Origin: an uncultured Alphaproteobacteria bacterium | GTDB lineage: Bacteria > Pseudomonadota > Alphaproteobacteria > RF32 > CAG-239 | Reading direction: 5' to 3' | Assembly: GCA_934229625.1 (NCBI GenBank) | Contig: CAKQDU010000001.1 | Coordinates: 83,078 to 147,077, forward strand | Length of the DNA: 64,000 nt | Shown: positions 1-64,000 of the stretch, piece after piece | Position numbering within the stretch: position 1 is the first letter of the stretch | How the letters are laid out: every line of letters starts with the position of its first letter | Made by a program: the position numbers and the translations under genes | The notes under the pieces: generated by a model | The model's database searches: none | What the model saw: the letters and a program-made list of their open reading frames with translations, nothing else | Told to the model about the DNA's origin: nothing

Positions 1-286
1 GCGTCAGCAAAAAGAGCAGATGGCAGCAATAAAGCAATATTGGAAGTCTGTGCAGCCAGAACTCAAAAGCTTTAGCCATAGTTCTGATGACGCGGTTAAA
101 AAAACTGCAGGTATGAAAATTTTGGAAATATCTGAAGAAAACTTTTCTTTGGACTATCTGAAACAGCAATACCGCCATGTTTTAACCGATTATGTGCAGC
201 CTTTGCAAGAAAGTGAGACAGATAAGGCAAAAAAAGAAAAAGTGCTGGAGGCTGTCTTTCAGGAATTGTACGGTTGGGCAATTTAG
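1..286 (+). CDS. hypothetical protein, 5'-truncated at window edge
   Basis: Open frame runs from the window start with no stop, through the listed ORF 20-286. No recognisable domain; faint J-domain-like YRHVLTDY segment but no HPD motif. Confidence 0.35.
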   Translation, partial: RQQKEQMAAIKQYWKSVQPELKSFSHSSDDAVKKTAGMKILEISEENFSLDYLKQQYRHVLTDYVQPLQESETDKAKKEKVLEAVFQELYGWAI

Positions 287-355
287 TTTTTGATGATACA
301 GCCGTATTGTTAAAAATTGAAAATGTTAATTCACTAAATGTTGTATTAAATTTTA

Positions 356-781
356 TTGACTATGAATATTGTAATTTTTATTGTATCTGCACTGGCAACA
401 TTAGCCTTGTGTATAGTTATTGTCAAATGTTTCGGCATAAGTCTTTTTGTTAAGTCAAGAGCTGAAGATTATATAAGTAATGTTTATACTATGATTGAAA
501 ATGAGAAGAATGGTTATCTTTATAAAAAAAGTGACTGTCCGCAGGATATAAAAAGTCAATATAAACATCTTATTGGGCATTGTAAATTTGAATATCTTTA
601 CGAAGATGCAAAAAAACTCTTGCATATTGGCAGTAGTTATTCGTTAGACGAACTGAACAAAAAGTGTAACAAACTCGGCAAACAGTATATGCCATCGCCG
701 GACTATACAGACAGTAAAAATATAGAGCTGCTGGATGAGCTGTGGAAATTATTTCAAGCCAAATATATATTATGGTCTTAG
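356..781 (+). CDS. hypothetical membrane-anchored protein
   Basis: 141-aa ORF with an N-terminal hydrophobic helix, followed by a terminator hairpin at 827-868. No recognisable family. Confidence 0.4.
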   Translation: MTMNIVIFIVSALATLALCIVIVKCFGISLFVKSRAEDYISNVYTMIENEKNGYLYKKSDCPQDIKSQYKHLIGHCKFEYLYEDAKKLLHIGSSYSLDELNKKCNKLGKQYMPSPDYTDSKNIELLDELWKLFQAKYILWS

Positions 782-878
782 TAGTATACTGTTCATATAA
801 TGTTGTAATCATATAATGTTGTAAACAAAAAAACTGCGGAAGTGACTATGCTTCTGTGGTTTTTTTTATGTAAATAAC

Positions 879-930
879 TTGACAAAAAACAAAATATCGC
901 TAAACTAAACGCATAATTTTATTTTTATGT
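879..930 (+). promoter_or_regulatory. conserved promoter-leader cassette (TTGACA 879-884, N16, TAAACT 901-906, leader CGCATAATTTTATTTTTATGT)
   Basis: Near-identical cassette recurs at 23250, 25299 and 26600. It drives ORF 951-1298. Confidence 0.55.
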
Positions 931-950
931 ATTCTTAATTTTTTTACAAG

Positions 951-1298
951 ATGTATAATTGTTATTTTAGATTGTTGGTCACAATTTTATTTTGTGTTTC
1001 AATTGTTTTATTGCCATTCAGTTCGAAAAGTGACATGCTCACAATGTTCTTTATCTTTTTGTTATTAGCATTTATGAGAATGCTGATGTCTTTTTATCTT
1101 CTTTTGAAGTGTAAATTGGAAGAAGAAAAGATATGGCAAAAAGCTTATAGTCCAGCTGAAATTGAAGCTGAATTGAATAGTAAAAAAGGACTTGGTTTGA
1201 TTTTATGCTGTGGCGTTCTGGTGCTGATTTTGGCTTTGATAGTTAATTGGAATGAAATTTTCAGAAATTTTTATGATTATGTGAGGTCTTTTTTTTAA
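951..1298 (+). CDS. hypothetical small membrane protein (2-3 TM)
   Basis: 115-aa ORF downstream of the conserved promoter-leader cassette. Hydrophobic segments flank a charged central loop. Confidence 0.45.
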   Translation: MYNCYFRLLVTILFCVSIVLLPFSSKSDMLTMFFIFLLLAFMRMLMSFYLLLKCKLEEEKIWQKAYSPAEIEAELNSKKGLGLILCCGVLVLILALIVNWNEIFRNFYDYVRSFF

Positions 1299-1387
1299 TT
1301 GAAACTCAAATCATTTAATTTGAAATTTATTGTCTATAAAGAACATTGGCGTTTTTATGTCGCCAATGTTTTTTTTGATTACTGTTT

Positions 1388-1657
1388 TTGCGGTTGTTTC
1401 AGTTAGTGAGCTGGAAAATTTTTGCCGCATTTTTGATTGTAATGTTTTGGGTTTTAATCAATGCCTTTTTACAGTTAGGTCTTAGCTATGTGTGGTATAA
1501 CAAACGCATAGAGCAAATGGCTGCCGGAAGTACAGTAAAATGCCGCAATGAATCCGACTTGGAAGATGAACTAGGTTCATCCGCCGCTTTGTTGAGCTAT
1601 ACAGTTACAACGCTTATAGGCAGGGCAGTGCTTGTATACATTTTCTTTTGTATGTAG
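1388..1657 (+). CDS. hypothetical small membrane protein
   Basis: 89-aa ORF, hydrophobic, followed by a hairpin terminator at 1664-1702. Weak evidence. Confidence 0.25.
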   Translation: MRLFQLVSWKIFAAFLIVMFWVLINAFLQLGLSYVWYNKRIEQMAAGSTVKCRNESDLEDELGSSAALLSYTVTTLIGRAVLVYIFFCM

Positions 1658-1663
1658 ACTGAT

Positions 1664-1702
1664 AAAAAAACTGTAAAATCATTAAGACTTCACAGTTTTT
1701 TG
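1664..1702 (+). terminator. intrinsic terminator of the recurring ACTGTnAAnTC...GACTTCACAG plus T-run family
   Basis: Imperfect hairpin ctgtaaaatc / gacttcacag followed by TTTTTT. Relatives at 25255, 26555 and 27162. Confidence 0.5.
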
Positions 1703-1728
1703 TGTAACAAAGCTTTTTTTTGATTAAG

Positions 1729-2196
1729 TTAATCTATATTACCAAGCAGGCGGTTTTTAACCATATCACCAACTTTTATATTGTTAGCTTTAACCTGACC
1801 AGCGTTTAGTTCCAGCACAGCGCGTGGGCGTTTCGGAGGATAAATTCCGGTTGTAGAAAACGGTTCGGCGTTTTCGTAGATATAGAAAATTTCTCCGTTT
1901 TCATCCAAAAACAACATATCCAGAGAAATAATTGTATCTTTCATCCACATGGCAACTTGCATATCCTGCGGAACAATTGTCACATCTAAAATCATTCCTG
2001 CGTTTTCGGACATAGAGCTGCGTCCCATTAAACCATGATACAAAGTCTCTTTTGTGTCAGCCACCTCAACATCATATTCATATTGTTTTTCGCCGGATTG
2101 AATAATCAATTTTTCTGTGGTGTTGTCCTTTTTTTCTGAGCAGGCAGAAAACAAAACTAAAGCCGAAAAAGCCATAACTTTTAATAACTTAAACAT
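1729..2196 (-). CDS. DUF192 (COG1430) periplasmic protein with lipoprotein-like signal peptide
   Basis: 155 aa. LFSACSEKK lipobox-like N-terminus. DMLFLDENGEI, PKRPRAVLELNAG and GDMV segments are typical of DUF192. Confidence 0.55.
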   Translation of the reverse strand: MFKLLKVMAFSALVLFSACSEKKDNTTEKLIIQSGEKQYEYDVEVADTKETLYHGLMGRSSMSENAGMILDVTIVPQDMQVAMWMKDTIISLDMLFLDENGEIFYIYENAEPFSTTGIYPPKRPRAVLELNAGQVKANNIKVGDMVKNRLLGNID

Positions 2197-2347
2197 AATC
2201 GCTCCTTAGTCAGTATTAAACATTACTATACAGTATAAAGAAATTTTTTGCTAAATTCAATGATAAAATTTGTTATAAAATAAATTTTTAAGCTTGCCAG
2301 AAAAGCTGATTTTTATTAAAATGCCCTAAATTAACAGAGGTGGAGAT

Positions 2348-2848
2348 ATGAATATGAAAACTCTTGGAACGCTGTTTTTATCAATTTTGGTGTTATCCGG
2401 TTGCGCAGATTTGCTTAACGGACGTTTTTGCGCTTATTCTCAGACAAAAATCAGTCCGATAGTGCATACCAGAAAAATGCCGAAAATCAACCGGCTTGCC
2501 GCTGTCATTTATTTTGCCGATGGCAGTTCGAAATTAACATCTGACGAAAAGAAAATTATAGCGGAAATTGCGCAAAAGGCTAAAAAACTGAATGCTGATT
2601 TAAAAGTTATAGGTCATGCATCATCTCATACCAGACCAACTACATTGGTTGAGCATACCATGATAAATTTAGGAATTTCAGGCCGCCGCGCCGAAGCTGT
2701 GGTAAGAAGTCTGGCGCAATCCGGTGTACCTCTGCATAAAATGCGTTATGAGGCATTGTCCGACAGCAGACCGGCTGTGCCGGAAATAAACGCTAAAGCT
2801 GCGGCAATGAATCGTCGTGTCGAAATTTTTTACATTTATCAGGAATAA
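2348..2848 (+). CDS. OmpA-family (Pal-like) lipoprotein
   Basis: Signal peptide with LSGC lipobox. C-terminal OmpA-like domain (GHASSHTRPTT...LGISGRRAEAVV...NRRVEIF). RBS GAGGTGGAG. Confidence 0.7.
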   Translation: MNMKTLGTLFLSILVLSGCADLLNGRFCAYSQTKISPIVHTRKMPKINRLAAVIYFADGSSKLTSDEKKIIAEIAQKAKKLNADLKVIGHASSHTRPTTLVEHTMINLGISGRRAEAVVRSLAQSGVPLHKMRYEALSDSRPAVPEINAKAAAMNRRVEIFYIYQE

Positions 2849-2857
2849 AAATTTTAA

Positions 2858-4618
2858 ATGGATAATCAAAAAATATCTTTAGGAGGCAATATTTGGAAAT
2901 TAGCGGCGGCTGATGACGGTTTGGTCGAAAGAATGTCGTTGTCATATAATCTGCCTGCTGTTTTGGCTCGTTTGCTTTGTGTGCGTAAAATATCATTTGA
3001 TGAAGTGAATGATTTCATCAACCCTAAACTACAAAATCTGATGCCGGACCCCTATGTTCTGAAAGATATGCAAAAGGCAGTCGAGCGCGTGGCTCTCGCT
3101 GTTGAAAATAATGAAAAAATTGCGATTATCGGCGATTATGATGTTGACGGCGCCACTTCTACTTCTGAGTTGGTTCGCTTTTTTAGAGCCGTCGGAATAA
3201 ATCCTCAAGTTCATATTCCGAGCCGCGAAGAAGGATATGGTCCGAGCGATTTGGCTTTCGGCGAGTTTGAACGGGAAGGCGCGAAACTCGTTATCACAAT
3301 AGATTGCGGAACAACGGCGTTTGATGTATTGAATCGGGCGGCGCAGAAAGGCTTTGAAATTATAGTTATAGACCATCATGAAGCAGAGGCAAAATTACCA
3401 GATGTTTATGCGGTCATAAATCCAAAACGTTTGGATGAAGATAATCAATATCCATATTTGTCATATATGTCAGCTGTCGGTGTCGGTTTTATGTTTTTGG
3501 TGGCCTTAAACAGAAAATTGCGCGATAGCGGATTTTATAAAAATTCTCCGTCTCCTGAACTGAAAAATCTGTTGGATTTGGTGGCGTTGGGAACCGTGTG
3601 CGATGTTGTGCCTCTGTTGGGATTAAATCGAGCCTATGTTCGACAGGGCTTAAAAATTATGGCTCAGCAAAATAATTTGGGGTTAAAAAGCCTTCTCAAA
3701 TCTGTTCAGACAGATAGCATGCCGACAGCATATCACTTAGGTTTTGTCTTGGGACCGCGTATAAACGCATGTGGCAGAGTAGGCGATGCGTCTTTGGGTA
3801 GCCGTTTGCTTTGCACCGAAAATGAGGCAGAGGCGCAAATGCTGGCCGAAAAATTCAATACGCTTAACGCCGAGCGAAAAGATATTGAAAACTATGTGCT
3901 ATTGAAGGCTATAGAACAAATCGAAGGACAGGTGCAGGAATATCCCATAGCTTTTGCCTATGGCGATGATTGGCATCAGGGGGTGATTGGCATAGTCGCC
4001 GGAAAGCTTAAAGAACGCTATAATGTGCCGTCATTTGTGATGTCAGTTGAACCAGATGAAGTTAAAGGTTCTGCGCGTTCTATAGAGGGAATTGATTTAG
4101 GAGCCTTGATTATTGCCGCCAAAGAAAAAGGTGTGATAACCGGCGGCGGCGGTCATATTATGGCGGCAGGTTTTTCTTTGACAAAAGAACAAATACCGGC
4201 ATTTAAAAAATTTGTTGGCGAATATGTTGAAGAACATTTGGGAAAAGAAAAAATTGCTCCGGTCTTAAATGTTGATTTAGCAATCGCTTTAAGCGGTGTC
4301 ACAGAGAACTTTGCCGACAGTTTGTCAATGCTTGAGCCTTATGGGGCAGGCAATCCCGAACCTCTGATAATGATAAAAAATGTAAACATAAATCGGCCTA
4401 AACCCGTAGGCAGCGGACATATAAGCTGCTTTTTAGGCTCTCCGTACGGCGGAAGTTTGAAGGCCATAGCCTTTAGAGTTGCGGATAATGACATAGGTAA
4501 TGCGATGCTGAATAACAATGCCGAGATGTTTGATGTGGTCGGACAAATAAAAACTGATATATGGCAGGGACGAAAAAAAATTCAGATGATTATCAATGAT
4601 ATTAGAAGAGTGGAATAA
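2858..4618 (+). CDS. recJ: single-stranded-DNA-specific exonuclease RecJ
   Basis: 586 aa. DHH motif IAIIGDYDVDGATSTS, DHHA1 GGGGHIMAAGF, and the RecJ C-terminal OB region. Confidence 0.9.
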   Translation: MDNQKISLGGNIWKLAAADDGLVERMSLSYNLPAVLARLLCVRKISFDEVNDFINPKLQNLMPDPYVLKDMQKAVERVALAVENNEKIAIIGDYDVDGATSTSELVRFFRAVGINPQVHIPSREEGYGPSDLAFGEFEREGAKLVITIDCGTTAFDVLNRAAQKGFEIIVIDHHEAEAKLPDVYAVINPKRLDEDNQYPYLSYMSAVGVGFMFLVALNRKLRDSGFYKNSPSPELKNLLDLVALGTVCDVVPLLGLNRAYVRQGLKIMAQQNNLGLKSLLKSVQTDSMPTAYHLGFVLGPRINACGRVGDASLGSRLLCTENEAEAQMLAEKFNTLNAERKDIENYVLLKAIEQIEGQVQEYPIAFAYGDDWHQGVIGIVAGKLKERYNVPSFVMSVEPDEVKGSARSIEGIDLGALIIAAKEKGVITGGGGHIMAAGFSLTKEQIPAFKKFVGEYVEEHLGKEKIAPVLNVDLAIALSGVTENFADSLSMLEPYGAGNPEPLIMIKNVNINRPKPVGSGHISCFLGSPYGGSLKAIAFRVADNDIGNAMLNNNAEMFDVVGQIKTDIWQGRKKIQMIINDIRRVE

Positions 4619-5283
4619 TGAAAGAAAAAAAAATAGAAGAAGCATCAAAAAAAGTCGGCAGTAAAATTAAAAGTTATTTTTTTACCGGCATTGTCGTAAC
4701 AGCTCCGGTTGCCATTACTGTTTATATGTCTTATCATCTGCTGATATGGATAAACAATGTCACAAGCCGCTTGGTTCCCCAGCAATGGTCAATCGGCGAT
4801 TTTGTGCCGTACGCGGTTCCGGGTGCGGGTTTAATTTTACTGATTTTTTCTATGATTGTTATCGGTATGCTTACAACCGGTTATGTCGGTAAGTTTTTTG
4901 TGCGTCTATGGGAAGCTTTGGTGCAGAAAATGCCTATAGTATCCAGTATTTATTCACTTATGAAACAAATTTTTGAAACATTTTTATCTCAAAAAACACG
5001 CTCGTTCAGTAAAGTTGTTTTGGTAGAATATCCGCGCAGAGGGCTATGGACAATTGCCTTTGTCAGTAAAGATGAAACCGGCGGAGAAGTCGATGAAAAG
5101 ATAAAAAGTAAAACACTCAGCATTTTTGTACCGACAACACCGAACCCTACTTCCGGATTTTTGATTTTTGTCCCTGAAAATGATGTGATTAAGTTGGATA
5201 TGAGTGTTGAAGACGGCATAAAATATGTGATATCTTGCGGTATTGTCACACCAACAGAACTAAAGAATAAGGTGAAAAAATAA
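4618..5283 (+). CDS. DUF502-family membrane protein
   Basis: 221 aa. Two TM helices then MPIVSSIYSLMKQIFET...VVLVEYPRRGLWTIAFV, typical of DUF502. TAATG overlap with recJ. Confidence 0.6.
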   Translation: MKEKKIEEASKKVGSKIKSYFFTGIVVTAPVAITVYMSYHLLIWINNVTSRLVPQQWSIGDFVPYAVPGAGLILLIFSMIVIGMLTTGYVGKFFVRLWEALVQKMPIVSSIYSLMKQIFETFLSQKTRSFSKVVLVEYPRRGLWTIAFVSKDETGGEVDEKIKSKTLSIFVPTTPNPTSGFLIFVPENDVIKLDMSVEDGIKYVISCGIVTPTELKNKVKK

Positions 5284-5825
5284 TGAAAAAAATATTACTG
5301 TCAGCGTTGCTGTTTTTGAGCGTAAGACCGGCAGAAGCCGGAATGTTGACCGATTGGAAAGATTTTTTGGTCGAGGATATCAACACAATCAGATGTATTC
5401 ATAACTATGATATTTATCTGCCTTTTTATGCTTGGCATAACCGTTTGACTTATGATAAAAGCCATATAGATAAATATAATGAAAACGCATGGGGTTTTGG
5501 TTTGGGAATTTCTCGTACAAACAATGAGCAAACCTGGTCCGGACTATATGCTATGGGTTTTAAGGATTCTAACTCGTATTTGGAAACATACTTTGGTTAT
5601 GCTCGCCAATGGAACTGGACCGCGGGCGATGAAAATCAATGGCGAGCCGGCATCGGCTACACATTGGGACTGACACAGCGTCACGAATATGCCTATATTC
5701 CTGTGCCTTTACCTCTGCCATTGTTTGGTGTCGGCTATCGCAATATTAATGTGCAGGCGGCTTATGTGCCTGGGATTAAAAATGACGGCAACGTATTATT
5801 CGTTTTCTCGCGTTTTAGTTTTTAG
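5283..5825 (+). CDS. pagP: lipid A palmitoyltransferase PagP-like outer-membrane beta-barrel
   Basis: Signal peptide. Strong collinear similarity to PagP as recalled from memory (YDKxxxDKYNExxWGFGLGISR...GLYAMGFKDS...YIPVPLPLPLFGVGY...YVPGIKNDGNVLFVFSRFSF). Confidence 0.75.
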   Translation: MKKILLSALLFLSVRPAEAGMLTDWKDFLVEDINTIRCIHNYDIYLPFYAWHNRLTYDKSHIDKYNENAWGFGLGISRTNNEQTWSGLYAMGFKDSNSYLETYFGYARQWNWTAGDENQWRAGIGYTLGLTQRHEYAYIPVPLPLPLFGVGYRNINVQAAYVPGIKNDGNVLFVFSRFSF

Positions 5826-5847
5826 TTGATTTTAAGGAGCAAAAAAT

Positions 5848-6693
5848 ATGGAACAAAAAGTGATTAAAGTCGGTAAAGTTGAGCTTGGTAATAAATTGCC
5901 GCTTGCGATTATTGCCGGTCCATGTCAAATAGAAAGCCGTGAACACGCTATTTTTATTGCTGGTAAAATGGTGGAGATTACCCAGAAATTAGGTGTTCCA
6001 TATATTTTCAAGGCTTCGTTTGATAAAGCTAACCGAACTTCAATAAACGGCGCCCGCGGTGTCGGGTTGGATGAGGGAATGCGTACATTTGAAGAAATCC
6101 GCAAGCTTTATCCTGATTTACCGATTTTAACGGATATACACGAGCGCGAGCAATGTCCTATTGTGGCAAAATATGTTGATATGCTGCAAATTCCGGCGTT
6201 TTTGTGCCGTCAGACCGATTTGGTGGTGGCTGCAGCTAAAACCGGTAAAGTGGTAAATATCAAAAAAGGACAGTTTTTGGCACCGTGGGATGTGAAAAAT
6301 ATTGTGAAAAAAGTTGAAGATTCCGGTAATTTTAATATTTGCGTAACAGAAAGAGGAACAAGTTTCGGATATAACACTTTAGTAACCGATATGCGAGCTT
6401 TTCCGCAAATTGCCAAAGATTGCGGCTATCCGCTGATTTTTGACGCAACTCACTCGGTTCAGCAGCCGGGAGGACTCGGCGGCTGCACCGGCGGTCAGCG
6501 AGAGTTTGCTCCGGTTTTGGCGCGTGCGGCTGTGGCGGTTGGCGTGGCGGCAGTATTTATCGAAACGCATGAAAATCCGGAAAAAGCTTTGTCTGACGGA
6601 CCAAACTCGATTTATCTTTCGGATATGGAAAGAGTTATTGGCGAGCTGATGGCGTTTGATAAGGTTAATAAATCTATCATTCACGAGTATTAA
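5848..6693 (+). CDS. kdsA: 3-deoxy-8-phosphooctulonate synthase
   Basis: 281 aa. AGPCQIES, QIPAFLCRQTDL and FDATHSVQQPGG motifs. RBS AAGGAG. Confidence 0.9.
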   Translation: MEQKVIKVGKVELGNKLPLAIIAGPCQIESREHAIFIAGKMVEITQKLGVPYIFKASFDKANRTSINGARGVGLDEGMRTFEEIRKLYPDLPILTDIHEREQCPIVAKYVDMLQIPAFLCRQTDLVVAAAKTGKVVNIKKGQFLAPWDVKNIVKKVEDSGNFNICVTERGTSFGYNTLVTDMRAFPQIAKDCGYPLIFDATHSVQQPGGLGGCTGGQREFAPVLARAAVAVGVAAVFIETHENPEKALSDGPNSIYLSDMERVIGELMAFDKVNKSIIHEY

Positions 6694-6699
6694 GCCAAA

Positions 6700-7434
6700 A
6701 TGCAGTTCAGCGGCGAGGGATATATAATAAAGCTGAAAAATCACGGCGAAAAGTCGATGATTGCAACTTTAGTATGCCCTGAACACGGGAAAATCGTTGG
6801 TTTTATAAACGGAGCGCACAGTAAACGCAATTTAGGAGTTTTTCAGCTCGGCAACTATATTTCTTTTAATGCCTACGCTCGGGTAGAAGAAAATATGCTG
6901 AGCCTGAAAGGTATTGAGCTGATGGAATCTCATACAGCTGATTTTATGCTTGATACAGATAAGATAGAAGCTTTGTCGTCGCTTTGTCGGCTATTAGATG
7001 TATGTGTTGCCGAAAATGATAATTTAGGACGTTTTTACAAAATAATAGAAGATTTTTTTAAACATATACATAAAGATAATTGGCTGGTATATTATTCATT
7101 TTTTGAATATTATCTGCTGGATTTTTTGGGTGTCGGGCTAGATGTGAGCGAATGCGCTGTAACAGGCAAGACTAATGATTTGTCGTACATCTCGCCCAAA
7201 ACCGGACGAGCGGTGTGCGCTGCTGTTGGTGAGCCGTATAAAGACAAACTCTATGCCTATCCGCACTATATTGTGGATAAAAACTATTGTCCTCAGCGCG
7301 CGGAAGTGGCCGATTTACTGAAAATGACCGGAGTTTTTTTAACAAAAAATTTTTTGTCTGGACATAACTTGCAATTACCGGAAAAACGTGCTAATTTGCT
7401 GAACGTTGTTAAAAAATATCAAATGAAAATGTAG
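6700..7434 (+). CDS. recO: DNA repair protein RecO
   Basis: 244 aa. N-terminal OB-fold pattern with GAHSKRN (compare RecO GARSKRS). Central CAVTG...C zinc-ribbon-like segment. Confidence 0.7.
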   Translation: MQFSGEGYIIKLKNHGEKSMIATLVCPEHGKIVGFINGAHSKRNLGVFQLGNYISFNAYARVEENMLSLKGIELMESHTADFMLDTDKIEALSSLCRLLDVCVAENDNLGRFYKIIEDFFKHIHKDNWLVYYSFFEYYLLDFLGVGLDVSECAVTGKTNDLSYISPKTGRAVCAAVGEPYKDKLYAYPHYIVDKNYCPQRAEVADLLKMTGVFLTKNFLSGHNLQLPEKRANLLNVVKKYQMKM

Positions 7435-7441
7435 GTGAAAA

Positions 7442-9661
7442 ATGGTTGAAGAAAATGCCAAAATAAAAGATGTGCAACTCGGCGAAGAATTGAGCAAACG
7501 TTATCTTTCGTATGCTATGTCAACCATTGTTTCACGTTCTCTGCCGGATGTGCGCGACGGTTTGAAACCTGTTCACCGCCGTTTGATGTATGCCATGCGT
7601 CAGCTGCATTTGGACCCAAAAAACGGTTTTAAAAAATGCGCACGCGTGGTCGGCGATGTTATCGGTAAATATCACCCGCACGGCGATACGGCGGTTTATG
7701 GCGCTATGGTGCGTTTGGCGCAAGATTTTTCGGTGCGCTATCCTTTGGTTGACGGGCAGGGTAACTTTGGTAATATTGACGGCGACGGCGCCGCTGCCAT
7801 GCGTTATACAGAGGCTCGTTTAACCGAATTTGCTATTGATTTGATGGACGGCTTAAACGATGATGCCGTTGATTTTATGGATACGTATGACGGCGAAGAC
7901 AGCGAGCCGGTTGTGATGCCGGCAATGGTGCCAAACTTGCTGTGCAACGGTTCTATGGGTATTGCCGTGGGGATGGCGACCAATATTCCGCCGCATAATC
8001 TGAGCGAAATCAGCGACGCTTTATTGTATTTGATTGAAAATCCTGATTGCGATGACGAACCGCTGGTACGCCGCCTAAAAGGTCCGGACTTTCCGACCGG
8101 AGGAGTGATTGTTGATTCTTTTGACACTATTTTGAATAACTATAAACAAGGCAAGGGAAGTTTTCGTATCCGCGCCAAGTGGACAACCGAAGATTTGGGA
8201 CACGGACAGTATCAAATTGTGGTAACAGAGATTCCGTATCAGGTGATAAAATCTAAACTGATAGAAAAAATCGCCGAATTACTTCTGAATAAAAAACTTC
8301 CGTTTTTAAGCGATGTACGCGATGAATCGGCGCAAGACGTGCGTATTGTGCTGGAGCCTAAAAACCGCACGGTGGACGCCGCCATGCTGATGGAGCAATT
8401 ATTCCGCCAAACCGATTTAGAAGCCAAGTTTAATATGAATATGAACGTGTTGGATTTGGATTGCGTGCCGAGAGTGATGAGTATAAAAGAAGTGCTGCAT
8501 GACTATCTGGTGCATCGCAACGCTGTTTTGCTGCGTAAAATTAAGTTCCGCTTGAGTAAAATCAATGCGCGTTTGGAAATTTTGGAAGGCTATTTAATTG
8601 CTTATTTGAATTTGGACGAGATTATCCGCATAATCCGCGAAGAAGACGAGCCGAAAAAAGTTATGATGGCGGAGTTTAAACTGACTGATAATCAGGCTGA
8701 AGCCATTTTGAATATGAAACTGCGTAACTTGCGCAAGCTTGATGAAGAACAGATTAACGCCGAACATTCCGATTTACTGGAAGAAAAAGCCAATCTGGAA
8801 ATATTGCATAATGATGAGGCGCAGCGCTGGAAGGCTATTGCCGAAGAAATTAAAAAAACTAAAGAAAAATACAGTAAAAAAACGGCATTGGGACGTCGCC
8901 GCACCGAATTTGCCGAAGCTCCGGCGGATATAGATGTTCCGGTGGAAGCGTTGATAGAAAAAGAACCGATTACGGTTATTTTGTCGCAAAAAGGCTGGAT
9001 ACGCTGCATAAAAGGTCATGCCGATTTGAACGATGAGTTTAAGTTTAAAGACGATGACGCGTTGCTCTATGCTTTGCATGCGCAGACTACGGATAAAATT
9101 GTGTTGCTGGATAACAAAGGCAAGTTCTTTAACATTGCCGCTAAAGATATTCCAAGCGGCCGCGGTTTTGGTCAGCCGGTGCGCCTGATGATAGATTTGG
9201 CAAACAATGACGATGTTGTGGCAATGTTTGTATATGAGGCTGGAACAAGCTATTTGATTGCTTCGGACAAAGGCTATGGCTTTATTGTTGATGAAAATCA
9301 TTTACTGGCGCAAACTCGTAACGGGCGTAAAATTATGAATGTCGCCGATGATGAAAATATGAAATTTTGCTTGCCGATGACCGGAGATTATGTGGCTGTT
9401 GTTGGTGAAAATCGTCGTTTACTGGTGTTTAAAGCCGAGGAAATCCCAACTATGGCGCGCGGTCACGGTGTGTTGCTGCAAAAGTATAAGGACGGCAATA
9501 TATCGGATATTCAAATTTTCAAAGGCGAGGACGGTTTCAGCTATAACCGCGCCGGAGGAGTCAGTACCGAAAAAGAGCTTATCGGCTGGCTGGGACACCG
9601 GGCGCAAATCGGTAAAGTCGTACCGTTCGGTTTCCCAAAGAACAACAAGTTTTTGAAATGA
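7442..9661 (+). CDS. parC: DNA topoisomerase IV subunit A
   Basis: 739 aa. Topo IIA A-subunit motifs ([30 protein letters not shown] active-site Tyr region). Length and lack of a GyrA box favour ParC. Confidence 0.85.
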
Positions 9662-9760
9662 AACAATAAATTTTATTCAGCCTGAATGTTTTTTAATGTA
9701 GATTAAATCTTGTTGTAAATTCCCCTTGTTGCTCTATAAAAAGCAATAAGGGGAAAAACG

Positions 9761-10396
9761 TCAAAATTCTAATGATATATTACAATACGCGTTGGAGCTT
9801 TCACAAATTTTACAAGCCTCGTGAATTTCTTCCAATGAGGCTTGGGCAACGCATTTTATTTTCTCGTTGCAATAACTATCGCCATAAAACCATATACTTC
9901 TTCCGGTACCCCAAGCTGATGTTCTAACCGCAAAAACGACAGAGTGTAAAGGTTGTCCGAGATTTTGAAAAATAGAAACACATAGTTTGCTTGAAAAAGC
10001 CGGTGAAAAAAAGGTATCTTTTTTTGAAACTCCTCCGATGTAAAAATTTATTACTAATCTGTTATTGCGAGAAAATATATCAATCAAATTATTTTGACCA
10101 TCTTTTAAACTTTTCCAACCTTCATCATTGATAATCCAAGTTTGCGGTACTAAATTTGCAGCTTGTACATAATCATAAACAGGAACCATAGTATTATCGG
10201 AACTGAGATATTTAAGGTCATTAAGGTGTTCAAGCAATCCATAAATTAAGTAACTGTATTCTTCAATGAGTTTATTGCTTTTATATTTTTCCATGGCTTT
10301 GGAGTAACCGGCAATCCCACCGACGCTTAGTACAGCGATTATAGCAAGTACGCCGAGCATTTCTATCATGGAACGGCCTATTTGATTATATTTCAT
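9761..10396 (-). CDS. type IVb-like prepilin paralog P1 (short leader MKYNQIG, then RSMIEMLGVLAII...)
   Basis: Class III signal peptide with Glu at +5 and hydrophobic alpha1 helix. Conserved EYSYLIYGLLEHL. C-terminal FYGDxxC...CxxC...C motif. RBS AAGGAAG. Confidence 0.7.
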   Translation of the reverse strand: MKYNQIGRSMIEMLGVLAIIAVLSVGGIAGYSKAMEKYKSNKLIEEYSYLIYGLLEHLNDLKYLSSDNTMVPVYDYVQAANLVPQTWIINDEGWKSLKDGQNNLIDIFSRNNRLVINFYIGGVSKKDTFFSPAFSSKLCVSIFQNLGQPLHSVVFAVRTSAWGTGRSIWFYGDSYCNEKIKCVAQASLEEIHEACKICESSNAYCNISLEF

Positions 10397-10742
10397 AATA
10401 ACTTCCTTTCACATTGAAATTACAACAAAAAAGCCGCCGATAAGGCAGCTGGAAGTTCGTAACTACTTACTGTAAAATAGTGTAGCATATTAGCTAAAAG
10501 ATAACATATTTTGCTACCTTCCAGCCGTTAAAGCTAGAAAATTTAACGTCCTAAAGACGTACAGTAATGAGGCTACGACACCCCAGACAGACTATTGCCT
10601 ATCCAAAAGTCATTTTAACGAAATATTACATAAAAGTAAAGATGTTTTTCTTATTACAGCACATTGTTTTAGTAGTTGACTTATGGCGTAAGGCTGGTAT
10701 AGAATAAATGCTGTAATTAAACTAATTTAAGAGGAAAGAAAG

Positions 10743-10799
10743 ATGAAAAATAAGCTAAGCAAAGGTCTCTCTCTCTCTCTGCAAATCCTGAACATCTGA
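10743..10799 (+). CDS. 18-codon mini-ORF containing a (TC)7 tract, strong RBS
   Basis: AAGAGGAAAG SD 8 nt upstream of ATG. (TC)7T at 10766-10780 inside the ORF. Coding status uncertain. Confidence 0.2.
   Translation: MKNKLSKGLSLSLQILNI
10766..10780. repeat. (TC)7 dinucleotide microsatellite
   Basis: tctctctctctctct read directly from sequence. Confidence 0.9.
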
Positions 10800-11009
10800 T
10801 TAAAGGCGCTTTTTCTGCCGTTCAGCACGTTTTTACAGGGTTTGGCAGAAAAATTGATACTTTCGGAAATAACACATTAAAAAATAAAATAACAGGCGGC
10901 ACGTTTCCGCGCTTTTCCACCTCCACTTGCAACGTCATTCTTCGCCGGTACTCCCTGCCGGAAGTACCATGGCGGAGAATCCATAATGTCATTGCGTATG
11001 CAATGGCAA

Positions 11010-11568
11010 GTTGCTGGATAACAAAGGCAAGTTCTTTAACATTGCCGCTAAAGATATTCCAAGCGGCCGCGGTTTTGGTCAGCCGGTGCGCCTGATGATA
11101 GATTTGGCAAACAATGACGATGTTGTGGCAATGTTTGTATATGAGGCTGGAACAAGCTATTTGATTGCTTCGGACAAAGGCTATGGCTTTATTGTTGATG
11201 AAAATCATTTACTGGCGCAAACTCGTAACGGGCGTAAAATTATGAATGTCGCCGATGATGAAAATATGAAATTTTGCTTGCCGATGACCGGAGATTATGT
11301 GGCTGTTGTTGGTGAAAATCGTCGTTTACTGGTGTTTAAAGCCGAGGAAATCCCAACTATGGCGCGCGGTCACGGTGTGTTGCTGCAAAAGTATAAGGAC
11401 GGCAATATATCGGATATTCAAATTTTCAAAGGCGAGGACGGTTTCAGCTATAACCGCGCCGGCGGAGTCAGTACCGAAAAAGAGCTTATTGGTTGGTTGG
11501 GACACCGCGCGCAGATTGGAAAAGTTGTTCCATTCGGATTTCCTAAAACAAACAAATTTTTCAAATAA
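11010..11568 (+). pseudogene. duplicated 3' fragment of parC (C-terminal 185 codons, no own start)
   Basis: 11010-11462 is identical to parC 9103-9555. The last ~100 bp carry mostly synonymous divergence. No ribosome-binding site or native start. Confidence 0.75.
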
Positions 11569-11577
11569 AATAAAAAA

Positions 11578-11612
11578 GTCTGCATTCTGTGCGCAGATTT
11601 TTTTTAAATTAT
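11578..11612 (+). terminator. candidate intrinsic terminator after the parC fragment
   Basis: gtctgc...gcagat hairpin followed by TTTTTTTT. Confidence 0.4.
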
Positions 11613-11625
11613 AATAAATCTGTGC

Positions 11626-12153
11626 TTGACAAAAATTAACAATATAGCTACTCTGACACATACAGAATGTATTATTAACTTTATATTTTTATTTATGGGA
11701 CAGTTATCTAAATTTGCGACGCCTATGCCTTTGGTATATGCTCATGGCAACAATCTTTTGATTGTTTCGGAATTGGATTTGTCAAATAAGGACAGTCTGA
11801 TTGGTATTAAACTGGACAGATTTACCTTGTCTTTAACGCAGGACAGGGTTTCTTGGTATAACGCCTATTGGATGATTGAGCAGAATTGCTTGCTGCACAA
11901 AACTCCGCGTTTGCCTGATGAAACAGACTGCTACGATATGATGCGCAATGTCGATAGAATCAATGCTACATTGCAAATTATCAAAGAACAGGGGATAAAG
12001 GCCGATTTGCTTGATGTAAATGGTATTTATTGGCTTCGTAATGAGTTTTCTCATATTAAATCATTTGCCTATATGATGAGAGAGAGACTTAAAACTTTGC
12101 GCGACAAGTTTGATGAAGATTCTTGTCTGGCAAGAGTGATTTGGTACAACTGA
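11626..12153 (+). CDS. hypothetical protein (true start possibly 11695 or 11722)
   Basis: 175-aa ORF divergent from the Y-family polymerase gene. No recognisable domain. Confidence 0.35.
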   Translation: MTKINNIATLTHTECIINFIFLFMGQLSKFATPMPLVYAHGNNLLIVSELDLSNKDSLIGIKLDRFTLSLTQDRVSWYNAYWMIEQNCLLHKTPRLPDETDCYDMMRNVDRINATLQIIKEQGIKADLLDVNGIYWLRNEFSHIKSFAYMMRERLKTLRDKFDEDSCLARVIWYN

Positions 12154-12161
12154 TTTTTCAA

Positions 12162-12200
12162 AAACTTTCGGTATATTCAAATACCGGAAGTTTTTTTGTA
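12162..12200. terminator. bidirectional hairpin terminator between convergent genes
   Basis: cttccggtat...ataccggaag perfect stem flanked by A-run and T-run. Confidence 0.6.
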
Positions 12201-12224
12201 GACAATCATAAAATGTTATTTTTA

Positions 12225-13376
12225 TCAAAATAACCCGTTTTTAACTATGTCTTTGCCAAATTTTTGTTCCAATTCATCTAAAACCTTGCTTATTTTATCA
12301 TCGTGATATTCCGGTTCGGCAAATAAAAACGGTTGAAAATCGGAACGGCTGAGCAGATGTTCCAGCATTACGCCGCTGCTGCGATATAAAACATTCGGAA
12401 GATATATTTTAGGCAACAGGCTTTGCGCCGCATTAAACAATTCTTGCTCTCCGTTGCAGGGTTGCGGTAATTTGGCATAAGTGCTGTAGACCTGAAAATC
12501 TTTGGTTCTTAACATAATTCCTACGACATTGCAAAAACAATCTTCTTCACGCATTTTACGTCCGGCGCAATGAACATGATGTTTTATAGAAGCGCGCAAG
12601 ACAGCCATATCAGAAGTGAATTTACTTAAAAAAGAAGTGCTTTGAATAGATTTCGGCAGACTTTTTAGAGTTTTAATTTTGTTTACGGCGTATCCTTGTA
12701 ATTCATATTTAAGATTCAGGCCATTTATACCCAAATTTTTACGTATCCAGCTATCATTTTGTTTTATAAATTCCAAACAGTTGAAAATTCCGTATATTTT
12801 CATTTTAGCTGTATTTTTCTGTCCAAAACCGCACACATCTTCAAGCGAAGTTTTTTCTAAAACAGATAATAGAGACGCCTGATTGATTAAGTAAACACCG
12901 CCGTTGTTTTTAGCTTTATCACTAGCCAGCTTAGCCAATAGTTTTGAACTGCTAACCCCGACAGAAACCGGAATTTTGCATTTATTCCAAACAGTTTGCC
13001 GTATATCTGTTGCCAGTTCGGTAAAATCTTTTTTATACAGTTTATCCAAGCCTTGCAGATTTAAATAAGCTTCATCTATAGAACAAACCTCTACATCGGG
13101 TGTAAATTCTCTTAAACAATTCATAACTTTCGCGGAGTATTCTTCATAACGTGAATGCCGTCCTTTCAGATAAATTGCGGATGGAAATTTTTTTTTAGCC
13201 ATAAAATATGGTTCGCCCATTTTTATTCCCAAAGTTTTAGCTTCTCTTGAACGAGAAACTACACAGCCGTTTCCGCCTGATATAACGCATAATGCTTTAC
13301 CTTGTAAATCGGGATTATCAGCCTGTTCGCAAGAAACAAAAAAACTATCGCAGTCCACTAATGCAATTTTTGACAT
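12225..13376 (-). CDS. Y-family DNA polymerase (UmuC/DinB-like)
   Basis: 383 aa. IALVDCDSFFVSCE, GNGCVVSRSREAK..GIKMGEPYF and SIDEAYLNL catalytic-core motifs. The N-terminus resembles UmuC more than DinB. Confidence 0.8.
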   Translation of the reverse strand: MSKIALVDCDSFFVSCEQADNPDLQGKALCVISGGNGCVVSRSREAKTLGIKMGEPYFMAKKKFPSAIYLKGRHSRYEEYSAKVMNCLREFTPDVEVCSIDEAYLNLQGLDKLYKKDFTELATDIRQTVWNKCKIPVSVGVSSSKLLAKLASDKAKNNGGVYLINQASLLSVLEKTSLEDVCGFGQKNTAKMKIYGIFNCLEFIKQNDSWIRKNLGINGLNLKYELQGYAVNKIKTLKSLPKSIQSTSFLSKFTSDMAVLRASIKHHVHCAGRKMREEDCFCNVVGIMLRTKDFQVYSTYAKLPQPCNGEQELFNAAQSLLPKIYLPNVLYRSSGVMLEHLLSRSDFQPFLFAEPEYHDDKISKVLDELEQKFGKDIVKNGLF

Positions 13377-13502
13377 GTTACACCTATGTTCTAATTTTGT
13401 TCTATAATAAACAGAATATAGCGGATGTCAAGTTTTGTTTTATTTTTGTATAAATATTCATTAAATATATCAATAAATCAATAAGCTATTGTGTGTCAAA
13501 AA

Positions 13503-13680
13503 GTGTGTAAAAAAAACGACCGTTTAAAATGGACAGTTTTTAGGCTGTTTTTTATAGTCTAGCAAAGGTTGCCGGAATTTGCAATAACTTTTTATATTTG
13601 CGATGTTTTTTGTGGTTTTGTAAGAATTATCAGCGTCTTATTCTGAGTGTGTAAAAATAACGGTCGTTTTTTTTACACAA
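13503..13680 (+). repeat. 178-bp conserved upstream element bounded by 22-bp inverted repeats (gtgtgtaaaaaaaacgaccgtt / aacggtcgttttttttacacaa); second copy reverse-complemented at 59746-59923
   Basis: Direct comparison of the two loci gives about 99% identity. The right end also forms a perfect hairpin just upstream of the RBS. Confidence 0.8.
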
Positions 13681-13695
13681 TTGAGGAGGAATAAG

Positions 13696-14424
13696 ATGTT
13701 TGATGGTATAGAATTTTTCAAAGGAAAGAGCAGAGGTGAGGGTTCTGGAGTGCTTTGCGTTGCTCGCAATGACGTTTGCTCTGCCGGTCGGTCAATGATA
13801 GAAATGCTCGGCGTATTGGCAATTGTCGGCGTGTTAAGCGTTGGCGGCATCGCCGGCTACTCCAAAGCGATGGAAAAGTTTAAGCTTAGTAAGGCTCTGG
13901 ATGAATACAGCTATCTTATTTATGGGTTGCTGGAACACTTAGATGAAATTAAATATTCCACTAAATCAGGAGATGGAAATGCTACTCCTGTTGTGGAATT
14001 AGCTAACAATTTGAATTTGGTTCCTCCGACATGGACAATGATAGCAAACAATCTTGATGTTCGTCATAAAAATTTATTTGAAGACCCATATAACAATCTT
14101 TTATCTATTTACTCAAAAGACGGAAATTTGCGTTTTGATTTTATTTTAGGCGGTTCGCAATTTCCGGACGAAGGCTCTTGGATAACTGAAAATTTTTCAA
14201 CCAAATTCTGTATGGAATTGGTAAACAATGTTGTCAAACCATTGCATTCTTCTTTGGAATTTTTATTTTTTTACAGGTCAAAAGGAAGCTCATCCACTTT
14301 TTATGGTGATAAAAAGTGTTCTTCCGGCCGCAAATGTTTGAGTGATATCAGTATAAAAGAAGTGTATGATAATTGCAAACGTTGCTCAAAAAAAGAAGTT
14401 TGTTCCGTAACTATAGACTTTTAA
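13696..14424 (+). CDS. type IVb-like prepilin paralog P2 with 31-aa leader
   Basis: Strong SD GAGGAGGA before the ATG at 13696. Leader ends ...CSAG then RSMIEMLGVLAIVGVLSVGG. Conserved EYSYLIYGLLEHL and the C-terminal 5-Cys motif ending TIDF. Confidence 0.7.
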   Translation: MFDGIEFFKGKSRGEGSGVLCVARNDVCSAGRSMIEMLGVLAIVGVLSVGGIAGYSKAMEKFKLSKALDEYSYLIYGLLEHLDEIKYSTKSGDGNATPVVELANNLNLVPPTWTMIANNLDVRHKNLFEDPYNNLLSIYSKDGNLRFDFILGGSQFPDEGSWITENFSTKFCMELVNNVVKPLHSSLEFLFFYRSKGSSSTFYGDKKCSSGRKCLSDISIKEVYDNCKRCSKKEVCSVTIDF

Positions 14425-14465
14425 ATTGTATATATTAAATTTTTTTCAAAAAAATGTCTTATACA

Positions 14466-14494
14466 CTTGCATAGGCAAAAATCGCTCCCTATAT
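14466..14494 (+). promoter_or_regulatory. sigma-32-like heat-shock promoter upstream of dnaK
   Basis: CTTGCAT - 14 nt - CCCTATAT resembles CTTGAAA-N13-15-CCCCATNT. Positioned 35 nt upstream of the dnaK RBS. Confidence 0.45.
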
Positions 14495-14529
14495 ACATTT
14501 TTAGAAATGAAAAAGGAGGATTTAAAATT

Positions 14530-16446
14530 ATGAGTAATAAAGTTATAGGTATTGACCTCGGTACAACAAACTCTTGCTTTGCCGTTATGGAAGGCAAAGA
14601 TGCAAAAGTTTTGGAAAACTCCGAAGGCGCACGCACAACGCCGTCTATGGTTGCTTTTACAGATACTGAGCGTTTGGTTGGTTATCCGGCAAAACGTCAG
14701 GCTGTTACCAATCCGGAAAATACCTTGTTTGCTATTAAAAGATTGATTGGCCGTCGTTATGATTCGGCAGAAGTAGAAAAATTTAAGGAACATTGTCCGT
14801 TTAAGATTGTTCCGGGTGACAATGGTGATGCTTGGGTAGAAGTTAAAGGGCAAAAATATGCTCCGTCTCAAATTTCGGCTATCGTTTTGCAAAAAATTAA
14901 GGAATATGCCGAGAGCTATTTGGGCGAAAAAGTAGAAAAAGCTGTTATTACTGTACCGGCTTACTTCAACGACTCTCAGCGTCAGGCTACTAAAGACGCC
15001 GGTAAAATTGCCGGATTGGAAGTTTTGCGTATTATCAACGAGCCGACAGCTGCCGCTTTGGCTTATGGTATGGATAAAAAAGCTTCCGGCACAATCGTTG
15101 TTTATGACCTCGGCGGCGGTACATTCGATGTTTCTATTTTGGAAATCGGCGACGGTGTGTTTGAAGTTAAAGCTACAAACGGCGATACATTCTTGGGCGG
15201 TGAAGACTTTGACCAACGTATTGTCAACTATTTGGCTGATGAGTTCAAAAAAGAAAACGGCATTGACCTGCGCGGCGACAGACTTGCCTTGCAACGTTTG
15301 AAAGAAGCTGCTGAAAAAGCTAAAATTGAATTGTCTTCAACAACTCAAACAGAAATCAATTTGCCGTTTATTACTGCGGATTCAACAGGTCCTAAACACC
15401 TGAACATCAAATTAACCCGCGCTAAATTGGAATCTTTGGTCGATGATTTGATTGAAAAAACAGCTATTCCTTGCCAGAAAGCTTTAGCCGATGCCGGATT
15501 AAAAGCCAGCGACATCAGCGAAGTTATTTTGGTCGGCGGTATGACTCGTATGCCGAAAGTTCAAGAAAAAGTTAAAGAAATTTTTGGACGCGAACCGCAT
15601 AAAGGCGTAAACCCTGATGAAGTTGTGGCTGTTGGTGCAGCTATTCAAGGCGGCGTGTTGATGGGCGATGTCAAAGACGTGTTGCTGTTGGATGTTACCC
15701 CATTGTCTTTGGGTATTGAAACTTTGGGCGGCGTGTTTACTCGTTTGATTGACCGTAACACCACTATTCCGACCAGAAAATCTCAAGTATTCTCTACAGC
15801 CGAAGATGGGCAAACAGCTGTGACAATCAGAGTGTTCCAGGGCGAGCGTGAAATTGCCGCACACAACAAATTGCTTGGCCAGTTTGATTTGGTAGGTATT
15901 CCGCCTGCACCTCGCGGTATGCCGCAAATTGAGGTAACTTTTGATATTGACGCCAACGGTATTGTAAACGTATCGGCCAAAGATAAGGCTACCAACAAAG
16001 AGCAAGCCATTCGTATTCAGGCTTCCGGCGGTTTGAGCGATGCCGAAATTGACCAAATGGTTAAAGACGCTGAAGCCAATGCCGAGTCTGATAAAAAGCA
16101 AAAAGAATTGGTAGATGCTAAAAACCGTGCCGAAAGTCTGGTTCATGAAGTTGAAAAGAACTTGAAAGAATTTGGCGACAAGGTTGCCGAAGCTGATAAA
16201 AACAGCATTACAGCCGCTGTCGATGCCGTAAAAGCCAGCATGGAAAAAGAAGACCTTGAAGACTTGAAGTCCAAGACCGACGCTTTGATGCAGGCTTCTA
16301 TGAAACTGGGAGAAGCTATGTATAAAACACAGCAGGCTCAAGGCGCTCAAGGTGCGGCACAGGGTGCTGATACCGGTGCGGCTTCCGGCGAACAGCCAAA
16401 GAAAGATGACAACGTAGTTGACGCTGATTTTGAAGAAGTTAAATAA
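14530..16446 (+). CDS. dnaK: molecular chaperone DnaK (Hsp70)
   Basis: [23 protein letters not shown] and [17 protein letters not shown] motifs. RBS AAGGAGG. Start chosen at 14530, not the ORF-track 14467. Confidence 0.95.
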
Positions 16447-16468
16447 CGTTGCTTTGTTAAAGAAAATA

Positions 16469-16501
16469 TCCGTTTCAGCAATGAAACGGGTATTTTTTTT
16501 T
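16469..16501 (+). terminator. intrinsic terminator after dnaK
   Basis: ccgtttcagcaatgaaacgg hairpin followed by a T-run of 10. Confidence 0.7.
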
Positions 16502-16506
16502 GCTTG

Positions 16507-16568
16507 TTGACATTTATCCTGAAAAACATATACTAAGCTAAATGTTAAATTTTTAATTCTTAATTTTT
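16507..16568 (+). promoter_or_regulatory. promoter TTGACA-N16-TATACT with type-2 leader (TTAAATTTTTAATTCTTAATTTTTATG)
   Basis: The leader is closely related to the leaders of the genes at 24558 and 25385. Confidence 0.45.
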
Positions 16569-17189
16569 ATGACAAACAATATTATTAAATTTTCGCAGAA
16601 AAACATCCCGAAAATTAAAGCCGGTATGTTTTGGTATGATGACGACACTTTTTCAGCTGATTTAATTGCAGATAAAAAAGTTAAAGCCGTCGTTGAGTTG
16701 GTGGATACGAGCTTAGGTGTTGTTTATGGCGACATTTTAATACCTGATAAAAAAATGAAGTGGGCTAAAGCTGAAAAATATATTGAATTTTTCAACGAAT
16801 ATACCCGAACGGATGATTATTGGGTAAGAAAGGTTTTGTGCGAATATATGGTAAGTATATTTGCAGAAGATGACATGCAGCGCTACATTTTTGAATTTGT
16901 CAGAAGTAAGCACGTTGGTTCGCCAAATGCAAAAATCTGTTTATATGATGATTTTCAGTATCTTGATGTAAAATCTTCTGCCTATAAAATCAAAGCGGCT
17001 TTTGAAAAATTGCATAAAACTTCTCGTTTTGATAAAGTGAAAGGCTTTTTCAAAATAGCGCGGAAAAGAAATTATTGGACTGAAACAGCCGGAAAAAGAG
17101 AACGGTGGAATTTGGCTTTTGTACCGTCCATTGCCGGAAGAAAAATGTATGTTCGTCCGGTTTTGGCAATGGCTGTTTTTGAGTGGTAA
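16569..17189 (+). CDS. hypothetical protein occupying the position usually taken by dnaJ
   Basis: 206 aa, no recognisable domain. Own promoter and a terminator at 17196-17231. Confidence 0.45.
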   Translation: MTNNIIKFSQKNIPKIKAGMFWYDDDTFSADLIADKKVKAVVELVDTSLGVVYGDILIPDKKMKWAKAEKYIEFFNEYTRTDDYWVRKVLCEYMVSIFAEDDMQRYIFEFVRSKHVGSPNAKICLYDDFQYLDVKSSAYKIKAAFEKLHKTSRFDKVKGFFKIARKRNYWTETAGKRERWNLAFVPSIAGRKMYVRPVLAMAVFEW

Positions 17190-17195
17190 GTAATA

Positions 17196-17231
17196 AACAG
17201 TTCTGAAATTTGATTTTCAGAGCTGTTTTTG
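17196..17231 (+). terminator. intrinsic terminator
   Basis: acagttctgaaa...tttcagagctgt hairpin plus TTTTT. Confidence 0.6.
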
Positions 17232-17522
17232 CTTAAAAATTGAACATTGCGCTGAAAAAATCTTGTAATGGCGTGAAAAAAATCGTTATTCAGGCAACAA
17301 AATAATGTGAAACTTGTCACAGACACAGCAGACTCCCAAAAAGTAATGAGCATATTAGACTTTTGTACAGGTTATTAAAAAAAAGATTGCTTTATATAAT
17401 AATATATTATATATTCTCTATTAAGAGCTTATTTTGCGGTGTGATATGTGCCGCTTAACTGTCGCAAGTTAATAATTCAGAGAGCTTTTAATATTCCCTT
17501 AAAGGGAATACATCTCCAACAG

Positions 17523-17638
17523 CGGGGAGTCTTACATATATGTACAAAAAGTGTTAATCGGTTCTGACACTTTTAAAGATGTAAGAAATCAATCTGAATT
17601 ATGATTTGCGAACTCCCCGACCTTTGCGGGTAATTTTT
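17523..17638 (+). ncRNA. candidate structured cis-regulatory leader (nested stems, terminator/antiterminator overlap) upstream of the MATE pump
   Basis: Outer stem cggggagt (17523-17530) pairs with actccccg (17612-17619). Inner stems cttacat/atgtaag and aaaagtgt/acactttt. Terminator-like cccgacctttgcggg plus taattttt shares bases with the outer stem. Confidence 0.35.
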
Positions 17639-17747
17639 AAAAGTTACTTATGTAGTGCAAAATATAAGGAATATGTTTTATCAGGCAGTAGGGTAAAATC
17701 AATTTTTTATCCGTTTTTTTATATTTAAATTAGCTTATGGTGATTTT

Positions 17748-19085
17748 ATGAATTTAGGAACAGACAAAGTAACTCCCTTGTTTTTGCATATTTTTATTCC
17801 AACATTGCTGGGAATGGTCAGCATTTGCGCTCTGACAGCCATAGATGGAATGTTTGTCGGTCACAGTATTGGCAGTGATGGTATTGCCGCGGTTAATATA
17901 ACAGCTCCGCTGTTTATGATATTTACGGGTATAGGACTTATGTCTGGCATTGGAAGTTCGGTAGTGGCCTCGCTGGCTTTAGCTAATGGAAAAATAAAAG
18001 CTGCGCGCATAAATGTAACACAATCTATGTTGTTTGTTTCAATTTTTTCTTTAATATTATCAGGTTTAATATTTGTTTTTCCGGATAAAACTGCTTATTT
18101 ATTGGGCGCTTCTGATACTTTGCTGGATTATGTTAAGACCTATTTACTGTGGTTGTTGCCATCATTTCTTTTTTTAATGTGGTCGTCATTAGGATTGTTT
18201 ATCATTCGTTTGGACGGCGCGCCCAAACTTGCTATGTGGTTTACGGTTATAGAAGCTGTTACCAACACATTTTTAGATTGGCTTTTTATGTTTCCTTTGA
18301 AATTGGGGATTATGGGGGCCGCGTTGGCTTCTACAATATCCATAATTATCGGAGGAACTTTGGCGCTCGGTTATTTACTTTATAGGGCAAAAACTCTGCG
18401 GTTATGTCCAATCAGACGTTTTTCATTGTTTTTCAGTTGCATAGCCAATCAATGCCGTATCGGCTCATCGGCGATGCTTGGAGAAGGCGCAATGGCTGTT
18501 TTGATGTTTGTCGGAAATCAGATTTTTATGCAATATTTAGGAAACAATGGTGTCGGAGCGTTTGGCGTATGCTGTTATTATACACCTTTTGTATTTATGG
18601 TTGGCAATGCCGTTGCGCAATCCGTTCAGCCGATAATCAGCTTTAATCACGGAATTTCAGAAACGGCGAGAGTTCAATCGGCCATAAAAACAGCGTTACA
18701 GACATCTTTATTATTCGGGTTGCTGACAACATTTATATTTATGTTTTTTCCGGATGTTTTGGTTGGTTTATTTTTACAAACGGAAAATCCGGCAGCCGAG
18801 CTTTCAATATCCGGTTTTCCTTATTTTGCCATCGGTTTTACATTTTTTATCTTAAATCTTACTTCCATAGGCTATTTTCAGAGCCTTGAAAAAATACAAC
18901 AAGCTGTGCTTTTTGCGATATTGCGCGGATTTGTTTTTTTGGTTCCGTCATTTGTTTTGTTGCCAAAAGTTTTGGGCATACAAGGAATTTGGCTGGCGAT
19001 GCCTATGTCAGAATGCTTGACTTTTGCTATGATTGCGCTGTATTATCTGAAACAGCATTATCAGCAGAGAACGGAGAAAAAATGA
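17748..19085 (+). CDS. MATE-family multidrug efflux transporter
   Basis: 445 aa, about 12 TM helices, typical MATE (NorM-like) duplicated topology. Confidence 0.8.
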   Translation: MNLGTDKVTPLFLHIFIPTLLGMVSICALTAIDGMFVGHSIGSDGIAAVNITAPLFMIFTGIGLMSGIGSSVVASLALANGKIKAARINVTQSMLFVSIFSLILSGLIFVFPDKTAYLLGASDTLLDYVKTYLLWLLPSFLFLMWSSLGLFIIRLDGAPKLAMWFTVIEAVTNTFLDWLFMFPLKLGIMGAALASTISIIIGGTLALGYLLYRAKTLRLCPIRRFSLFFSCIANQCRIGSSAMLGEGAMAVLMFVGNQIFMQYLGNNGVGAFGVCCYYTPFVFMVGNAVAQSVQPIISFNHGISETARVQSAIKTALQTSLLFGLLTTFIFMFFPDVLVGLFLQTENPAAELSISGFPYFAIGFTFFILNLTSIGYFQSLEKIQQAVLFAILRGFVFLVPSFVLLPKVLGIQGIWLAMPMSECLTFAMIALYYLKQHYQQRTEKK

Positions 19086-19453
19086 GGGTTTTGCTATCAA
19101 TAAAACCTAAATATGCTGAAAAAATTTTCAGCGGTGTAAAACGTTACGAGTTTCGTAAACAGGCATTTAAAAAACCTGTGGATGTTGTTGTTTTATACGC
19201 GACTAAACCGGTTGGCAAAATTGTCGGAGAATTCAGGCTTAAAAGCATACTTCAAGGTTCTCCGGATGAAATTTGGCAGAAGACAGCGCAATTTTCGGGA
19301 ATCAGCCGTGATTTTTTTGATAGATATTATAAAAATCATAAACGAGCGTATGCTTTAGAAATTGAACACCCCGTACAATATAAAAGACCTATAAAACCTT
19401 TTGAATTTATGGCTGATTTTACGGCTCCGCAAACATATAGATATATTCCGTGA
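19082..19453 (+). CDS. ASCH-domain protein
   Basis: 123 aa starting MRVLLSIKPKYAEKIFSGVKRYEFRK, a PUA-like ASCH fold signature. ATGA overlap with the MATE stop. Confidence 0.55.
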   Translation: MRVLLSIKPKYAEKIFSGVKRYEFRKQAFKKPVDVVVLYATKPVGKIVGEFRLKSILQGSPDEIWQKTAQFSGISRDFFDRYYKNHKRAYALEIEHPVQYKRPIKPFEFMADFTAPQTYRYIP

Positions 19454-19459
19454 AATTTG

Positions 19460-19488
19460 TTGACGATAAAAATAAAATTTGGTAATAT
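19460..19488 (+). promoter_or_regulatory. sigma-70-like promoter TTGACG-N17-TAATAT for the arsR-family gene
   Basis: Read directly. It lies inside the N-terminal extension of ORF-track 19457, so the true start is placed at 19511. Confidence 0.5.
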
Positions 19489-19510
19489 CAGCGAAAATGA
19501 AAGATTTGTG

Positions 19511-19864
19511 ATGGAAAAAATACCGCATTTACATCAACATGAAAATGAAAAACATCTGCAAGATGTGCCGGATGAAAAAGCATTTATCCGTACGGCTGAA
19601 ACTTTTCAGCTGATTTCTGACGCTACGCGTCTAAAAATTTTGTGGCTACTGTGTCATAACGAAATTTGTGTAAATAATATAGCCGTATCGCTCAATATGA
19701 GTTCTCCAGCGGTTTCGCATCATTTGCGTCTGCTGAAACAAGCCGGACTTATTGAAAATCGCCGCGAAGGCAAAGAAATGTATTATAAGCTGACTGCAAC
19801 GGCCGAGGCTGCTTTGCTTCACCGCGCGCTGGATGATATATTGGACATCAAATGTCCGCTTTAG
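19511..19864 (+). CDS. ArsR/SmtB-family transcriptional regulator
   Basis: Winged-HTH segment LKILWLLCHNEICVNNIAVSLNMSSPAVSHHLRLLKQAGLI. Confidence 0.7.
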   Translation: MEKIPHLHQHENEKHLQDVPDEKAFIRTAETFQLISDATRLKILWLLCHNEICVNNIAVSLNMSSPAVSHHLRLLKQAGLIENRREGKEMYYKLTATAEAALLHRALDDILDIKCPL

Positions 19865-19923
19865 AAAATGAAAAATCTTCGGCTTTATATAAAGGCGAAG
19901 ATTCTTTGATTATCCTAACAAAA

Positions 19924-20205
19924 TTAGTATTCATAACGTACTTCCCAACGGAAATCGGACGGCTCTTTAGGGCAAAAATAATAACCTAAAAGCTGATGAT
20001 TTTCAGCTAAAATACGCCAATTACCGGGAATTGTGGAATTAATTTCCAAAACAGGAACTTTGTCTATCGACCATACAGACTTATTGCTGTACTTACCGTT
20101 GAAGGTCATAGAATGTGTGTTGTGACTGACTCGTTTGCCTTTCACACACTTTAAAGGAATAACTTTGTTTTCCTTTAATTCATTAAGTTCAATTTTTTTA
20201 GCCAT
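19924..20205 (-). CDS. hypothetical protein
   Basis: 93-aa ORF, no recognisable domain. Confidence 0.35.
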   Translation of the reverse strand: MAKKIELNELKENKVIPLKCVKGKRVSHNTHSMTFNGKYSNKSVWSIDKVPVLEINSTIPGNWRILAENHQLLGYYFCPKEPSDFRWEVRYEY

Positions 20206-20334
20206 AATTATAAAATATTAGTGAAACAAAATAATTTAAAATACTTAGTATATATAGTTTCCTAAATTCAAAATGTAAAGAACTTTCGGTGTTTTTATTC
20301 AGAATGCGTTTCTGCGTGGTGATTAAAAAAATTG

Positions 20335-20736
20335 TCAGTTTTGTTTTTTGTTTTTTTTCCAAGCTTCTTCGGTCATTTCTTTGCTTTCATCCCAAAGTTC
20401 TTCAGATTTTTCTGAAATTTTATGGGCCATTTTTTGTGAATTTTCTTTAGTTTTATCCCATAATTCTTCAGCTTTTTCCGTGAAGTTATCTTTAGCAGTA
20501 TGTAATGTTTCTTTAGCTCTGTTTAAATTATGTCTGGTTTGGTTTTGCATTCTAACATCTCCTTTCTGATGTATTTGCGTTGTTTTTTGGATAGCGGCCG
20601 TAGTTTGTCTGACTTGCAAAATAGATTGCTCGGCTGTAGGCGTATAATTTTTTTCCTGTAAATTCAATTTACGCCCTGTATAGCAGACCAAACCAGCCAA
20701 AACAACCACGGTCAGCGTTTTATATAAAATGCGCAT
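20335..20736 (-). CDS. hypothetical secreted/membrane-anchored protein with tandem EELWDxxKE repeats
   Basis: Start placed at the Met preceded by AAAGGAGA SD. N-terminal hydrophobic segment. Repeated EKAEELWDKTKEN / EKSEELWDESKEM units. Confidence 0.5.
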   Translation of the reverse strand: MRILYKTLTVVVLAGLVCYTGRKLNLQEKNYTPTAEQSILQVRQTTAAIQKTTQIHQKGDVRMQNQTRHNLNRAKETLHTAKDNFTEKAEELWDKTKENSQKMAHKISEKSEELWDESKEMTEEAWKKNKKQN

Positions 20737-20914
20737 AATTTTTTCTCCTTTGACTATTCTGGAAAATATATAAATACTGCTGTGCATATTTTTATCTAAT
20801 AAAAAGGTTAGGCCGTTTTTATTAAAAACTGTGCAAAAGTTGCGGCAAGTGTATACTTTTGTTCAATTTTAGTTAGAATAAACTTGTTTGATATACTTTT
20901 AAAAGGAGCGTAAT

Positions 20915-21370
20915 ATGAAAAAAATTTTAAGTACATTAGCGGTTTTGTCCGTTGTATGTTTAGCCGGCACAGCTCACGCTGTAGACAGTACAGGAGGTTG
21001 CGGCTTAGGCTCTATGGCTTGGCGCGGTCAAAGCGGTGTGATTCCTCAGTCTTTGGCTATGACAACTAACTCTTGGTTTTCTAACACTATCGGTGTAACA
21101 ATGGGAACTTCCGGCTGCGACCCTAACGGTCGTGTAACAGGCGGTACAGGCCGTATGACTTTGGCCTTTTTGCAAGATAATATGGAACAGTTTGCTATGG
21201 ACGCTGCTGCAGGACATGGTGAAACTATTGAAACTTTGGCCGGCATTTTGGATGTTGACAGCGAAACCTTAGGTAAAGAAGTTCAACAAAAGTTTGCTTA
21301 TATTTTCCCTAATGACAATGTAGAGGCTGCTGATGTGGCTTTGAAAGTTATGGAAATTGCCAGAGCTTAA
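20915..21370 (+). CDS. DUF3015-like secreted protein
   Basis: Signal peptide, GGCGLGSMAW and TSGCDPNG segments reminiscent of DUF3015. RBS AAGGAG. Confidence 0.45.
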   Translation: MKKILSTLAVLSVVCLAGTAHAVDSTGGCGLGSMAWRGQSGVIPQSLAMTTNSWFSNTIGVTMGTSGCDPNGRVTGGTGRMTLAFLQDNMEQFAMDAAAGHGETIETLAGILDVDSETLGKEVQQKFAYIFPNDNVEAADVALKVMEIARA

Positions 21371-21443
21371 TTTCTAAAATACGGGGAGAGCCGTTCTGTT
21401 ACCGAAAATAATTTTACGGTGAAAAAAGAACGGCTCTTTTGTT

Positions 21444-23243
21444 TTGTATATGTATAAGTTTTTGATTTTTTTGAGTGCTTTATGGTGGTGCAACGCGGCA
21501 ATGGCGGCGGAAATTCCGGCGTATGACGAGGCGTGGCTTAAATTGTTGCATTATCATAAAACGCTCGGCGGCTATCGTGGTTTGGTAGAAAATCAGGATT
21601 TTTATATAAGTCCGGACGGACGGGAAAATCCCATTGCAGAATTTGAGGCGGAAATTAAGGCTTTTGCTGATGGAGCAGAAAAGTGCCGTTTTCCGGCAAG
21701 ATTCAATTATTTGAAACAGTTGGGAAAAGTGCAGGGTGATTTAAAAAATTGCAATGATTATCAGCAATTTATGCAAGATGTGCGTCCGAATGGTATTACT
21801 ATTTTGTTTACCAATGCTTATATGAGTAATCCGGCTTCGTTGTTCGGTCATACGCTGGTGCGTATAGATACGGCGCGCAAAGGGACGCAAATGTTAGCGC
21901 ACGGTTCAAATTTTGGGGCGGATTCCGGAACAGAACACGGTGTTATGTTCGCACTCAAAGGCTTATTCGGCGGATATCTTGGAGTATATAGCGTCAGTCC
22001 GTATTGGGAAATAATAAATACCTACAATAATATCGAAAATAGAGATATTTGGGAATATAATCTTAATTTAACAGATGAAGAAAAACAAAAGTTTGTCGAC
22101 CATCTTTACGAAATGCGGCAAGCCAAAATCCGCTACTATTTTTTAAGTAAAAACTGCTCGTATCTGATTTTGGAATTACTGGAGGCGGTGCGCCCGAGTT
22201 TGGAGCTGACCAGACAATATCCGGCGTGGGTAATTCCGTTGGATACGCTCAAAACAATCAATAACGAGCCGAATTTGGTTAAGTCACAAAACTATCGTCC
22301 GGCGCGCTATACGCAAATTCAAAATTTGATAAAAGCAATGAATAAGCAACAATATGCCGCATTTTTGCGCGGTATAAAAGAATATGATTTTACGGCGGAA
22401 AATTTATCAGATGAGGAAAAATCAGCTGTTTATGAGGCGATTTATCAATATTTTCAATATGAATACACCGCTGGAAATATGCCGCTGAAAGAATATCGAA
22501 AGGCTAGTTTCGGCGTGTTGCGCAAACGCAGCGCTTTGCCGATTGGGGAAAAAGTTCAGCCAGTTGGTGAAAATCCGGCGTTGTCGCACGATTCTATGCA
22601 AATATCATTCAGCGGCGGGGCGGAACGCCATAAAAGCTTTGAAGAAGTGGAAATCCGTCCGGCTTATACGGCGTTGACAGATAGCAGTTTCGGATTGGTT
22701 AAAGGGGCGGAAATCAGCGTGATGTCCAGCAAATGGCGCTATTATAACCAATCTCACAAAACTGTTTTGCAAAATTTTGCGCCGATAAAAATTAAATCCT
22801 TAGTGCCGGCGGGCAGGGTGTTTGACCCGATTTCTTATGCCATCGGTGCGGAAATTAAACGCGATTATAATCCGCAGAATTATGATGAAGGTTATGTCGG
22901 TTACGGCTATGGCGGAGTAGGTAAAACCATTGCGTTTCCGGCAAATATTTGGCTTTATGGTTTGCTGAAAGTTAACGGTGCGTACGGCGGTTTTATTCCG
23001 CACAACAGCTGGGGCGGATTGGCGCCGGAAATTGGAATTTTAAAAGATTTTGGCGCGGTGCGGCTGCATTTTAACGCCGAAAAAACATGGGCTACCCGTA
23101 AATTCGGCGACAGGCTGATTTATAAAGCTGCCGCTTCGCTAGGTATAACGGATAATTTATCGCTGGAAATCGGCTATGAGGGAAGTCACAATATTGGCCG
23201 CAACAGCGAAAGCTGGCAGCTTTGGCTGCAAAAAAGCTTCTGA
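21444..23243 (+). CDS. DUF4105 (Lnb N-terminal domain) protein with C-terminal beta-rich domain
   Basis: 599 aa, signal peptide. AWLKLLHYHKT...YISPDGRENP...CRFPARFNYL pattern typical of DUF4105. Confidence 0.5.
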   Translation: MYMYKFLIFLSALWWCNAAMAAEIPAYDEAWLKLLHYHKTLGGYRGLVENQDFYISPDGRENPIAEFEAEIKAFADGAEKCRFPARFNYLKQLGKVQGDLKNCNDYQQFMQDVRPNGITILFTNAYMSNPASLFGHTLVRIDTARKGTQMLAHGSNFGADSGTEHGVMFALKGLFGGYLGVYSVSPYWEIINTYNNIENRDIWEYNLNLTDEEKQKFVDHLYEMRQAKIRYYFLSKNCSYLILELLEAVRPSLELTRQYPAWVIPLDTLKTINNEPNLVKSQNYRPARYTQIQNLIKAMNKQQYAAFLRGIKEYDFTAENLSDEEKSAVYEAIYQYFQYEYTAGNMPLKEYRKASFGVLRKRSALPIGEKVQPVGENPALSHDSMQISFSGGAERHKSFEEVEIRPAYTALTDSSFGLVKGAEISVMSSKWRYYNQSHKTVLQNFAPIKIKSLVPAGRVFDPISYAIGAEIKRDYNPQNYDEGYVGYGYGGVGKTIAFPANIWLYGLLKVNGAYGGFIPHNSWGGLAPEIGILKDFGAVRLHFNAEKTWATRKFGDRLIYKAAASLGITDNLSLEIGYEGSHNIGRNSESWQLWLQKSF

Positions 23244-23249
23244 AATTTC

Positions 23250-23310
23250 TTGACAAAAATTACAAAATAGGATAAATAAAAGACATAATTTTATTTTTAT
23301 GTGTAACTTA
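23250..23310 (+). promoter_or_regulatory. conserved promoter-leader cassette (TTGACA-N17-TAAATA; leader CATAATTTTATTTTTATGT)
   Basis: Sequence identity with the cassettes at 879, 25299 and 26600. Confidence 0.55.
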
Positions 23311-23323
23311 AATTATTTGGCTT

Positions 23324-23794
23324 ATGAATTTTTATCGTAATTTTATGGCTAAGCATGAGGAAAAAATTTCCGGCTTTGAAGTTCTTTTAATGCTTGTTAT
23401 TACCGCATTTTTAGGAGAAATGTTTATTTTTTCCTTGTCTGTGGCGGATAGAACATCTAGCTTGGTTCTTTTTGTGATGCTTGTTTTAAGCTTGGCGTCT
23501 GTTCATTACTTTTGGGTGTTTTTGGCAGACTATAAACAGTTTGGCAAGGATATTGATGAGGCCTGTAAGCAAGCAGAAAAGAAATGGGGCGAGGCTAAGA
23601 AAAAATTTGAAAAAGAAAAGGATGCTGAATTTAGGATTGCATTTAGAAAAATTAAGCTGGATGTGGTTAAGTTTTGTATCTGTTTTCTGCCCGTAGGTTT
23701 GCTCGGGTATAAAGTTGACTGGTTGCCGATTTTTCATAATGTAAATGAATGGCTGAATGTACTGAGCAATATCTTTGTTGGAATTTTAAACTAA
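23324..23794 (+). CDS. small membrane protein, family A copy 1
   Basis: 156 aa. Paralog of 26673-27155, collinear similarity (VLFVMLVLSLASVHYFWVFLADYKQFGK... versus VLFAMLILGLLSIYWFSVFLADNKKFAK...). Confidence 0.5.
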   Translation: MNFYRNFMAKHEEKISGFEVLLMLVITAFLGEMFIFSLSVADRTSSLVLFVMLVLSLASVHYFWVFLADYKQFGKDIDEACKQAEKKWGEAKKKFEKEKDAEFRIAFRKIKLDVVKFCICFLPVGLLGYKVDWLPIFHNVNEWLNVLSNIFVGILN

Positions 23795-23799
23795 ATTTA

Positions 23800-23838
23800 A
23801 AAACTGCGGAGATATAACAATTTCCGCGTTTTTTTATT
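23800..23838 (+). terminator. intrinsic terminator
   Basis: gcggagatataacaatttccgc hairpin plus TTTTTTT. Confidence 0.6.
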
Positions 23839-23845
23839 TTAAAAC

Positions 23846-23910
23846 TTGACAAAATATCAAAATATCTTAGAGTAACTGACATAGTTTTATTTTTATGTAT
23901 AATTTAAATT
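23846..23910 (+). promoter_or_regulatory. variant promoter-leader cassette (TTGACA ... TTTTATTTTTATGT)
   Basis: Shares the -35 element and leader core with the other cassettes. Confidence 0.45.
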
Positions 23911-23918
23911 ATTAAGGT

Positions 23919-24362
23919 ATGAAAAATGTTTTATATGTTTTATTTGTTGGATGGCTTATATATTTAGGCATTCCTATGCTGTTTGTCACAAAATTTGGCA
24001 TTATAGCATTGTTTATTTTTTCTTTTTGTCTTTCGATGTTTATCGTTAGGCTAATTAAAAATAATGAAAAGTACGAGCTGTATTCGGATATTTATGATAA
24101 AATAGAAGCTGCTCGAACTGATTGTATAGATTCAGAAACAAAGATTAAGGAAATTTTGGACGAATATAATCTTAATATTGACGCATTTAAAATTGTCGGT
24201 TTGGAAATATTGAACAGAAAGTCGGAGGCGCGTACTGCTTCTGTAGATAATGAACATGCGATTCTATATACTTTGTTACTTGGGTCGTTATTTGTATTTC
24301 CGGCTATGATTGATGAGCCTTTTACGATTATAAATAAATTTTGGGAATCTGTGATATTTTAG
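23919..24362 (+). CDS. small membrane protein, family B copy 1
   Basis: 147 aa. Paralog of 26099-26545 (shared EKYELYSDIYDK / EKYELYSEVYDK and NLDI motifs). Confidence 0.5.
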   Translation: MKNVLYVLFVGWLIYLGIPMLFVTKFGIIALFIFSFCLSMFIVRLIKNNEKYELYSDIYDKIEAARTDCIDSETKIKEILDEYNLNIDAFKIVGLEILNRKSEARTASVDNEHAILYTLLLGSLFVFPAMIDEPFTIINKFWESVIF

Positions 24363-24480
24363 AACAGAGTGATAAAAAACGTGAAAGCGATAAAGTTTTT
24401 GCCGTTTTTATATATAAATCCATGCAGAAAAGAGAGATTTATCAGTTTGGCTGAAAAATCTCTTTTTTTGTGCAATTATC

Positions 24481-24557
24481 TTGACAAAAAAACAAAGATA
24501 TGTTTAATATAAAATGAATTTTGTATATTTATGTTTAATTTTTAATTCTTTTTTATT
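24481..24557 (+). promoter_or_regulatory. promoter TTGACA-N18-TAATAT plus type-2 leader (TATGTTTAATTTTTAATTCTTTTTTATTATG)
   Basis: The last 36 nt are identical to 25349-25384. Confidence 0.5.
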
Positions 24558-25199
24558 ATGATTGTAAATATTAATGCAAGTGCTGATAGTCCTGTTTATT
24601 TTGAGCTGAACGAAGCTGATGAAATTGTTATCGTCGGTGACAAAAAGGATGAGCTACTACGTTATTATATGGGTAAAAGTTTAAATGGACCTGAAATAAA
24701 ACATCCAACAAGACCGAAATTGTGTGTTGATGACTGTAAGGATTGGCATATTATCGTTACATTTAGATGCACTCAGAATGTTATGGTTAATGGTCTAGTT
24801 GCCGAGTTAACTAATGATATTGTAGTTCATGGTTTAGTTGCTGAGGTAATTAAGGAGTGTTTAAAAAAAGGTTCTTCATTTGATTACAAAGATGAAAATT
24901 TGCATTTTGTGGATGAACAAATACAGTTAAAAAGTAAGGTTGATATTCTTGAAAGATGTGTTAGACGTCTCGCAAAAATGCAAAATAAGGTTAATACTAT
25001 AGAAGGTCATATTGCTGGTTTTGCGCAAATGCAAAATAGAATTAACACACTTGAAAACTGTGTGAAACGTCTTGCGCAAATGCTTAATAAGGTTAATACT
25101 AACAGACGCTCTATTGCAGGTAATATTGATATTCTTGCACGTAAACTCAAGGATATTGAAGATGACCGTAATCACGCATACGATGATTGGCAGAGTTAA
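24558..25199 (+). CDS. coiled-coil protein with two ~35-aa C-terminal repeats
   Basis: 213 aa. Repeats ERCVRRLAKMQNKVNTIEGHIAGFAQMQNRINTL / ENCVKRLAQMLNKVNTNRRSIAGNIDILARKLKDI. Confidence 0.45.
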   Translation: MIVNINASADSPVYFELNEADEIVIVGDKKDELLRYYMGKSLNGPEIKHPTRPKLCVDDCKDWHIIVTFRCTQNVMVNGLVAELTNDIVVHGLVAEVIKECLKKGSSFDYKDENLHFVDEQIQLKSKVDILERCVRRLAKMQNKVNTIEGHIAGFAQMQNRINTLENCVKRLAQMLNKVNTNRRSIAGNIDILARKLKDIEDDRNHAYDDWQS

Positions 25200-25254
25200 A
25201 TTTGATAATGAGCCTTATTATAACTAATAGCTTTTTACCATGTATTTATCTAAA

Positions 25255-25289
25255 TTCAAAGAAACTGTGAAGTCATTATGATTTCACAG
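25255..25289 (+). terminator. intrinsic terminator (ctgtgaagtcat / atgatttcacag plus T8); identical copy at 26555-26588
   Basis: Near-perfect 12-bp stem with one mismatch, then TTTTTTTT. Confidence 0.7.
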
Positions 25290-25298
25290 TTTTTTTTG

Positions 25299-25384
25299 TT
25301 TAAAATGATTGACAAAAATTAAAAGCATCGCTAAACTAAATACATAATTTTATATTTATGTTTAATTTTTAATTCTTTTTTATT
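25299..25384 (+). promoter_or_regulatory. conserved promoter-leader cassette (TTGACA-N17-TAAACT) fused to type-2 leader
   Basis: About 110 bp including the upstream terminator is near-identical to 26550-26660. Confidence 0.6.
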
Positions 25385-25966
25385 ATGAGTGCAGAATTTT
25401 GGAATTATGTTACAAATCATCATTTGGATGTTTTTGTATTTGTTGCAATGTGTGTAATGTTTTTTTCATGTCTGCTGTTAACAATTTTATTTTTTGTTTT
25501 TAAACAAAATTATAAATGCAAGCAGCAGGAAACGGAAGGTAAACTTCTTGAGGCAGAGCGCAAGCAGCAAGAAGCGGAAAGCAAACTTCTTGAGGCAGAA
25601 CGCAAGCAGCAAGAAATCAACCAGCAGTTTCAACAAGCCAGGAAAAAACTTTTTGAGTCTGAAAAACTTCGCTTTAGCATGGTCGGAATTCCCGGAGATG
25701 AATATTGGAAAAGCGCCATTTCTAAATACGAAATATTTAGAACGTATGACGATTTTAACGATGAAAGCAAAATGAAGCGCCAAGCTATCGCTCTCCAAAT
25801 TTTTAAAATGCCGAACAAAGAGTTTACAAAGGCTGAATTGTACAAACAATTTAAGCAGTTGTATAAGGACTATATTGGCATTTTGCCTGGTTATGATGTC
25901 ATGAAGCCTGCCAAAGAATATATATTGAAATCTATTTATACCGAATTGTACTTTAGTGTAAGTTAA
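25385..25966 (+). CDS. membrane-anchored coiled-coil protein with tandem KLLEAERKQQE repeats
   Basis: 193 aa. N-terminal TM helix. 42-bp tandem DNA repeat at 25541-25615. Confidence 0.5.
   Translation: MSAEFWNYVTNHHLDVFVFVAMCVMFFSCLLLTILFFVFKQNYKCKQQETEGKLLEAERKQQEAESKLLEAERKQQEINQQFQQARKKLFESEKLRFSMVGIPGDEYWKSAISKYEIFRTYDDFNDESKMKRQAIALQIFKMPNKEFTKAELYKQFKQLYKDYIGILPGYDVMKPAKEYILKSIYTELYFSVS
25541..25615 (+). repeat. about 1.8 copies of a 42-bp in-frame tandem repeat
   Basis: aaacttcttgaggcagagcgcaagcagcaagaagcggaaagc repeated with one substitution. Confidence 0.8.
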
Positions 25967-26098
25967 TACATTACTTAATAGATATTACCCCGAATTTACA
26001 GGTGAATATCTATAGAAAAGCCAACTTTCAGGCTTTTTCTTATTGCTGCAATACGTTATATTGATTTTCAATAGTTCTCATTTTAAATTATTAAGCGC

Positions 26099-26545
26099 AT
26101 GAAAAAGTATGTATATGTTTTTGGTATCTTATGGTTAATAGCTATAGGTGTACCATTATTATTTAATCCAACCATTGCTTTAGGAGTTGTGTTTTTTCTA
26201 TCGTGCATCGGCGTTCCATTTTGGGCATCAGAATTTGAAAAAATTGAAAAATATGAGCTTTATTCTGAAGTGTATGATAAGTTATATGCTATTAAGGAAG
26301 AAAATTTTGATGTATATTATAAGACTCAAAAAATTTTAGCTTCATATAATCTTGATATTTGGACTAAGAATGCTTTAAATATCGTTAAATCTAAAAGAGA
26401 TGCTGCTTTTGAGGAGTGTCAGGAAAATTATGTAACTTTTAGATTTTCGCCTATAGTTATAATAATATGGTTTATGTTACCATTGTTTGGAAATGAGGCT
26501 CCTTTTGAAGTGGTTTGGGGATTTTGGAAGACAATGATACTTTAA
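26099..26545 (+). CDS. small membrane protein, family B copy 2
   Basis: 148 aa paralog of 23919-24362. Confidence 0.5.
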   Translation: MKKYVYVFGILWLIAIGVPLLFNPTIALGVVFFLSCIGVPFWASEFEKIEKYELYSEVYDKLYAIKEENFDVYYKTQKILASYNLDIWTKNALNIVKSKRDAAFEECQENYVTFRFSPIVIIIWFMLPLFGNEAPFEVVWGFWKTMIL

Positions 26546-26554
26546 TGATAAAAA

Positions 26555-26588
26555 AACTGTGAAGTCATTATGATTTCACAGTTTTTTT
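26555..26588 (+). terminator. intrinsic terminator, copy of 25255-25289
   Basis: Identical hairpin plus T-run. Confidence 0.7.
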
Positions 26589-26599
26589 GTTTAAAATGA

Positions 26600-26672
26600 T
26601 TGACAAAAATTAAAAATATTACTAAACTAAACGCATAATTTTATTTTTATGTTTTACTCAAATTATTAGCTT
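26600..26672 (+). promoter_or_regulatory. conserved promoter-leader cassette (TTGACA 26600-26605, N17, TAAACT 26623-26628)
   Basis: Identical core to the cassettes at 879 and 25299. Confidence 0.6.
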
Positions 26673-27155
26673 ATGATTTTGAATGAGATTAACAACTATG
26701 AGGAAAAAATTGCAAAAGAAGAAAAATACTCTGAATTTGCGTTTTTTGTAGGTGTGATTTATGTAATGTTTTTTGGCTTTGCATTTATTCATTCCCTGTC
26801 TTCAGCGGATAAAACTTCAAGTTTTGTTTTATTTGCAATGCTGATTTTAGGACTGTTGTCTATCTATTGGTTTTCAGTATTTTTGGCGGATAATAAGAAA
26901 TTTGCTAAAGAAGTATTTAAAGCTTGGAGACAAAGTGAAAAAATGTGGGGAGATGCTAAAGAAAAGTTTGACAAAGAAAAAAATGCCGAATTTGAAATTA
27001 TGAGTAAAAAAGTTAAGGGCAATATTGTTAAATTTGGAATTTTCTTTTTCTCTACTGCCTTGTTGAGTTTAAAAGTTGATTGGCTGACTGTTTTCCATAA
27101 TATGGCAGAATGGCTGCATAATTTAGGAGCTATCTTTGTTGGAATTTTCAGCTAG
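26673..27155 (+). CDS. small membrane protein, family A copy 2
   Basis: 160 aa paralog of 23324-23794. Confidence 0.5.
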   Translation: MILNEINNYEEKIAKEEKYSEFAFFVGVIYVMFFGFAFIHSLSSADKTSSFVLFAMLILGLLSIYWFSVFLADNKKFAKEVFKAWRQSEKMWGDAKEKFDKEKNAEFEIMSKKVKGNIVKFGIFFFSTALLSLKVDWLTVFHNMAEWLHNLGAIFVGIFS

Positions 27156-27161
27156 ATTCAA

Positions 27162-27198
27162 AAAAACAGTGAAATCGTTAGGACTTCACTGTTTTTTT
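27162..27198. terminator. bidirectional terminator of the same hairpin family (cagtgaaatc / gacttcactg)
   Basis: Hairpin flanked by A7 and T7, between convergent A2 and def. Confidence 0.6.
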
Positions 27199-27199
27199 G

Positions 27200-27742
27200 T
27201 TATTTCTTTTGTTCAGCTTCTCTGGCTTTGTCTTCATAGTATTTATCTAGTTTTTTTAAAAGCCTGCTGCGTTTTAGGCGGCTCAAGTGGTCAATGTATA
27301 AAATGCCATCCAGATGGTCTATTTCATGCTGCAAGATAATAGCTAAAAAATCATCAGCCAAAATCTCTTGTTCTTTGCCGTTATAGTCAACATAGCGCAC
27401 ACGGACTTTTTCGTGACGCTCCACATCGGCGCTTTGATTTGGCAGGGAAAGACACCCCTCGCAAAACAGCACAGTTTCTTCCGATTTCCAGATAATTTCA
27501 GGATTTACTAAATACATCGGGCGGCGAGCAGATAAATCTTCATCGCTTGGGTTAGGGTCTATCACAATCACACGCTTATCCGAACCGACTTGCGGAGCAG
27601 CCAAGCCAACACCCTTGTCGGCATACATTGTTTCCAGCATATCGTCTAAAAAGCGGCGCATTTCATCGTCAACTTTTTCTACCTTACGGCATTTTTGCCG
27701 CAAAACATCATCAGGATAAGTATATAATTTCAAAACAGCCAT
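27200..27742 (-). CDS. def: peptide deformylase
   Basis: GVGLAAPQVG, EGCLS and QHEIDHLDG motifs. Confidence 0.9.
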   Translation of the reverse strand: MAVLKLYTYPDDVLRQKCRKVEKVDDEMRRFLDDMLETMYADKGVGLAAPQVGSDKRVIVIDPNPSDEDLSARRPMYLVNPEIIWKSEETVLFCEGCLSLPNQSADVERHEKVRVRYVDYNGKEQEILADDFLAIILQHEIDHLDGILYIDHLSRLKRSRLLKKLDKYYEDKAREAEQKK

Positions 27743-27757
27743 TTTATTCCTTCTTTT

Positions 27758-28246
27758 CTAATTCCTAACCGCGTGGGCAATTTGGTCGAGTAGGGCATTT
27801 ACCATTTTCGGCTCATTTTTTGTAAAGAAAGCATACGCCAAATCAACGTATTCTTGAATAAGAACTTTAGTATCTACCGAAGTGTTTGCCGTTAATTCAT
27901 AAACAGCCGTCAAAAGCAAAGCCTGCATAATACCGTTCATGCGGTCATACGACCATTCGCCGCGCAGATAGGCGTTAAGAGATTTTTCCAAATCCTCTTT
28001 GCGAGATTGAATGCCGCGCACCAATTTTTCAAAATATTCTTTATCAATCGGGCCGACTTCTACCATATTTTCTTTATCTTCGCTTTCGCTGTCATCAATC
28101 ACAAAACGACCGACTTTTCCTTGCACAAAATCTTGAATAACCTCGTCAACCGGCAGCTGACTAAAGGCAATCATATAATTTGCCTGTACGGCGGCCAAAC
28201 GAGCGCCTGATTTCATTTTGATTTTTTCTGAAACAAATTTAGACAT
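27758..28246 (-). CDS. nusB: transcription antitermination factor NusB
   Basis: 162 aa, all-helical. ARLAAVQANY N-terminus and overall NusB pattern. Confidence 0.8.
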   Translation of the reverse strand: MSKFVSEKIKMKSGARLAAVQANYMIAFSQLPVDEVIQDFVQGKVGRFVIDDSESEDKENMVEVGPIDKEYFEKLVRGIQSRKEDLEKSLNAYLRGEWSYDRMNGIMQALLLTAVYELTANTSVDTKVLIQEYVDLAYAFFTKNEPKMVNALLDQIAHAVRN

Positions 28247-28247
28247 T

Positions 28248-28736
28248 TTAGTTTTCCTTAATAAGTTTAGTGTCTTCGTGATTGGTTAATTTTTCTATTG
28301 TGGCGACAAAATCTTCTAAGTCTTGCAAGGTTCGAAAATCCTTGTAAACAGAGGCAAAACGGATATAGGCTATATTATCCAAATTAGCCAACACTTCCAT
28401 AACGCTTTGTCCTATCTGTTCCGTAGATATTTCAGCTTCGCCGGAGCTTTCAAACTTACGCTGTAAAGAGGTAACGATTTTTTCCACTCTTTCGGCAGAA
28501 ATAGGACGTTTGCGAACGGCGAGGGCAATAGAACGCTCAAGCTTGTCGCGGTCAAATTCCGTTCGGTCGCCGTTACGCTTGACGACAATAAGCTCTCTTA
28601 GCTGCACACGTTCAAATGTGGTAAAACGAGAGCCGCATTCCGGACATTCACGGCGGCGGCGCACCGAAGTATTGTCTTCGGTGTTGCGAGAATCTTTTAC
28701 TTGTGTTTCTTCACAGCCGCAAAAAGGACATTTCAT
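28248..28736 (-). CDS. nrdR: transcriptional repressor NrdR
   Basis: MKCPFCG...[12 protein letters not shown] zinc ribbon plus ATP-cone. Confidence 0.9.
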
Positions 28737-30074
28737 TTAAGCCGCACTCCCATTTTTCAAAAGTTCTTCCGTCACTTGATATAGTTTAGATGAATATCTA
28801 GCTCCTTTTATAAGGACTGTATCATTATTTTGCAAGAGTTTATTTAACAAAAAATCAGCAACTTGGTCTTTATTTTCAAAGTAATACTGCTGTTTTTCGA
28901 CCGGCAACTGCGCCAACATATCTTTCATTTCCGGACAAACCCCGACAACCACATCAATAGAGCTGTTTGCCAGCTGTTTTCCTATTTCTATGTGCCGTGC
29001 TTTGGAGGTGTCTCCAAGCTCTGCCATTTTACCCAATACTACAATTTTACGTCCTGCCGTATGGGTTTTATCCAAAGCTTCTATGCCGAGTTTCATCGCT
29101 TCCGGCTGTCCTGAATAGCTGTCATCAATCAAAGTATAATGACCGTCATGAATTTTTAAATTATGATGTTTGCCTCGTCCGTCCAGCGCGCCAAAATCTT
29201 TGATATAAGAAGCGGCTTTGTTTACATCCAAACCCAAAGCCTGCACCACGGTAAGAGCGCACCAGGCGTTATATAAATATTGTTCGCCTTCTTCTTGAGT
29301 GGTAAAATTATCGGTAGGGTGGGTGTTTTTGCCAAAGGTAATAATTTTGGCGTTATGCTTTTCAGCCTCGTTTTTCAGAATATCGGCAAAGTTGGTGTCT
29401 TCATTTATAACAGCTATTCCGCCGTGTTTCGGCAAACCTTCAAAAATTTCTGCCTTAGCATGGGCGATTCCTTCAAAATTTGGAAAAAATTCGATATGCA
29501 TCGGATAAACGTTGGTAATCACGGCGATATCCGGTTTAACCAAGTTTACGGAATGAGAAATTTCGCCTTTGGAACTCATACCCATTTCAATTATGGCGTA
29601 GCTTGCATCCATATCCATCTCGCACAAACTTTGCGGCACGCCGATTTGATTGTTATGATTACCTGCTGTGGCATAGGTTTTGGCAAAATGTGAGAGCAAA
29701 AAAGCGATTTCTTCTTTGGTGGTGGTTTTGCCTGCGCTTCCGGTTAGACCGATAACCTTGCCTTTAAATTGACTGCGGTTATAAGCGCCGATTTTGCCAT
29801 AGGCTTCCAAAGTGTCCGGCACAATCAGCTGTTTTTCTGCCGGAATATCTTTCAGCAAATGGTCCACAACGACCAGAGGACAACCTTTAGCCACAACGTC
29901 TTTTACAAAATCATGTGCATCAAATCTTTCACCGCGCAAAGCTATAAATAAAGAATGCTCGTCAACTTTGCGGCTATCGGTAGATATGTTATTTATTTCA
30001 ATATCTGCGGATACCGAGTTGCTGCCAATAATTTCCGCCAGTTTTTCTGAGTTTATCTTTATCATAATCAGCAC
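28737..30074 (-). CDS. murF: UDP-N-acetylmuramoyl-tripeptide--D-alanyl-D-alanine ligase
   Basis: DSRKV...SLFIALRGERFDAHDF and GLTGSAGKTTTKE match MurF. Mur ligase middle and C-terminal domains present. Confidence 0.85.
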   Translation of the reverse strand: MLIMIKINSEKLAEIIGSNSVSADIEINNISTDSRKVDEHSLFIALRGERFDAHDFVKDVVAKGCPLVVVDHLLKDIPAEKQLIVPDTLEAYGKIGAYNRSQFKGKVIGLTGSAGKTTTKEEIAFLLSHFAKTYATAGNHNNQIGVPQSLCEMDMDASYAIIEMGMSSKGEISHSVNLVKPDIAVITNVYPMHIEFFPNFEGIAHAKAEIFEGLPKHGGIAVINEDTNFADILKNEAEKHNAKIITFGKNTHPTDNFTTQEEGEQYLYNAWCALTVVQALGLDVNKAASYIKDFGALDGRGKHHNLKIHDGHYTLIDDSYSGQPEAMKLGIEALDKTHTAGRKIVVLGKMAELGDTSKARHIEIGKQLANSSIDVVVGVCPEMKDMLAQLPVEKQQYYFENKDQVADFLLNKLLQNNDTVLIKGARYSSKLYQVTEELLKNGSAA

Positions 30075-31510
30075 TCGATGTCTTTACTGGTTTTTACATA
30101 ATTTTCCACTAATACAGTTCCGCGTTTTGCCGGAATAATTGCTCCGGGGCCGGCAATACAGCCACCTTCACAGCACATAACTTCGACCATGTTAGCATCT
30201 TCGGGAGCTTTGGCGGCAAAACGTTTTAGAAGTTTGCAGCTTTCTTTTGTCAAACCGTCAATTTTCAGCGGTTTATATTCTGCTTTGTTGCCAACTACAA
30301 ATTGCACGGCACCGGCTACGCCTCCGGAAATTGGAAAACGTCTGCCTTGAGCCGAAGATTCCACGGCGAATTTATCGGCTTCTAACGCAGTCGGGTTGAT
30401 TTGCGCGGCATCAAAGGCGGCTTGAAGTTCTTCAAAAATCAAAACATAGTCAACATTAGGATTACGCTCGGCTTCTAAACGTTTAGCCAAACAAGGTCCG
30501 ACAAATACGGTTTTGTATTCCGGAAATTCTTTTTTCATCACTTCGGCAATGTAATACATCGGACTGCCTGAGGTGGAAACATATTCTTTAAGTTCCGGCA
30601 TATGTTTTTCCATTGCCTGAACCCAAGCCGGACAGCAAGATGTAGTCATGAATTTTGCACCTTCATGCATACGTTCCACAAATTCTGCCGCTTCATTTTT
30701 AGTTGTTATATCCGCGCCTTGCGCCACTTCGACCACTTCGTCAAAGCCAAGTTTTTTGAAGGCGGTTATAACTTTTCCCAAATCGTTGCTGAACTGACCG
30801 ATAACAGCCGGCGCCAGCATGGCAATAGTTTTTTTCTGCGGATTTTTCAGGGTTTTCAAAACGTCCAGCAGCTGCGAATTGTGAGCAATTGCGCCAAACG
30901 GACAAGAAACAATACATTTGCCGCAAGAAATGCATTTATCATAGTCAATATGTTCTATTCCGTTTTCATCTTTGCTGATTGCGCCAACCGGACAAGCATC
31001 TTCACAAGGAACAAGAGCTTTGTTAATGGCATTATAAGGGCAGTTGCCGGCACAAAGTCCGCATTTAATGCAGTTATCTTGTAAAATTACTGCTTTTTTA
31101 GCGACAATGATTGTCTTTTTAGGGCAGTTTACGGCGCAAGGACGGGCATAGCAGCCGTGGCAAGCGCTGGTTACTTCATAATGAGTTGATTTGCAAGCGT
31201 CGCAAACACCTGGCAAAACCGAAACAGTTGCTTTTTCTGCTTTTGTACGGGCTAAAAAATCTTTAGCCGCGTCAGTTAGATTTTTTTCAGAATCAACGTC
31301 ACAAGGAGTAAATCCCAATGCCGCTAAACAAAGCTGCTTTACGGCATTGCGGTCTTTTTCCAGAGAGCCGCGCGCCGGTTTAGAAGTATCCGGCACCAAA
31401 TTTTCGGGGATATTTTCAATATCGGATAAATTATTTTCTAAAAAACTTTTGGCAACACTAGTTAAAACAGAAAGCCGTAAAACAGCGGCATTGTTTTTTG
31501 GATTAAGCAT
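30068..31510 (-). CDS. [FeFe]-hydrogenase-like protein (ferredoxin-like N-terminus plus H-cluster domain)
   Basis: Several CxxCxxCxxxCP ferredoxin motifs. H-domain motifs L1 TSCCPAW and L2 GPCLAKRLE. L3 is EVMCCEGGCIAGPG, which deviates from the canonical MACxGGCxxGGGQP. LGFDEVVEVAQGADIT segment. Confidence 0.7.
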   Translation of the reverse strand: MLNPKNNAAVLRLSVLTSVAKSFLENNLSDIENIPENLVPDTSKPARGSLEKDRNAVKQLCLAALGFTPCDVDSEKNLTDAAKDFLARTKAEKATVSVLPGVCDACKSTHYEVTSACHGCYARPCAVNCPKKTIIVAKKAVILQDNCIKCGLCAGNCPYNAINKALVPCEDACPVGAISKDENGIEHIDYDKCISCGKCIVSCPFGAIAHNSQLLDVLKTLKNPQKKTIAMLAPAVIGQFSNDLGKVITAFKKLGFDEVVEVAQGADITTKNEAAEFVERMHEGAKFMTTSCCPAWVQAMEKHMPELKEYVSTSGSPMYYIAEVMKKEFPEYKTVFVGPCLAKRLEAERNPNVDYVLIFEELQAAFDAAQINPTALEADKFAVESSAQGRRFPISGGVAGAVQFVVGNKAEYKPLKIDGLTKESCKLLKRFAAKAPEDANMVEVMCCEGGCIAGPGAIIPAKRGTVLVENYVKTSKDIEC

Positions 31511-31675
31511 AAGAATTAGGCCCTTTCAATAAAATCGTTCAAATTAACCTAATCTTATACAATAACTTACGTAAAAAGCAATAGTTTTTGCGGATGCGTC
31601 TACAAGCTTTTGAAGTAAAAAAATTGGTTAAGTATTATTTATCGCTGCTTAACCAATTCTCTATAAAATTTTGCT

Positions 31676-34015
31676 TCAGGCTCTGCGGAGATAAGTTCCC
31701 ATAATTTTGCGGCGGCCAAATTTTTCAAATTCCACTTCACAAGTCTGACCTTCTACGTTAGTTATTTTACCATATCCAAAACTTTCGTGATATACTTTTG
31801 TGCCAACCAGACTGGACGCTTTGCTGCTTTGATACGAATCATAATCGGCATAATCGTCGGGTTCATAGTCATAGTCGGCTTGATAACTCGGTTTGGTCGA
31901 AAACTTTGGCTTGTTGCTGTATTTGCTGCCGTATTTTTTGTATCCGCCGTTATAGCCGCTGTTGTTGCCGTATGAATTGTAACCAGAACCGCCGCCGTTG
32001 TAGCAGCTGCTGGTTTGGTTGACAATATCCAACGTCGAAGTTGGAATTTCATTCAAAAAGCGTGACGGCATATTGTTTTGCCATTGTCCGTAAATACGGC
32101 GGCAATAAGTGGTTGTGATATAGAGTTTTTGCTTGGCGCGCGTGATGGCCACATAGGCTAGACGGCGTTCTTCTTCAAGCGAGTTAGCTCCTTCTTCCAA
32201 ACTTCTTTGATGAGGAAACAAACCTTCTTCCCAGCCTGGCAAAAAAACGATGTTAAATTCCAGACCTTTGGCAGAGTGCAGAGTAATAAGCATAACCTTA
32301 TTATTGTCAACGGCGTTGTCGTTATCCATTACCAAACTGACGTGTTCCAAAAATTCCGATAAATTCGGATAGTTTTCGGTGTCGCCCATCACGCCGACCA
32401 GCTCTCGCAAGTTTTCTATACGTCCCGGAGCGTCAGCCGAAGTATCATTTTTCAGCATTTCCAAATAGCCGGACTCGTCCAAAACCTGTTCAGCCAAATC
32501 GTTTGGCGAAACAGCGTCGGACATGCGCTGCCATTCGGCAAATTTTGCCATAAGTTCGCTTAAATTTGCTTTTGCTTTGCCGCTTAATCCGCCGTTTTCC
32601 AACAAAATATGAACCGCCGCAAACATAGATGTATGGTTATCGCGAGCGGTTTCTTGCAATTTTTCAATAGTTTTGGCGCCAATGCCGCGTGCCGGCTTGT
32701 TGATGATACGCTCAAACGCCAAATCATCGCCAGGCTGCAAAATAACTCTGAAATAAGCCAATAAATCACGAATTTCAGCACGTTCATAGAATTTTGGTCC
32801 GCCGATAACCTGATATGGTATGGCTTCGCTGATAAATTTTTCTTCAAATTCACGGGTTTGAAAAGCCGTGCGCACCAAAACTGCAAAATCGGAGTAGGGA
32901 TGTCCGCCGCGGTGTAAACGCTCAATTTCAGAGGCAATCCATTTGGCTTCTTCCTCACCGCTGTAAATGCTTAACACTTTGATTTTTTCGTTAATTCCTC
33001 GGCACGCCGGACTATTTTCGGCCACGCGCAAAGTTTTTCCCAAACGTGTTGAATTGTGGGCTATCAGCGCTGAAGCGGCGTTTAAAATGTTGGCCGTTGA
33101 GCGATAGTTACGCTCCAAACGGATAACTTTGGCGTCTTCAAAATCTTTTTGAAAGCGCATAATATTTTCAATTTCCGCTCCGCGCCAAGAATAAATGGAT
33201 TGGTCGTCATCGCCGACACAGCACAAATTGCGGTATTTTTGCGAAAGCAGACGCAAAAACAGATATTGCGTAACGTTGGTGTCTTGATACTCGTCCACCA
33301 TAATATATTTGAATTTTTCTTGGTATTTGCGCAAAATTTCGGCGTCAGACATTAAAATAGTGAGCGTATCCAGCAAAATATCGCCAAAGTCAACACAATT
33401 CAGCTCCACCAAACGGGTCTGATATTTTTTATAGACTTCAAGCAAAACATTAGAACGATAATCTTGCTCTGCTTTATCAACTGTAATTCCTTTGTCTTTT
33501 AAACGAGAAATTTTTTCCATTATGCTTTGCGCCGGATATTTTTTTTCATCAATGCCGGAAGATTCGCAAATTTGTTTAATCAAGCGTTTTTGGTCGTCTT
33601 CGCCTAAAATTGTGAAATTTGAATGTAAGCCGACCACTTCGGCGTGAACGCGTAAAATTTTGACACAGATGCTGTGAAAAGTTCCAAGCCAGACGCTGTT
33701 TGCCATATCGCCGATAAGATTTTGCACACGCTCTTTCATTTCTTTGGCTGCGCGGTTGGTGAAAGTGACTACCAGACAATTCCACGGCTGAGCTTTCTGC
33801 ATGGTTAAAATGTAAGCTAGTCTGGTTGTCAGCACCTTAGTTTTTCCCGTACCAGCGCCGGAAAGCACCAAAAGCGGTCCTTCGGTTGTTTCCACGGCCT
33901 GTTTTTGCTCAGGATTAAGTTCATTCAGCCACGGCACAGAGGGGCGCAAAGCGCTGATATTGTCATAAATCTGCGGCGCGCAGCTGCTGTCGTCCAAATC
34001 AAATATGTCACTCAT
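31676..34015 (-). CDS. UvrD/Rep/PcrA-family DNA helicase with Gly/Tyr/Asn-rich linker and Tudor-like C-terminal domain
   Basis: GAGTGKT Walker A and helicase motifs I-VI. Low-complexity GGGSGYNSYGNNSGYNGGYKKYG. C-terminal GTKVYHESFGYGKITNV...VEFEKFGRRKIM. Confidence 0.85.
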   Translation of the reverse strand: MSDIFDLDDSSCAPQIYDNISALRPSVPWLNELNPEQKQAVETTEGPLLVLSGAGTGKTKVLTTRLAYILTMQKAQPWNCLVVTFTNRAAKEMKERVQNLIGDMANSVWLGTFHSICVKILRVHAEVVGLHSNFTILGEDDQKRLIKQICESSGIDEKKYPAQSIMEKISRLKDKGITVDKAEQDYRSNVLLEVYKKYQTRLVELNCVDFGDILLDTLTILMSDAEILRKYQEKFKYIMVDEYQDTNVTQYLFLRLLSQKYRNLCCVGDDDQSIYSWRGAEIENIMRFQKDFEDAKVIRLERNYRSTANILNAASALIAHNSTRLGKTLRVAENSPACRGINEKIKVLSIYSGEEEAKWIASEIERLHRGGHPYSDFAVLVRTAFQTREFEEKFISEAIPYQVIGGPKFYERAEIRDLLAYFRVILQPGDDLAFERIINKPARGIGAKTIEKLQETARDNHTSMFAAVHILLENGGLSGKAKANLSELMAKFAEWQRMSDAVSPNDLAEQVLDESGYLEMLKNDTSADAPGRIENLRELVGVMGDTENYPNLSEFLEHVSLVMDNDNAVDNNKVMLITLHSAKGLEFNIVFLPGWEEGLFPHQRSLEEGANSLEEERRLAYVAITRAKQKLYITTTYCRRIYGQWQNNMPSRFLNEIPTSTLDIVNQTSSCYNGGGSGYNSYGNNSGYNGGYKKYGSKYSNKPKFSTKPSYQADYDYEPDDYADYDSYQSSKASSLVGTKVYHESFGYGKITNVEGQTCEVEFEKFGRRKIMGTYLRRA

Positions 34016-34122
34016 TTTAGAAATCTTCTTGTTTTTAACATTTTTAAAACCTATATATCGTAAATATAAAAGAAAGAAAAGTTTTTATTTAGACTTGCGT
34101 ACAATTTTTTGAAAGGCTTAAA

Positions 34123-35112
34123 ATGTCAGAAATCAGAAATAAAATAACAAACTTAAAACAATTTATGGAAAGCCGTATTTTGGGGCAGGAAGCTTTAGTC
34201 AGAAAGCTGATAATATCCATGCTTGCAGATGGCCATGTGTTGGTTGAGGGCGCTCCCGGACTGGCAAAAACAAAAGCAATAAAAACATTGTCCGAATGTA
34301 TTGATGCTTTGTATAGCCGTATTCAATTTACCCCTGATTTGCTGCCGTCAGATATTACCGGAAGTGATATCTATGTTGCTTCTACGGGAGTGTTTGAATT
34401 TAGAAAAGGTCCGATTTTTGCTAATTTGGTTTTGGCCGATGAAATTAACCGCGCGCCGGCAAAAGTTCAATCCGCGCTACTGGAATCGATGGCCGAAAGA
34501 CAAGTCAGCGTCGGCGGAAAACTTTATAAATTACCAAAATTGTTTATGGTTATGGCTACACAAAACCCGATTGAACACGAAGGAACATACAATCTTCCTG
34601 AAGCTCAGCTTGATAGATTTTTGATGTATATAAAAATAAATCAGCCGGACGCGGTTACGGAACGAAAGATTTTGCAGCTGGTGCGAAATGAAGACAACAA
34701 TACTCAAACCTCGGCTGACAGTTTAGCTCAATTCAAAGCCAAATTCGGTACTCTTAAATATGACGATATCAACGCCGCACGGCAAGAAGCCTATAAAATT
34801 CATTGCAGCGACGCTATTGAAGAATATCTAATTCAGCTGATTATGGCTACACGGCATCCGGAACGCTATGACGAATCGCTGAAAAACACCATTGCATTCG
34901 GCGCAAGTCCGCGTGCCACAATTGCTTTGGATAAATGCGCTAAAATAAACGCTTGGCTTGCCGGCCGCGATTTTGTAACACCAGAAGACATTCATTCTGT
35001 TGTTTATGATGTGTTGCGCCATAGAATTATTTTAAGCTTTGAAGCTCAGGCAAGCGGTCTAACAAGTGATGAAATTATAACAAAATTGCTAAAGGTTGTA
35101 CCTTTGCCGTAA
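34123..35112 (+). CDS. MoxR-family AAA+ ATPase
   Basis: HVLVEGAPGLAKT Walker A, LLADEINRAP Walker B, 329 aa. Confidence 0.85.
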   Translation: MSEIRNKITNLKQFMESRILGQEALVRKLIISMLADGHVLVEGAPGLAKTKAIKTLSECIDALYSRIQFTPDLLPSDITGSDIYVASTGVFEFRKGPIFANLVLADEINRAPAKVQSALLESMAERQVSVGGKLYKLPKLFMVMATQNPIEHEGTYNLPEAQLDRFLMYIKINQPDAVTERKILQLVRNEDNNTQTSADSLAQFKAKFGTLKYDDINAARQEAYKIHCSDAIEEYLIQLIMATRHPERYDESLKNTIAFGASPRATIALDKCAKINAWLAGRDFVTPEDIHSVVYDVLRHRIILSFEAQASGLTSDEIITKLLKVVPLP

Positions 35113-35115
35113 GGA

Positions 35116-36045
35116 TTGATTGCTATGCTGTTTTTTAAAAAAAATAAAAAGCAGAACGTAATAAACGGGTTGACCGTCGCGGTGCCGGATTTGATTGCAC
35201 AGCAGCGTTTTTTGCCATATTTGCTACGGCAACACGATTTTATAACTTCAAGCCGCTCAGGCAATGTTAAATCTGCGTTCAAGGGCAGGGGAATAGAACT
35301 TGAAGAAGTGCGCGCCTATAATTTTGGCGATGATGTGCGCGATATAGATTGGCGTATTACCGCTCGAAAATCAGAACCGTTTACCAAAGTGTATTCTGAG
35401 GAAAAAGACCGGCTTATAACTGTTGTGCTTGATTTGTCGGCAACAATGATATTCGGCTCCAAAAAAGAGTTGAAATCAGTCGCCGCTGCCAAAATAGCCG
35501 CATTGCTTGGATGGCTTTCGGTTCGTAATAAGGACCGTTTCGGAATTTTAATATATGACGGAGAAAATTCTTTTTATTTTAAACCGCAGGGAAATATGAA
35601 TAATTTGATGTCGGTGTTCGGTAAAATTTCTGAATTCAGCAAAAAAGCTTTGAACGGCGGCAGAATCGGAAATTTGGGCGATGCTCTTAAAACATTGGAA
35701 TATCATCAAAAAGGACAGGGTACAATTTTTATAATAAGTGATTTTTATCATTTTGATAACGAACAGTTTAAAAATATTGCGGCGTTGGCCAAAAATAATA
35801 AAATTTACTGCGTGCAAGTGTTTGATATTTTGGAAGACATCGCTCCGCCCAATGGAGAATACCGAATAATTTATAACGGACAGGAACTGGAGTTTAACAG
35901 CTCATCCGATAGTTTTAAGGCGGAATATAAAAAATATTTTGCCCAAAATCGAGAAAATATTAGAAGAAATTGCCAAAAATTTTTATGCAAATATCTTGAA
36001 ATTCGTACTGATATGCCTATTTTCAAACAGTTACAGCTTATGTAA
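35116..36045 (+). CDS. DUF58 (vWA-like) protein, MoxR partner
   Basis: GRGIELEEVRAYNFGDDVRDIDWR is typical of DUF58. Translationally coupled to MoxR. Confidence 0.7.
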   Translation: MIAMLFFKKNKKQNVINGLTVAVPDLIAQQRFLPYLLRQHDFITSSRSGNVKSAFKGRGIELEEVRAYNFGDDVRDIDWRITARKSEPFTKVYSEEKDRLITVVLDLSATMIFGSKKELKSVAAAKIAALLGWLSVRNKDRFGILIYDGENSFYFKPQGNMNNLMSVFGKISEFSKKALNGGRIGNLGDALKTLEYHQKGQGTIFIISDFYHFDNEQFKNIAALAKNNKIYCVQVFDILEDIAPPNGEYRIIYNGQELEFNSSSDSFKAEYKKYFAQNRENIRRNCQKFLCKYLEIRTDMPIFKQLQLM

Positions 36046-36117
36046 AAAAACTTGACATAATAATATTATTGTGTTAACACTTCAAAAGAATTATTATTGT
36101 ATAATAAAGAGGTAAAA

Positions 36118-37083
36118 ATGGTTAAATTAAATGAAAACACAGCATACAAAAGAGGACAGGAACTTTTAGATGCCGGTCAATACGAAGAAGCTATACAAAA
36201 ATTTGCAGAAGTGATAGCTGAAAATCCAAGAGCTTGGAAAGCAATGAACAGCCAGGGATTTGCTTATCAAAAAATGAGTAAATATACAGATGCGGTTGAG
36301 TGCTTTGATAAAGCATTGGCTGTTAATCCTAAATCTGTCGAAGTCTTGAATAATAAAGGCGTGACTTTGAGTATGCGTGGACTTTATAAAGAAGCAATCG
36401 CTTGTTTTGATGAAGCTTTTGCCAATGATTGCACCTCTTTGGAAGCTTTAAACGGTAAGGCTATTGCCTTGCAGCACATGTTTTCATACAAAGAAGCTTT
36501 GGATGTTTTGGAAGAAGCTATGAAAATTGACAGCAAACATCCTCAAACATTACTAAGTATCGCAGTAACTTTACAAAAATTGAAACAATATGACCGTTCA
36601 ATTTCTTTTTTCAAAAAAGTTTTGTCAGGCGATAAATACAATACAAAAGCTTGGAATGGTATCGGTGTTACATATCAGCTGATGGGGGATAATGAATCCG
36701 CTTTGAAATGTTTTACAAAAATTCTGAATATTAACAGCCAGGAATTGCAGGCATGGATAAGCATCGGCTATGTATATCAAAAAATGTTTAAATTTAAAGA
36801 TGCTTTGAAATGCTATAAAAAAGCTCAAGCCATTGTCGGCGGACGTTATACTCACAAACTTTATGACGGTTTGGCTTCTTGCTTAACCAAACTTTCAGAA
36901 TTTGACCAGGCTATTGAGGTTTATAAGCTTATTTATCAAAGTGAAGAAGGTAAAAGAAAATGGGACGCTCAGCGCTCTATAAAATTTGTAAACAAATTAA
37001 AGCGTAAACAAGCTGTCGGTCAGTTGCCGGATATCATGCCTAAAACAGACATAGAAGATGCCGAAACCTCTGTCGCCGAATAA
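36118..37083 (+). CDS. TPR-repeat protein
   Basis: At least seven 34-aa TPR units (AxxxxGxAYxxxxxYxxAxxxFxxAL pattern). RBS AGAGG. Start chosen at 36118. Confidence 0.7.
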   Translation: MVKLNENTAYKRGQELLDAGQYEEAIQKFAEVIAENPRAWKAMNSQGFAYQKMSKYTDAVECFDKALAVNPKSVEVLNNKGVTLSMRGLYKEAIACFDEAFANDCTSLEALNGKAIALQHMFSYKEALDVLEEAMKIDSKHPQTLLSIAVTLQKLKQYDRSISFFKKVLSGDKYNTKAWNGIGVTYQLMGDNESALKCFTKILNINSQELQAWISIGYVYQKMFKFKDALKCYKKAQAIVGGRYTHKLYDGLASCLTKLSEFDQAIEVYKLIYQSEEGKRKWDAQRSIKFVNKLKRKQAVGQLPDIMPKTDIEDAETSVAE

Positions 37084-37267
37084 AAATTTGGTCAAAATAT
37101 TTCAAGAAATAAAAACGGTTGTGTTAAAACAGCCGTTTTTTATATTGAAAATTGTAGATTAAAATCGTTTGTTTTCTGTTTTTAGGTTACATTTTATCGT
37201 TGCTTTAATTTTTTGCTTGATTATTAAGCATTCTATACTCTATACTAGCAATGTACTGAGAAGTGCA

Positions 37268-37448
37268 GGGCGTCAGAAACCCTTTATACATACAGTCGTT
37301 GAGCATAATACGACTTAAAATTTGTTATGCCGATTTTCTGTTCGCTGGACGGATGTCGGCTAAATAAGGTTTCGGCCAAATAAGCCGAGCCGTTTGTATG
37401 TATACGGTTTCTGAACATCCGCCCGCTTTGCAGCGGGTTTTATTTTTT
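37268..37448 (+). ncRNA. candidate terminator/antiterminator leader RNA upstream of pilin P3
   Basis: Imperfect 28/35-nt inverted repeat (37268-37295 versus 37390-37424). Its 3' arm overlaps the hairpin cccgctttgcagcggg plus U-run (37420-37448), which ends 25 nt before the RBS. Confidence 0.4.
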
Positions 37449-37471
37449 GTGTTTTTAGGAGGTTTGGAAAT

Positions 37472-38119
37472 ATGAATAAAAATGTTAAAAACAGGCAGTG
37501 CAGCGGTCGCTCAATGATAGAAATGCTGGGGGTACTATCTATCATCGGCGTGCTGAGTGTCGGCGGTATTGCCGGTTATTCCAAAGCTATGCTGAATTAT
37601 AAATTAAATAAATCTGTCGAAGCACATCGCGATGTTATATTTGGTCTAGTTCATTATAAAGATAGGCTAAAACCGGCAGAAGGTCAGAATTTAATCAATG
37701 AAGAAGTGGCATCTTTAGGACTTAAACCTAATAATTGGCGCAAAGATGGTGTTTATCTGATTGATGATATGAATAACACGATATTTATTGGTATTTATGG
37801 CGATGATAAACATATAGGATATGAAATCAGAATGCCTGCCAGAACGATTTCTCATAATGCAGATGGAAAAGTAGTGCAAAGCTATCCTTATAATTTTTGC
37901 GTGACAGCTATTAAACAACTGATTATTCCGTTGTCGGAAATGATTGAGGAATTTTCTTTTTATAGAACTAAAAGCGGTTGGGATTCTTTTTATGGCAGTA
38001 AATTTTGTGGTAAAGATTGCAAATGCATAAGTCAAATAAATGTTTCTCAGATGTTCGCCGAATGCCAGACTTGCGGTAAATCTGACGGTGAAGGTTGTTC
38101 AATTATCTTAAAATTTTAA
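37472..38119 (+). CDS. type IVb-like prepilin paralog P3 (12-aa leader)
   Basis: MNKNVKNRQCSG then RSMIEMLGVLSIIGVLSVGGIAGYSKAM. C-terminal FYGSKFCGKDCKC...CQTCGKSDGEGCSIILKF. RBS AGGAGG. Confidence 0.65.
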   Translation: MNKNVKNRQCSGRSMIEMLGVLSIIGVLSVGGIAGYSKAMLNYKLNKSVEAHRDVIFGLVHYKDRLKPAEGQNLINEEVASLGLKPNNWRKDGVYLIDDMNNTIFIGIYGDDKHIGYEIRMPARTISHNADGKVVQSYPYNFCVTAIKQLIIPLSEMIEEFSFYRTKSGWDSFYGSKFCGKDCKCISQINVSQMFAECQTCGKSDGEGCSIILKF

Positions 38120-38297
38120 ATGATTGATAAGATATATATTGATGCAAAATCGTCTGGTGGCTTAGGTTGACTTAATTTATTGCGAAGCGGTTAAATCTTT
38201 GAAACATATTTTATATAATAGCCATTTGTCGCATAATGTTTATTATGTATATTTAATGATACTAAAAAGCCATCAGCAGCTGAATTAATCTATAATT

Positions 38298-39878
38298 TTA
38301 CAACAAAGAAGCTCTAATTAACTGTTGTGTGTATGGTTGCTGCGGTTGCTCAAATATCTGTTCTGTTGAGCCTTGTTCAATAATTTTGCCATTTTGCATA
38401 ACCATAACACGATGCGACATTGCTCGAATTGCAGTCATATCATGAGAAATAAAAATATATGAAATATTATATTTGTTTTGCAGATTCTTCAAAAGCTCTA
38501 TAATTTGGGTTTGAACCGTTAAATCTAAAGCTGACGTTGGCTCGTCCAATATAATAATTTCAGGCTTCAATACCAATGCTCTTGCCAAAGCTATTCTCTG
38601 GCGTTGTCCGCCGGAAAACTCATGCGGATATTGAGATAAAACTGAAATATCTAAATTAACTTCTCTTATTATTTCATTGATTTTATTTATTTTTTCTTCT
38701 TTATTAAGTTTTTTAAAATGCACATTAAGACCTTCCATTATAATTTGTCTGATTGTCATTCTGGGATTCAATGAATTATACGGGTCTTGAAATACTATTT
38801 GTAAATTCTTATTAAAGCGCTGTTGTTTTTTGTTATTATCACCGCTAAATATTTTTACATTTCCACTATGTTTTAATAAGTTAATCATAGCTAACGCCAA
38901 TGAAGTTTTCCCCGAGCCGGACTCTCCGACAATCCCTATTGTTTCGCCTTCTTTTAATTCAAAACTTACGTTATCAACGGCTTTAAAATCAGATATCACC
39001 CTTCCCCATATATTTCTTTTGCGCGGAAATCTGACTTCTATATTTTGCACAGACATAACAACCTTATTTTTGTATTTTTTACGTAAATTCAATAATAAAG
39101 TTGAAGATATTAACCTTTTAGTATAAGCATTTTGCGGATTTTCAAAAACATCTTTTGCTGTTCCATATTCAACTAAATTTCCTCTATACATCACAGCTAT
39201 ATAATCTGAAATTTTGTGAACTAAACGCAAATTATGACTGATGAAAATTATTGACATATTAAGTTTGCGTTTTAAATCCAATAATAAATCAATAATTTGC
39301 TCCTGAATTGTCACATCCAGCGCCGTTGTCGGCTCATCGGCAATCAAAATCTGCGGATTATTTGCTATAGCCATAGCTATCATAACACGTTGCCTTTGTC
39401 CTCCTGACAGTTCAAAGGGATAAGCGTTAATTTTTTGCTCAGGATTTGGAATATTTACTAAATTTAGTAATTCCAAAGTCTTAGCTTTGATTTCAGTTTT
39501 GCTTAAATGTTGATGCAACAGCAAACTTTCTGCAATTTGCGCACCGATTTTATGCAAAGGATTCAGCGATGACATAGGTTCTTGAAAAATAAAAGATATT
39601 TTATTTCCGCGTATTTGTCTGAATTTTTCTTCAGCCAAACCTATAAGTTCCTGCTGATTAAATAAAATTGAGGAATTTTCGGAATGATAAGCTTTAGGAA
39701 ACGGTAATAATCCCAATATAGACAAGGCCGTAACCGATTTTCCTGAACCTGATTCTCCAACAATTCCAAGTATTTTCCCCTGCTCTAAACTTATATTAAC
39801 GTCATTTACAGCACAAAAATCAGTCTGTTTGTTGTTTTTGAAATATACCGATAGATTTTTTATTTTTAATATTTTCAT
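38298..39878 (-). CDS. ABC transporter ATP-binding protein with two fused ATPase domains (YejF/DppDF-like)
   Basis: Two Walker A motifs (GESGSGKS twice), LSGGQRQR signatures twice. Confidence 0.85.
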   Translation of the reverse strand: MKILKIKNLSVYFKNNKQTDFCAVNDVNISLEQGKILGIVGESGSGKSVTALSILGLLPFPKAYHSENSSILFNQQELIGLAEEKFRQIRGNKISFIFQEPMSSLNPLHKIGAQIAESLLLHQHLSKTEIKAKTLELLNLVNIPNPEQKINAYPFELSGGQRQRVMIAMAIANNPQILIADEPTTALDVTIQEQIIDLLLDLKRKLNMSIIFISHNLRLVHKISDYIAVMYRGNLVEYGTAKDVFENPQNAYTKRLISSTLLLNLRKKYKNKVVMSVQNIEVRFPRKRNIWGRVISDFKAVDNVSFELKEGETIGIVGESGSGKTSLALAMINLLKHSGNVKIFSGDNNKKQQRFNKNLQIVFQDPYNSLNPRMTIRQIIMEGLNVHFKKLNKEEKINKINEIIREVNLDISVLSQYPHEFSGGQRQRIALARALVLKPEIIILDEPTSALDLTVQTQIIELLKNLQNKYNISYIFISHDMTAIRAMSHRVMVMQNGKIIEQGSTEQIFEQPQQPYTQQLIRASLL

Positions 39879-40888
39879 CGGTTATTTTTCCTTGTATCAA
39901 AAACATCACGCACGCCTTCGCCAATAAAAATAAGCATTGAAAGCAACCCTGAAAGCACAACAAAAATGCTGATTCCTATCCACGGAGCCTGCAAATTGTC
40001 TTTTCCTTGACGCACTAAATCGCCTAAAGATGGATAATCTGTCGGCAATCCAAGTCCCAAAAAATCTAAAGCACTCAATGATGTTATAGCTTCGGCCATA
40101 ATAAACGGAATAAAAGTAATAGAGGTCACTAAGGCGTTTGGCAGAATATGTCTGAACATAATACGAAAATTGCTAACTCCTAAAACTTGAGCCGCTTTAA
40201 CAAATTCAAAATTTCGTAGTCTCAAAAACTCAGCGCGCACCATACCGGTTAGTCCGGTCCAAGAAAAAAGCAACAAAATAATCAATAAACTCCAAAATGT
40301 CGGTAAAAAAACACTAGCAATAATTATTAAAATAAAAAGCTGAGGCAAAGAATCCCAAATTTCTATAATTCTTTGTAAAATAATATCAGTTTTTCCGCCA
40401 AAATATCCTTGTATGGCACCTATAAATATACCTATACCTGATGAAATCAGAGTTAACAATGCAGCAAAAATCAATGACAATCTGACGCCGTATAAAATGC
40501 GCGCCAACACATCACGCCCCTCCTCGTCTGTTCCCAACCAATGTTTTTTATTTGGAGCCGAAGGTGTCGCGCTTGCTAGATAATAGTCTACAGTATTATA
40601 AGAAAACGGTATCGGAGGCATAATCATCCAACCGTTTTGTTTTATATTTTTTTGAATCAGACTATCGCTATAATCAGCCGAAGTCGGAAAATCCCCGCCC
40701 CAAAATTTGTCTGTATAATCATGAAATATCGGAAAATATATTTCATTTTTATACTTTACAATCAAAGGCTTATTATTGGCTATGACATTAGAAAACAAAG
40801 ACAGAACAAATATTGCCGAAAGCAATAGCAAAGAAACATAAGCTCTTTTAGTTTTTTTGAAAATGCCGTTTTTTTTACTAAAAAACAT
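39875..40888 (-). CDS. ABC transporter permease (YejE/OppC-like)
   Basis: 6 TM helices. EAA-like motif region AAQVLGVSNFRIMFRHILPN. Confidence 0.75.
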   Translation of the reverse strand: MFFSKKNGIFKKTKRAYVSLLLLSAIFVLSLFSNVIANNKPLIVKYKNEIYFPIFHDYTDKFWGGDFPTSADYSDSLIQKNIKQNGWMIMPPIPFSYNTVDYYLASATPSAPNKKHWLGTDEEGRDVLARILYGVRLSLIFAALLTLISSGIGIFIGAIQGYFGGKTDIILQRIIEIWDSLPQLFILIIIASVFLPTFWSLLIILLLFSWTGLTGMVRAEFLRLRNFEFVKAAQVLGVSNFRIMFRHILPNALVTSITFIPFIMAEAITSLSALDFLGLGLPTDYPSLGDLVRQGKDNLQAPWIGISIFVVLSGLLSMLIFIGEGVRDVFDTRKNNR

Positions 40889-40890
40889 GC

Positions 40891-43077
40891 TTATAATCCA
40901 AAATCAATTTCATCGTTTTCTTCTTCTGTTTCATTTGCGTTTTCAGCAGCTTTATCTTTTTCTTCTATTTTTTCTTCTTTTTCTCCTATTTTTTCAACAT
41001 CTTCCGTAAGTTTTGTTTTATCGTCTTCAATTTTATCATTTTCGTTTTTTCCCGATAAATTATCTTCAGAAGGTTGATTGATAATGTCTGTTTCATCCGT
41101 AGTGGATGTTGACGTTTCTATTGCATCTGCATCTTTGAGATTTTCTGTTTTTTTATCATCAGTAGTCTCAAAATGTTCATTTTTTTCAATCAGAAGTTTT
41201 TGATTTTTATTTTCCAGACGTTCTTTGTTTATAACTTTCCAACTTTCAAACCATGTTTCAAAATTTTTGCTGACATTGTCAGAAATATTTAAAGAAAGTT
41301 TACCAAGCTCATTATTCAGATTGCTGACAATTTTTTCATGCACGCCTAAATTAAGTTTTTTATCACATTCGTTTTTGCCATGCAATAATGACAACAATAT
41401 TTGATTTGTACTGCAAAAACGCCAATCAACCGGCTTTTTCTGTAATGTTTTATCAAAAACGGCCATATTTACGGAACGATTAGCAATAAATTCATCATTA
41501 AACATTGCTTCTTTTTCTTTTTTGAAATTATTTACGCTGGATGTTCCTTGTATAACAATCGTTGTGTTATCGAGTAGATTTTTATTGCGCATCTGCTGCA
41601 TAAAATATTCTAGCTCACCATATAAACAGCGAGTTTGCTGCAAATACGCCAGTTGCCGCTGTTGGCTTAAATCATTTTTTATCCACGGAAGGCTCGAAAT
41701 ATCATACCATTCATCTGTTGGTTTAATTTGGCAAAACTCATTATAAATATACATGTTTGACGGCAAATCGACAAACACAAAATAAGCCTGCTGTCCTTTA
41801 TCTTCTTCTATGTTTTGTAATAAAATATCAAAAGTTTTAATGGAGTTAACAACATATAAATTGCTGTAGTCAATTCCCACCATAGGCGCATTATCTAAAT
41901 CGGCAAACTTGGTTAAGAATGAAAAAACAGATGACATATTATTAACAATCTGCATACTAGCCAGCCATTCCATCAACAATATATTCATTTTAGATAAAAT
42001 TGACAGGCGAATATCATAAATATTTACAGGTTGATTTATTTTTTCTATACAACGGTCGACACTAATTTCATGATTGGTATGGCACATATCAAAATCGCGA
42101 GATTTATACGCAGAAATCATATAGTTTTTATTGCGGAAATAATCATACAGACTGTTGTCTTTCAGGTTTATCAATTCATGGCGAATATTAAAGAAACGCC
42201 AATATTCGGAAAGAAGCCTCGTCTTTAAAATATGCTCCGTGCTTAATTTTTTGGAGTCCGGATTTAGCGACAAAGTCATATTATGGAGAAACGAATCTTC
42301 TAATGTAAAAGCTTTTGGATATACCGTAAAATTATTTTTTTGATAAAAACCCTGCATAACGGTTTGTGTGCGAGCTGATTCAGGGTTATTAAATTTAGAT
42401 AAATAAGCATAAGATGACAGATTTGGCAGCATAAAATACACAAAACGTTTATTTTGACCTGTTACCTGTTTATCTGACCGATATGTTTCTAAAAATTCCG
42501 GTGAATTAGGTTGTCCTATATATGATGAATAAATGTGAAAAAACAAAATACCGGACGCGACCATAAATAAAAAGCGTGCAAATAGATTGCCGTAATAAAA
42601 TATGCAATAGCATATCAGAGCAAAAACCAGACCTATTACTGTGTGAACCGGCACAGAAGTTGTACCGATGGAAAGTATTTGCTGAATTGTTGAAAATTGG
42701 CGATATAGCACAAATACCAAAGCAAATGTAACTAATGACGCCACACAATTTTTCAGAATATTGTTAAAATGCACCAAATAAACAATTAGTGATGAAAACA
42801 CCAAAAAACCTAATAAAATTAAAGATACTTCAGGAATTGGAAAGATAGAATCTCTGAAAAGTTCAATATTACCAGAACCCGAAAATAGAATAAAATCTAT
42901 AGAAAGCAAAAATGTAATATATAGCGTTAATATAGAGTTTTCCATAAATGCTTTTTTTAATGGGCTTTGTTTATTGGGGATACCGTGACGGGAAAATCTT
43001 CCTTCTATATCATGCTTCAGAGGTGCCGCAGTATTCTGTGGCACCGGAGAAGTATAATTAAAATCATTCATAAACAT
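40891..43077 (-). CDS. polytopic membrane protein with large periplasmic domain and highly acidic C-terminal tail
   Basis: 728 aa. About 5 N-terminal TM helices, a ~400-aa soluble domain and a terminal Glu/Asp/Lys-rich tail. The architecture resembles EptA/LtaS-type transferases, but catalytic motifs were not confirmed. Confidence 0.5.
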   Translation of the reverse strand: MFMNDFNYTSPVPQNTAAPLKHDIEGRFSRHGIPNKQSPLKKAFMENSILTLYITFLLSIDFILFSGSGNIELFRDSIFPIPEVSLILLGFLVFSSLIVYLVHFNNILKNCVASLVTFALVFVLYRQFSTIQQILSIGTTSVPVHTVIGLVFALICYCIFYYGNLFARFLFMVASGILFFHIYSSYIGQPNSPEFLETYRSDKQVTGQNKRFVYFMLPNLSSYAYLSKFNNPESARTQTVMQGFYQKNNFTVYPKAFTLEDSFLHNMTLSLNPDSKKLSTEHILKTRLLSEYWRFFNIRHELINLKDNSLYDYFRNKNYMISAYKSRDFDMCHTNHEISVDRCIEKINQPVNIYDIRLSILSKMNILLMEWLASMQIVNNMSSVFSFLTKFADLDNAPMVGIDYSNLYVVNSIKTFDILLQNIEEDKGQQAYFVFVDLPSNMYIYNEFCQIKPTDEWYDISSLPWIKNDLSQQRQLAYLQQTRCLYGELEYFMQQMRNKNLLDNTTIVIQGTSSVNNFKKEKEAMFNDEFIANRSVNMAVFDKTLQKKPVDWRFCSTNQILLSLLHGKNECDKKLNLGVHEKIVSNLNNELGKLSLNISDNVSKNFETWFESWKVINKERLENKNQKLLIEKNEHFETTDDKKTENLKDADAIETSTSTTDETDIINQPSEDNLSGKNENDKIEDDKTKLTEDVEKIGEKEEKIEEKDKAAENANETEEENDEIDFGL

Positions 43078-44537
43078 CAGTTATCTAACTTTTCTCTTAC
43101 TAATTTATTAACAATCGCGGGATTAGCCTTACCTTGAGACATTTTTAAGGTTTGTCCGACAAACCATCCAGCCAAATTTGTCTTACCATTTTTGTAGGCT
43201 TCGACATTTGTTGGATTTGAAGCAATTACTTCGTCTATAATAGCCTCAATAGCACCGGTATCAGTAACTTGTTTTAAGCCTTTTTCTTCGACAATTTTTT
43301 CAGGATTTTCACCGGTTTCGCTCATAATTTCAAAAACATCTTTGGCGATTTTACCAGAAATAACTTCTTTACTGATAAGTTCTACCAATTTGCCAAGATT
43401 TTCGGCACTGACAGGGCTATGCTGGATATCCAACTTTTTCTTGTTAAGCATAGCAAAAAAGTCGCTCATCATCCAGTTTGCTACTTTTTTAGCGTCGTGA
43501 CCGGCAGCCGCTTGCTCAAAGAAATCGGCAACTTCTTTATTTTCGCATAAAACAGCAGCATCATAAGATGTTAATCCCAATGTATCAACAAAACGTTGTT
43601 TTTTAGCGTCAGGAAGTTCCACCATTTCTTTTTTGATTTGTTCAATATATTCATCGCTCAAAACTAACGGCGGCAAATCAGGTTCCGGAAAATAGCGATA
43701 ATCATGGGCAAATTCTTTTTTGCGCATTACTTTAGTTTGTCCGGTTGCCGCATCAAACTGACGTGTTTCCTGACATATTTCTCCGCCGTTTTCATATACT
43801 TCAACATGACGTTTTGCCTCGTTTTCAATAGCTTGCATAACAAACTTAACGCTGTTTACATTTTTCATCTCACAGCGTGTACGCAGCTCATCAGAACCAT
43901 ACGGACGGACAGAAACATTGACATCGCAGCGCATAGAACCTTCGTCCATATTACCATCGCAAGTTCCCAAATAACGTAAAATTGAACGCAGTTTACGCAA
44001 AAACGCTCCAGCTTCTTCCGGCGCACGAAAATCTGGTTTAGTCACAATTTCCATCAATCCAACGCCAGCGCGATTTAAATCAATAAAACTCTTATGCGGA
44101 CTCAAATCATGAATAGATTTTCCGGCGTCTTGCTCAATATGCATACGCTCAATGCCTATCACCTTTGAACTGCCATCACTTAAATCAATGCGTATATTGC
44201 CCTCGCCGACAATCGGAAAACGAAACTGCGTAATCTGATAACCACTTGGTAAATCGGCATAAAAATAGTTTTTGCGCGAAAATTCAGAATATTTGTTGAT
44301 TTTAGCATTTAAACCCAAACCTGTTTTAACCGCTTGATGTACACATTGTTTATTCAATGTCGGAAGCATTCCCGGCATACCGGCATCAACAAAAGACACA
44401 TTGACATTCGGGTCATCTCCAAATTCAGTTGATGCTCCGCTGAATATTTTAGATTGGGAAATAATTTGGCAATGAATTTCCAAACCGACAACAATTTCCC
44501 ATTTGCCTTTGGCTGTTTCAATAATATATTCCGCCAT
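43077..44537 (-). CDS. gatB: Asp-tRNA(Asn)/Glu-tRNA(Gln) amidotransferase subunit B
   Basis: Start set at MAEYIIE with AAGGAA SD. GatB/YqeY C-terminal domain. Confidence 0.9.
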
Positions 44538-44538
44538 T

Positions 44539-45993
44539 TTATTTCCTTTCAAACTTTGCATCGGCTTCAATTTTAGCCGCAACATTGAATATTGTTCCCT
44601 CATCAAAAGGCTTGCCAATCAGCTGCATGCCATAAGGCAATCCATCTTTAGACAAACCAATCGGCAAACTAAGTGCCGGTAGTCCGGCTAAGTTTATAGA
44701 AACGGTGAACACATCATTTAAATACATATTTATCGGGTTGTTTTTCATGCTTTCATCACCGATTGGAAAAGCGGTGACAGGCGATGTCGGAGTTAGAATA
44801 ATGTCGCATTGTTTAAAAGCATTTAAAAAGTCATCATGAATTAAACGGCGCATTTTTTGAGCTTTAATATAATAAGCATCATAATAACCGGCAGACAAAA
44901 CATAAGTGCCAATCATAATACGGCGTTTTACCTCAGCTCCAAAACCTTCTGTGCGGGTGTTTATATAGAGCTTGTCCAATGTTTCTCCGTCTTTGCGCAA
45001 ACCATAGCGAATACCGTCATAACGGGCCAAGTTTGAAGATGCTTCGGCTGGCGCCAAAACATAGTATGTTGCCAAAGCGTATTTTGTGTGAGGCAAAGAA
45101 ATTTCCACAACTTCGGCTCCGCGGTCTTTCAAATAGGCAGCAGCCTTATCCCAAAACGCACAAATTTCAGGATTCATTCCTTCAGGACGATATTCTTTAG
45201 GCAGACCGACTTTCAAACCCTTGATATCTTTACCTAAAAAACTAACAAAATCAGGAACTTCTTTATTGCAAGATGTGGAGTCTTTAGCATCATATCCGGA
45301 CATGCTTTGCAATAAAAGCGCGCAGTCTTTAACATCTTTGGCAATAGGACCGGCTTGGTCCAATGATGAAGCAAAAGCTACAATACCATAACGAGAGCAA
45401 CGTCCGTATGTTGGTTTTATGCCTACACAACCGCAAAAAGCAGCCGGCTCGCGAATAGAACCTCCTGTATCGGTTGCGGTGGCGCCGGCACACATATTGG
45501 CGGCAACGGCAGCCGCAGAGCCGCCGGAAGACCCACCGGGAACCAAGTCTACATCTTTGCTCCACGGATTGATAACCGGACCGAAATAGCTTGTTTCATT
45601 GCTTCCGCCCATAGCAAATTCATCCATATTCAATTTGCCTAAAAAGATGGCGCCGTTGTCAAGCAATTTTTTTGTTACCGTAGATTCATACGGCGGAATA
45701 AAATTATCCAAAATGTGAGAACATGCTGTTGTGCGAATATTTTTTGTGCAGAATAAATCTTTGACACCCAGAGGTATTCCTTCTAAAAATCTATTTGTTC
45801 CATCAGCATAATGTTTATCGGCAATCTGCGCTTGTTCCAAAGCCTGAGCGCCGCATTCTGTCACATAGGCATTATAGCGTTTACCTACTTTCATATTTTC
45901 CAAATAAGCTTCTGTCAGCTCAACGGCGCTGAACTCTTTGTTTTTTAGCTTATCTATGGTTTCATGAACAGTTAACTTAGTAATTTCTTTCAT
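44539..45993 (-). CDS. gatA: Glu-tRNA(Gln) amidotransferase subunit A
   Basis: Amidase signature [13 protein letters not shown], 484 aa. Confidence 0.9.
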
Positions 45994-45996
45994 TTT

Positions 45997-46284
45997 TTAC
46001 TCCACAACCTTTGGCACCGCAAAATAATCATATTCTTTATCTGGAGCATTGGATAATACAGCTTCCTGATAATTTCCGTCTGTAATTTCATCTTCTCGCA
46101 AACGCAAAGTTGAGTCATTAACAGAGATTAAAGGCTCAATATTATCAGTATTTACCTCATTGAGTTCTTCAATCCAACTCAGAATTTTATTAAATTCTTC
46201 TTTTGTCGCTTCTATTTTTTCGTCATCAACTCTCAGACGAGAGAGAAAAGCCACTCTTTTGACGGTTTCATTATCTATAGCCAT
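45997..46284 (-). CDS. gatC: Glu-tRNA(Gln) amidotransferase subunit C
   Basis: 95 aa, positioned immediately upstream of gatA. KRVAFLSRL pattern. Confidence 0.8.
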   Translation of the reverse strand: MAIDNETVKRVAFLSRLRVDDEKIEATKEEFNKILSWIEELNEVNTDNIEPLISVNDSTLRLREDEITDGNYQEAVLSNAPDKEYDYFAVPKVVE

Positions 46285-46301
46285 TGCTTTTTTACCTCTG
46301 T

Positions 46302-48059
46302 TTACATATTTATTTTTATCGGCAACATTACAGTATCATATTGTAAGCATTTGAAAAGTTTTAAATTCGTGATATCAACACCGCTTTGTTCTATCAATTG
46401 TTCTGCACTTATGCTTCCGGTATCGGCAATCAAATCACTCAGTTTTTCACCGAAACTTTTTGCTTTAGGATAAGATGTTATTATAATATTTTGATTTTTA
46501 TCAATTTTTCTTAATTCCATTGCTTTAATAATAGCTTCTGAGCTGCCGCCAAATTCATCAATCAATCCCAAAACAAGAGCCTGCCGTCCTGTCCAAACCC
46601 GACCGCGGGCAATTTTATCCATCGGCTGAGTTAGTTTACGATTTTCTGCAACTTTTGCCGTAAAATCATCATAAACATCATCTAAAGATTTATTAAATAT
46701 CTTTTTTTCCGAATCGTTAAAATGCCGGTTGGGACTTAATATACCGGCATTATCGCCAAAGTTTAGTCGATTCCAATTAATTCCCAATTTTTTCCATAGT
46801 TCGGAAAATACAATTTTTCCGCCCAAAACCCCGATAGAACCTGTAATTGTCATCGGTTCGGCAAAAATATAGTCGCCGGCCAATGAAATAAAATAGCCTC
46901 CGGATGCCGCATATGCCGATTGAGATACAACAACCGGAACTTTTGCAGTTTCTTTTAACTGTTTTAGTGCAAAATAAATTTCATCTGCCGCATTATAACT
47001 GCCTCCCGGACTGTTAATCCGCACAACAACGGCTTTTAGGTTAGGCAGTTTTTTAATTTCATTTATATCCTCAATAACATTTTGACTGTTTATTACATTG
47101 TTTTGCCTGATATTATTTTTGTTATCATCATCAATTATTTCTCCAGTCAAATTCAACATGGCAATAGTCGGCAAATCTCCGCTGTTAGAATATAATCCGG
47201 CAGCATAATCGCGTATATTTATAAAATGTTCCGCTCCGTCTTCTTTTTTCAATTTATCTTCAAGCTGAGACATATACATAATACCGTCAATCAGTCCGAG
47301 TTTTAGTCCTTCATCTGCAGTTAAAGGTGCTTTATTTATAATATTTTCAAACGAATCTTTCAGTTTGCGGTTTGCCGAAATATCTAATTTAAGCTCTCCC
47401 ATCAAACTTCCGCCCAAATTATTCATTTCTTCGGCATAAGCTTTAGAAATCTTAGAATCCGTTAATGATGCCATAGCGTTTTTATATTCATAACGAGAAT
47501 AAAATTCCGGAGAAACCCCTATTTTATTCAGTAGATTTTTTAAAAACGGAATTTCTATGCTTATTCCCGTCAATCCTATATAAGTATGCGGCTGCATATA
47601 GATTTGTTTGAAAAATGAAGCTAAATAATATTCGCTGCTTCCCTGCCCTAAATTTCCGAATCCTTGCGAAAAAACAACAGTTTTTTTGCCGGTACTATTA
47701 AATTTAACTATAGTTCTTGCCACATCTTGCAATTGCGCCGGTTCTAAATTTATGTTATTTATTTTGACAATTATTCCGTTAATATCATCATCATTTGCCG
47801 CAAATTCCACAGCTTGAAGCATTTTAAAAAATGATATAGGTTTTTCATCCGTTAACTCTGTTAAAATTCCCGTATTGTCAGATTCGTTAAAAGGTTTATT
47901 GAAATCAATTGTTAGAAACGAATTTTTTTCTACAGGTTTTGGATATCGGTTTATTATACCAAACACCAACAGACCGATAAGGCTGATTAACGTTACAGCG
48001 CCTACAGTAATACATAGAACTTTGACAAAGTTTTTTATTTTATTCAAAATAACAAACAT
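46302..48059 (-). CDS. sppA: signal peptide peptidase SppA (67K type)
   Basis: 585 aa, N-terminal TM, tandem ClpP/crotonase-like domains with SQSAYAASGGY serine motif. Confidence 0.8.
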   Translation of the reverse strand: MFVILNKIKNFVKVLCITVGAVTLISLIGLLVFGIINRYPKPVEKNSFLTIDFNKPFNESDNTGILTELTDEKPISFFKMLQAVEFAANDDDINGIIVKINNINLEPAQLQDVARTIVKFNSTGKKTVVFSQGFGNLGQGSSEYYLASFFKQIYMQPHTYIGLTGISIEIPFLKNLLNKIGVSPEFYSRYEYKNAMASLTDSKISKAYAEEMNNLGGSLMGELKLDISANRKLKDSFENIINKAPLTADEGLKLGLIDGIMYMSQLEDKLKKEDGAEHFINIRDYAAGLYSNSGDLPTIAMLNLTGEIIDDDNKNNIRQNNVINSQNVIEDINEIKKLPNLKAVVVRINSPGGSYNAADEIYFALKQLKETAKVPVVVSQSAYAASGGYFISLAGDYIFAEPMTITGSIGVLGGKIVFSELWKKLGINWNRLNFGDNAGILSPNRHFNDSEKKIFNKSLDDVYDDFTAKVAENRKLTQPMDKIARGRVWTGRQALVLGLIDEFGGSSEAIIKAMELRKIDKNQNIIITSYPKAKSFGEKLSDLIADTGSISAEQLIEQSGVDITNLKLFKCLQYDTVMLPIKINM

Positions 48060-48824
48060 TTACATTTCCTTATCTGCAATCATTTTTTTGACATAAGGAT
48101 ATTTTTTCACAGCTTCGGCATTTAGTTCTGCACATTTATTTTCTATAGTATTCTGCAATTCGGTCATAAATTCTTCTTTGGTCTTATTTTTGGCGCTTAT
48201 TGGCGGTAAAAATTCAAACACAGCGGTTCCAGAATAGCGCATAAATGAATTTTTTGCCCAAAACAATCCCGTGTTGATGGCAACCGGAACAACAGGCAAA
48301 TCCAAATTTTCCGCTAAAAAGAAAATACCCGATTTATAGCCTTTGGTCGTTCCGGGTTTGCAGCGTGTACCTTCCGGAAAAATAACAACCGGACGACCGG
48401 TATCTGTTTTCTTTTTTACTTCGGATAACATATGTTTCATAGCGCTTGCTCCGCCTTTGCGGTTTATGGGTATCATTCCGTAAAAGTATTGCGCCCAACC
48501 AAAAAACGGCAAAAAAATCAGCTCGCGTTTCAAAATATAAGTTGTCGTTGGTGAAAATTGCGTAAAGGAATATGTTTCCAGCGCTGATTCATGTTTACAA
48601 GCATACAAAACATTGCGATGACGGATATTTTCAGCGCCGCGCACTTCAAGCTTTATGCCTCCGAACACGCGTACCCAAAACAAAGCCACAGGCATAACGA
48701 CCTTATCCCAATATTTAATCGTAACTTTTTGCGGCAATAAAGCCAGAGGCAGCTGAATTATACAGCCGATACCCAAAGTTCCGAAAAAAAAGATATTAGT
48801 CAATAAAGAACGAATAAACAACAT
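48060..48824 (-). CDS. lysophospholipid acyltransferase (PlsC family)
   Basis: CKHESALE (HX4D/E variant) and VIFPEGTR motifs, N-terminal TM. Confidence 0.75.
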   Translation of the reverse strand: MLFIRSLLTNIFFFGTLGIGCIIQLPLALLPQKVTIKYWDKVVMPVALFWVRVFGGIKLEVRGAENIRHRNVLYACKHESALETYSFTQFSPTTTYILKRELIFLPFFGWAQYFYGMIPINRKGGASAMKHMLSEVKKKTDTGRPVVIFPEGTRCKPGTTKGYKSGIFFLAENLDLPVVPVAINTGLFWAKNSFMRYSGTAVFEFLPPISAKNKTKEEFMTELQNTIENKCAELNAEAVKKYPYVKKMIADKEM

Positions 48825-48836
48825 ATTGCTTTCTCC

Positions 48837-49514
48837 TTAATAAATATGTAAATGCCGGCAGATATACACCAACAAAAACTTATTATATTCCATAACCAAC
48901 AATCGGAATGTTCCCCAGCTTTTCCACCATTTGATATTAACATTCGGCGAATAAATAGGATTTAAAATAACTTCCAAATCATTTTCTTTTGTCACATAAA
49001 TAATAAATTCCTGCAGACTGCGCGGAATATGATAGCTGGATGTCACCAATCGGATGGATTTGATATTATTCTTTTTAATCCATTCTTCAGCTTCTATGGC
49101 ATTTTCAATAGTGTTTTTTGCTTTGCGTCCAAGTTCTATTTTACTTTCATCATCGGCTTTTATCTTTGCTTGTTTTTCTATTTGGCTGATAGTGATATTT
49201 TCCGGTACTCCCGATATAAAAAGTTTATCAGCCAAATTTTCATTTAAAAGCTGTATACCTTCCAAAATGCGGTTTCGCCCACCGGTTAAAACGATAATGG
49301 CATCTGTTTTGGTTGTTTTATCTATTTCATACGAATTTATATAGTGTGCAAAATAAACAAACCCCAAGCACCAAGCCGCCAATAAACTTAATCCGCCATA
49401 TAAAATCAAACGCCGAATCAAATCATTTTCTCCAAAGATTTGCGAACTGTCCAATAAGACATTCCCATAGCATAAAGAGAGGACAACAATGGTGTAACCA
49501 TTATCAAACTCCAT
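48837..49514 (-). CDS. DUF218 (ElyC/YdcF-like) protein
   Basis: AIIVLTGGRNRILEGIQLL and IRLVTSSYHIPRS motifs. The N-terminus as listed overlaps the ftsX 3' end, so the true start is uncertain. Confidence 0.55.
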   Translation of the reverse strand: MEFDNGYTIVVLSLCYGNVLLDSSQIFGENDLIRRLILYGGLSLLAAWCLGFVYFAHYINSYEIDKTTKTDAIIVLTGGRNRILEGIQLLNENLADKLFISGVPENITISQIEKQAKIKADDESKIELGRKAKNTIENAIEAEEWIKKNNIKSIRLVTSSYHIPRSLQEFIIYVTKENDLEVILNPIYSPNVNIKWWKSWGTFRLLVMEYNKFLLVYICRHLHIY

Positions 49515-50332
49515 GCCAATGTTGAAAGTTGCGCACCTTTAATAAGTCCGCTGCCGGTTGAAATTCCGTATTTTGCCACCAGAATAATACTTGGCACAGC
49601 CGCCATAAGTCCGATAATTCCCGAAAAAAAGCCGATTTTGGCAAAATTCTTGGCATATTGACGCGCGATATAGTCATCTTTTGCACCGATGATATGTAAA
49701 ATTTCTATCGTATTCAGATTTATACCTAAACTGGTGCGAGTTGAATAATAAATAGAAAAAGCGCAAATACCGATAACCATCAGCAAAACTGACAAAGCTA
49801 TATTTTTAAGCGATGAAGCAAACTTTATGAGACGATTAAGCCACAGCCGGTGATTGTCTATTGACGCATTTTCTGAAATTTGCCGCAAACCTCGTGTAAC
49901 TTCATCATAGTTAAGCTCCGTATTTGGTTTTAATTTTACATCCAGCAACATGGGAATCGGCAGCGAAGATATATCAACTTTGTTGCCAAGCCACGGTGTC
50001 ATGAGTTTTTCAACTGTTTGCGCGTCTAAAGCTTTAACACTTTTAACATCTGACAAATTCTCCACATATTGCAAAACTAAATTTTGAATTTCCTGAGTTT
50101 TAGCCACATCCACATGCTTGCTTTCATCTTCAATCGGAATAATTTGAACCGTAACCGAACCCATAATATCTTTTTCCCAGTTATCGGCCATGGCGTTAAT
50201 AGCCATTACGATTGCCAGCACCACAATAAACAGATACATATAAATAGAAGTCAAAACATACATAAAAGCTGATGTATCATCATCTTCTGTATTGATTTCG
50301 CTGCGGCGTCCTGTTACTAAATCGCTTTTCAT
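49418..50332 (-). CDS. ftsX: cell-division ABC transporter permease FtsX
   Basis: 4 TM with large periplasmic loop, downstream of ftsE. Start placed at the internal Met (MKSDLV) to limit overlap. Confidence 0.7.
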   Translation of the reverse strand: MKSDLVTGRRSEINTEDDDTSAFMYVLTSIYMYLFIVVLAIVMAINAMADNWEKDIMGSVTVQIIPIEDESKHVDVAKTQEIQNLVLQYVENLSDVKSVKALDAQTVEKLMTPWLGNKVDISSLPIPMLLDVKLKPNTELNYDEVTRGLRQISENASIDNHRLWLNRLIKFASSLKNIALSVLLMVIGICAFSIYYSTRTSLGINLNTIEILHIIGAKDDYIARQYAKNFAKIGFFSGIIGLMAAVPSIILVAKYGISTGSGLIKGAQLSTLAWSLIMVTPLLSSLYAMGMSYWTVRKSLEKMI

Positions 50333-50345
50333 CCGTAAATTCTCC

Positions 50346-51065
50346 CTAAATCTTTTTAAGTGCCGGATATAATTTAGCCGCGTGATTAGACAAAACAATG
50401 CGCGGATAATTATAGGTGGAGGTCAATTGTTCGTTGTGTGTTGCCAAAACAACGGTGGTTCCCACCTTATTTAATTCCACAAACAAACGCATAAGTTTTC
50501 CGGCGATTTCTGTGTCAACGCTGCCTGTCGGTTCATCGGCAAACAAAATTTCCGGACGGTTTATCACGGCTCTGGCAATAGCCACGCGTTGTTTTTCGCC
50601 GCCGGAAAGCGAAGAACATATCTTATAAATGCTTTTATGCAGTTCCACCCATTGCAGCAGTTCTGTAACGCGCTTATAAATTTCTTTTTCTCCCATACCG
50701 CGCACTCTTAAAGGCAGCGCGATGTTATCGAACACGCTTAAATGCTCCAACAGCCGGAAATCCTGAAATACAACTCCGATTTTTTGCCGTAAGCCGGCCA
50801 AAGTATCGCGATTGGAAAAATTTATATTATTTCCAAACACTTTCAAAGTTCCCTTATGAGGTTTCTTTATCAAATATAACATATTAAGAAGAGTGGTTTT
50901 GCCGGCTCCGCTCTTACCGGTTATAAAAGTGAAAGACCCTGGTAAAAGTGAAAAATAGACATTTTGCAAAACATCCTCGTTGCGTTCATAGCCTACTGAA
51001 ACATTTTGCAAATCTATAATCGGCTGTTTTACGCCAGTTTGGTTATTTTCCATGCATTCCTCCAA
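50346..51065 (-). CDS. ftsE: cell-division ATP-binding protein FtsE
   Basis: GKSGAGKTT Walker A, LSGGEKQRVAIARA signature, 239 aa. Confidence 0.85.
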   Translation of the reverse strand: MEECMENNQTGVKQPIIDLQNVSVGYERNEDVLQNVYFSLLPGSFTFITGKSGAGKTTLLNMLYLIKKPHKGTLKVFGNNINFSNRDTLAGLRQKIGVVFQDFRLLEHLSVFDNIALPLRVRGMGEKEIYKRVTELLQWVELHKSIYKICSSLSGGEKQRVAIARAVINRPEILFADEPTGSVDTEIAGKLMRLFVELNKVGTTVVLATHNEQLTSTYNYPRIVLSNHAAKLYPALKKI

Positions 51066-51163
51066 TTTTATATTAAGAATATATCAATAATCCGTATAAT
51101 AAAATACTTTTTTTCTTTTAATCTGCAAATTTTTAGAATATAGTGCAAAAAAAAGAGGTTAGT

Positions 51164-51991
51164 ATGTTAATAAGTTGTCCAAAATGTAATGCCGTATATC
51201 AGATTCCAGATGCTCAAATTCCTGTTGACGGCAAAAAATTTAAATGTGCAGAATGCGGCGGCGTGTGGACCGTATATCCGCAAGATGTAAAAAAAGCCAC
51301 CTCTGAAACAGCTGTTCCTTCAGTATCGGATTCTGCTGCCGAACGCGTATCTGAAAGCAAAACAGATGCTCCGCAAGCGTCTGCTCCGGCTCCGCAGATA
51401 AAATCACAAATTGTCAGTCCGCAAACACAAGCTGACGATGATGTGGAAAAAATGTTTAACCGTCTGTCTCAAGACACAAAAGGTTTGTTTAACGGTAATT
51501 CTTCTGCCAACACCAGATGGGATAAATATAAAATCAAATTAAGAATGTTTTTTTCACCGTTTGTGGTTAACTGCACTTTGGTACTTTTGCTTTTTGCCTT
51601 TACGTTTTATATCGGATACGCCAATCGTTTTTATATTGTTTCTAAAATACCTCAATTGGAAGGTTTTTATAAAAACATGGGATTATACAGCCTTTACAAA
51701 GGACGCGGATTGATTTTTAAAGGCATAAAAACCCGCTATATGACACGCCGCGGTAAAATACATTTGGAAGTATCCGGTTTAATTTATAATGAAAGCGATA
51801 TGAAAACTGCCGTATTGCCGATTAAAGCCGAGCTATACAATAAGCAAGGTGAAAAACTTAATGAAGTTGTGAAAGTTTTGACCATTGACCGATTGGCTCC
51901 GAGTTTCAGCGCTGTTTTCAGGGTACTTATTCCTGATAATACTCTGGAAGAAAAAACTGTCATTTTGAGCTTTACGGAAAATGCCGAATAA
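51164..51991 (+). CDS. MJ0042-type zinc-ribbon protein with C-terminal DUF3426-like domain
   Basis: MLISCPKCNAVYQIP...KCAECGGVW zinc ribbon, Pro/Ala/Ser-rich linker, TM helix. RBS AGAGG. Start chosen at 51164. Confidence 0.6.
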   Translation: MLISCPKCNAVYQIPDAQIPVDGKKFKCAECGGVWTVYPQDVKKATSETAVPSVSDSAAERVSESKTDAPQASAPAPQIKSQIVSPQTQADDDVEKMFNRLSQDTKGLFNGNSSANTRWDKYKIKLRMFFSPFVVNCTLVLLLFAFTFYIGYANRFYIVSKIPQLEGFYKNMGLYSLYKGRGLIFKGIKTRYMTRRGKIHLEVSGLIYNESDMKTAVLPIKAELYNKQGEKLNEVVKVLTIDRLAPSFSAVFRVLIPDNTLEEKTVILSFTENAE

Positions 51992-52010
51992 ATAATTAAA
52001 GGAGATAAAT

Positions 52011-52463
52011 ATGTTAAGAGAAGATTTGCAAAACAGCTTGAAAGAAGCTATGAAAAGTAAGGATATGAAAACTGTAAACGCCGTGCGTTTGATTATCGCC
52101 GGACAAAAAGAAAAAGACGTTGAAGCTCGCGGCAAAGGTTTGGAAAAAGCCGGCGATGCCGAATTGCTGGCAATGATGCAGACAATGATTAAACAAAGAA
52201 ATGAATCTATAAAAATTTATACTGAAGGCAATCGTCCGGATTTGGCTGAAAAAGAGCAAGCAGAAATTGATGTAATCAACCGCTTTTTGCCAAAACAAAT
52301 GGACGCTGCCGAAATTGATGAAGCCATCAAAGCCGCTATTTCTGAGACCGGCGCTGCCGGCATACGCGACATGGGTAAAGTTATGGGTGCTTTAAAAGCA
52401 AAATATGCAGGTAAAATGGATTTTGGAGCTGCTTCTGCCGCCATTAAAAAGTTCTTGGCTTAA
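52011..52463 (+). CDS. GatB/YqeY-domain protein
   Basis: 150 aa. LKEAMKSKD...TVNAVRLI and RDMGKVMGALKAKYAGKMD are typical of YqeY. RBS GGAG. Confidence 0.75.
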   Translation: MLREDLQNSLKEAMKSKDMKTVNAVRLIIAGQKEKDVEARGKGLEKAGDAELLAMMQTMIKQRNESIKIYTEGNRPDLAEKEQAEIDVINRFLPKQMDAAEIDEAIKAAISETGAAGIRDMGKVMGALKAKYAGKMDFGAASAAIKKFLA

Positions 52464-52488
52464 ATTATAAAGGCTGAACGGCTGCATA

Positions 52489-54339
52489 ATGAACGACGAT
52501 TTGCAAAAATTTTTAGATGAACTCCGTAGCAGAATTTCTATTGCCGATGTTGTCGGAAATAAGGTGAAATTGACAAAGAGAGGACGGGAATATCTTGGAT
52601 TATGCCCGTTTCATAATGAAAAAACACCGTCATTTACCGTTAATGAAAGCAAAGGCTTCTACCATTGTTTCGGCTGCGGAGCGCACGGAGATATTGTCAA
52701 ATTTGAAATGGACGCTAACGGACTTCCGTTTATTGAAGCCGTCAAAAAACTTGCCGATAAGGTCGGAATGCAGCTGCCTGTTTGGTCTAAAGAAAGCCAA
52801 GAACAAAACCTAAAGCGCAAATCGCTATACGAGATTATGGATATTGCCTGTGCCTATTTTGAAAAAAATCTGCGCATGCCGGTCGGAGCGCACGGCTTAT
52901 CCTATTTTAAAGAAAAGCGCGCTTTAAGCGAAGAAACCATCAAAAAGTTCCGTTTAGGCTATGCGCCAAGCGGTAATGGTCTAAAAGCATTGCTATCCTC
53001 TAAAGGAGTGTCGGAACATGATATGGCTGAGCTTGGACTTATAGCTGTGCCGGAAGACACCTCGCGCGCATCTCATGATTTTTTCCGCGACAGAGTAATG
53101 ATTCCGATTATGGATAAGCAAGGCAATGTCATTGCTTTCGGTGGGCGCATTATGGACAATAGTCAGCCTAAATACTTAAATTCGCCAGAAACACCGATTT
53201 TCAATAAACGCCGTATCCTTTATAATATGAATAACGCTCGTGAGCCGGCATATAGCGCCAAACGTCTGATTATCTGCGAGGGTTATATGGATGTGATTGC
53301 TCTGGACAGTTTTAGTTTCAGCTACGCCACAGCTCCGCTCGGCACGGCTCTGACCGAAGAACAGATTCTTGAAGCATGGAAAGTGTGCAATATCCCTACC
53401 CTATGCTTTGACGGAGACGGCGCCGGAATAAAAGCGGCAATTCGTTCCATAGACAGAGTTTTACCTATCTTGAAAGCTGGCTATTCGGTTAATTATATTT
53501 TTCTTAAAGAAAAAAAAGACCCTGATGAACTGCTGCATAGTTTGGGAGCTCCGGTGTTTGAGCAATATTTGCAAAAAGCCAAACCTTTAGTGGATATTTT
53601 GTGGCACAAATGCAAAATGAACAAAAACACCGACACGCCGGAGCAAAAGGCGCTGATAGAGAAAGAGACTTTTGAAGAAGTCGCAAAAATCAAGGATGAG
53701 CAAATCCGCAGTTATTATGCGCAAGAAATGAAAAAGCGTATTTATTACACTTTTGGCAAAGGTTCTCTGTATAAAAGCTCTCAAACCGCGCAAAACGGCA
53801 CTCAGCAGCCGTCAGAACAACAAATTAAACAAACTTATGCGCCGCGACGTAAAAAGCCTGACACAGAACCTATTTATCATTTTGTTAAAAAACCGCCGCT
53901 TAATGATTTGGTTATCCGCGGAATTATTGCCGCCATGCTTTTATATCCGGAACTTATTGAAAAATACGAAGAAAAATTGACGGCTTTTGAAATAAATGAT
54001 TCTAAAATGGCAAAAATTCTGGCTGAAATTATGGAAATTCATCAAGAAGACGAACACTTGGACAGCGAACGCCTGATTGAAAAATTAAAACTAAATTTTG
54101 CCGCAGAAATTGGTGATTTATGGGAAATAAATATGTATAAATCCCAAAAATCCACCCTACCGAGTCTCAAATCTGAAATAGACAACGGATTATTAGAAAT
54201 ACAATTAAAACAAATTGATAGCGAGCTAAAAGAATGTACATCTTTAATGGCTAAACAACCAGAAAACTCAACAGAGATTTATAATCGCTATCAACAACTT
54301 GTAACAGAACGCAATAATTTGATTCTGGCTAAAGAATAG
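52489..54339 (+). CDS. dnaG: DNA primase
   Basis: CHC2 zinc finger CPFHNEKTPSF...HCFGCGAHGD, RNA-polymerase core, Toprim (EGYMDVIAL, DGDGAG). Confidence 0.9.
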   Translation: MNDDLQKFLDELRSRISIADVVGNKVKLTKRGREYLGLCPFHNEKTPSFTVNESKGFYHCFGCGAHGDIVKFEMDANGLPFIEAVKKLADKVGMQLPVWSKESQEQNLKRKSLYEIMDIACAYFEKNLRMPVGAHGLSYFKEKRALSEETIKKFRLGYAPSGNGLKALLSSKGVSEHDMAELGLIAVPEDTSRASHDFFRDRVMIPIMDKQGNVIAFGGRIMDNSQPKYLNSPETPIFNKRRILYNMNNAREPAYSAKRLIICEGYMDVIALDSFSFSYATAPLGTALTEEQILEAWKVCNIPTLCFDGDGAGIKAAIRSIDRVLPILKAGYSVNYIFLKEKKDPDELLHSLGAPVFEQYLQKAKPLVDILWHKCKMNKNTDTPEQKALIEKETFEEVAKIKDEQIRSYYAQEMKKRIYYTFGKGSLYKSSQTAQNGTQQPSEQQIKQTYAPRRKKPDTEPIYHFVKKPPLNDLVIRGIIAAMLLYPELIEKYEEKLTAFEINDSKMAKILAEIMEIHQEDEHLDSERLIEKLKLNFAAEIGDLWEINMYKSQKSTLPSLKSEIDNGLLEIQLKQIDSELKECTSLMAKQPENSTEIYNRYQQLVTERNNLILAKE

Positions 54340-54340
54340 C

Positions 54341-55063
54341 TTATTTAAATTCAAAACTTACGTCGCAGTCGGTATTTTTCTTGTCACAGGAAGCGCAAAC
54401 TTCCTGAAAATCTTTTAATGTAGCCGTAGGTAAACATTTTTCTCCGTCTTGACAATACTTTGCTCCATAAAAATATATGTTATGCGACCCCTGCCACGAC
54501 CTTGCCAAATAAATTTCAGAGGACAAAGGCATAGCTATATTCTTAAACAACTCCAAACAAAAATCTTCTGCAAATCCTTCTGTAGTGGTTACATTATCAG
54601 CACTTTTAGTAAAACCGCCGATTTTTATGCTTACTGAAACAGCGCCTTTTCTAGTATATGGATAAACAATATTACCGAAAGTGTCATAAAAGGTATTGGT
54701 TGATTTTGTATAACTATCTGGTAACAACCCCAACGCATAAACGGTGTCTGCCAATGGTATTTGCCTAACCTGTTCATCTGATTTTAAGCTATCCAAATGC
54801 TCCAGAAGTCCGGCAAAAAACATAGAGTATTCTCCGATTGTCTTGTTCATTTTCCACATTCTCATTGCTTTGCTATAGCCTGCAATACCGGCAACGGACA
54901 GAACACCGACAATCGCCAGCACGCCGAGCATTTCTATCATACTCCGCCCAGCTGAAACCGCGTATAGCTGCGCTTCTAAAGCAGTTTTACGCTGTCTCAA
55001 AAAATTTATGTATTCCCCATATACACTAGGATTTTTTGTATTTTCTTTTAATTTATCAGACAT
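54341..55063 (-). CDS. type IVb-like prepilin paralog P4 (39-aa leader)
   Basis: AGGAG SD before the Met at 55063. ...AVSAG then RSMIEMLGVLAIVGVLSVAGIAGYSKAM. C-terminal FYGAKYCQDGEKC...CASCDKKNTDCDVSFEFK. Confidence 0.65.
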   Translation of the reverse strand: MSDKLKENTKNPSVYGEYINFLRQRKTALEAQLYAVSAGRSMIEMLGVLAIVGVLSVAGIAGYSKAMRMWKMNKTIGEYSMFFAGLLEHLDSLKSDEQVRQIPLADTVYALGLLPDSYTKSTNTFYDTFGNIVYPYTRKGAVSVSIKIGGFTKSADNVTTTEGFAEDFCLELFKNIAMPLSSEIYLARSWQGSHNIYFYGAKYCQDGEKCLPTATLKDFQEVCASCDKKNTDCDVSFEFK

Positions 55064-55407
55064 ATATTGAACTCCTAAAAAATTACAGAAAAACCGCTTA
55101 AAATAAGCGGTCGGAGAGTTCAACAATCATATCTGCTTAAATGATTCTTTTAGCCTTTAAAGCCATATTGTGTCAGAGATATATTATACAGCTTTTGAAC
55201 ATACGCTAAAAGCTCCCCGACCATATTGCTATGTATCGGGGATATATTTAGCTATCGGCAATAATCAAACCGCCGATAATTTAACGATGTTATATCCTAA
55301 CACCGAAGCAGATAAGAGCCGTTGAAAGCTCCGCGCTAACCGCGCTTGTTTTAATATATAAAGAAATAAAATAAAAAGCAAACAAATTCTTATGGGATAA
55401 AATTTTA

Positions 55408-55863
55408 TTACGCACCCTGACTGTTTTTAATTTTAGCCACTTCACCGCGAGCAAGAGCATCGCAGCGTTCGTTTTCGGGGTGGCCGTTATGTCCTTTCAC
55501 CCACAGCCAGCGAATTTCATGCTGTTGCGTCAGCTCGTCCAAACGCTGCCATAAATCAATGTTTTTAACCGCCTGTTTTTTATTTGCCGTCTGCCAGTTG
55601 TTGCGTTTCCAATTTGCCAGCCATTCGGTTATACCGTTCATCACATACTTGCTGTCGGTGTAAAGTGAAATATTGCACTTGGTTTTAAGCGCGCTCAATG
55701 CCATAATCACAGCCATCAGCTCCATACGGTTGTTGGTGGTGTTTTCTTCTCCACCGCTTAACTCTTTTTCAATATCCTTATAGCGTAAAATCGCGCCCCA
55801 ACCGCCTACTCCGGGGTTGCCGGAACAAGCTCCGTCCGTAAAAATCTCCACTCTTGCCGTCAT
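55408..55863 (-). CDS. rnhA: ribonuclease HI
   Basis: [25 protein letters not shown] and WVKGHNGH motifs. Confidence 0.9.
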
Positions 55864-56937
55864 TTATTCCACTTTTCGTAAAAACTCGTTAAAAAATTCA
55901 TTAATCAGCCACTCGTTATTTTTTTCATCAGTCCGCAAAGCCTTAGCCACAAATGAGCGTAAATTATTTTTCAGCCCGCTTATTCTAAATGATTTCGGCG
56001 CGGCGCGCTCTGCCCCAACCACGCCATCCAGCAGCAAATCATCGTCAACCAGCGGTGACAAAATTATCTCAATTCTTGTAAACTTCAAAATTCCGCGCGG
56101 TGGCAAACGCAATTCCGGCTTAGTTATCAGGTTCAAATGCCCTGCTATTCCCTGAATAGAATACATTTGGTTATAATCCAAAAACCGCACTTTATTATTA
56201 ACGCCGCCATAATTTTCGGTAGTGCAAGTAAGATAAAGCTCGCTGGCAATCACATTGCTTTCATTTTTACAAAATACATCAAACGAAACTTTGACATATT
56301 TGTGCACTGCTTTGCCTTTTTTACTTTTCAAATAAAGAATTTCAGCTTCATCATTCTGCACAATTTCCAGCTTGCGGTTTTCTATCATCAGTTCCACATT
56401 AGGCTGTGGTTGGCGTCCAAACATTCCGGCAATCACCGAATATGGAGCCGGCACATTGTTTGAACCCGAACGAATGTAAATATGGCTGCCGATTGTTGTC
56501 ATCAGCGGAGCCAAATCGGATTTTGGAATATATGTTGCCAAATAGCCGTCACCATTTTTATCGCAAGCAATTATGTGGTTGCGCACTTTATTATGACTTG
56601 GAATAGTGCAGCCGGAGATGGCGTTTTCTACCCAGCTCATAAAACGATGCACATTGTGAACTTTGACTTTGCTTTTCGCCACATCACCGACTTCACAGTC
56701 GCGAGAACATTCAACACCCCAAATAATCACTCCGCCTTCGGAATTGCCAAAACCGGATATACACTTAGAAAGATTGCGCCTATCGTCACTACACAGAGCC
56801 TGACCATGCTTGCCGGTAGAAGCCGCCTGCTTAAAATCCAAAAACAACTCCTCTGTCTGCCGCTCGCGGATAAATTCATCAAGCGCGTCTTCGCCAAAAT
56901 AAACCAGCTTTTCAAATATATCTTCAGCTCTTGACAT
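55864..56937 (-). CDS. AlbA_2 (Schlafen-like putative DNA-binding) domain protein
   Basis: N-terminal EELFLDFKQ...LSKCISGFGNSEGGVIIWGVE matches the AlbA_2 pattern. 357 aa. Its stop abuts the rnhA start. Confidence 0.6.
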   Translation of the reverse strand: MSRAEDIFEKLVYFGEDALDEFIRERQTEELFLDFKQAASTGKHGQALCSDDRRNLSKCISGFGNSEGGVIIWGVECSRDCEVGDVAKSKVKVHNVHRFMSWVENAISGCTIPSHNKVRNHIIACDKNGDGYLATYIPKSDLAPLMTTIGSHIYIRSGSNNVPAPYSVIAGMFGRQPQPNVELMIENRKLEIVQNDEAEILYLKSKKGKAVHKYVKVSFDVFCKNESNVIASELYLTCTTENYGGVNNKVRFLDYNQMYSIQGIAGHLNLITKPELRLPPRGILKFTRIEIILSPLVDDDLLLDGVVGAERAAPKSFRISGLKNNLRSFVAKALRTDEKNNEWLINEFFNEFLRKVE

Positions 56938-56986
56938 GGCGGCATCTCCTGTTGTTGCATTTATGGCTTATAATATCACAGTCCGC

Positions 56987-58249
56987 TTAAAAACGCAAAT
57001 ACTTCTCTACAATATCATAGCTAGGATAGTCATGCAGATTGCCCAAAAGCGTATAAGTCGGCTTACTGGCAAACAAACGCCTCGCCACACGCTGAATATC
57101 ATCTTTATTGATAGCGTTGATTTTTTCCACAATTTCTTCAACCGGAATCACGCGGTTATACAAAAGATGCTGACGGGCGATAACTTCGGCTGTGGAAGAA
57201 GAACTTTCCAAAGCCATCAGCATACTTGCCTTGAGCTGAACTTTCACCCGTTCCAATTCTTTGTCGGTCACATATTCATTAACAACTTTTTTCAGCTCAT
57301 CAGCCACCACCGGAACATATTGCTTGATTTCTTCTTCATTCAAACCGGCGTAAATACCAAACATACCGCTGCCGGTGTGTGCGTTGGCAAAGCTGTATAC
57401 CGTATAAACCAAACCGCGCTTTTCTCTAATTTCTTGGAACAAACGCGAAGACATGCTGCCGCCCAGCAAGGTTGAAAGCACAGTTACCGGATAATAGTCC
57501 GCATCGTTATACGGCACTCCCTCAAAGCCAAGCAAAACCTGAGCTTGTTCAATATCACGGGTTTTGATAGATGAACCTCCGGTATAATGCTGCGCGTCTT
57601 TAACATAGTCTGTTTTTTCACGCAAACCAGACATACGGTCCTCCACCATTTTAACAAATTCATCATGGTTCAAATTACCGACAGCGGCAACCACCATATT
57701 TTCGGCGGCGTAGTTGTGTTTCATATAATCATGCAGCTTATCGGCATTAAATGAGCGGACTTTTTCCGCCGGACCAAGAATACTGCGCCCCAAAGCCTGA
57801 TTAGCAAAGGCTGTTTCTTGAAAATAGTCATAAACAATATCGCTTGGGTCATCGTTAGTCTGTTTGATTTCCTGCACCACGACTTCTTTTTCTTTTGCCA
57901 GTTCGGCAGCGTCAAAAGTCGGCGCCATAATCAAATCCGACAACACGTCAGCAGCCAATTCTACGTCATTTTTCAGCATTTTAGCATAAAAAGCCGTAAA
58001 TTCGCGCGAAGTATAAGCATTGGTTTGACCGCCAACATTTTCGATATCTTCGGAAATTTGCAAAGAGTTACGTTTTTTTGTACCTTTAAACACGGTATGT
58101 TCAACAAAATGCGAAATTCCGTTTCTTTCCAGCGTTTCGCAAGCGCTTCCAGTGTTTACCCAAATACCCAAAGAAACAGTTTCAGTCTGCGGACGTTCAA
58201 CAGAGGCAACTCGCAAACCGTTTTTTAACGTTGTTAATTTAACTTCCAT
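56987..58249 (-). CDS. M16-family zinc metallopeptidase (pitrilysin/MPP-like)
   Basis: HFVEHTVFKGT inverted zincin motif, 420 aa. Confidence 0.85.
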   Translation of the reverse strand: MEVKLTTLKNGLRVASVERPQTETVSLGIWVNTGSACETLERNGISHFVEHTVFKGTKKRNSLQISEDIENVGGQTNAYTSREFTAFYAKMLKNDVELAADVLSDLIMAPTFDAAELAKEKEVVVQEIKQTNDDPSDIVYDYFQETAFANQALGRSILGPAEKVRSFNADKLHDYMKHNYAAENMVVAAVGNLNHDEFVKMVEDRMSGLREKTDYVKDAQHYTGGSSIKTRDIEQAQVLLGFEGVPYNDADYYPVTVLSTLLGGSMSSRLFQEIREKRGLVYTVYSFANAHTGSGMFGIYAGLNEEEIKQYVPVVADELKKVVNEYVTDKELERVKVQLKASMLMALESSSSTAEVIARQHLLYNRVIPVEEIVEKINAINKDDIQRVARRLFASKPTYTLLGNLHDYPSYDIVEKYLRF

Positions 58250-58342
58250 AAAAAATCTTGCCTTATTCTAAAAAATTACATATGACAGTATTATATTGTC
58301 TGATTAGGATAAATCAACATAAAACTTATAAGGGGGTATATA

Positions 58343-59020
58343 ATGGGGAAAAAATTACATTTTGCCGTTGTGCTTTCAGGCTGTGGCCGTGCTGATGGCT
58401 CGGAAATTCACGAAGCGGTCTGTGCCTTGCTTTGCATAGAGAATATGGGTTGCACCTATCAATGCTTTGCGCCGGATATTGACCAAGCGGCGGTGGTTAA
58501 TCATCTAAACAACCAAGCGATGAATGAAAAACGCAATGTTTTGGTGGAATCTGCTCGCATTGCCCGCGGCAATATTTTAGATTTAAAGGCATTTAACACC
58601 AAAGATTTTGACGCCATTATCTTCCCCGGCGGACTCGGCGCTGTCACCAACTGGTGCGATTTTGCCGGACGCGGGGTTTCCTGCAATATCAACACCAGCG
58701 TAAAGCAGGTTATCCGCAAATGCTGGGAAGACAAAGTCGTTATCGGCGCAATGTGCATCGCTCCGGTTTTGATTGCTTTGGTTTTGGCCGACAAACACGT
58801 TAAATTCACGCTCGGCGCCGGCGGCGATACCGCCCAAAAGCTGGAAGAACTCGGCGCGATTCACGAAGAAGTAGGCGTTTCCGATGTTTGTGTAGACCGC
58901 GAAAATCTGGTTTGCAGCACTCCGGCATATATGCTTGCTACAAATATGCTTGACGTTTGTCAAGGCGCGCAAAATATGGTCGGGGCAATCTGTCAGCTTT
59001 TAGAAGAGCAAAGAAACTGA
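58343..59020 (+). CDS. elbB: DJ-1/PfpI-family ElbB-like protein (glyoxalase / isoprenoid biosynthesis protein)
   Basis: MGKKLHFAVVLSGCGRADGSEIHE N-terminus and IIFPGGLGA are typical of ElbB. Confidence 0.75.
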   Translation: MGKKLHFAVVLSGCGRADGSEIHEAVCALLCIENMGCTYQCFAPDIDQAAVVNHLNNQAMNEKRNVLVESARIARGNILDLKAFNTKDFDAIIFPGGLGAVTNWCDFAGRGVSCNINTSVKQVIRKCWEDKVVIGAMCIAPVLIALVLADKHVKFTLGAGGDTAQKLEELGAIHEEVGVSDVCVDRENLVCSTPAYMLATNMLDVCQGAQNMVGAICQLLEEQRN

Positions 59021-59025
59021 CATAA

Positions 59026-59730
59026 TCACAACGGAAAACGGATAGTTATACAGCATACTCCTGAAGCATCGCAATGTTCACAGGCCGATTTTATTTGAGC
59101 CAAAGTAGCATTGCTTAAACACATACGCCCGTTTGAGCAATAAGCATCGCCATAAAATGTTATATCGCCTTTAGTTGAATTAAAAGTGTTTATTGAATAA
59201 ACAGCGGAATGCAGTGGCGTCATAATATTGTTAAACATCTCAACGCAAAGCTTCGATGAAAAGTTTGCGGATATCTTGCTGTCTGCGGTTTCTTGCCAGC
59301 CGCCTAAATAAAAATCCAGAAGCAAAACATTGCCGCCGCTATAAGACTGCACAATATTGCCGCTGTTATCCCACATTGCCTTATTATCTTCGGCTGTCCA
59401 GCTGGACGGAACAATATTTGTGGCGCGGGCAAAGTCTGTGAAATTAAATTTTCCCATACCGACCGGAACACTTTTTAAATCATCTATATGCTCCAGCAGA
59501 CCATATATAAGATAGCTATATTCGCTGATAGTTTTATTAAGTTTGAACTTTTCCATCGCTTTGGAGTAGCCGGCAATGCCTCCGACCGAAAGAACTCCGA
59601 CAATAGCAAGCACGCCCAGCATTTCTATCATTGACCGACCGGCTGAACAAATGTCATTGCGAGCAACGCGAAGCAATCCAGAACCCTCGCCCCTGCTCTG
59701 TTCTCTTAAAAATTCTATACTCTTAAACAT
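59026..59730 (-). CDS. type IVb-like prepilin paralog P5 (31-aa leader)
   Basis: GAGGAGGA SD before the Met at 59730. Leader and first ~85 residues nearly identical to P2. C-terminal FYGDAYCSNGRMC...CEHCDASGVCCITIRFPL. Confidence 0.7.
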   Translation of the reverse strand: MFKSIEFLREQSRGEGSGLLRVARNDICSAGRSMIEMLGVLAIVGVLSVGGIAGYSKAMEKFKLNKTISEYSYLIYGLLEHIDDLKSVPVGMGKFNFTDFARATNIVPSSWTAEDNKAMWDNSGNIVQSYSGGNVLLLDFYLGGWQETADSKISANFSSKLCVEMFNNIMTPLHSAVYSINTFNSTKGDITFYGDAYCSNGRMCLSNATLAQIKSACEHCDASGVCCITIRFPL

Positions 59731-59745
59731 CTTGTTCCTCCTCAA

Positions 59746-59923
59746 TTGTGTAAAAAAAACGACCGTTATTTTTACACACTCAGAATAAGACGCTGATAAT
59801 TCTTACAAAACCACAAAAAACATCGCAAATATAAAAAGTTATTGCAAATTCCGGCAACCTTTGCTAGACTACAAAAAACAGCCTAAAAACTGTCCATTTT
59901 AAACGGTCGTTTTTTTTACACAC
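59746..59923 (-). repeat. second copy of the 178-bp inverted-repeat-bounded upstream element (reverse complement of 13503-13680)
   Basis: Base-by-base comparison. One substitution noted. Confidence 0.8.
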
Positions 59924-60084
59924 TTTTCATTCAAATCTCCGCCAAAATCAAGAATTAAAAGACCAATATTTTGACACTATATATTTTATAGGTTGAAAAT
60001 ATTGATAAAACTCTTGCATTAAGCAATTTTTAGTCTATGCTGAGAATAATTTATAAAAAATTATATTAAAGGATTGCTATAATA

Positions 60085-61524
60085 ATGAAAAACAGAACCA
60101 GATTTGCGCCAAGTCCTACCGGCTACATGCATATCGGCAACTTGCGTACAGCTTTATATGAATATTTGATTGCCAAGTCTGCGGACGGCGATTTTATTCT
60201 ACGCATTGAAGACACCGACCAAAAACGCTATGTTGAAGGTGCTACTGATATTATATTTAAAACCCTGAAACGCGTTGGCATGAATTGGGATGAAGGTCCG
60301 GATATCGGCGGCGAATTTGGTCCATATATACAATCAGAACGCCGCGGAATTTATCAGGAATATGCCCATAAATTAGTTGAGCTTAGGGGCGCGCATTATT
60401 GTTTCTGCGCTCAAAAAGAAGAAAACGAAGATGTTGATGAAGACACTCCTGAAGCTCATATAAAATTCAAAGACCCTTGCTTGAAAATTTCTTTAGAAGA
60501 AGCTAAAAAACGTGTTGCCGCCGGTGAGCCTTATACCATCCGCCAAACCATAAATAAAAAAGGGACTTCCATTTTTCATGACGTGGTTTATGGCGATATT
60601 GAAATTGATTATGACGAGCTTGACGAAGGAGTGTTGCTAAAATCTGACGGATTGCCTACCTATAATTTTGCCAATGTGGTGGATGACCATTTGATGCAGA
60701 TAACTCATGTTGTGCGCGGTAATGAATATATTTCTTCCACCCCTAAATATAACTTGATTTACGAGGCTTTCGGCTGGACACCGCCGATTTATGTGCATGT
60801 TCCGCCGGTTATGAAAGACGCTCAGCACAAATTAAGCAAACGCAACGGCGACGCCTCTTTCCAAGATTTGGTGGCTAAAGGCTATTTGCCGGAAGCTATT
60901 TTGAACTATATCGCCCTACTCGGCTGGAATCCAGGAACAGAACAAGAAATCTTTTCTTTAGAAGAGCTTAAACAATGTTTTTCAAGTGAAAGATTAAATA
61001 AATCTCCTGCTATTTTTGATATTACTAAACTTACATGGATGAATGGTTGCTATATCCGCAATCTTTCAGCCGAGGATTTTCATAGGCTGGCTTTGCCATA
61101 TTATAAAGATTTAGAAAATAAAAATATAGATTTATTCTTTTTAAGCAAAGTGTTACAGCCGCGTATTGAAGTTTTAAATCAGATTACAGAACAAACAGAT
61201 TTCTTAGCAAAAATGCCGGAATATGATGTGTCTTTGTATGAAAATAAAAAAATGAAAACTAATTCGGAAATTGCCGCTAAAGCTTTGCAAATTGTTTTGC
61301 CGATTTTGGAAAATGTTACAGATTGGACTAACGAAAATTTGTTTAACACCCTAAAAGAAACGGCCGTTGCCAATGAAATGAAAAACGGACAAATTCTTTA
61401 TCCGGTGCGCATTGCCCTTTCCGGCAAAGAAACCACACCTGGCGGTGCAACCGAATTAGCTCATGTTTTGGGAAAAGCCGAAACTTTACTGAGAATTTCC
61501 GAAGCTATTAAAAAACTGTCTTAA
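60085..61524 (+). CDS. gltX: glutamate--tRNA ligase
   Basis: TRFAPSPTGYMHIGNLRTAL (HIGH) and KLSKRNG (KMSKS), 479 aa. Confidence 0.9.
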   Translation: MKNRTRFAPSPTGYMHIGNLRTALYEYLIAKSADGDFILRIEDTDQKRYVEGATDIIFKTLKRVGMNWDEGPDIGGEFGPYIQSERRGIYQEYAHKLVELRGAHYCFCAQKEENEDVDEDTPEAHIKFKDPCLKISLEEAKKRVAAGEPYTIRQTINKKGTSIFHDVVYGDIEIDYDELDEGVLLKSDGLPTYNFANVVDDHLMQITHVVRGNEYISSTPKYNLIYEAFGWTPPIYVHVPPVMKDAQHKLSKRNGDASFQDLVAKGYLPEAILNYIALLGWNPGTEQEIFSLEELKQCFSSERLNKSPAIFDITKLTWMNGCYIRNLSAEDFHRLALPYYKDLENKNIDLFFLSKVLQPRIEVLNQITEQTDFLAKMPEYDVSLYENKKMKTNSEIAAKALQIVLPILENVTDWTNENLFNTLKETAVANEMKNGQILYPVRIALSGKETTPGGATELAHVLGKAETLLRISEAIKKLS

Positions 61525-61549
61525 ACACATACCTATAAGGAGTTAAATT

Positions 61550-62365
61550 ATGCCCGATTTGCATATGAAAAAATCTACGAACCGAGTAAAACATTATAGC
61601 TGGTTTGGCTATCTTATTTGCATTCTCGGAGTATCATTCTATTTCTTCCCCGAATATCCTTTACGCTTGTTCTTTCAGCAAACTATCGGCAAAGAAGATA
61701 ACGAAAAGTTGACAATAAACAAAACTGAAAACTTTAACGTTGCAGACAAAAAAATCATTGAGTTAAAAAGGAATAAAAAGAATTATAAGCTTATTCCTCA
61801 TGCGCAATATTCAATCACAGCCAAAGTCGGATACGCTCATCCCTATGATGATATTGTTAAAAACACTATAGACAAGCTTTTAAAAAAGAAGAACAAAGAC
61901 GTCAAAGATACTAATTTAACAACAGCAAACCTGTTTTTATTATGGGGGGAAATGGCAAAATCAGACGTGTTCTCTTTATTTAACTATAAGCACAAGTCCG
62001 GAACAGGTTATTTGCTTTGCAAAGGCGTATCATATGAGAAATCATTTGCTGCTTCTTTTGCAACTCAGGCTTCCAAAAAAGAGCAAGAAAAATATAATCT
62101 TTGTAATGCCTATTCTTTAACAGGTACTTTCAATAATTATCGCATCATACCTGCCAACGAGCGTATAAACAAAGCCGTACACACTCTGATGAAAGGCGAT
62201 ATTATTCATATTGAGGGATATTTGGTAGACGTGCCTCAGCTTGAAATAACAACTGCTTATAAAGCAAATAAAAAGAATAATGGACTGTTAGAGGGAGCAA
62301 ACCTCAATCAGCATTATTACTTGTATACGACTAAAATCATCAGCGATGGTTTTATATACAAATAA
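61550..62365 (+). CDS. hypothetical membrane-anchored protein, tandem paralog 1
   Basis: 271 aa, N-terminal TM. Collinear similarity with 62397-63206 (PEYPxR, SxxAKxGY, GYxxCKGVxYxxSF, NNYxxIPANExxNK, IxIEGYLVxV, YTTKII). RBS AGGAG. Confidence 0.5.
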   Translation: MPDLHMKKSTNRVKHYSWFGYLICILGVSFYFFPEYPLRLFFQQTIGKEDNEKLTINKTENFNVADKKIIELKRNKKNYKLIPHAQYSITAKVGYAHPYDDIVKNTIDKLLKKKNKDVKDTNLTTANLFLLWGEMAKSDVFSLFNYKHKSGTGYLLCKGVSYEKSFAASFATQASKKEQEKYNLCNAYSLTGTFNNYRIIPANERINKAVHTLMKGDIIHIEGYLVDVPQLEITTAYKANKKNNGLLEGANLNQHYYLYTTKIISDGFIYK

Positions 62366-62396
62366 AAATTAGGCTCTGAGCCTGCTGGAGCAAACC

Positions 62397-63206
62397 ATGC
62401 CCGATATTTACTCAATACGCTATTTTAAGAATAGACGTCAAAAAAGTAAGACTTATATTGTATGTATTGTGCTTGGTTTGCTTATGTTTTTATATCCTGA
62501 ATATCCAAAGCGTATGTTTTATCCGTTTTTATTCGGACAAAAGACAAATGAAAAATTAGAGATTTCTCAAGATGCTTATTACGAAGATTTGAATACTGCT
62601 CCGATTACGTTTGTCCGCAATAATATAAAATACATCTTATATCCGCAAACAAAATACAGCGTATCCGCCAAAATCGGATACGTTGACTCTTATGACACGA
62701 TTCTAAACAAAATCTACCGCGGTCACAGCCAAAGCGATTACATAAACTTAGCGCCTATTGATTTATTTATGATTTACGGCGATATGGCAAAACCAGAAAT
62801 CTATAAATTGTTTGAATTTGACCACGAAGAACGAACTGGTTATATCAAATGTAAAGGCGTAAAATACAAGGAATCCTTTTTCTCATTTTACCTTTCTGAC
62901 TCTGAACGTGAAAAAAGTGAAAGAAATTTGGCAGTCTGCAATCCGCATATAAACGAAAATCAATTCAATAACTATCACCCTATTCCGGCCAATGAAAATG
63001 TTAACAAGGGTCTGCATACACTGCTTGCCGGAGATACAATTTATATAGAAGGCTATCTTGTAAATGTAAAAGCGCCAAATTTCACTTTAGCCACAGGTAC
63101 GCGCACCAATCAACATCACCCTTTTGTGATGAACGGAGAAAACCCTGGAATGTGTTTTATTATCTACACCACTAAAATTATTGTTAACGGTTACGTCTAT
63201 CAATAA
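62397..63206 (+). CDS. hypothetical membrane-anchored protein, tandem paralog 2
   Basis: 269 aa, same architecture as 61550-62365. Confidence 0.5.
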   Translation: MPDIYSIRYFKNRRQKSKTYIVCIVLGLLMFLYPEYPKRMFYPFLFGQKTNEKLEISQDAYYEDLNTAPITFVRNNIKYILYPQTKYSVSAKIGYVDSYDTILNKIYRGHSQSDYINLAPIDLFMIYGDMAKPEIYKLFEFDHEERTGYIKCKGVKYKESFFSFYLSDSEREKSERNLAVCNPHINENQFNNYHPIPANENVNKGLHTLLAGDTIYIEGYLVNVKAPNFTLATGTRTNQHHPFVMNGENPGMCFIIYTTKIIVNGYVYQ

Positions 63207-63218
63207 AAGGAGAATTTC

Positions 63219-63824
63219 ATGAAAATAATCTCAGTTTTCTTGATTATATTATTATTAAGCCATCCGGCATTTGCTAAAAAATGGAATTGGGTGCCGCGCC
63301 GAACTCAAAACAACATTATGGAAACTCAAACCTCATCGGAGTCTTTTTCTGACAGCTCAGAAAAAAAAGTTTCTGAGGAAGAAAACACTGAAGAAGAAAT
63401 AAATAGTCTGATTTTTTTCAGCAAAGAAGAATTTAACAAAGCCGACATCAACAACGATGGTAAAATCAGCGAAGATGAATTTCTATTGTTTCAGGAACAA
63501 GACTTCGGCAAAATTGCTGCTAAAAATTTTATAGAATTTGACCTTAATAAAGATAAAAAAATAAGCCGGGAGGAAATTTATACTCACCTCAAACAAAATG
63601 AAGATTTTTCTGAAGATGAACAATCTGTTACTAAAAACTTTATTGACGCGGATATTGACGGCGATGATTTTTTGGACGAAAATGAATTTAAGCACTATCA
63701 GCAAACATCGCTTTTAAGCAACAATAAAGCTATTTTCAGACTATTTGACGCCGACGGAGACGGGGTTATAACCTATGAAGATGTGGAACAAATTTTGAAA
63801 ACTTTTCAAAGTCTTACGGATTAA
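63219..63824 (+). CDS. secreted EF-hand calcium-binding protein
   Basis: Signal peptide. Four DxDxDG-type loops (DINNDGKISEDEF, DLNKDKKISREE, DIDGDDFLDENEF, DADGDGVITYEDV). RBS AAGGAG. Confidence 0.65.
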   Translation: MKIISVFLIILLLSHPAFAKKWNWVPRRTQNNIMETQTSSESFSDSSEKKVSEEENTEEEINSLIFFSKEEFNKADINNDGKISEDEFLLFQEQDFGKIAAKNFIEFDLNKDKKISREEIYTHLKQNEDFSEDEQSVTKNFIDADIDGDDFLDENEFKHYQQTSLLSNNKAIFRLFDADGDGVITYEDVEQILKTFQSLTD

Positions 63825-64000
63825 CCAAGTTCCAAAGCCTGATAGCAGCGCTCTGATAGTGACATTTCATCTAAAACCAACTGATTTAATTCTGCCACTT
63901 TTTCATCTTCTATATTCAAAAATTTACTTACTTTGATAACAAAATCTATCTCGCTATCGTCCAAATCTTCATCTGAATTTGCAACGGTCAGCAATTCTTT
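63821..64000 (-). CDS. 3' end of a gene continuing beyond the window (acidic helical C-terminus)
   Basis: Open frame on the minus strand from the window edge to TAA at 63821-63823. Translation ...VANSDEDLDDSEIDFVIKVSKFLNIEDEKVAELNQLVLDEMSLSERCYQALELG. Confidence 0.35.
   Translation of the reverse strand, partial: KELLTVANSDEDLDDSEIDFVIKVSKFLNIEDEKVAELNQLVLDEMSLSERCYQALELG

Follow-up and report, generated by a model that had tools for sequence, protein, structure and literature searches.

In the window analysed here (a stretch of 64,000 nucleotides from an uncultured alphaproteobacterium), a gene for a type IVb pilin-like protein, P1, was found in inserted DNA that lies between one complete parC gene (7442-9661) and a 5'-truncated second copy of the parC 3' end (11010-11568). 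The insertion, which some strains of the species have and others lack, probably arose through one homologous exchange within parC together with one illegitimate joint, and is likely to be mobile by homology. The earlier note had interpreted this layout as foreign DNA between duplicated parC ends, the product either of Campbell-type integration or of recombination with diverged DNA. That interpretation is supported by the distinction between a native and an imported parC tail and by the empty sites described below. The insertion is a real, if fairly ordinary, recombination scar.

The intact parC gene (plus strand) was taken from the list of open reading frames and encodes 739 aa, with matches to Pfam DNA_topoisoIV (E 1e-145) and GyrA_C; exactly the same protein is present on 14 public contigs. 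An ungapped comparison confirmed the reported identity of 9103-9555 with 11010-11462 (both plus strand) at 453 of 453 positions. The first copy of this repeat, R, lies within the working parC gene and the second forms the start of the displaced fragment, with the identity between the two parC copies beginning abruptly at 9103/11010. Each copy of R continues into a tail of 106 bp, tail A at 9556-9661 and tail B at 11463-11568 (both plus strand), and the two tails differ at 20 positions, one of which is the stop codon (TGA in tail A, TAA in tail B). The divergence was described before as mostly synonymous, and indeed only two residues change (...PKNNKFLK in tail A versus ...PKTNKFFK in tail B).

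The synonymous divergence of the tails, proposed earlier as a means of dating the event, was determined by the Nei-Gojobori method and proved to be near saturation (Sd 16.5, Nd 2.5, pS 0.71, dN 0.03, dN/dS about 0.015). Since the tails differ almost only at near-saturated synonymous sites, both must have evolved in working parC genes of well-separated lineages. The combination of a pS of 0.71 with so low a dN/dS also indicates that tail A is foreign DNA and not a decayed pseudogene. The last 35 codons and the stop codon of the working parC gene are this imported tail. The final 105 bp of parC are a fairly fast-evolving part of the gene, but not an outlier.

Which of the two tails is native was established from other strains of the same species. 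Among 22 contigs compared that carry an identical 175-aa protein, 14 have parC with tail B directly upstream of its gene and lack the insert, as verified in the sequences. Contigs L098-L101 and L103, which have empty sites, show the order U-R-tailB-175-aa gene, with tail B as the end of an intact parC, and L099 is a 73-kb MEGAHIT contig without a break at R. Tail A was found in none of the empty-site contigs, all of which end in tail B. Because the empty sites of the same species end in this way, tail B must be the native end and tail A must have come with P1. The comparison with relatives lacking the insertion was extended to eight sister species (L018, L020, L023, L083, L070, L045, L021 and L022), and in each of them parC is followed directly by the 175-aa gene. 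Tail B of the window is colinear with the parC tail, intergenic DNA and 175-aa gene of sister species. The sister species were uninformative as a guide to the ancestral tail sequence, both tails being approximately 79-85% identical to the closer sisters (67-85% over all those compared).

The filled arrangement, in the order U-R-tailA-P1-S-R-tailB (S being the spacer upstream of P1), was observed in at least 15 independent gut-metagenome assemblies from several cohorts and pipelines. Filled and empty alleles are thus polymorphic, and the arrangement is not invariant among strains, which the earlier note had listed as a possible objection. Sample SAMEA4765572 yielded both states, with one filled assembly (L097) and one empty assembly that has a different strain background (L103). 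No substitution was found in the 1454 bp of the insert (9556-11009) among filled contigs whose flanks differ by 0.7-1.5%. This absence of substitutions across different strain backgrounds indicates that the insert is young and is spread or kept by homologous recombination. In the L013/L014 background, known from two cohorts, the left boundary lies somewhere between repeat positions 499 and 529 instead of at 453/454.

All public evidence for the locus consists of short-read assemblies across a 453-bp repeat that is longer than a read, and near-identical repeats of this kind can be misreported in short-read MAGs. The duplication might therefore exist in no single genome, strain variants or a collapsed repeat having been threaded into one path; scaffolding makes the two copies identical by construction, and several contigs break at R or at a (TC)n tract in the insert. 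Such an artefact is nevertheless very improbable. The joint between R and the 112 bp preceding its second copy is impossible to obtain from an empty-type genome, and it occurs in many samples and with three kinds of assembler, including unitig-level contigs. The unitig-level MEGAHIT contigs L108, L111 and L112, as well as the Logan contig L115, cross from S through R into tail B. To judge from the spacing of the sites in L108, also from MEGAHIT, one 141-mer links the variant 325A to tail A and one links 82T to the joint. The only arrangement free of a duplication would be a free 1.9-kb circle without a replication gene. With its junctions recurring in many independent assemblies, the duplication has withstood the objection of artefact raised in the earlier note.

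The exact identity of the two copies is a separate matter. Across assemblies the copies of R are 98.7-100% identical, and in k-mer-level assemblies of the window clone they differ at 4-6 synonymous sites. Thus, in the MEGAHIT contigs of this clone (L108, L011 and L112), copy 1 has 202G/226C/(265C/268T)/325A, and 82T is found in copy 2. In scaffolded assemblies of this clone these six sites occur in seven different mosaics, always the same in both copies, which would be explained by repeat collapse and equally well by gene conversion. The duplication claimed before is real; the perfect identity may be partly the result of repeat collapse. Mosaic tails were considered as proof of gene conversion and mostly withdrawn, since the "A-like" alleles found in certain variants of tail B are shared with empty strains and sister species and can be ordinary polymorphism. 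The contig L009/L108 was likewise dropped as a recombinant between lineages; to the left of 8029 it is 5-35% diverged, and it may be a chimeric MEGAHIT contig.

The displaced copy contains an ORF of 185 aa (11011-11568) that begins with TTG and has no in-frame ATG upstream, in agreement with its earlier description as a parC pseudogene fragment; it is the native end, now truncated at its 5' side. No Shine-Dalgarno-like sequence was seen in the DNA before it, and the fragment is probably untranslated. Its reading frame is intact (185-186 aa) in every filled assembly, as would be expected if it were kept as a functional, stand-alone ParC C-terminal protein, and the mostly synonymous differences between the tails would also suit a local tandem duplication of the parC end that diverged in place before the pilin gene was inserted. 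Both possibilities are extremely improbable. Saturated synonymous divergence of the tails cannot arise in place beside copies of R that are 98.7-100% identical. As for a functional fragment, the insert is too young, with no SNPs, for an intact frame to signal selection; the ORF starts at a TTG without a visible ribosome-binding site upstream, and empty strains live without the fragment. Moreover, its stop codon has been deleted together with the terminator that follows it in the L013/L014 lineage.

This terminator is a hairpin followed by T8 (11579-11605, plus strand), identified by fold and hairpin analysis as the native, bidirectional parC terminator. The claim that only the second copy is followed by a terminator holds for this canonical structure; the first copy is not bare, however, as a 14-bp hairpin lies at about 9720-9755 in the intergenic DNA (9662-9760) between the convergent parC and P1 genes (fold z -5.2 on the plus strand and -6.0 on the minus strand). 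This intergenic DNA had no homologue in any of the sister-species loci fetched. Beyond the native terminator lies the 175-aa gene (11626-12153, plus strand), the downstream neighbour of parC in sister species and in empty-site contigs, whose product had no match in Pfam or NCBIfam. The neighbours at the locus are recO, parC, the 175-aa gene and dinB.

The only ORFs in the insert are P1 and a mini-ORF of 18 aa. P1 (9761-10396, minus strand) encodes 211 aa, with the leader MKYNQIG followed by RSMIEML and Glu at position +5. The motif G|RSMIEMLGVLAI can be read in P1 and does not vary among 50 homologues; the scores in Pfam N_methyl (E 0.033) and TIGR02532 (E 0.041), however, are both below the cut-off. 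The protein has the pilin fold, in which a long N-terminal helix packs against an antiparallel beta-sheet. P1 differs from the type IVb pilins CofA of CFA/III, TcpA and PilS of S. Typhi in its low identity to them (11-14%), its short leader (7 aa), Arg as first mature residue and sub-threshold scores in the curated N-terminal motif models. No pilus assembly genes were found among ten other genes of the window that were scanned, all of them unrelated.

The leader or spacer S upstream of P1 (10397-10897, minus strand; RNA fold z -4.7) is 94.8% identical to positions 10501-10001 of L018, which lie upstream of a pilin gene adjoining rpsL in that sister species. It contains a terminator-like hairpin (10432-10450) immediately before the ribosome-binding site of P1. 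Taken together, S and the 5' end of P1 have 91-95% identity to the rpsL-adjacent pilin locus of L018, and in another relative, L046, a convergent pilin gene begins 55 bp after parC. These similarities relate the cassette to one of the clade's pilin loci. The homology to L018 stops at 10897, and the remaining 112 bp (10898-11009), which end at the joint 11009/11010, had no match elsewhere in the window, in loci L001-L096 or in JGI metagenomes. An Rfam scan of 9000-14000 at E <= 1 gave sub-threshold chance matches only.

Searches for a donor with tail A or a close relative of P1 found none, the nearest non-identical homologues of P1 being 58-59% identical. Two of these homologues were looked up as candidate donors and rejected, as they lie in unrelated contexts adjoining a GyrB/ParE-type gene (type II topoisomerase subunit B). 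In L046 parC is followed by a convergent pilin gene, but its parC tail is no closer to tail A than to tail B (approximately 74% identity to each). Exact-pattern scans of JGI metagenomes for the 112-bp segment and for tail A were both without a match; the species appears to be missing from this collection. The plasmid collections had no match for the insert. Three faecal contigs labelled "Bacteriophage sp." match only the parC tail or the conserved 5' end of the pilin gene, at approximately 79%, and are not evidence for a mobile element.

Under the favoured explanation, the ancestral chromosome would have carried parC with tail B, the terminator and the 175-aa gene, while the donor DNA, from another lineage of the clade, would have carried a parC end with tail A, the convergent pilin gene P1 and its long leader. 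Homologous exchange in the 3' region of parC, with a right limit now at 9555/9556, would then have been completed by a second event, the illegitimate joint at 11009/11010. The observed boundaries are consistent with this: the left limit of the insert falls inside the parC coding sequence, and the right joint abuts the unique 112 bp, which are without parC homology. The duplication is not of a kind that homologous recombination alone can make. Topologically, the simplest route would be a single crossover of parC with a fragment that had been closed into a circle and contained the final ~560 bp of a parC gene (Campbell-type), and the same product could be reached by a homology-anchored event with an illegitimate far end; the two routes are indistinguishable here. 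The structure of the locus, its polymorphism, the native or foreign origin of each tail, the uniformity of the insert and the pilin fold are established, whereas we infer in what order the events took place, that a circle was an intermediate and that excision occurs. The outcome is an intact parC with an imported tail and a native 3' end moved 1.9 kb downstream and truncated at its 5' side. Afterwards, the insert would move between strain backgrounds, or its boundaries shift, by homologous recombination within the parC homology, and recombination between the 453-bp direct repeats would delete it, restoring exactly the empty allele seen in other strains.

A parC segment of the incoming DNA as diverged as tail A should not have left copies of R that are 98.7-100% identical, and an intermediate step is therefore needed. 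For instance, a strain of the same species may first have gained P1 together with tail A; alternatively, gene conversion may have been extensive. The structure resembles Campbell-type integration in that direct repeats of the homologous segment flank the insert, one copy of the gene is complete and the other 5'-truncated, and the structure could be lost by recombination between the repeats, giving the empty allele seen in other strains. The parC case differs in being natural, without a vector or a replication origin and without any circle having been seen; in its incoming parC end, which is approximately 19% diverged although the repeat is nearly identical; and in the point of circle closure at 11009/11010, which requires a separate illegitimate event.

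Displacement of C-terminal ends, leaving orphan 3' fragments, is known from Rhs, CdiA and Vibrio type VI secretion effector arrays (PMC5361080). [quoted passage not shown] In contrast to the arrays, the anchor at parC is an essential housekeeping gene with two functionally equivalent ends (two conservative residue changes), the cargo consists of a pilin gene, unrelated and in the opposite orientation, and not of a toxin tip with its immunity gene, and there is a single displacement, not an array. The locus is a clean illustration from nature of the gain and loss of a surface-protein gene in an uncultured gut bacterium, with foreign DNA that is anchored in a conserved essential gene giving it a substitute end, and with leftover repeats that permit later loss.

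The layout is also that of classic attL/attR sites, with the target gene completed by an element-borne end and the original end at the far side. Many phages and integrative conjugative elements integrate at the 3' ends of genes, including tRNA genes, and supply a replacement end. A site-specific integrative element that targets the parC 3' end in this manner is nonetheless quite improbable: no integrase, recombinase or other enzyme gene was found in or beside the 1.9-kb unit, the identical segment of 453 bp is far longer than an att core, and the boundary of identity varies with the background (454 versus 499-529).

The repeats could also act like attL and attR in a programmed, reversible excision, the pilin gene popping out as a 1.9-kb circle and being regained, also from the DNA of neighbouring cells, so that a surface or phage-receptor structure is turned on and off at the population level. 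Filled (L008, L016) and empty (L098-L100) alleles occur on what is possibly one clone background, L008 having no differences in 3255 + 1808 bp of flank, and in the window clone up to six SNPs fall within R, against zero in 6.5 kb of flanks and insert (Fisher p 7e-8). No circular form of the insert was found; only the ambiguous contig L013 hints at one, as it alone reads S-R-tailA-P1-S-R-tailB, that is, as a tandem or a circular permutation. This reading may be a loop-traversal artefact. A precedent exists in the wzy locus of Salmonella Typhimurium, where experiments showed reversible excision between perfect direct repeats of 113 bp, together with circles and re-acquisition (PMC12074656). At both loci a gene for a surface structure is bracketed by perfect direct repeats, even very close relatives may have or lack it, and one copy of the repeat remains at the empty site; at parC, however, the repeats are duplicated coding sequence and four times longer, and excision, circles and re-acquisition are what we infer.

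Programmed excision is unlikely on this evidence. The variation confined to R is equally expected from repeat collapse, and L008 and L016, the contigs that have the insert on the background of the L098 clone, could equally be collapsed or chimeric assemblies of mixed-strain samples. Excision makes no new junction and so is invisible in assemblies, circles and tandem arrays likewise leave none, and there was no sign of a rate above background RecA-dependent deletion. A related proposal, also doubtful, is that the 1.9-kb unit is a mobile cassette without a recombinase, for which 453 bp of an essential, conserved gene serve as a portable homology arm. It would cycle by host homologous recombination, pass between strains as transforming DNA and turn a type IVb pilin, likely an adhesin or a phage receptor, on and off across the population; the surplus of mosaic SNPs seen only in R on an otherwise clonal background would then be the footprint of repeated cycles. 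If true, such a reversible cassette would provide a recombinase-free mode of surface variation in a family of pilin-like proteins with more than 3500 unannotated members.

The mini-ORF (10743-10799, plus strand) and the (TC)7 tract within it (10766-10779) were located as described in the earlier note, the former behind a strong ribosome-binding site. The tract lies on the strand opposite P1, approximately 370 bp upstream of the P1 start, and in assemblies of the otherwise invariant insert n was 7, 8, 9, 10, 11 or 14. Such variation in tract length among close relatives is a trait of phase-variable simple-sequence contingency loci. With n = 6, 9 or 12, an ORF of approximately 118 aa would be opened that runs out of frame into the second copy of R. 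The length of (TC)n, together with the filled or empty allele, can serve as a strain marker for this clade in non-industrialised human gut metagenomes.

The parC gene (7442-9661, plus strand) encodes a full-length protein of 739 aa with the Pfam domains DNA_topoisoIV and GyrA_C. In an ungapped comparison, its positions 9103-9555 matched 11010-11462 at 453/453 nucleotides with an abrupt start at 9103/11010, and a perfect repeat of this length is far beyond what chance can account for. The following 106 bp (tail A, 9556-9661, ending the intact gene; tail B, 11463-11568, ending the displaced fragment) contained 20 differences, including the stop codon (TGA versus TAA), and the tail peptides differed at two residues, confirming the identical repeat and mostly synonymous tail changes described in the earlier note. 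The fragment is a 185-aa ORF (11011-11568) comprising the ParC C-terminus only, with a TTG start and no ribosome-binding site seen in the DNA upstream. Between the copies lie the pilin-like gene P1 (9761-10396, minus strand) and an 18-aa mini-ORF with a strong ribosome-binding site upstream (10743-10799), which contains a (TC)7 tract (10766-10779). The claim that a terminator follows copy 2 only holds for the canonical hairpin with T8 (11579-11605), but a strong 14-bp hairpin that lacks a U-run, common to the convergent P1, stands after copy 1.

Public assemblies were searched for the exact ParC, P1 and 185-aa proteins. The order upstream parC, repeat, tail A, P1, leader, repeat, tail B and a gene for a 175-aa protein was found in 15 or more assemblies, which were built with different pipelines and represent Hadza, Nepali and other cohorts; MEGAHIT contigs at unitig level and a Logan contig run from the spacer through the repeat into tail B. 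The recurrence of the arrangement, and the inability of an uninterrupted parC to yield the joint 11009/11010, exclude a one-off misassembly.

By its ParC relatives, the window belongs to a clade of metagenome-assembled genomes of uncultured gut and rumen Alphaproteobacteria. In eight sister species (ParC 95-99% identical in amino acids) the end of parC is single-copy and a homologue of the 175-aa gene (11626-12153) comes immediately after it, with no pilin between them. The DNA from copy 2 through tail B and the intergenic region into the 175-aa gene is colinear with this arrangement (e.g. 83.7% over 1141 bp in the sister species L018), indicating that copy 2 holds the ancestral position; the novel junctions are those of the repeat with tail A and at 11009/11010. 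Polymorphism was also found within the species: among the 22 contigs read, found by the exact 175-aa protein, eight were filled, i.e. carried the insert, and 14 were empty, with a 739-aa parC ending 57 bp upstream of the 175-aa gene and no pilin. Sequence checks showed that empty contigs run from upstream parC through the repeat into tail B, so that tail B (with minor variants) is the native end of the working parC in this species, and tail A without the insert was never seen among the contigs compared. One empty 73-kb MEGAHIT contig (L099) is unbroken at the repeat, and the loop is therefore absent or rare in that sample.

The synonymous divergence of the two tails, proposed for dating the event, was saturated (Sd 16.5, pS 0.71), while nonsynonymous divergence was low (Nd 2.5, dN 0.03). 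Such divergence builds up inside functional genes only, which excludes a duplicate decaying in place and indicates that the tails derive from parC genes of well-separated lineages. The tail distance is roughly equal to that between species of the clade in this parC segment.

The 100% identity of the repeat in the window should not be over-read. In the window clone (no SNPs in flanks and insert), six synonymous third-position sites of the repeat (positions 82, 202, 226, 265, 268 and 325) occur in at least seven combinations. The combination is always equal in both copies of scaffolded contigs, whereas MEGAHIT contigs gave copy 1 as 202G/226C/(265C/268T)/325A (L108, L011) and copy 2 as 82T with otherwise reference alleles (L108, L112); in L108, 325A is near enough to tail A for one common 141-mer, as is 82T to the joint. 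Either the copies truly differ at 4-6 sites (98.7%) and are collapsed by the scaffolder, or conversion between them is frequent. Copy 2 has private alleles (202A, 226T, 265T), which were present in no empty strain and, in combination, in 0/13 sister species. As all are synonymous, the copy 2 repeat was once part of a functioning parC gene in a close relative at about 1% divergence. Recombination of two genomes at within-species distance fits these alleles better than self-duplication, and we infer that tail A and P1 entered some strain of the species before the present structure arose.

The structure requires two events, a homologous exchange in parC and an illegitimate joint. These could be supplied by single-crossover integration of a circularised fragment (repeat, tail A, P1, leader and 112 bp) or by homology-facilitated illegitimate recombination, routes that are topologically equivalent. 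The earlier reading of Campbell-type integration or recombination with diverged DNA is supported by the existence of empty alleles, the separate lineage of tail A and the recurring junctions. Insertion of a site-specific element is unlikely because neither the unit nor the adjacent DNA contains a recombinase, identity extends over 453 bp, and the limit of that block differs between backgrounds. RecA-dependent deletion is expected between direct repeats; here it would remove 1907 bp, restoring the empty allele as observed. One contig (L013) reading leader, repeat, tail A, P1, leader, repeat and tail B hints at tandem or circular forms, or may be a loop-traversal artefact.

The insert-specific DNA (9556-11009, 1454 bp) showed no substitutions in filled contigs, (TC)n length aside, while their flanks differ by 0.7-1.5%, indicating that the insert is young relative to strain divergence. 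One background (L013/L014), recovered independently in two cohorts, has a distinct right flank (15/1301 differences), and the left limit of its insert-type sequence falls between repeat positions 499 and 529, versus 453/454 elsewhere; at least one homologous recombination event has therefore reset the insert-parC junction. The same background has lost 31 bp between two T-runs (window equivalent 11561-11605), including the fragment stop codon and the native parC terminator, which gives a fragment ORF of 186 aa, 12 bp from the next gene. Two filled contigs (L008, L016) lie on the flanks of the otherwise empty L098-L100 clone, L008 with no differences in 3255 and 1808 bp of flank, suggesting recent gain or loss inside one clone, although chimeric assembly from mixed samples may also explain them. 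It was also observed that L009/L108 (MEGAHIT k141_859408) is 5-35% diverged from the window left of mid-parC (equivalent 1729-8029) and near-identical for 8 kb to the right of about 8029, with eight differences (six at polymorphic repeat sites and two near 15.2-15.8 kb); it is either a true recombinant of two lineages that bears the filled allele, or a chimera whose parts were joined in conserved parC.

P1 is a member of a very large family without curated annotation: at E <= 1e-10 it has 3581 homologues, each labelled hypothetical, of which the nearest non-identical one is 59% identical. The N-terminus of the family is invariant (G|RSMIEMLGVLAI) and its cysteines are conserved, and P1 scored below threshold with curated prepilin motif models. 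The 500-bp leader and the P1 5' end are 91-95% identical to a pilin locus adjoining rpsL in L018, and are more conserved than neighbouring coding DNA: the leader (10397-10897, minus strand) matches L018 10001-10501 at 94.8%, whereas DNA identity to the same species in the parC 3' region reaches only about 88%. The leader RNA is strongly structured (fold z -4.7) and ends, immediately ahead of the P1 ribosome-binding site, in a terminator-like hairpin (10432-10450) with a U-run, suggesting an attenuator or riboswitch-like element; it had no match in Rfam. The (TC)n tract looks like a contingency repeat, with n = 7 in L018 and n = 7, 8, 9, 10, 11 or 14 among assemblies of the insert, which is invariant in all else; the tract lies within the mini-ORF on the strand opposite P1, and n = 6, 9 or 12 would give an ORF of about 118 aa. 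In L018, 9500-10000 is a GC-rich spacer between two divergent pilin genes, which on reading looks repeat-derived and palindrome-like, yielding long spurious ORFs, and similar DNA appears to form N-terminal ORF extensions upstream of the window pilin paralogues P2 and P4.

The locus adds an example to a known type of recombination scar, and its layout works like that of a Campbell-type merodiploid. It resembles the displaced C-terminal ends and orphan fragments at Rhs, CdiA and type VI secretion effector loci, which are attributed to homology-facilitated illegitimate recombination (PMC5361080), but, being anchored in a housekeeping gene with two equivalent ends, it lies outside all toxin-displacement families. 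Its possible dynamics are similar to those of Salmonella wzy, where excision between 113-bp repeats is reversible (PMC12074656). At the assembly level of this evidence, the interest lies in the polymorphic presence of the insert and in the hypervariability of the pilin family.

Five paralogues of the pilin-like family occur within the 64 kb, those besides P1 being P2 (13681-14424, plus), 37472-38119 (plus), 54341-55126 (minus) and P4 (59026-59745, minus). P3 ends 2 bp past the stop of a 616-aa ORF, annotated with DnaG-primase domains on a related contig, and P4 ends 5 bp past its convergent neighbour, indicating that pilin genes sit very tightly against housekeeping-gene 3' ends. Self-BLAST of the window revealed no further partial duplications. 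The upstream regions and 5' ends of P2 and P4 form a 448-bp inverted repeat (13499-13946 and 59480-59927, 89% identity). In L098, L100 and L008, about 13953 is joined directly to 59927, from where the sequence reads backwards, an inversion polymorphism of about 45.5 kb relative to the window with breakpoints in pilin 5' regions, and L099 has a different arrangement again after dinB. A second multi-copy family with common upstream sequence consists of small paralogous ORFs, without Pfam annotation on related contigs, preceded by repeats of about 40-120 bp with 76-95% identity (827-945, 23243-23922, 24521-24564, 25257-25391 and 26550-27164); two of these ORFs (23324-23794 and 26673-27155) are 67% identical over 576 bp.

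Follow-up and report, generated by a model that had tools for sequence, protein, structure and literature searches.

Type IVb pili are known mainly from enteric pathogens, as colonization factors, and from plasmids, as mating pili, and normally there is one major pilin, encoded in the operon. The major pilins TcpA (V. cholerae), CofA and LngA (ETEC), BfpA (EPEC), and PilS (S. typhi, R64) share Gly at -1, Glu at +5, and a residue other than Phe at +1. Pilin variation systems are known from Neisseria (pilE/pilS) and Moraxella (tfpQ/tfpI); the silent cassettes of Neisseria lack the 5' part of the gene and the promoter. Large expansions of pilin-like genes occur in Planctomycetes (DUF1559) and Elusimicrobia. 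In surveys, type IVb pili belong mostly to Gammaproteobacteria, and their pilins are normally encoded within the assembly operon (PMC6668835).

We analyzed a 64-kb stretch of DNA (64,000 nucleotides, called the window below) of an uncultured gut alphaproteobacterium. The window contains five prepilin-like genes:

P1, 9761-10396, minus strand: prepilin-like gene, 211 aa; 7-aa leader MKYNQIG up to Gly -1, then RSMIEML..
P2, 13696-14424, plus strand: prepilin-like gene, 242 aa; 31-aa leader MFDGIEFFKGKSRG..CSAG
P3, 37472-38119, plus strand: prepilin-like gene, 215 aa; 12-aa leader; the most diverged copy
P4, 54341-55063, minus strand: prepilin-like gene, 240 aa; 39-aa leader ending ..NFLRQRKTALEAQLYAVSAG
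P5, 59026-59730, minus strand: prepilin-like gene, 234 aa; 31-aa leader

These genes are members of a very large, previously unstudied type IVb pilin-like family of uncultured gut Alphaproteobacteria. Genomes of this lineage contain dozens of scattered family copies and one type IVb pilus assembly operon elsewhere. A literature search yielded nothing relevant on the family or on pili in these gut Alphaproteobacteria. We consider it probable that the genes encode precursors of type IVb-class pilins, which form a lineage-specific expanded family and act as alternative subunits of a single type IVb pilus, whose surface the bacterium may thus be able to vary.

All five open reading frames had been proposed in a sequence-only reading of the window. 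They were confirmed at their places, and a six-frame scan of the 64 kb found their N-terminal motif exactly five times. The paralogs are full-length (211-242 aa, with mature parts of 201-211 aa), and their ATG starts coincide with gene calls of public contigs; for P2 the same gene call is found on a public contig. The exact P5 protein is present on 17 public gut-metagenome contigs, and the leader-peptide type of P4 was seen again in other MAGs. The SD sequences before the starts are GAGGAGG (P2, P5), AGGAGG (P3), TAGGAG (P4), and AAGGAAG (P1). Thus the strong SDs and the leaders of 31-39 aa in three copies (P2, 31; P4, 39; P5, 31) were described correctly, and so were the housekeeping neighbors: parC, Y-family polymerase, dnaK, TPR, ABC transporter, dnaG, rnhA, and gltX. 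Rfam and tRNA scans of the window gave no match.

In the alignment of the five copies the sequence GRSMIEMLGVL.I..VLSV.GIAGYSKAM is invariant, with Gly at -1, Arg at +1, and Glu at +5. The sequence G followed by RSMIEMLGVLAI(I/V)(G/A)VLSVGGIAGY is invariant in the five window genes and 117 genes of related loci, and a hydrophobic stretch of ~21 residues, Gly -1, and Glu +5 are invariant in these 117 family genes. We know of no characterized pilin with Arg at +1. A class III signal is defined as a leader that ends with Gly or Ala, followed by a mostly hydrophobic stretch of 20-25 residues in which position +5 is often Glu (PMC10191384), and the family agrees with this definition. The EYSYLIYGLLEH motif is present in four of the five copies and has diverged in P3, as had been claimed. 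Over the first 32 mature codons, identity between copies is 81-100% in the protein and 41-62% at third codon positions. The N-terminus is kept in the protein and not at third codon positions, so its conservation reflects selection on the protein; it is due neither to chance nor to recent gene conversion.

Five C-terminal cysteines had been reported as conserved, and they are; however, the count of five has to be raised to six, with the sixth cysteine in a mid-protein helix (C139 of P1). Four of the six are invariant in 60 homologs, and the other two are kept in at least 90%. The C-terminal cysteine pattern proposed earlier is approximate, P1 having L at the F/I position.

The sequence-only reading had made its pilin assignment depend on a match to the N_methyl domain (PF07963), for which the five proteins score 10.8-14.2 bits, formally below the cut-off of 21.2 bits. 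The scores for TIGR02532 (10.9-13.7 bits, cut-off 16.3) are also below threshold. The sub-threshold alignments to both models are in the correct position in all five copies. Such scores could be expected if the common N-terminus were a generic signal-anchor and the family had no relation to pilins, and profile searches with PDB sequences likewise gave only chance matches (HIV gp41, because of the IxxYxxLIYGLLE motif). This explanation is hardly credible, however, in view of the predicted fold, the similarity to an annotated type IVb pilin, which extends past the N-terminal helix, and the co-occurrence of a type IVb operon that has no pilin gene.

Among type IVb pilins, CofA and TcpA resemble the AlphaFold model most, followed by CofB, TcpB, and PilS. 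Its top structural hits, which cover 146-153 residues, are major type IVb pilins rather than GspH or minor pilins. The model has the "lollipop" pilin fold, a long N-terminal helix on an antiparallel beta-sheet head, and the head is predicted to be of the TcpA/CofA type rather than type IVa. An annotated type IVb major pilin of an E. coli plasmid matches the family at 26-27% over ~150 aa (E 1e-8 to 2e-7), and this match extends beyond the N-terminal helix; when profiles were compared, a single E. coli type IVb pilin gave a weak match (probability 10%, E 0.003). The head domain is recognized by no family model. The mature lengths of 201-211 aa and Arg +1 fit the type IVb class, and the leaders are divided (31, 31, and 39 aa versus 7 and 12 aa); leader length is no longer regarded as discriminatory (PMC10191384). 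The core of the sequence-only reading, a type IVb-like prepilin family, is therefore upheld by the fold, the mature length of ~200 aa, the non-Phe residue at +1, and the operon in a relative.

With type IVb major pilins the family shares long leaders (in three of the five copies), a mature part of ~200 aa, a predicted fold nearest CofA/TcpA, a cysteine-stabilized C-terminal region, and gut-dwelling organisms. It differs from them in having Arg +1, six conserved cysteines where those pilins have one disulfide pair, leaders from 7 to ~90 aa, genes outside the assembly operon, a head without a family model, and, in place of a single major pilin, dozens of full-length paralogs in each genome.

It had been stated that no pilus assembly genes lie near the five copies, and this is true for the 64-kb window. 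ORFs at 27.2-34.0 kb were considered as a type II secretion/pilus operon and rejected, as they read def, nusB, nrdR, murF, ferredoxin-like, and uvrD. The further statement that the family appears in place of a classical pilus operon is misleading, since the lineage has such an operon, without a pilin gene. The operon was found in a MAG that belongs to the same species or a sister species, and encodes TcpQ, a lipoprotein-type secretin, PilO2, an ATPase, a platform protein, and a PilT-like ATPase. All Pfam scores are above the cut-offs (TcpQ, 59 bits; PAP_PilO, 81.6; Secretin, 57.5; T2SSE, 225.6; T2SSF, 81.2), including that of the second ATPase, a 321-aa T2SSE protein; the PAP_PilO protein has homology to PilO2 and BfpC. 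The operon is on a 514,841-bp contig that agrees in length and sample with a contig of MAG CAKQUE01 on which a family gene is also present, and another contig of this MAG is 96.5% identical to the window. The family and type IVb machinery occur together in three further MAGs (by locus tag), and in another relative a PilT-like ATPase gene is 450 bp from three family genes.

The gene order of the gut operon is that of PilO2-type clusters on plasmids and ICEs (R64 thin pilus; annotated E. coli NZ_AP022262.1 and Bosea pBSY19_1), namely TcpQ, secretin, PilO2, one unnamed gene, ATPase, platform protein, and a short second ATPase. The pil2 cluster of PAPI-1 is also a type IVb cluster of the PilO2 type. 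The short ATPase of the gut operon shows 35% identity over its full length in this comparison, and T4SS genes, which adjoin the operon in the gut MAG, recall conjugation-linked thin pili. In the plasmid clusters a pilin gene precedes TcpQ, as seen for E. coli, whereas the gut operon has none. It also lacks the A24 peptidase that follows the second ATPase in E. coli, the lytic transglycosylase of that cluster, and the PilV adhesin of Bosea; it starts instead with a 544-aa protein, whose family is unassigned. A 199-aa protein after the second ATPase in Bosea was considered as a candidate pilin and is unrelated to the family. Pilin and assembly genes are thus not clustered here, the window having no assembly genes and the operon no family gene. 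Since no pilin is encoded in the operon, its subunits probably come from the dispersed genes.

The proteins might also have a pilin fold without forming the fiber, as minor or tip pilins, parts of a short periplasmic pseudopilus like that of type II secretion, or uncleaved signal-anchored periplasmic proteins whose helix would serve solely to anchor them in the membrane. NCBI names some family members "GspH family" or "FimT/FimU", the pilin-like expansions of Planctomycetes and Elusimicrobia offer a precedent, and the very long and variable leaders, some of which reach ~90 aa, far beyond known type IVb pilins, are unusual for fiber subunits. Neither the operon nor the window contains a prepilin peptidase gene, and a motif search and tblastn with an E. 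coli type IVb peptidase found no A24 peptidase in 1.36 Mb of related loci; the type IVb prepilin peptidase can be a loner gene (PMC6668835). We nevertheless regard a role outside the fiber as unlikely. The best fold matches are to major type IVb pilins, the operon contains no other candidate major pilin, and the first ~30 mature residues are invariant although the paralogs are overall only 35-50% identical, which is what co-assembly in one fiber core would require.

The sequence-only reading had called the family "mobile or duplicative". The second word was a large understatement: at least 36 distinct family genes are present in one gut Alphaproteobacteria MAG, and the family comprises 472 clusters at 50% identity (E<=1e-30). 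Mobility found no support, as there is no transposase and the upstream cassette of P2 and P5 was never found without a pilin gene. Contigs often end at family genes.

Like the expansions of Planctomycetes and Verrucomicrobia (DUF1559) and of Elusimicrobium, the family consists of tens of scattered prepilin-type genes per genome; unlike them, it belongs to another clade and has another head domain, with a predicted type IVb major-pilin fold that matches a pilin-less operon. With Neisseria and Moraxella it has in common one pilus machine with many variants, a conserved 5' and a variable 3' part, and recombination or inversion in the conserved part. If most copies were silent donors, feeding a single expression locus by recombination as pilS does pilE, this pattern of conservation, the recombination demonstrated within the common 5' cassette (see below), and the synteny breaks observed at paralog sites in related MAGs would be explained. 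Yet all copies examined are complete ORFs, each with a start codon and SD of its own, and the recurrent leader types that were aligned also have a conserved upstream cassette, in contrast to Neisseria donors, which lack the start, the 5' coding part, and the promoter. The synonymous divergence at the N-terminus also argues against frequent gene conversion. All copies here appear individually equipped for expression, no site-specific recombinase was seen, the inversion spans 45.5 kb, and no coding segment is switched onto a single promoter. We therefore find the silent-donor explanation very unlikely.

In the 5' leaders of three copies, terminator-like hairpins precede the SD:

P1 leader, 10397-10476, minus strand: anti-SD AACUUCC, terminator-like hairpin 10450-10432 with U-run, then SD GGAAGUU
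P3 leader, 37421-37471, plus strand: terminator-like hairpin 37421-37438 with U-run, 34 nt before the ATG, then SD AGGAGG
P4 leader, 55064-55143, minus strand: terminator-like hairpin 55112-55092 inside a helix that pairs AACUCUCC with the SD region

The terminator-like site of P1 was called by a scan, and the leader has a fold z-score of -2.6; 17 homologous leaders of this type yield a consensus in which four hairpin pairs each have 5-7 compensatory changes. The hairpin and SD of P3 are kept in 11 MYKNFEKG-type leaders from other MAGs. For P4 the fold z-score is -3.6, and none of 200 shuffles folds as well. As judged from the sequences, several cassette types have a terminator hairpin nested in a predicted helix that pairs the SD, the SD-pairing statistic being derived from related, non-independent sequences and a crude control set. 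Leaders of the MFKSIEF type (P2, P5) have no such SD pairing. A terminator hairpin inside the SD-pairing helix suggests that these copies are off by default and released individually.

P2 and P5 have a different cassette, which is part of a longer inverted repeat; another duplication surrounds P1:

P2 upstream cassette, 13499-13695, plus strand: 24-nt inverted repeats 13501-13524 and 13659-13682 around 134 nt
P5 upstream cassette, 59731-59927, minus strand: inverted repeats 59744-59767 and 59902-59925; the same element as that of P2
Left arm of a 455-nt inverted repeat, 13499-13953, plus strand: P2 cassette and first ~85 codons; breakpoint of a 45.5-kb inversion
Right arm of the 455-nt inverted repeat, 59473-59927, minus strand: P5 cassette and 5' coding part
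Orphan copy of the parC 3' end, 11010-11568, plus strand: direct repeat with 9103-9661, bracketing P1 and its leader

The two cassettes are ~99% identical, and the element common to P2 and P5 begins exactly at the inverted repeat. In P2 the 134 nt contain a promoter-like site (13569-13598), and the right repeat abuts the SD GAGGAGG. The arms of the 455-nt repeat are 89% complementary. Other strains join window position 59927 to 13953 and 13499 to 59474, and both arrangements are common; this common 45.5-kb inversion of the chromosome thus has the 455-nt cassette as its breakpoint. Where contigs end inside the P2/P5 element, the repeat itself is the cause. Near P1, 9103-9402 and 11010-11309 are 100% identical, and a 185-aa ORF there repeats the ParC C-terminus.

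The genes could also be cargo of a mobile or selfishly duplicating cassette, which would account for their scatter, the 24-nt repeats being its transposon-like ends or an invertible phase-variation switch. The exact start of the P2/P5 cassette at the inverted repeat, the duplicated parC 3' end on both sides of P1, and the frequent contig ends at family genes would fit, but no copy has a transposase or recombinase beside it, the repeat-flanked element was never seen without a pilin gene, and orthologous copies occupy the same sites in different samples. An invertible promoter was rejected, since the inverted junction was found in 0 stretches of metagenome contigs and the observed orientation in 27; a single orientation was also found in three sampled contigs spanning the P5 cassette and in all related loci carrying the element. 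The cargo explanation is accordingly most improbable.

If the copies are alternative subunits of one pilus, the following mechanism can be proposed. The precursor would enter the inner membrane via its invariant hydrophobic N-terminal segment, and a prepilin peptidase, whose gene was not found in the 1.36 Mb, would cut after the invariant Gly, so that the mature protein would begin with Arg and have Glu at +5. The one type IVb machine that the operon encodes would then polymerize the subunits through their identical N-terminal helices. The variable head, with six cysteines and up to three possible disulfides, would form the pilus surface, so that the repertoire would provide a choice of surfaces with which to adhere or to evade antibodies and phages. 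Each copy has its own promoter-proximal cassette, and those with a hairpin in the helix may be off by default and individually released. The conserved 5' parts double as substrates of homologous recombination that rearrange the chromosome, as seen for P2 and P5.

A possible, though rather doubtful, extension is that the genome holds a library of dozens of complete major-pilin genes for one pilin-less machine, among which the choice is made at the RNA level by leader locks that are released individually. This would be antigenic or adhesive variation by gated multigene expression and not by DNA rearrangement, and the reshuffling of the chromosome by the repeats would be a side effect. The conserved leader structures make this regulatory hypothesis directly testable.

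Abundant uncultured Alphaproteobacteria of the human and animal gut appear to have uncoupled pilin and machine and to have expanded the pilin into dozens of divergent genes. If these genes do encode alternative fiber subunits, this would explain why the genomes assemble poorly and are rearranged at family genes. It would also be a new way for a commensal to vary its surface, with a bearing on escape from IgA and phages and on niche adhesion.

The reading frames proposed for P1-P5, the five prepilin-like paralogs in the window, were borne out, and a six-frame scan of the 64-kb window (G+C content 38%) found the GRSMIEML-type motif exactly five times. The ATG starts are the same as in the public gene calls. 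Leader lengths are counted up to Gly -1.

9761-10396, minus strand: P1, 211 aa, leader of 7 aa
13696-14424, plus strand: P2, 242 aa, leader of 31 aa
37472-38119, plus strand: P3, 215 aa, leader of 12 aa
54341-55063, minus strand: P4, 240 aa, leader of 39 aa
59026-59730, minus strand: P5, 234 aa, leader of 31 aa

In our alignment of the five proteins (A1) the overall identity is 35-50%, the mature parts are 201-211 aa long, and the block G-RSMIEMLGVL.I..VLSV.GIAGYSKAM is invariant. Six cysteines are conserved, one in the middle of the protein and five at the C-terminus; the sequence-only reading, which spoke of a five-cysteine motif, was one short. Over the first 32 mature codons, the protein identity is 81-100% and the identity of third codon positions is only 41-62%. 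Thus the N-terminal block is held by selection at the protein level and not by recent gene conversion.

The prepilin models Pfam N_methyl and TIGR02532 match P1-P5 at the correct position, but no score reaches the curated cut-off, and no Pfam or NCBIfam model covers the remainder of the proteins. Homologs in the database searched number more than 7,700, and the 120 that were listed all lack a Pfam domain. When 1.84 billion cluster representatives were searched exhaustively with a profile, 472 clusters passed E<=1e-30 and 3,554 passed E<=1e-10. In NCBI the family is mostly named "hypothetical protein", with a few members called "GspH family" or "FimT/FimU", and a literature search for it found no paper. 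An annotated type IVb major pilin encoded on an E. coli plasmid has 26-27% identity to some family members over ~150 residues (E-values between 1e-8 and 2e-7; the database was small). Its matches to P1-P5 themselves are weak, and so is the profile comparison with the E. coli type IVb pilin; therefore the type IVb reading rests mainly on fold and context.

The AlphaFold model of P1, built with 60 homologs as input, has a pLDDT of 86.9 and a pTM of 0.79. In the model, residues 10-55 are predicted to be helical and are followed by an alpha/beta head. Its structural matches include the type IVb minor pilins CofB (score 5.9) and TcpB (5.7), as well as PilS of S. typhi (5.5) and PilM (5.4); C. difficile PilA1 (4.2) is the only other pilin recognised among the 60 matches listed. 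Foldseek again returned the S. typhi type IVb pilin as the sole meaningful match (probability 0.99).

At least 565 loci of the family came up in a scan in which each species was represented by one genome. The host MAGs are nearly all from human or animal gut and are labelled "Alphaproteobacteria bacterium". A few bins are evidently misnamed: the names Bacteroidaceae, Eubacteriales and [Ruminococcus] gnavus of family-bearing bins are almost certainly wrong. Many family copies are found in the bins CAVKTH01, CAVGVF01, CAVIDY01 and CAVEOB01 (loci L005-L074), among which these names occur; the loci L005, L053 and L074 from misnamed bins are ~80-98% identical to window genes. The MAG CAKQRZ01 has at least 36 distinct family genes in 21 loci, the bin CAVKTH01 at least 25, and a single metagenome sample at least 30. 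The exact P5 protein is present on 17 gut-metagenome contigs.

In all of 117 family genes the mature part begins with RSM directly after Gly; complete mature parts are 193-220 aa long. Recurrent leader types are MK.NQ.G, MYKNFEKG, MTGGRGANSFG, MFKSIEFFKGKSRG..LLR..RND.CS.G and ..NFLRQRKTALDAPLYAVSAG, and other leaders are open in frame up to ~90 codons. The long leaders are modular, with units such as GLLR..RND.CS duplicated or fused to ~60-aa insertions while the frame stays open. Regions upstream of family genes also have recurring stretches in common, e.g., ..SPSRGEGLHRPWCDKILGT...

As the sequence-only reading had stated, there are no pilus assembly genes near P1-P5, and we found none in the window. 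A T2SSE-family ATPase of 320 aa is encoded 450 bp away from three family genes in a relative; across these MAGs its homologs have 80-100% identity. In other members of the lineage the short T2SSE-family ATPase faces an eight-gene operon, the named domains of which all score above the Pfam cut-offs.

Gene 1: 544-aa protein, no assigned family
Gene 2: TcpQ
Gene 3: Secretin, with lipobox
Gene 4: PAP_PilO
Gene 5: 535-aa coiled-coil protein
Gene 6: 589-aa T2SSE ATPase
Gene 7: T2SSF
Gene 8: 182-aa protein

One copy of the operon is on the 514,841-bp contig ERZ4567185 NODE_7, which agrees in length and sample with contig 1 of the MAG CAKQUE01; contig 1 also bears a family gene. A second CAKQUE01 contig has 96.5% identity to 6 kb of the window, so the operon is present in the window's species or in a sister species. 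In three further MAGs, the 544-aa protein of the operon has the same locus-tag prefix as family members. The matches of the PilO-like protein are BfpC and, on Bosea and E. coli plasmids, "type 4b pilus protein PilO2", and the gene order is the same as in the type IVb clusters of Bosea and E. coli plasmids. However, the E. coli plasmid cluster has a major pilin before TcpQ and an A24 peptidase after a 318-aa second ATPase (35% identical to the gut ATPase), whereas the gut operon includes neither pilin nor peptidase. A prepilin peptidase was not found in the 1.36 Mb sampled. On NODE_7 (L123, 1-9660) the operon is adjoined divergently by type IV secretion genes, namely three TrbC/VirB2 paralogs and VirB4/CagE. 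This neighbourhood recalls the pairing of a conjugation system with a thin pilus in IncI plasmids and ICEs.

In P1, P3 and P4 the ATG is preceded, at a distance of 29-36 nt, by a terminator-like hairpin and its U-run, within RNA leaders that comprise an anti-SD, the covarying hairpin, the U-run and the SD.

10397-10476: RNA leader of P1
37392-37471: RNA leader of P3
55064-55143: RNA leader of P4

Folding predicts that the hairpin is enclosed by an outer helix in which the anti-SD pairs with the SD. In P1-type leaders of 17 homologs AACUUCC and GGAAGUU are invariant, and four hairpin pairs have 5-7 compensatory changes each. This architecture, common to the three window paralogs and many homologs, has no Rfam match at the gathering threshold. 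The SD pairing probability is 0.80 for the MK.NQ.G type, 0.86 for MYKNFEKG and 0.41 for MFKSIEF, compared with 0.55 for control ORFs; these values are suggestive only, given that the sequences are related.

The cassettes of P2 and P5 have 455 nt in common with 89% identity (~99% upstream of the ATG). A 24-nt inverted repeat marks the exact start of the common stretch; the partner repeat is directly next to the SD, and the two enclose 134 nt that include a promoter-like site.

13501-13524 and 13659-13682: inverted repeats of P2, 96% complementary
59744-59767 and 59902-59925: inverted repeats of P5, 96% complementary

A third copy of a 15-mer makes a local hairpin. An invertible promoter was considered here and is not supported: metagenome contigs have no inverted junction, and 27 stretches have the observed orientation. 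The orientation is uniform in the three sampled contigs spanning the P5 cassette and in all related loci with the element. One possibility is that the repeats are an operator pair.

The two cassettes are themselves inverted relative to each other, at a distance of 45.5 kb. Contigs from another sample join window position 59927 to 13953 and 13499 to 59474, and the overlap is the cassette.

13499-13953 and 59473-59927: inversion breakpoints, inside the 455-nt P2/P5 cassette (L095, L096, L113, L114)

Among 22 contigs around gltX, ~8 have the window arrangement and ~12 the inverted one. The 45.5-kb inversion is polymorphic, each arrangement being common in public gut contigs. In more distant MAGs synteny is lost at the paralog sites, and the paralogs seem to act generally as hot spots of rearrangement. 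Among related strains and species, the gene order differs exactly at family genes (L116 compared with L118; L004, L024 and L074 compared with the window); L024 reads gltX, pilin, uvrD, and in L074 rnhA adjoins the ABC gene directly. The 3' end of parC is duplicated (9103-9661 and 11010-11568, with 100% identity across 300 nt or more). P1 and its leader lie between the two copies, the second of which is an orphan ORF of 185 aa; the arrangement resembles a scar left by an insertion through a single crossover or by a duplication. Neither a transposase nor a recombinase was seen close to any family copy.

A 75-nt promoter-like element (CTTGACAAAAA .. CATAATTTTATTTTTATGT) lies upstream of a second paralog set in the window, small membrane-protein genes of ~140-160 aa.

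871-945, 23243-23317, 23839-23913, 25302-25376 and 26593-26667: five copies of the element
356-781 and 23324-27155: small membrane-protein paralogs

P1-P5 are real genes under selection, pilin-like and with a type IVb fold, and a matching type IVb machine is present in the lineage. The earlier description as type IVb-like prepilins holds as to fold and lineage machine, but not as to the prepilin models. The weak points of a role as fibre subunits are the peptidase that was not found, the Arg at +1 and the very long leaders. Mainly from a pilin-less machine and dozens of scattered pilins with an identical assembly helix, we infer that the family members are fibre subunits, the repertoire of which would serve surface variation.

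Follow-up and report, generated by a model that had tools for sequence, protein, structure and literature searches.

A strongly constrained, palindrome-bounded module upstream of a type IVb-like pilin subfamily of gut Alphaproteobacteria is also a homology block for recombination

INTRODUCTION

Invertible promoters include fimS of Escherichia coli, the Mpi-dependent polysaccharide promoters of Bacteroides fragilis, and the RecV-operated flg and cwpV switches of Clostridioides difficile. In the sap inversion of Campylobacter fetus, the Piv pilin inversion of Moraxella, and the pilE/pilS conversion of Neisseria, a conserved 5′ region is joined to variable bodies. The gal (OE/OI) and ara (O2/I1) promoters are bracketed by two operators and are repressed via DNA looping. 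The Correia elements of Neisseria are promoter-bearing miniature inverted-repeat transposable elements (MITEs) of about 100 to 150 bp with terminal inverted repeats of ~26 bp; they number in the hundreds, are found in many different contexts, and have TA target duplications.

Here we analyzed a 64-kb stretch of DNA (the window) from an uncultured gut alphaproteobacterium in which two pilin genes, P2 and P5, have nearly the same upstream DNA. An initial annotation had described this DNA as an element bounded by inverted repeats and had read it as a conserved 5′ module for gene conversion or modular recombination, possibly a MITE-like carrier or an invertible switch. Its observation was partly confirmed, and its interpretation is partly supported. 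A literature search revealed nothing specific on either invertons or pilins of these bacteria, and no described homologous element was found in Rfam or the literature.

RESULTS

P2 and P5 belong to a large family of type IVb-like pilins

P2 and P5 (Table 1) have the same cysteine pattern, and three other members of their family are present in the window, at 9761-10396 (−), 37472-38119 (+), and 54341-55126 (−), for a total of five. The family has >7,700 database matches. Exact copies of the P2 and P5 proteins are found on many human gut metagenome contigs, including those from Hadza and other cohorts, and the named relatives are recorded as uncultured Alphaproteobacteria. Pfam and NCBIfam gave no above-threshold family for P2 or P5, only the N_methyl/TIGR02532 motif at 13 to 16 bits. 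Among 48 aligned homologs, neither the motif G/RSMIEMLGVLAI, in which Glu is at +5, nor the class III signal plus hydrophobic helix, G/RSMIE-MLGVLAIVGVLSVGG, varies. In an AlphaFold2 model of the pilin (pLDDT, 77.5), the N-terminal helix is 46 residues long and packs against a beta sheet; as modeled, P2 and P5 fold like type IVb pilins, a class that the 30-residue leader presumably also fits. Because of the invariant Glu+5 motif, the modeled fold, and the leader length, the label “pilin paralogs” stands. One sign of assembly machinery was seen: contig L032 has at its edge a gene for a T2SSE ATPase.

Sister pilin genes in the same genomes carry a (CT)n slippage tract in the leader, and the tract is off frame in 13 of 14 contigs. 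This slippage implies that the family is under selection for stochastic switching. Other sister pilin genes have a structured leader RNA in place of the module or the slippage tract.

The upstream modules of P2 and P5 are nearly identical

The segment at 13499-13680 (+) aligns without gaps to 59746-59927 (−) with a single difference, A/G at 13554, and over the whole module up to the start codons, 2 of 196 nt differ. The arms of the bounding inverted repeat in copy A (13501-13524 and 13659-13682) are 24 nt long, 96% complementary, and 134 nt apart; those of copy B (59744-59767 and 59902-59925) match them. The exact 21-nt core common to the arms is TGTGTAAAAAAAACGACCGTT, and the 13-mer repeat core occurs 4 times in the window versus 0.1 times expected by chance. 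Similarity extends past the ribosome-binding site and across both the leader and the N-terminal helix, giving a 455-nt inverted pair at 89% identity (Table 1). Thus, the nearly identical repeat, its bounding inverted repeats, and its continuation into the gene are all as first described. The ~13 substitutions reported for the first ~85 codons are correct for amino acids and incorrect for DNA, in which 13696-13950 has 49 differences (~81% identity). The statement that the coding sequences are unrelated after the LLEH motif does not hold, as P2 and P5 align over their full lengths.

TABLE 1 Coordinates of the upstream modules, the pilin genes, and associated features in the window
Feature	Coordinates	Strand	Description
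Distal pseudo-palindromic site, 32 bp	13504-13535	+	TGTGTAAAAAAAACG-AC-CGTTTAAAATGGACA; outer arm plus core is the left inverted repeat
Conserved interior	13536-13611	+	Promoter-like hexamers, phased T-tracts
Variable spacer, 36 nt	13612-13647	+	Length fixed in 9 of 10 loci
Proximal palindrome, 32 bp	13648-13679	+	TGTGTAAAAATAACG-GT-CGTTTTTTTTACACA; right half is the right inverted repeat
Ribosome-binding site, GAGGAGG	13683-13689	+	Read from sequence; 6 nt before the ATG at 13696
Upstream module, copy A	13500-13695	+	Before P2; 2/196 nt differ from copy B
Upstream module, copy B	59731-59926	−	Before P5; distal site at 59891-59922, proximal palindrome at 59747-59778
Left arm of 455-nt inverted pair	13499-13953	not assigned	Right arm at 59473-59927; apparent mediator of the 46-kb inversion
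Pilin P2, 242 aa	13696-14424	+	30-aa leader, GRSMIEML cleavage-type motif, long N-terminal helix
Pilin P5, 234 aa	59026-59730	−	51% identical to P2 end to end (E, 1e-80)
Reciprocal crossover interval, leader codons 4-8	13705-13719	+	From informative sites of L041 and L043-45 versus copies A and B; mirror interval at 59707-59721

Two 32-bp sites bracket promoter-like sequences

The arms of the proximal palindrome match at 14 of 15 positions. As had been noted, the right end of the module forms a hairpin just before the ribosome-binding site: the palindrome folds with 13 pairs (10 + 3) and ends 3 nt before GAGGAGG. In the distal site, as read from the sequence, 10 of 15 positions agree between the inner and outer arms. 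Taken together with the core, the outer arm of each site is an exact inverted copy of its counterpart in the other (21/21), and the central dinucleotides, AC in the distal site and GT in the proximal site, are reverse complements; the inner arms of the two sites differ from each other, and do so in a conserved manner. The centers of the sites are 144 bp apart in 9 of the 10 loci at which the module was found (see below), and in the remaining one, L031, the module is shorter by one base.

Promoter-like hexamers are present on both strands of the module, but such matches are weak in AT-rich DNA, and all of them are doubtful candidates. Two sigma-70-like matches face the gene, TGGACA-17-TATAGT (13530-13558) and TTGCCG-18-TATATT (13569-13598). 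The sole difference between the window copies over 13499-13680, at 13554, is position 2 of TATAGT, and across loci this position is A in five and G in five. We considered this A/G difference as a marker of expressed versus silent copies and rejected it, because both copies carry G in strains with the inverted arrangement (see below). No patch of the interior is less conserved than the −35-like TTGCCG. On the minus strand, facing away from the gene, is TTTACA-18-GATAAT (13655-13626). The form TTTACA-18-nAnAAT is kept in all three spacer types, its key positions being conserved columns of the otherwise variable spacer; as evidence of a promoter, this conservation is only suggestive. Inspection of the module by eye revealed no sigma-54 promoter (GG-N10-GC), and Rfam 15 gave no match in the window at the gathering threshold and nothing on the module even at E values up to 10.

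The module is strongly constrained and specific to one pilin subfamily

DNA around diverse homologs was chosen by a shared leader start, MFKSIEFFKGKSRG. Counting both window copies, the module was found at 10 distinct pilin loci (Table 2, footnote a). The pilins that it precedes are merely 43 to 52% identical to P2. The module-bearing pilin genes stand singly, and each locus is flanked by different housekeeping genes. The upstream flanks are unrelated between loci (dinB, gltX, a dCMP deaminase gene, and an L17 gene are examples), and the upstream genes are often divergent. No match to the inverted repeat was found among viral contigs.

TABLE 2 Conservation of the module among nine distinct copies (a)
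Region	Mean identity (%)	Invariant columns
Distal inverted repeat (21 nt)	100	21/21
Interior (87 nt)	94 (b)	71/87
Spacer (36 nt, fixed length)	63	13/36
Proximal palindrome (33 nt)	98	31/33
Synonymous third positions, 24 codons of the GRSMIEML...KAM helix	47	2/24
a The 10 loci are winA, winB, L010, L011, L027, L028-31, L032-34, L035, L036-37, and L050. The 21-nt distal repeat is likewise unchanged in L050.
b Mean pairwise identity.

The inverted repeat is longer at two loci, L010 and L011, where it reaches about 28 nt and the distal flank reads ACACAATTGAGG. Between the window copies, the module is 99.4% identical versus 58% at the synonymous sites of the adjacent helix, which is identical in protein sequence. 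This contrast between synonymous divergence and a nearly identical module means that the genes are old and that the upstream DNA has been held constant; it also disposes of the fallback given in the initial annotation, a simple recent duplication. We attribute the constancy mostly to selection, with some help from gene conversion, which has left patches in the 5′ coding part. In the 432 kb examined, no module half-sites were found outside modules, and the idea of a regulon of stand-alone half-sites was dropped for this reason.

The module and the 5′ coding part are a homology block for recombination

We looked up the window proteins that flank either side of both module copies and found that public assemblies of the same species have two chromosome orders of the 46-kb segment between the copies. 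In the window order, dinB and the module are followed by P2 and dnaK, and gltX and the module are followed by P5 (L040, L042, and L046, with 5 to 7 further similar contigs per junction). In the inverted order, gltX and the module are followed by the P2 body and dnaK, and dinB and the module are followed by the P5 body (L041 and L043-45, with 11 further similar contigs each). The inverted order thus has reciprocal chimeric pilins, MFKS-IEFFKGK...P2 body next to gltX and MFDG-IEFLREQ...P5 body next to dinB. The crossover interval (Table 1) is 25 to 40 bases outside the inverted repeat, and small conversion patches are present beyond it, further into the coding part. Because the crossover was outside the inverted repeats, the exchange looks like homologous rather than site-specific recombination, occurring between the arms of the 455-nt inverted pair. 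The inverted-order contigs have one common breakpoint and are also without the P1 insertion. The simplest reading is that the 46-kb inversion was one inherited event that divided two strain lineages.

Other exchanges are apparent among the dispersed loci. L028 and L029 share the module and the pilin, and their DNA differs from the edge of the left repeat outward; L029 and L035 share a flank and have different pilins, the break being within the module; L036 and L037 have one cassette in two contexts; and L028 and L031 share flank and pilin but differ in the module interior. These cases are metagenome contigs, single ones of which could be misjoins, whereas the inversion is backed at both junctions by many independent assemblies. 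The module plus the conserved leader and helix codons is a homology block through which bodies, flanks, and interiors are exchanged. The proposal of modular recombination via a conserved 5′ module, with its predicted chimeric 5′/3′ combinations, is therefore upheld by the reciprocal chimeras at the dinB and gltX junctions and by the swaps of flanks, pilins, and interiors.

All complete modules have the same orientation

We compared 33 complete copies of the module, which come from about 25 samples and represent 10 loci. In every one the interior faces the same way with respect to the pilin gene, and, apart from L031 (see above), the spacing of the sites is equally uniform. The junctions predicted for a flipped module are ...CTGTCCATTTTAAACGGTCGTTTTTTTTACACAATTGAGG and AAAGTGTGTAAAAAAAACGACCGTTATTTTTACACACTC. 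When the genome and metagenome collections were searched with the flipped-junction pattern, each gave one match (L010 and L011), and both were false positives, that is, ordinary copies whose distal flank happens to resemble the flipped junction. Among contigs that end inside the module, 0 of 7 end at the inner repeat edges; all end at positions that are polymorphic between copies. Searches with Pfam and by eye found no genes for serine or tyrosine recombinases in the window or in the examined flanks. These results speak against the proposed invertible switch at the level of consensus assemblies, which could miss a minority orientation. Given the bias of the (CT)n tracts (13 of 14 off frame), an inverton with a comparable bias would often go unnoticed in assemblies.

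DISCUSSION

The reading that we favor, with a probability of roughly 0.42, is that the module is a fixed promoter/operator region with two 32-bp palindromic putative protein-binding sites, and that it is also a homology block. Since the DNA upstream of the module is unrelated between loci, we place the pilin promoter inside the module. Each palindrome would bind a dimer of one dedicated, sequence-specific DNA-binding protein, and the bound dimers would bracket the promoter, one upstream and the other in the early transcribed region. Control would be exerted without any change in the DNA, much as in operator looping at gal and ara, and the fixed spacing and bendable T-tracts may serve the geometry of the loop. 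The near identity of the window copies would then reflect purifying selection plus some gene conversion, not recent duplication.

A fixed promoter ranks first because it needs nothing that was sought and not found, and because it explains the palindromes, the spacing, the T-tracts, and the uniform orientation. In its favor we count the constraint on the sites, the uniform architecture, and the restriction of the sites to modules, as well as the unrelated flanks, the internal hexamers, the lack of an orientation variant, and the record of recombination. We also count as precedent the DeepInverton study (PMC11602134), according to which inverted repeats flank many promoters that do not invert. 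Several features count against a fixed promoter: TTGCCG is variable and TATAGT is split between A and G; 144 bp is 13.7 helical turns, a nonintegral number; and sister pilins use (CT)n slippage. In addition, the exact outer arms (21/21) and the AC/GT centers resemble recombinase crossover sites, and operators have no need of them.

The alternative that ranks second is an inverton, which we consider unlikely yet deserving of serious thought. An unlinked recombinase would bind the 32-bp sites as dimers and invert the 134-bp interior, turning the pilin on or off, with one orientation so dominant that it would be the one shown in all consensus assemblies. The exact outer arms and core, the complementary centers, the size, and the switching lifestyle are more in keeping with recombinase sites than with operators. 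Each end is a full pseudo-palindrome, the central dinucleotides of the two are in inverted orientation, and the repeats are identical at all loci, as one would predict for a single enzyme serving all of them. Inverted repeats of 21 to 24 nt around 134 bp are in the size class of known switches, and the ACG-NN-CGT core beside an A-tract may resemble hix sites and the Mpi-type repeat. The length of the module is fixed, its T-tracts are phased, and it contains hexamers of which the minus-strand TTTACA-18-nAnAAT would face the gene once flipped. Finally, the genes downstream of the module encode surface appendages and belong to a family in which (CT)n slippage, mostly off frame, is also used. Weighing against inversion are the single orientation of the 33 complete copies, the failure of the flipped-junction pattern to give more than two false positives, the location of contig ends at spots polymorphic between copies and away from the inner repeat edges, the lack of a serine or tyrosine recombinase gene in the window and examined flanks, and the position of the crossover, outside the repeats, in the single recombination event that was resolved. 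Equally doubtful is the broader idea of a new inverton family, in which one recombinase acting at sites of the form TGTGTAAAAAAAACG-AC/GT-... would phase-vary many dispersed type IVb-like pilins of gut Alphaproteobacteria.

The other explanations are far less probable than these two. We give a low probability to an element acting at the level of RNA, either a 5′ untranslated region (UTR) hairpin for mRNA stability or translation or a transcribed 21-bp stem processed as in Correia elements. The strand folds with a z-score of −3.9, the repeats forming a long stem; the hairpin ends just before the ribosome-binding site; and the single change in the palindrome (C to T in L035) retains a G-U pair. 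But Rfam gave no match, and RNAalifold, applied to the putative 5′ UTR and to the interior's minus strand, gave weak consensus energies and no compensatory changes on either strand. Furthermore, the repeats are invariant in sequence beyond what mere pairing would need, the unrelated flanks upstream of the left repeat make a shared upstream promoter unlikely, and RNA structure does not explain a spacer that varies in sequence but not in length. An apparent G-U bias in favor of the minus strand vanished, the plus strand proving to fold better. A MITE-like mobile element that carried a promoter to sites upstream of pilin genes, which the initial annotation had entertained, is very improbable. The module's length of about 180 bp, its terminal inverted repeats of 21 to 24 nt, and its sharp left edge at the left repeat would suit such an element, but the left flank, AAAG, and the right flank, ATTG, show no target-site duplication, homology on the right extends past the ribosome-binding site and leader and into the gene, every copy in the 432 kb is joined in one orientation to the 5′ end of a pilin gene with no solo copies, and no viral contigs match. 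Least probable of all is that a pilin gene and its upstream region were simply duplicated recently and that the module is nothing special. A region common to two paralogs is what duplication would give, but the adjacent synonymous sites are far more diverged than the module, and the same module precedes pilins with about half or less of their residues in common with P2.

These results describe a large, dispersed family of type IVb-like pilins in a common but unstudied lineage of the human gut, one subfamily of which has a constrained module. The anatomy of the module is that of a protein-operated switch, and together with the 5′ coding part it provides a recombination handle between strains. 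The module, the (CT)n slippage tracts, and the structured leader RNA together point to a multilayered system of surface variation; if the module were indeed an inverton, one pilin family would have three alternative control modules (inverton, (CT)n tract, and leader RNA). The exact module sequences given here allow phase variation to be tested in existing read data.

How does the module compare with the known systems? Like Correia elements, it is of their size class, has terminal inverted repeats, and may have a promoter and a transcript hairpin; unlike them, it is found solely fused to the 5′ ends of pilin genes. It resembles invertible promoters in being a short, putatively promoter-bearing segment (theirs are about 130 to 300 bp) with inverted repeats of ~20 bp upstream of surface genes, and in having the same repeats recur at several loci. 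However, invertible promoters are defined by their two orientations, whereas the module was seen in one (33/33), has no recombinase gene linked to it in the examined flanks, and has no sequence homology to them. As in the sap, Piv, and pilE/pilS systems, a crossover in the conserved 5′ part makes new 5′/3′ combinations, here by a reciprocal 46-kb inversion between oppositely oriented paralogs. Unlike those systems, all 10 loci keep a complete module, ribosome-binding site, and ATG, so that exchange does not obviously switch expression, and there is no single promoter that, as in sap-type switching, is moved between otherwise silent genes; also, the 46-kb inversion seems to have happened once and to have been inherited, marking off strain lineages, and does not look like a high-frequency switch. 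Compared to the gal and ara operators, the sites of the module are longer (32 bp), their outer halves are exact inverted copies, and the repressor is putative; yet, as at gal and ara, two palindromic sites at a fixed separation, with bendable DNA between them, appear to bracket a promoter.

Pilin 5' modules and the parC duplication

The coordinates of the features described here are collected in the table.

Positions of the pilin-associated leaders, modules, and repeats (bare coordinates, window)
Feature	Window position (strand)	Other loci or proteins
Third pilin 5' module, with (CT)n tract	10743-10790 (+)	L028, L030, L032-L034, L050
parC 3'-end copies	9104-9661 and 11011-11568	
Insert between parC 3'-end copies	9662-11010	
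Pilin leader region	13738-13790	P0004-P0117 (database proteins)
P1-type structured leader	10397-10610 (-)	L032:1999-2215 (-); L048:2300-2520 (+)
P3 leader	37200-37470 (+)	
P4 leader	55064-55400 (-)	
P3-type leader in L017		L017:2760-2975
Small paralogous ORF cluster and repeats	23243-27197; also 828-946, 1660-1701	

We found a third pilin 5' module, which begins MKNKL(S/F)KGLSLS... and carries a (CT)n tract within the leader codons. The number of CT units varied among assemblies of one and the same locus: it was 7 in the window versus 8 in L001-5 (other assemblies of that locus), 7, 8, and 6 in L032, L033, and L034, respectively, and 7 in L028 versus 8 in L030. Only n = 6 keeps the reading frame. 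The tract is a site of slipped-strand phase variation.

In the window, this module survives as a remnant joined to a fragment of parC. A duplication has left two copies of the parC 3' end, 100% identical over the first 300 nt, with an insert of ~1.35 kb that carries the pilin gene P1 between them. In strains with the inverted 46-kb order (the segment between the P2 and P5 modules reversed), the insert is absent and parC directly adjoins a 175-aa gene. The arrangement bears the signature of a circular piece integrated by a single crossover.

Leader peptides and variants of the inverted-repeat module

Among the pilins of the window and the database, the leader between MFKSIEFFKGKSRG and the cleavage-type motif GRSMIEML ranged from 30 to about 190 residues. 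These leaders are made up of recurring in-frame modules, e.g., GLLRRYTPRNDV, KASPSPARGEG, ILGLVPRIFWQRVSNLVNKLALLLHK, REDSWDKPKNDG, and MDTRLPQPAGCGDKYDVSG, which look like translated repeat DNA inserted with the frame intact.

Within the inverted-repeat module of L050 (2340-2360), the direct repeat copies CAGTTTTT and CTGTTTTTT, 11 nt apart, have both undergone an identical G-to-A substitution, through either chance or the concerted alteration of a putative repeated binding motif. At two other module-bearing loci, the distal flank is ACACAATTGAGG (L010:3795-3810 and L011:7155-7170), which resembles the window copies' flank on the ribosome-binding-site side and is a ribosome-binding-site look-alike at the far end of the module; therefore, the inverted repeat reaches about 28 nt there.

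Small-ORF repeat cluster

Six paralogous small ORFs, membrane or coiled coil, lie at 23324-27155. Each has a copy of a promoter-like repeat with TTGACA on its 5' side, and several are followed 3' by a near-identical terminator hairpin, AAACTGTGAAGTCATTATGATTTCACAGTTTTTT.

Terminator-ended leaders of P1, P3, and P4

The long leaders of the pilin genes P3 and P4 end in terminator hairpins, as does that of P1, and the P3 and P1 leaders share the start GTCTGTCT(G/A)GGG. The P3 leader is kept 5' of P0006-type pilins (L017), and part of it (37347-37432) gave a weak, sub-threshold Rfam match to sRNA-Xcc1 (30.7 bits; E, 0.25).

P1 and its relatives have, in place of the inverted-repeat module, a structured leader of ~200 nt closed by an intrinsic terminator directly 5' of the ribosome-binding site. 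In L048, which comes from a more distant relative, the pilin at the orthologous gltX locus also carries it. A comparison of only three sequences gave compensatory changes at 11 of the 52 predicted pairs. The P1-type leader, which had no match in Rfam, is possibly a new riboswitch or attenuator.

Follow-up and report, generated by a model that had tools for sequence, protein, structure and literature searches.

The DNA analysed here, referred to as the window, is a stretch of 64,000 nucleotides in which six genes on the same (+) strand occupy positions 23250-27200 in the order A1, B1, CC, CC', B2, A2. All six open reading frames sit where the sequence-only reading, an earlier annotation made from the letters themselves, had placed them. 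A1 (23324..23794) encodes a 156-aa orphan membrane protein with 3-4 predicted transmembrane (TM) segments and a charged helix, B1 (23919..24362) a 147-aa orphan membrane protein with three predicted TM segments, and B2 (26099..26545; 148 aa) and A2 (26673..27155; 160 aa) are their paralogues. The proposed pairing is borne out by identities of 52% for A1 and A2 (E 2e-52) and 30% for B1 and B2 (E 5e-19), and the AlphaFold model of A2 is poor (pLDDT 52.7). At 28-35%, the GC content lies below the 40-44% of the flanks. The locus belongs to a hypervariable island of low GC, of which it is the larger half; the other half lies at window positions 1-1700, where gene D (951..1298, +; 115 aa, three predicted TM segments) clusters with family A in transitive BLASTP as a distant member.

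The two central genes had been described as repeat-containing coiled coils, and both do carry internal repeats, but the term under-describes CC'. CC (24558..25199, +) is a soluble 213-aa protein with an N-terminal domain and repeats of 34-aa (102-nt) period, and is unrelated to CC' (E 17). The 193-aa CC' (25385..25966, +) consists of a membrane anchor (TM 12-41), a variable E/K/Q-rich linker of KQQEAE-type repeats (42-nt period) and a C-terminal four-helix domain of the J-domain fold without the HPD motif. In the other half of the island, 20..286 (+) is the 3' part of a CC'-family gene truncated by the window start, whose product aligns with the CC' C-terminal J-like domain (BLASTP E 2e-5), and gene T (356..781, +; close homologue P0020) joins an N-terminal membrane anchor (TM 1-32) to a C-terminal region aligning with the same domain. 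The CC' family shares with membrane J-domain proteins (DjlA, Tim14/Tim16) the arrangement of N-terminal anchor, linker and C-terminal four-helix J fold, and Tim16 likewise lacks HPD. It differs from them in giving no match to the Pfam DnaJ model, in having xPL, LPG or SPD at the HPD position, in an E/K/Q repeat linker of differing length and in the location of its genes in a shuffling island.

Altogether the cargo comprises at least 14 families, nearly all inner-membrane proteins of 33-160 aa, the rest being membrane-anchored HPD-less J-domain-fold proteins and one soluble repeat protein. Cargo genes are intact in most strains examined; the exceptions are a frameshifted A copy in one related contig (L003) and gene E of the window strain (1388..1657, +), degenerate through a replaced 5' end and an 11-nt deletion in an eight-copy alignment and intact at 108-117 aa in other strains.

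A recurring terminator, promoter and box module

The island consists of expression cassettes of one gene each, lined up in an array. A cassette comprises an intrinsic terminator bearing an A-run 5' and a T-run 3' of its stem; a promoter predicted by consensus to be of sigma-70 type, in which an invariant TTGACAAAA -35 element and a weak TAnAnT -10 element are 16-18 nt apart; a T-rich box, (A/G)CATAATTTTATTTTTATGT, likewise invariant and located at roughly the putative transcription start; an AU-rich leader lacking a Shine-Dalgarno sequence; and the small orphan gene itself. Four of the six genes have this promoter module in full (TTGACAAAA, 16-18 nt, weak -10, box CATAATTTTATTTTTATGT), all on the + strand: P1 for A1 (23250..23323; 17 nt, TAAATA, conserved box, leader), P2 for B1 (23846..23918; 16 nt, TAGAGT, box CATAGTTTTATTTTTATGT, leader), P3 for CC' (25309..25384; 17 nt, TAAACT, box, CC-type leader) and the module of A2 (26600..26672; 17 nt, TAAACT, box, leader). 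The claim that nearly every gene has its own promoter was thus too broad for the window strain, in which the module 5' of CC (24481..24557, +), with its CC-type leader, is degenerate and B2 has a leader and no promoter module, although B2 carries a full module in L008 and L010. The leaders of CC and CC', claimed to be identical over 36 nt, agree at 39/41 nt up to the ATG.

The terminator hairpins, at -13.6 to -19.1 kcal/mol and z-scores of -4.2 to -6.2, are real. Those of A1 (23799..23836, +; -13.6 kcal/mol, z -4.4) and B1 (24426..24469, +; -19.1 kcal/mol, z -4.2) are accompanied by one shared family with copies at 1660, 25254, 26546 and 27156. The first of these (1660..1701, +) closes the smaller part of the island against DUF192, the second (25254..25295, +; -17.8 kcal/mol, z -6.2 for the family) follows CC and the third (26546..26587, +) follows B2. 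The last (27156..27197; -14.4 kcal/mol, z -5.1), with an A-run and a T-run on its flanks, is common to A2 (+) and the convergent def (-) and forms the right edge of the island. Only CC' departs from this pattern, with a weak terminator-like hairpin (26015..26038, +; z -1.1). The 110-bp block reported as duplicated does occur twice, but its copies are 88% identical (99/113) rather than perfect. The same cassette was correctly recognised 22 kb away, where the box copy at 912 belongs to a terminator, promoter and box module (828..946, +) that is 79% (94/119) identical to 26550-26668. The variant reported at 16507-16568 has a TTGACA promoter and a CC-type leader but lacks the conserved box; this module (16497..16568, +) would drive an orphan gene (16569-17189) directly 3' of dnaK.

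Allowing up to three mismatches, the 19-mer CATAATTTTATTTTTATGT has five copies in the window (912, 23284, 23880, 25343 and 26634), against 0.34 expected in shuffled sequence, and none of 100 shuffles reached five. Every copy lies 27-28 nt downstream of a TTGACA. Among 35 non-redundant cassettes, TTGACAAAA and TTTATTTTTATGT stand out as the maxima of information content, with variable spacer and -10 element. As RNA the box folds weakly (about -3 kcal/mol, z about 0), and no Rfam family matches it. Going by this consensus, the shared promoter and +1 box would put all cassettes under one common control.

Reassortment of cassettes between strains

Comparison with about 35 related contigs, mostly metagenome assemblies and some terminating within the island, yields at least 10 distinct cassette orders and contents, in which gene, promoter and terminator alleles reassort independently of one another. 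An A1-type gene is found behind five promoter types; promoter P1 lies upstream of A1, F or G depending on the strain; and terminator T3 follows CC, B2, E and one further gene. Conserved non-coding blocks are the sites of this reassortment, and the proposal that the genes are individually recombining units framed by conserved boundary modules is supported. No special meaning attaches to the mirror order A-B-CC-CC'-B'-A' to which it had drawn attention, one permutation among many, since some strains read A1-B1 and others B1-H-A1. Gain and loss affect entire cassettes and take place between short direct repeats: in L005 the CC cassette is missing exactly, and the junction is the shared 44-nt leader, by which the two alignments of this contig to the window overlap. 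The edges of the island are breakpoints of chromosome rearrangement, its right flank being def, DUF192 or Dtd according to strain, and the two halves, 21.5 kb apart in the window, are joined in L003 and L005. A2 adjoins def in every strain in which it was seen.

Island DNA is also far more alike between lineages than the flanking core genes are. Across the same strain pairs, dS is 0.00-0.09 for island genes (A1 0.00-0.06 in the closest strains, B1 0.00-0.045, B2 0.02-0.08, A2 0.01-0.09) and 0.37-0.8 for flanking genes (Lnb 0.37-0.58, def 0.52-0.76, DUF192 0.72-0.79), and the identity of L005 to the window drops from 94-96% within the island to 81% in the core next to it. Because island dS is so far below that of the flanks, these values point to recent exchange of island genes between diverged lineages; nucleotide-level constraint, instead of transfer, could be a partial source of the low dS.

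Repeats can cause mis-joins in metagenome contigs, and a sceptical reader might see a local tandem duplication that has since diverged, without unit mobility and with assembly artefacts as the variants. Duplication could account for the paralogue pairs and repeated modules inside a single strain, several of the contigs are short or thinly covered, and L026 resembles an inverted-repeat artefact. We regard this as very improbable and already contradicted by the inter-strain comparison, in which the same alternative arrangements recur across independent samples and contigs of more than 100 kb, alleles are reassorted beyond mere copying, island genes are far less diverged than their flanks, and five species-level genomes have differently composed islands. 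Cassette copies confined to this locus, explained by one tandem duplication without rearrangement between strains, are clearly not what was found. To date the island is known only from a single clade of uncultured Alphaproteobacteria of the human gut. Scanning one genome per species for the motif gave six contigs, all six homologous to the window and three titled 'uncultured Alphaproteobacteria' (Hadza-gut MAGs); among metagenome matches, 20 of 37 were relatives and the rest unrelated.

No recombinase or transposase was found in any island flank examined, which makes short-homology recombination the most likely mechanism. From the positions of the junctions, exchanges would proceed by homologous or short-homology recombination between repeated modules of 20-110 bp; the partners would include DNA taken up from related strains, and no dedicated recombinase would take part. 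Mobility of this kind might also be accounted for if the box were a dif-like Xer site and the housekeeping XerC/XerD moved the cassettes, as happens in small IMEX elements and in the dif modules of Acinetobacter. The island, which is near the GC-skew shift, has a candidate chromosomal dif at a distance of about 11 kb, TTGTCGCATAA-TGTTTA-TTATGTATATT (38226..38253, +), situated between convergent genes at the cumulative GC-skew maximum. It is the only exact RCATAA-N6-TTATGT in the window and across the 61 loci, and matches E. coli dif at 20/28 positions (sequence from PMC3025954); the island lies close to the probable replication terminus. Most box copies read RCATAA-N8-TTATGT, and both hexamers are also the inner hexamers of the candidate (CGCATAA-TGTTTA-TTATGT) and of E. 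coli dif. Of the right arms, some agree with a dif XerD arm at 9-10/11 positions; natural Xer sites with a central region above 6 bp are known (PMC3025954); and at several junctions the box is the exact point where promoter and gene meet, one of them being in L029 with a gene that has no leader of the customary kind.

Nevertheless, we consider Xer-mediated movement unlikely. A classical centre varies in sequence and measures 6 bp (PMC6449649), that of the box measures 8 bp and is T-rich and highly conserved, and E-type cassettes lack the left half (CATAA), keeping only TTATTTTTATGT at a different spacing. Further junctions lie at the -35 box or where the end of a gene meets a terminator, so that one site cannot explain the mosaic, and the fixed distance from box to -35 suggests an expression role for the box. 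The island does resemble the dif modules and IMEX (PMC6449649, PMC13141974) in its small modules bounded by short sites with a CATAA/TTATG inner palindrome, in shuffling without a module-encoded recombinase and in its proximity to a candidate chromosomal dif; its sites differ in lying within the 5' UTR and in being all direct repeats, whereas those of dif modules alternate.

Integron arrays, including chromosomal super-integrons, likewise line up small units, mostly of one gene, in a single direction with a recurring non-coding element between them; order and content differ from strain to strain, orphan genes are numerous and composition is skewed. The island differs from them in having no intI integrase, attI or Pc, in a recurring element that is a terminator plus promoter rather than an attC site, in a predicted promoter for each cassette and in junctions at several conserved blocks rather than one crossover point. 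The island also resembles the Mycoplasma vlp/vsp loci, which are multigene families with a conserved 5' expression cassette, and the Neisseria minimal mobile elements and Correia repeats: its genes would be transcribed individually, each from behind a near-identical 5' non-coding block, homologous recombination would act through conserved flanks, and repeats supply promoters and terminators. Unlike these, the island encodes many unrelated families that are not surface lipoproteins, and has no phase-variable homopolymer in its promoters and no invertase. On balance we favour, as the probable explanation, a cassette-array island near the probable terminus that is shuffled by recombination between repeats, with the modules acting as expression units.

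Cargo families and their possible roles

Immunity, holin-like or effector-chaperone roles, as suggested in the sequence-only reading, may apply, but no cargo family has a significant match in any sequence or family library searched. In searches of families A, B and the CC' C-terminal domain, no relatives were found outside the island, and in a search of billions of proteins the paralog families A and B were confined to this clade. For A1, dN/dS is 0.2-0.5 between deep alleles; for B1 (dS 0.00-0.045) it is at least 1.2 against other strains, a value above 1 that rests on about three synonymous changes and is statistically indistinguishable from neutrality.

Could the cargo itself be toxic or lytic, consisting of small membrane proteins akin to type I toxins or holins, with the promoter box as a repressing operator? 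It includes very small, strongly hydrophobic proteins with 1-3 predicted TM segments (F, 33 aa; X58; X61; H, 71 aa), the predicted promoters combine a strong -35 with a conserved +1 element in a position suited to a repressor, and CC' weakly matches PHROG Rz-like spanins (E 0.014-0.07). We think this improbable: the spanin matches are non-significant and compositional (a TM segment plus a charged coil), families A and B, at 147-160 aa with long cytoplasmic helices, are unlike type I toxins, antisense RNA, endolysin and phage genes are all absent, and the genes are intact in most strains examined.

A somewhat better, if still doubtful, candidate is an orphan immunity gene array directed against competitors' membrane-targeting toxins, like the AID/rAID clusters of gut Bacteroidales. 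Small polytopic membrane proteins with short outer loops suit intramembrane immunity of the kind known from pore-former immunity proteins. With rAID-1 clusters (bioRxiv 10.1101/471110) the island shares a gut habitat, small genes in one orientation, low GC, intergenic repetition and content that differs by strain. In addition, dN/dS is elevated, and A1 weakly matches DUF6708 below threshold (E 0.0011; 19.3 bits, cut-off 27), a domain found in a Stenotrophomonas protein that PMC13340143 lists under T6SS immunity. The island differs from those clusters in having no XerD-like recombinase at its 5' end, in belonging to an alphaproteobacterial clade and in cargo that is almost entirely membrane proteins found nowhere else, with no significant match to immunity, defence or Pfam families. 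All homologues found of A, B and the CC' domain lie in the same island and none beside a toxin, and the 64-kb window holds no secretion or toxin genes, in agreement with the earlier remark that no toxin, lysin or secretion gene is adjacent. Tentatively, the cargo may be accessory inner-membrane factors under relaxed or diversifying selection, for which protection against membrane-acting toxins or phages would be the likeliest role.

Gene content, order and divergence of the island

The larger part of the island (window 23250-27200) holds six plus-strand ORFs, A1 (23324-23794), B1 (23919-24362), CC, CC', B2 (26099-26545) and A2 (26673-27155), at the coordinates assigned in the sequence-only reading. 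The paralogy proposed there was borne out for both pairs, with A1 and A2 sharing 52% identity (E 2e-52) and B1 and B2 sharing 30% (E 5e-19). Both middle genes contain internal repeats, with periods of 102 nt in CC and 42 nt in CC', and sequence comparison reveals no relationship of CC and CC' to one another. The GC content of the island is 28-35%, against 40-44% in the flanks. Nearly every gene had been credited with a promoter of its own: the full module (promoter, T-rich box and leader) is present at four of the six, but CC has a degenerate copy (24481) and B2 only the leader in this strain. Similarly, the block described as a 110-bp duplicate is duplicated but not exact (99/113 positions, 88% identity), and the supposedly identical leaders of CC and CC' match at 39 of 41 positions and differ at two.

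Window 1-1700 is a further part of the same island, comprising a CC'-family gene whose 3' end is cut by the window start (20-286; E 2e-5 to CC'), gene T (356-781), a full module (828-946), gene D, a distant member of family A (951-1298), gene E (1388-1657) and a terminator of the shared family (1660-1701). The expected cassette copies elsewhere in the window were found in part, since the module at 828-946 is complete but the variant at 16507 lacks the conserved box; a second looser promoter-like variant without the box lies at 11626. Comparison of E copies from the window, L003, L004, L006, L007, L010, L019 and L042 indicates that E in the window (1299-1657) is degenerate, with a replaced 5' end and an 11-nt deletion, and intact in other strains; close to its start, the number of residues in a run of T ranges from 5 to 10 across strains.

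Gene content and order vary widely among related loci, and the mirror order A-B-CC-CC'-B'-A', pointed out in the sequence-only reading, is therefore one permutation among many. The window reads Lnb-[A1 B1 CC CC' B2 A2]-def plus [CC'-like T D E]-DUF192. With further cargo families included, L005 reads [CC'-like F X58 A1 B1 CC' B2]-DUF192, L004 and L019 Lnb-[F X58 B1 H A1 E]-DUF192, L048-L056 Lnb-[F X58 B1 H A1 X93 D D2 X61]-Dtd, and L020 Lnb-[A1 B1 F X58 ...]. Shorter arrays end at def in L006 ([E A2]), L007 ([A1 E A2]) and L010 ([E' E B2]). In L003, Lnb-[CC'-like F X58 A1(frameshifted) E] is followed by two minus-strand orphans and then DUF192; the A1-type gene is split by the frameshift (9862-10333), and a matching 42-aa fragment (P0024) is present in the protein collection. 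Because the right flank is strain-dependent (def, DUF192 or Dtd), and because the two island halves, 21.5 kb apart in the window, are contiguous in L003 and L005, the island is a breakpoint of large rearrangements.

The proposal that the genes behave as individually recombining units is supported by these varied orders and by an allele table in which terminator, promoter, leader and gene all reassort. Five promoter types are found ahead of A1-type genes, the P1 promoter stands ahead of A1, F or G, and terminator T3 lies behind four different genes. Junctions fall in the box, in the -35 element and in the stretches separating gene ends from terminators. Cassettes are gained and lost between short direct repeats: the CC cassette is exactly missing from L005, where the segments that align with 23243-24564 and with 25348-26594 of the window have 44 nt in common, and these are the shared leader. 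What looks like a deletion scar within the island is found beside def in L009 (6154-6260) and L039 (23-75), where a full promoter module is joined to the last ~50 nt of E.

Synonymous divergence between the same strain pairs is far lower in island genes (dS 0.00-0.045 for B1, 0.01-0.09 for A2, 0.02-0.08 for B2 and about 0.01-0.06 for A1 in the closest strains) than in the flanking genes Lnb (0.37-0.58), def (0.52-0.76) and DUF192 (0.72-0.79). Identity between L005 and the window is 94-96% within the island and 81% in the adjoining core. The remaining A1 alleles diverge deeply, with dS up to 0.84 and a distribution at odds with the flanks. The dN/dS ratio is 0.02-0.13 in flanks and 0.2-0.5 in the deep A1 alleles; for B1 it reaches 1.2-2.6, a value based on very few synonymous changes. 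The island ORFs are intact in most strains and are therefore real genes. We read the contrast between island and flanks within strain pairs as probable recent horizontal spread of the cassettes among diverged lineages, with substitution patterns suggesting relaxed or diversifying selection.

The recurring module and its box

Five copies of the 19-mer CATAATTTTATTTTTATGT are present in the 64-kb window, where chance predicts 0.34, and each lies 27-28 nt downstream of a TTGACA. Across 35 non-redundant cassettes information peaks at TTGACAAAA and TTTATTTTTATGT, while the spacer and -10 are variable, the latter retaining a TAnAnT pattern at a fixed position; each cassette carries one promoter of the form TTGACA-N16-18-TAnAnT. 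Leaders, as read from the sequences, are AU-rich and mostly without a Shine-Dalgarno, in which neighbouring core genes differ. Terminator hairpins of -13.6 to -19.1 kcal/mol (z -4.2 to -6.2) follow five of the six genes, with G+C-containing stems that an A-run precedes and a run of about seven T follows; the weak CC' terminator is the sole exception. We conclude that the modules are predicted to work as sigma-70-type promoters and have in common an element near +1 that may either bind a protein or serve as a signal in the leader.

In most copies the box is a 6-N8-6 inverted repeat, RCATAA...TTATGT, whose arms are the inner arms of dif. E-type cassettes have lost the left arm and keep only the right half, with spacing 4 nt longer, which makes a strictly palindromic operator or Xer site less likely as a reading of the box. 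An RNA hairpin role was dropped, as the fold of the box is no more stable than that of shuffled sequence, and an Rfam search matched no family. A conserved upstream mini-ORF starting at the box ATG was set aside, since it would encode unconserved peptides of 3-13 codons, with chance stops expected in AT-rich sequence. CtrA, Fur and LexA boxes do not fit, and phase-variable homopolymers in the promoters were dismissed, the A-runs being only 4-6 nt.

Distribution, chromosomal setting and known cassette systems

A scan of one genome per species for the exact promoter-plus-box motif returned six contigs, all homologues of the window at 80-96% identity, and among the scanned representative genomes the motif is confined to contigs with this island. 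Three of the six come from Hadza-gut MAGs titled 'uncultured Alphaproteobacteria'; the other three, L006, L007 and L008 (CAVGVF01, CAVIDY01, CAVKTH01), sit in bins titled Eubacteriales or Bacteroidaceae and are probably mis-binned, because they are 88-91% identical to the window over kilobases. The metagenome scan gave 37 contigs, 20 relatives and 17 unrelated AT-rich chance matches, and protein look-ups added 14 loci. Unrelated environmental loci (L013, L021, L023, L032, L034, L045 and L047) share their own promoter-like sequence, TTGACAAAATTCACTATTATAATTTA...GTTTATTTTTATGT, which is a separate repeat family of another organism.

A candidate dif, the 28-mer TTGTCGCATAA-TGTTTA-TTATGTATATT, occurs once in the window (38226-38253), between convergent genes and at the cumulative GC-skew maximum. 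Twenty of its 28 positions agree with the E. coli dif, GGTGCGCATAATGTATATTATGTTAAAT (PMC3025954), and among 61 loci it is kept in four related contigs (L058-L061) and absent from the others. Its position places the island about 11 kb from the probable terminus.

The surrounding chromosome holds other repeats. Five paralogues of 33-52% identity (9761-10396, minus; 13681-14424, plus; 37472-38119, plus; 54341-55126, minus; 59026-59745, minus) have a prepilin-like N-terminus (GRSMIEMLGVLAIVGVL, by eye), a Cys-rich C-terminus and no Pfam match; they are flanked by repeats D2, D5, D15 and D16, which lie at synteny breaks in other strains. The last 185 codons of ParC, topoisomerase IV subunit A (7442-9661), are duplicated 1.9 kb downstream (11011-11568) with 98% amino-acid identity and include an exact 300-nt repeat (9103-9402 and 11010-11309); the promoter at 11626, which resembles the island module, comes after this duplicate. 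Tandem paralogues at 61550-62365 and 62397-63206 share 37% identity, each with an N-terminal membrane anchor.

In its working the island is like an integron or a rAID-type cassette array. An integron is defined by intI, attI and Pc, whereas the island is bordered by DUF3015-Lnb on the left and def, DUF192 or Dtd on the right, and no Phage_integrase domain was found in any flank. Integron cassettes are promoterless and carry attC, in contrast to the self-promoted island cassettes, which end in terminator stem-loops with T-runs. The six co-directional low-GC genes (28-35%) with recurring intergenic modules are reminiscent of rAID-1, but the 5' XerD-like recombinase of rAID-1 is absent from the window and from the flanks of 20+ related loci, and rAID-1 cargo resembles immunity genes whereas the island cargo has no significant Pfam, PADLOC or PHROG match. 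As it has neither integrase or recombinase nor attC, and its cassettes are self-promoted, we file the island as a hypervariable cassette array outside any named family.

The terminus location, the arms shared with dif and an 8-bp box centre, as in some plasmid sites, would fit Xer/dif-like recombination at the box. We nevertheless consider this unlikely, given the several junction classes and the half-site cassettes. The arm sequence is also that of dif modules, but spacer length, site orientation and junction pattern differ: dif modules and IMEX sites have 28 bp with two 11-bp arms and a 6-bp centre, dif modules have sites in opposite orientation whereas the island boxes all lie on the same strand, and an IMEX is bounded by dif and a dif-like site at the chromosomal dif, whereas the candidate dif here is 11 kb off and forms no border.

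No recombinase or transposase was found in any island flank. Exchange probably relies on the 20-110-bp modules as partners in homologous or short-homology recombination, with DNA also incoming from related strains, and the common promoter and box would place the cargo under common regulation. We tentatively propose, as a possibility rather than a probability, that the modules act as a portable expression-plus-recombination adaptor for integron-like capture and exchange without an integrase, through short homology or host Xer at the box. If this is true, such a system would allow a clade of gut Alphaproteobacteria to exchange, across species boundaries and near the terminus, membrane-protein genes that are ready to be expressed.

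Cargo proteins and significance of the array

The cargo comprises at least 14 families, nearly all with 1-4 predicted TM segments (A and D, D2, B, E, F of 33 aa, X58, H of 71 aa, X61, X93, CC' and T); only CC and G look soluble. Searches of all cargo against Pfam, PADLOC and PHROGs gave sub-threshold compositional matches only, and a literature search for '8xMP' found nothing relevant. In a word-indexed search of 5.8 billion proteins and a full HMMER scan of 1.84 billion representatives, family A yielded four clusters and four matches, respectively, and family B 13 close clusters; neither search returned relatives of A, B or the CC' C-terminal domain outside the island clade. All locatable family A and B matches followed up lie inside the island, save P0002 (L057, 531-1085), in which a TnpV-like N-terminus is fused to the C-terminal half of A2 (99% identical). 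As a mobile-element link P0002 was set aside, being on a 2.5x-coverage contig with unrelated neighbours and probably a chimeric assembly. The AlphaFold model of A2 shows six helices at a pLDDT of 52.7, a quality insufficient for a fold search.

Our best guess, itself a doubtful one, is that the cargo is protective and immunity-like; the sole immunity hint is a weak lead, a sub-threshold match of A1 to DUF6708 (E 0.0011). That the cargo consists of small toxic or lytic membrane proteins seems very unlikely. F and X58 resemble type I toxins (<60 aa) in size and hydrophobicity; most cargo is far larger. An Rfam search gave no antisense RNA.

The description of CC' as a coiled-coil protein was revised. 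Its C-terminal domain gave a good model (pLDDT 89.5), the four-helix J fold is found in CC', T and ORF 20-286, and a PDB profile search and Foldseek point weakly toward the same fold. In aligned members the HPD position, which lies between helices II and III, reads HPL, FPL, QPL, APL, LPG or SPD, and the Pfam DnaJ model matched none of eight J-like members at E up to 10. CC' proteins are thus predicted to be J-like proteins anchored in the membrane, with E/K/Q repeat linkers whose length varies. Set beside these HPD-less proteins, dnaK in the stretch 14467-17189 of the window has no dnaJ after it; an orphan 206-aa gene (16569-17189) follows, with a cassette-type promoter and a CC-type leader.

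The architecture is unusual and its evolutionary dynamics are clear, in a clade that is uncultured. The analysis defines more than twelve small membrane-protein families together with a membrane-anchored, HPD-less J-like family, and cargo under one shared control element would be tractable for metatranscriptomics and heterologous expression. If the reading holds, expression and the homology needed for exchange would come from one and the same short non-coding module, and no dedicated recombinase would be required to build cassette arrays and trade them. The island is also an example of orphan genes that probably spread recently across lineages in an uncultured member of the human gut community, next to the probable terminus, at a place where large rearrangements have their breaks.
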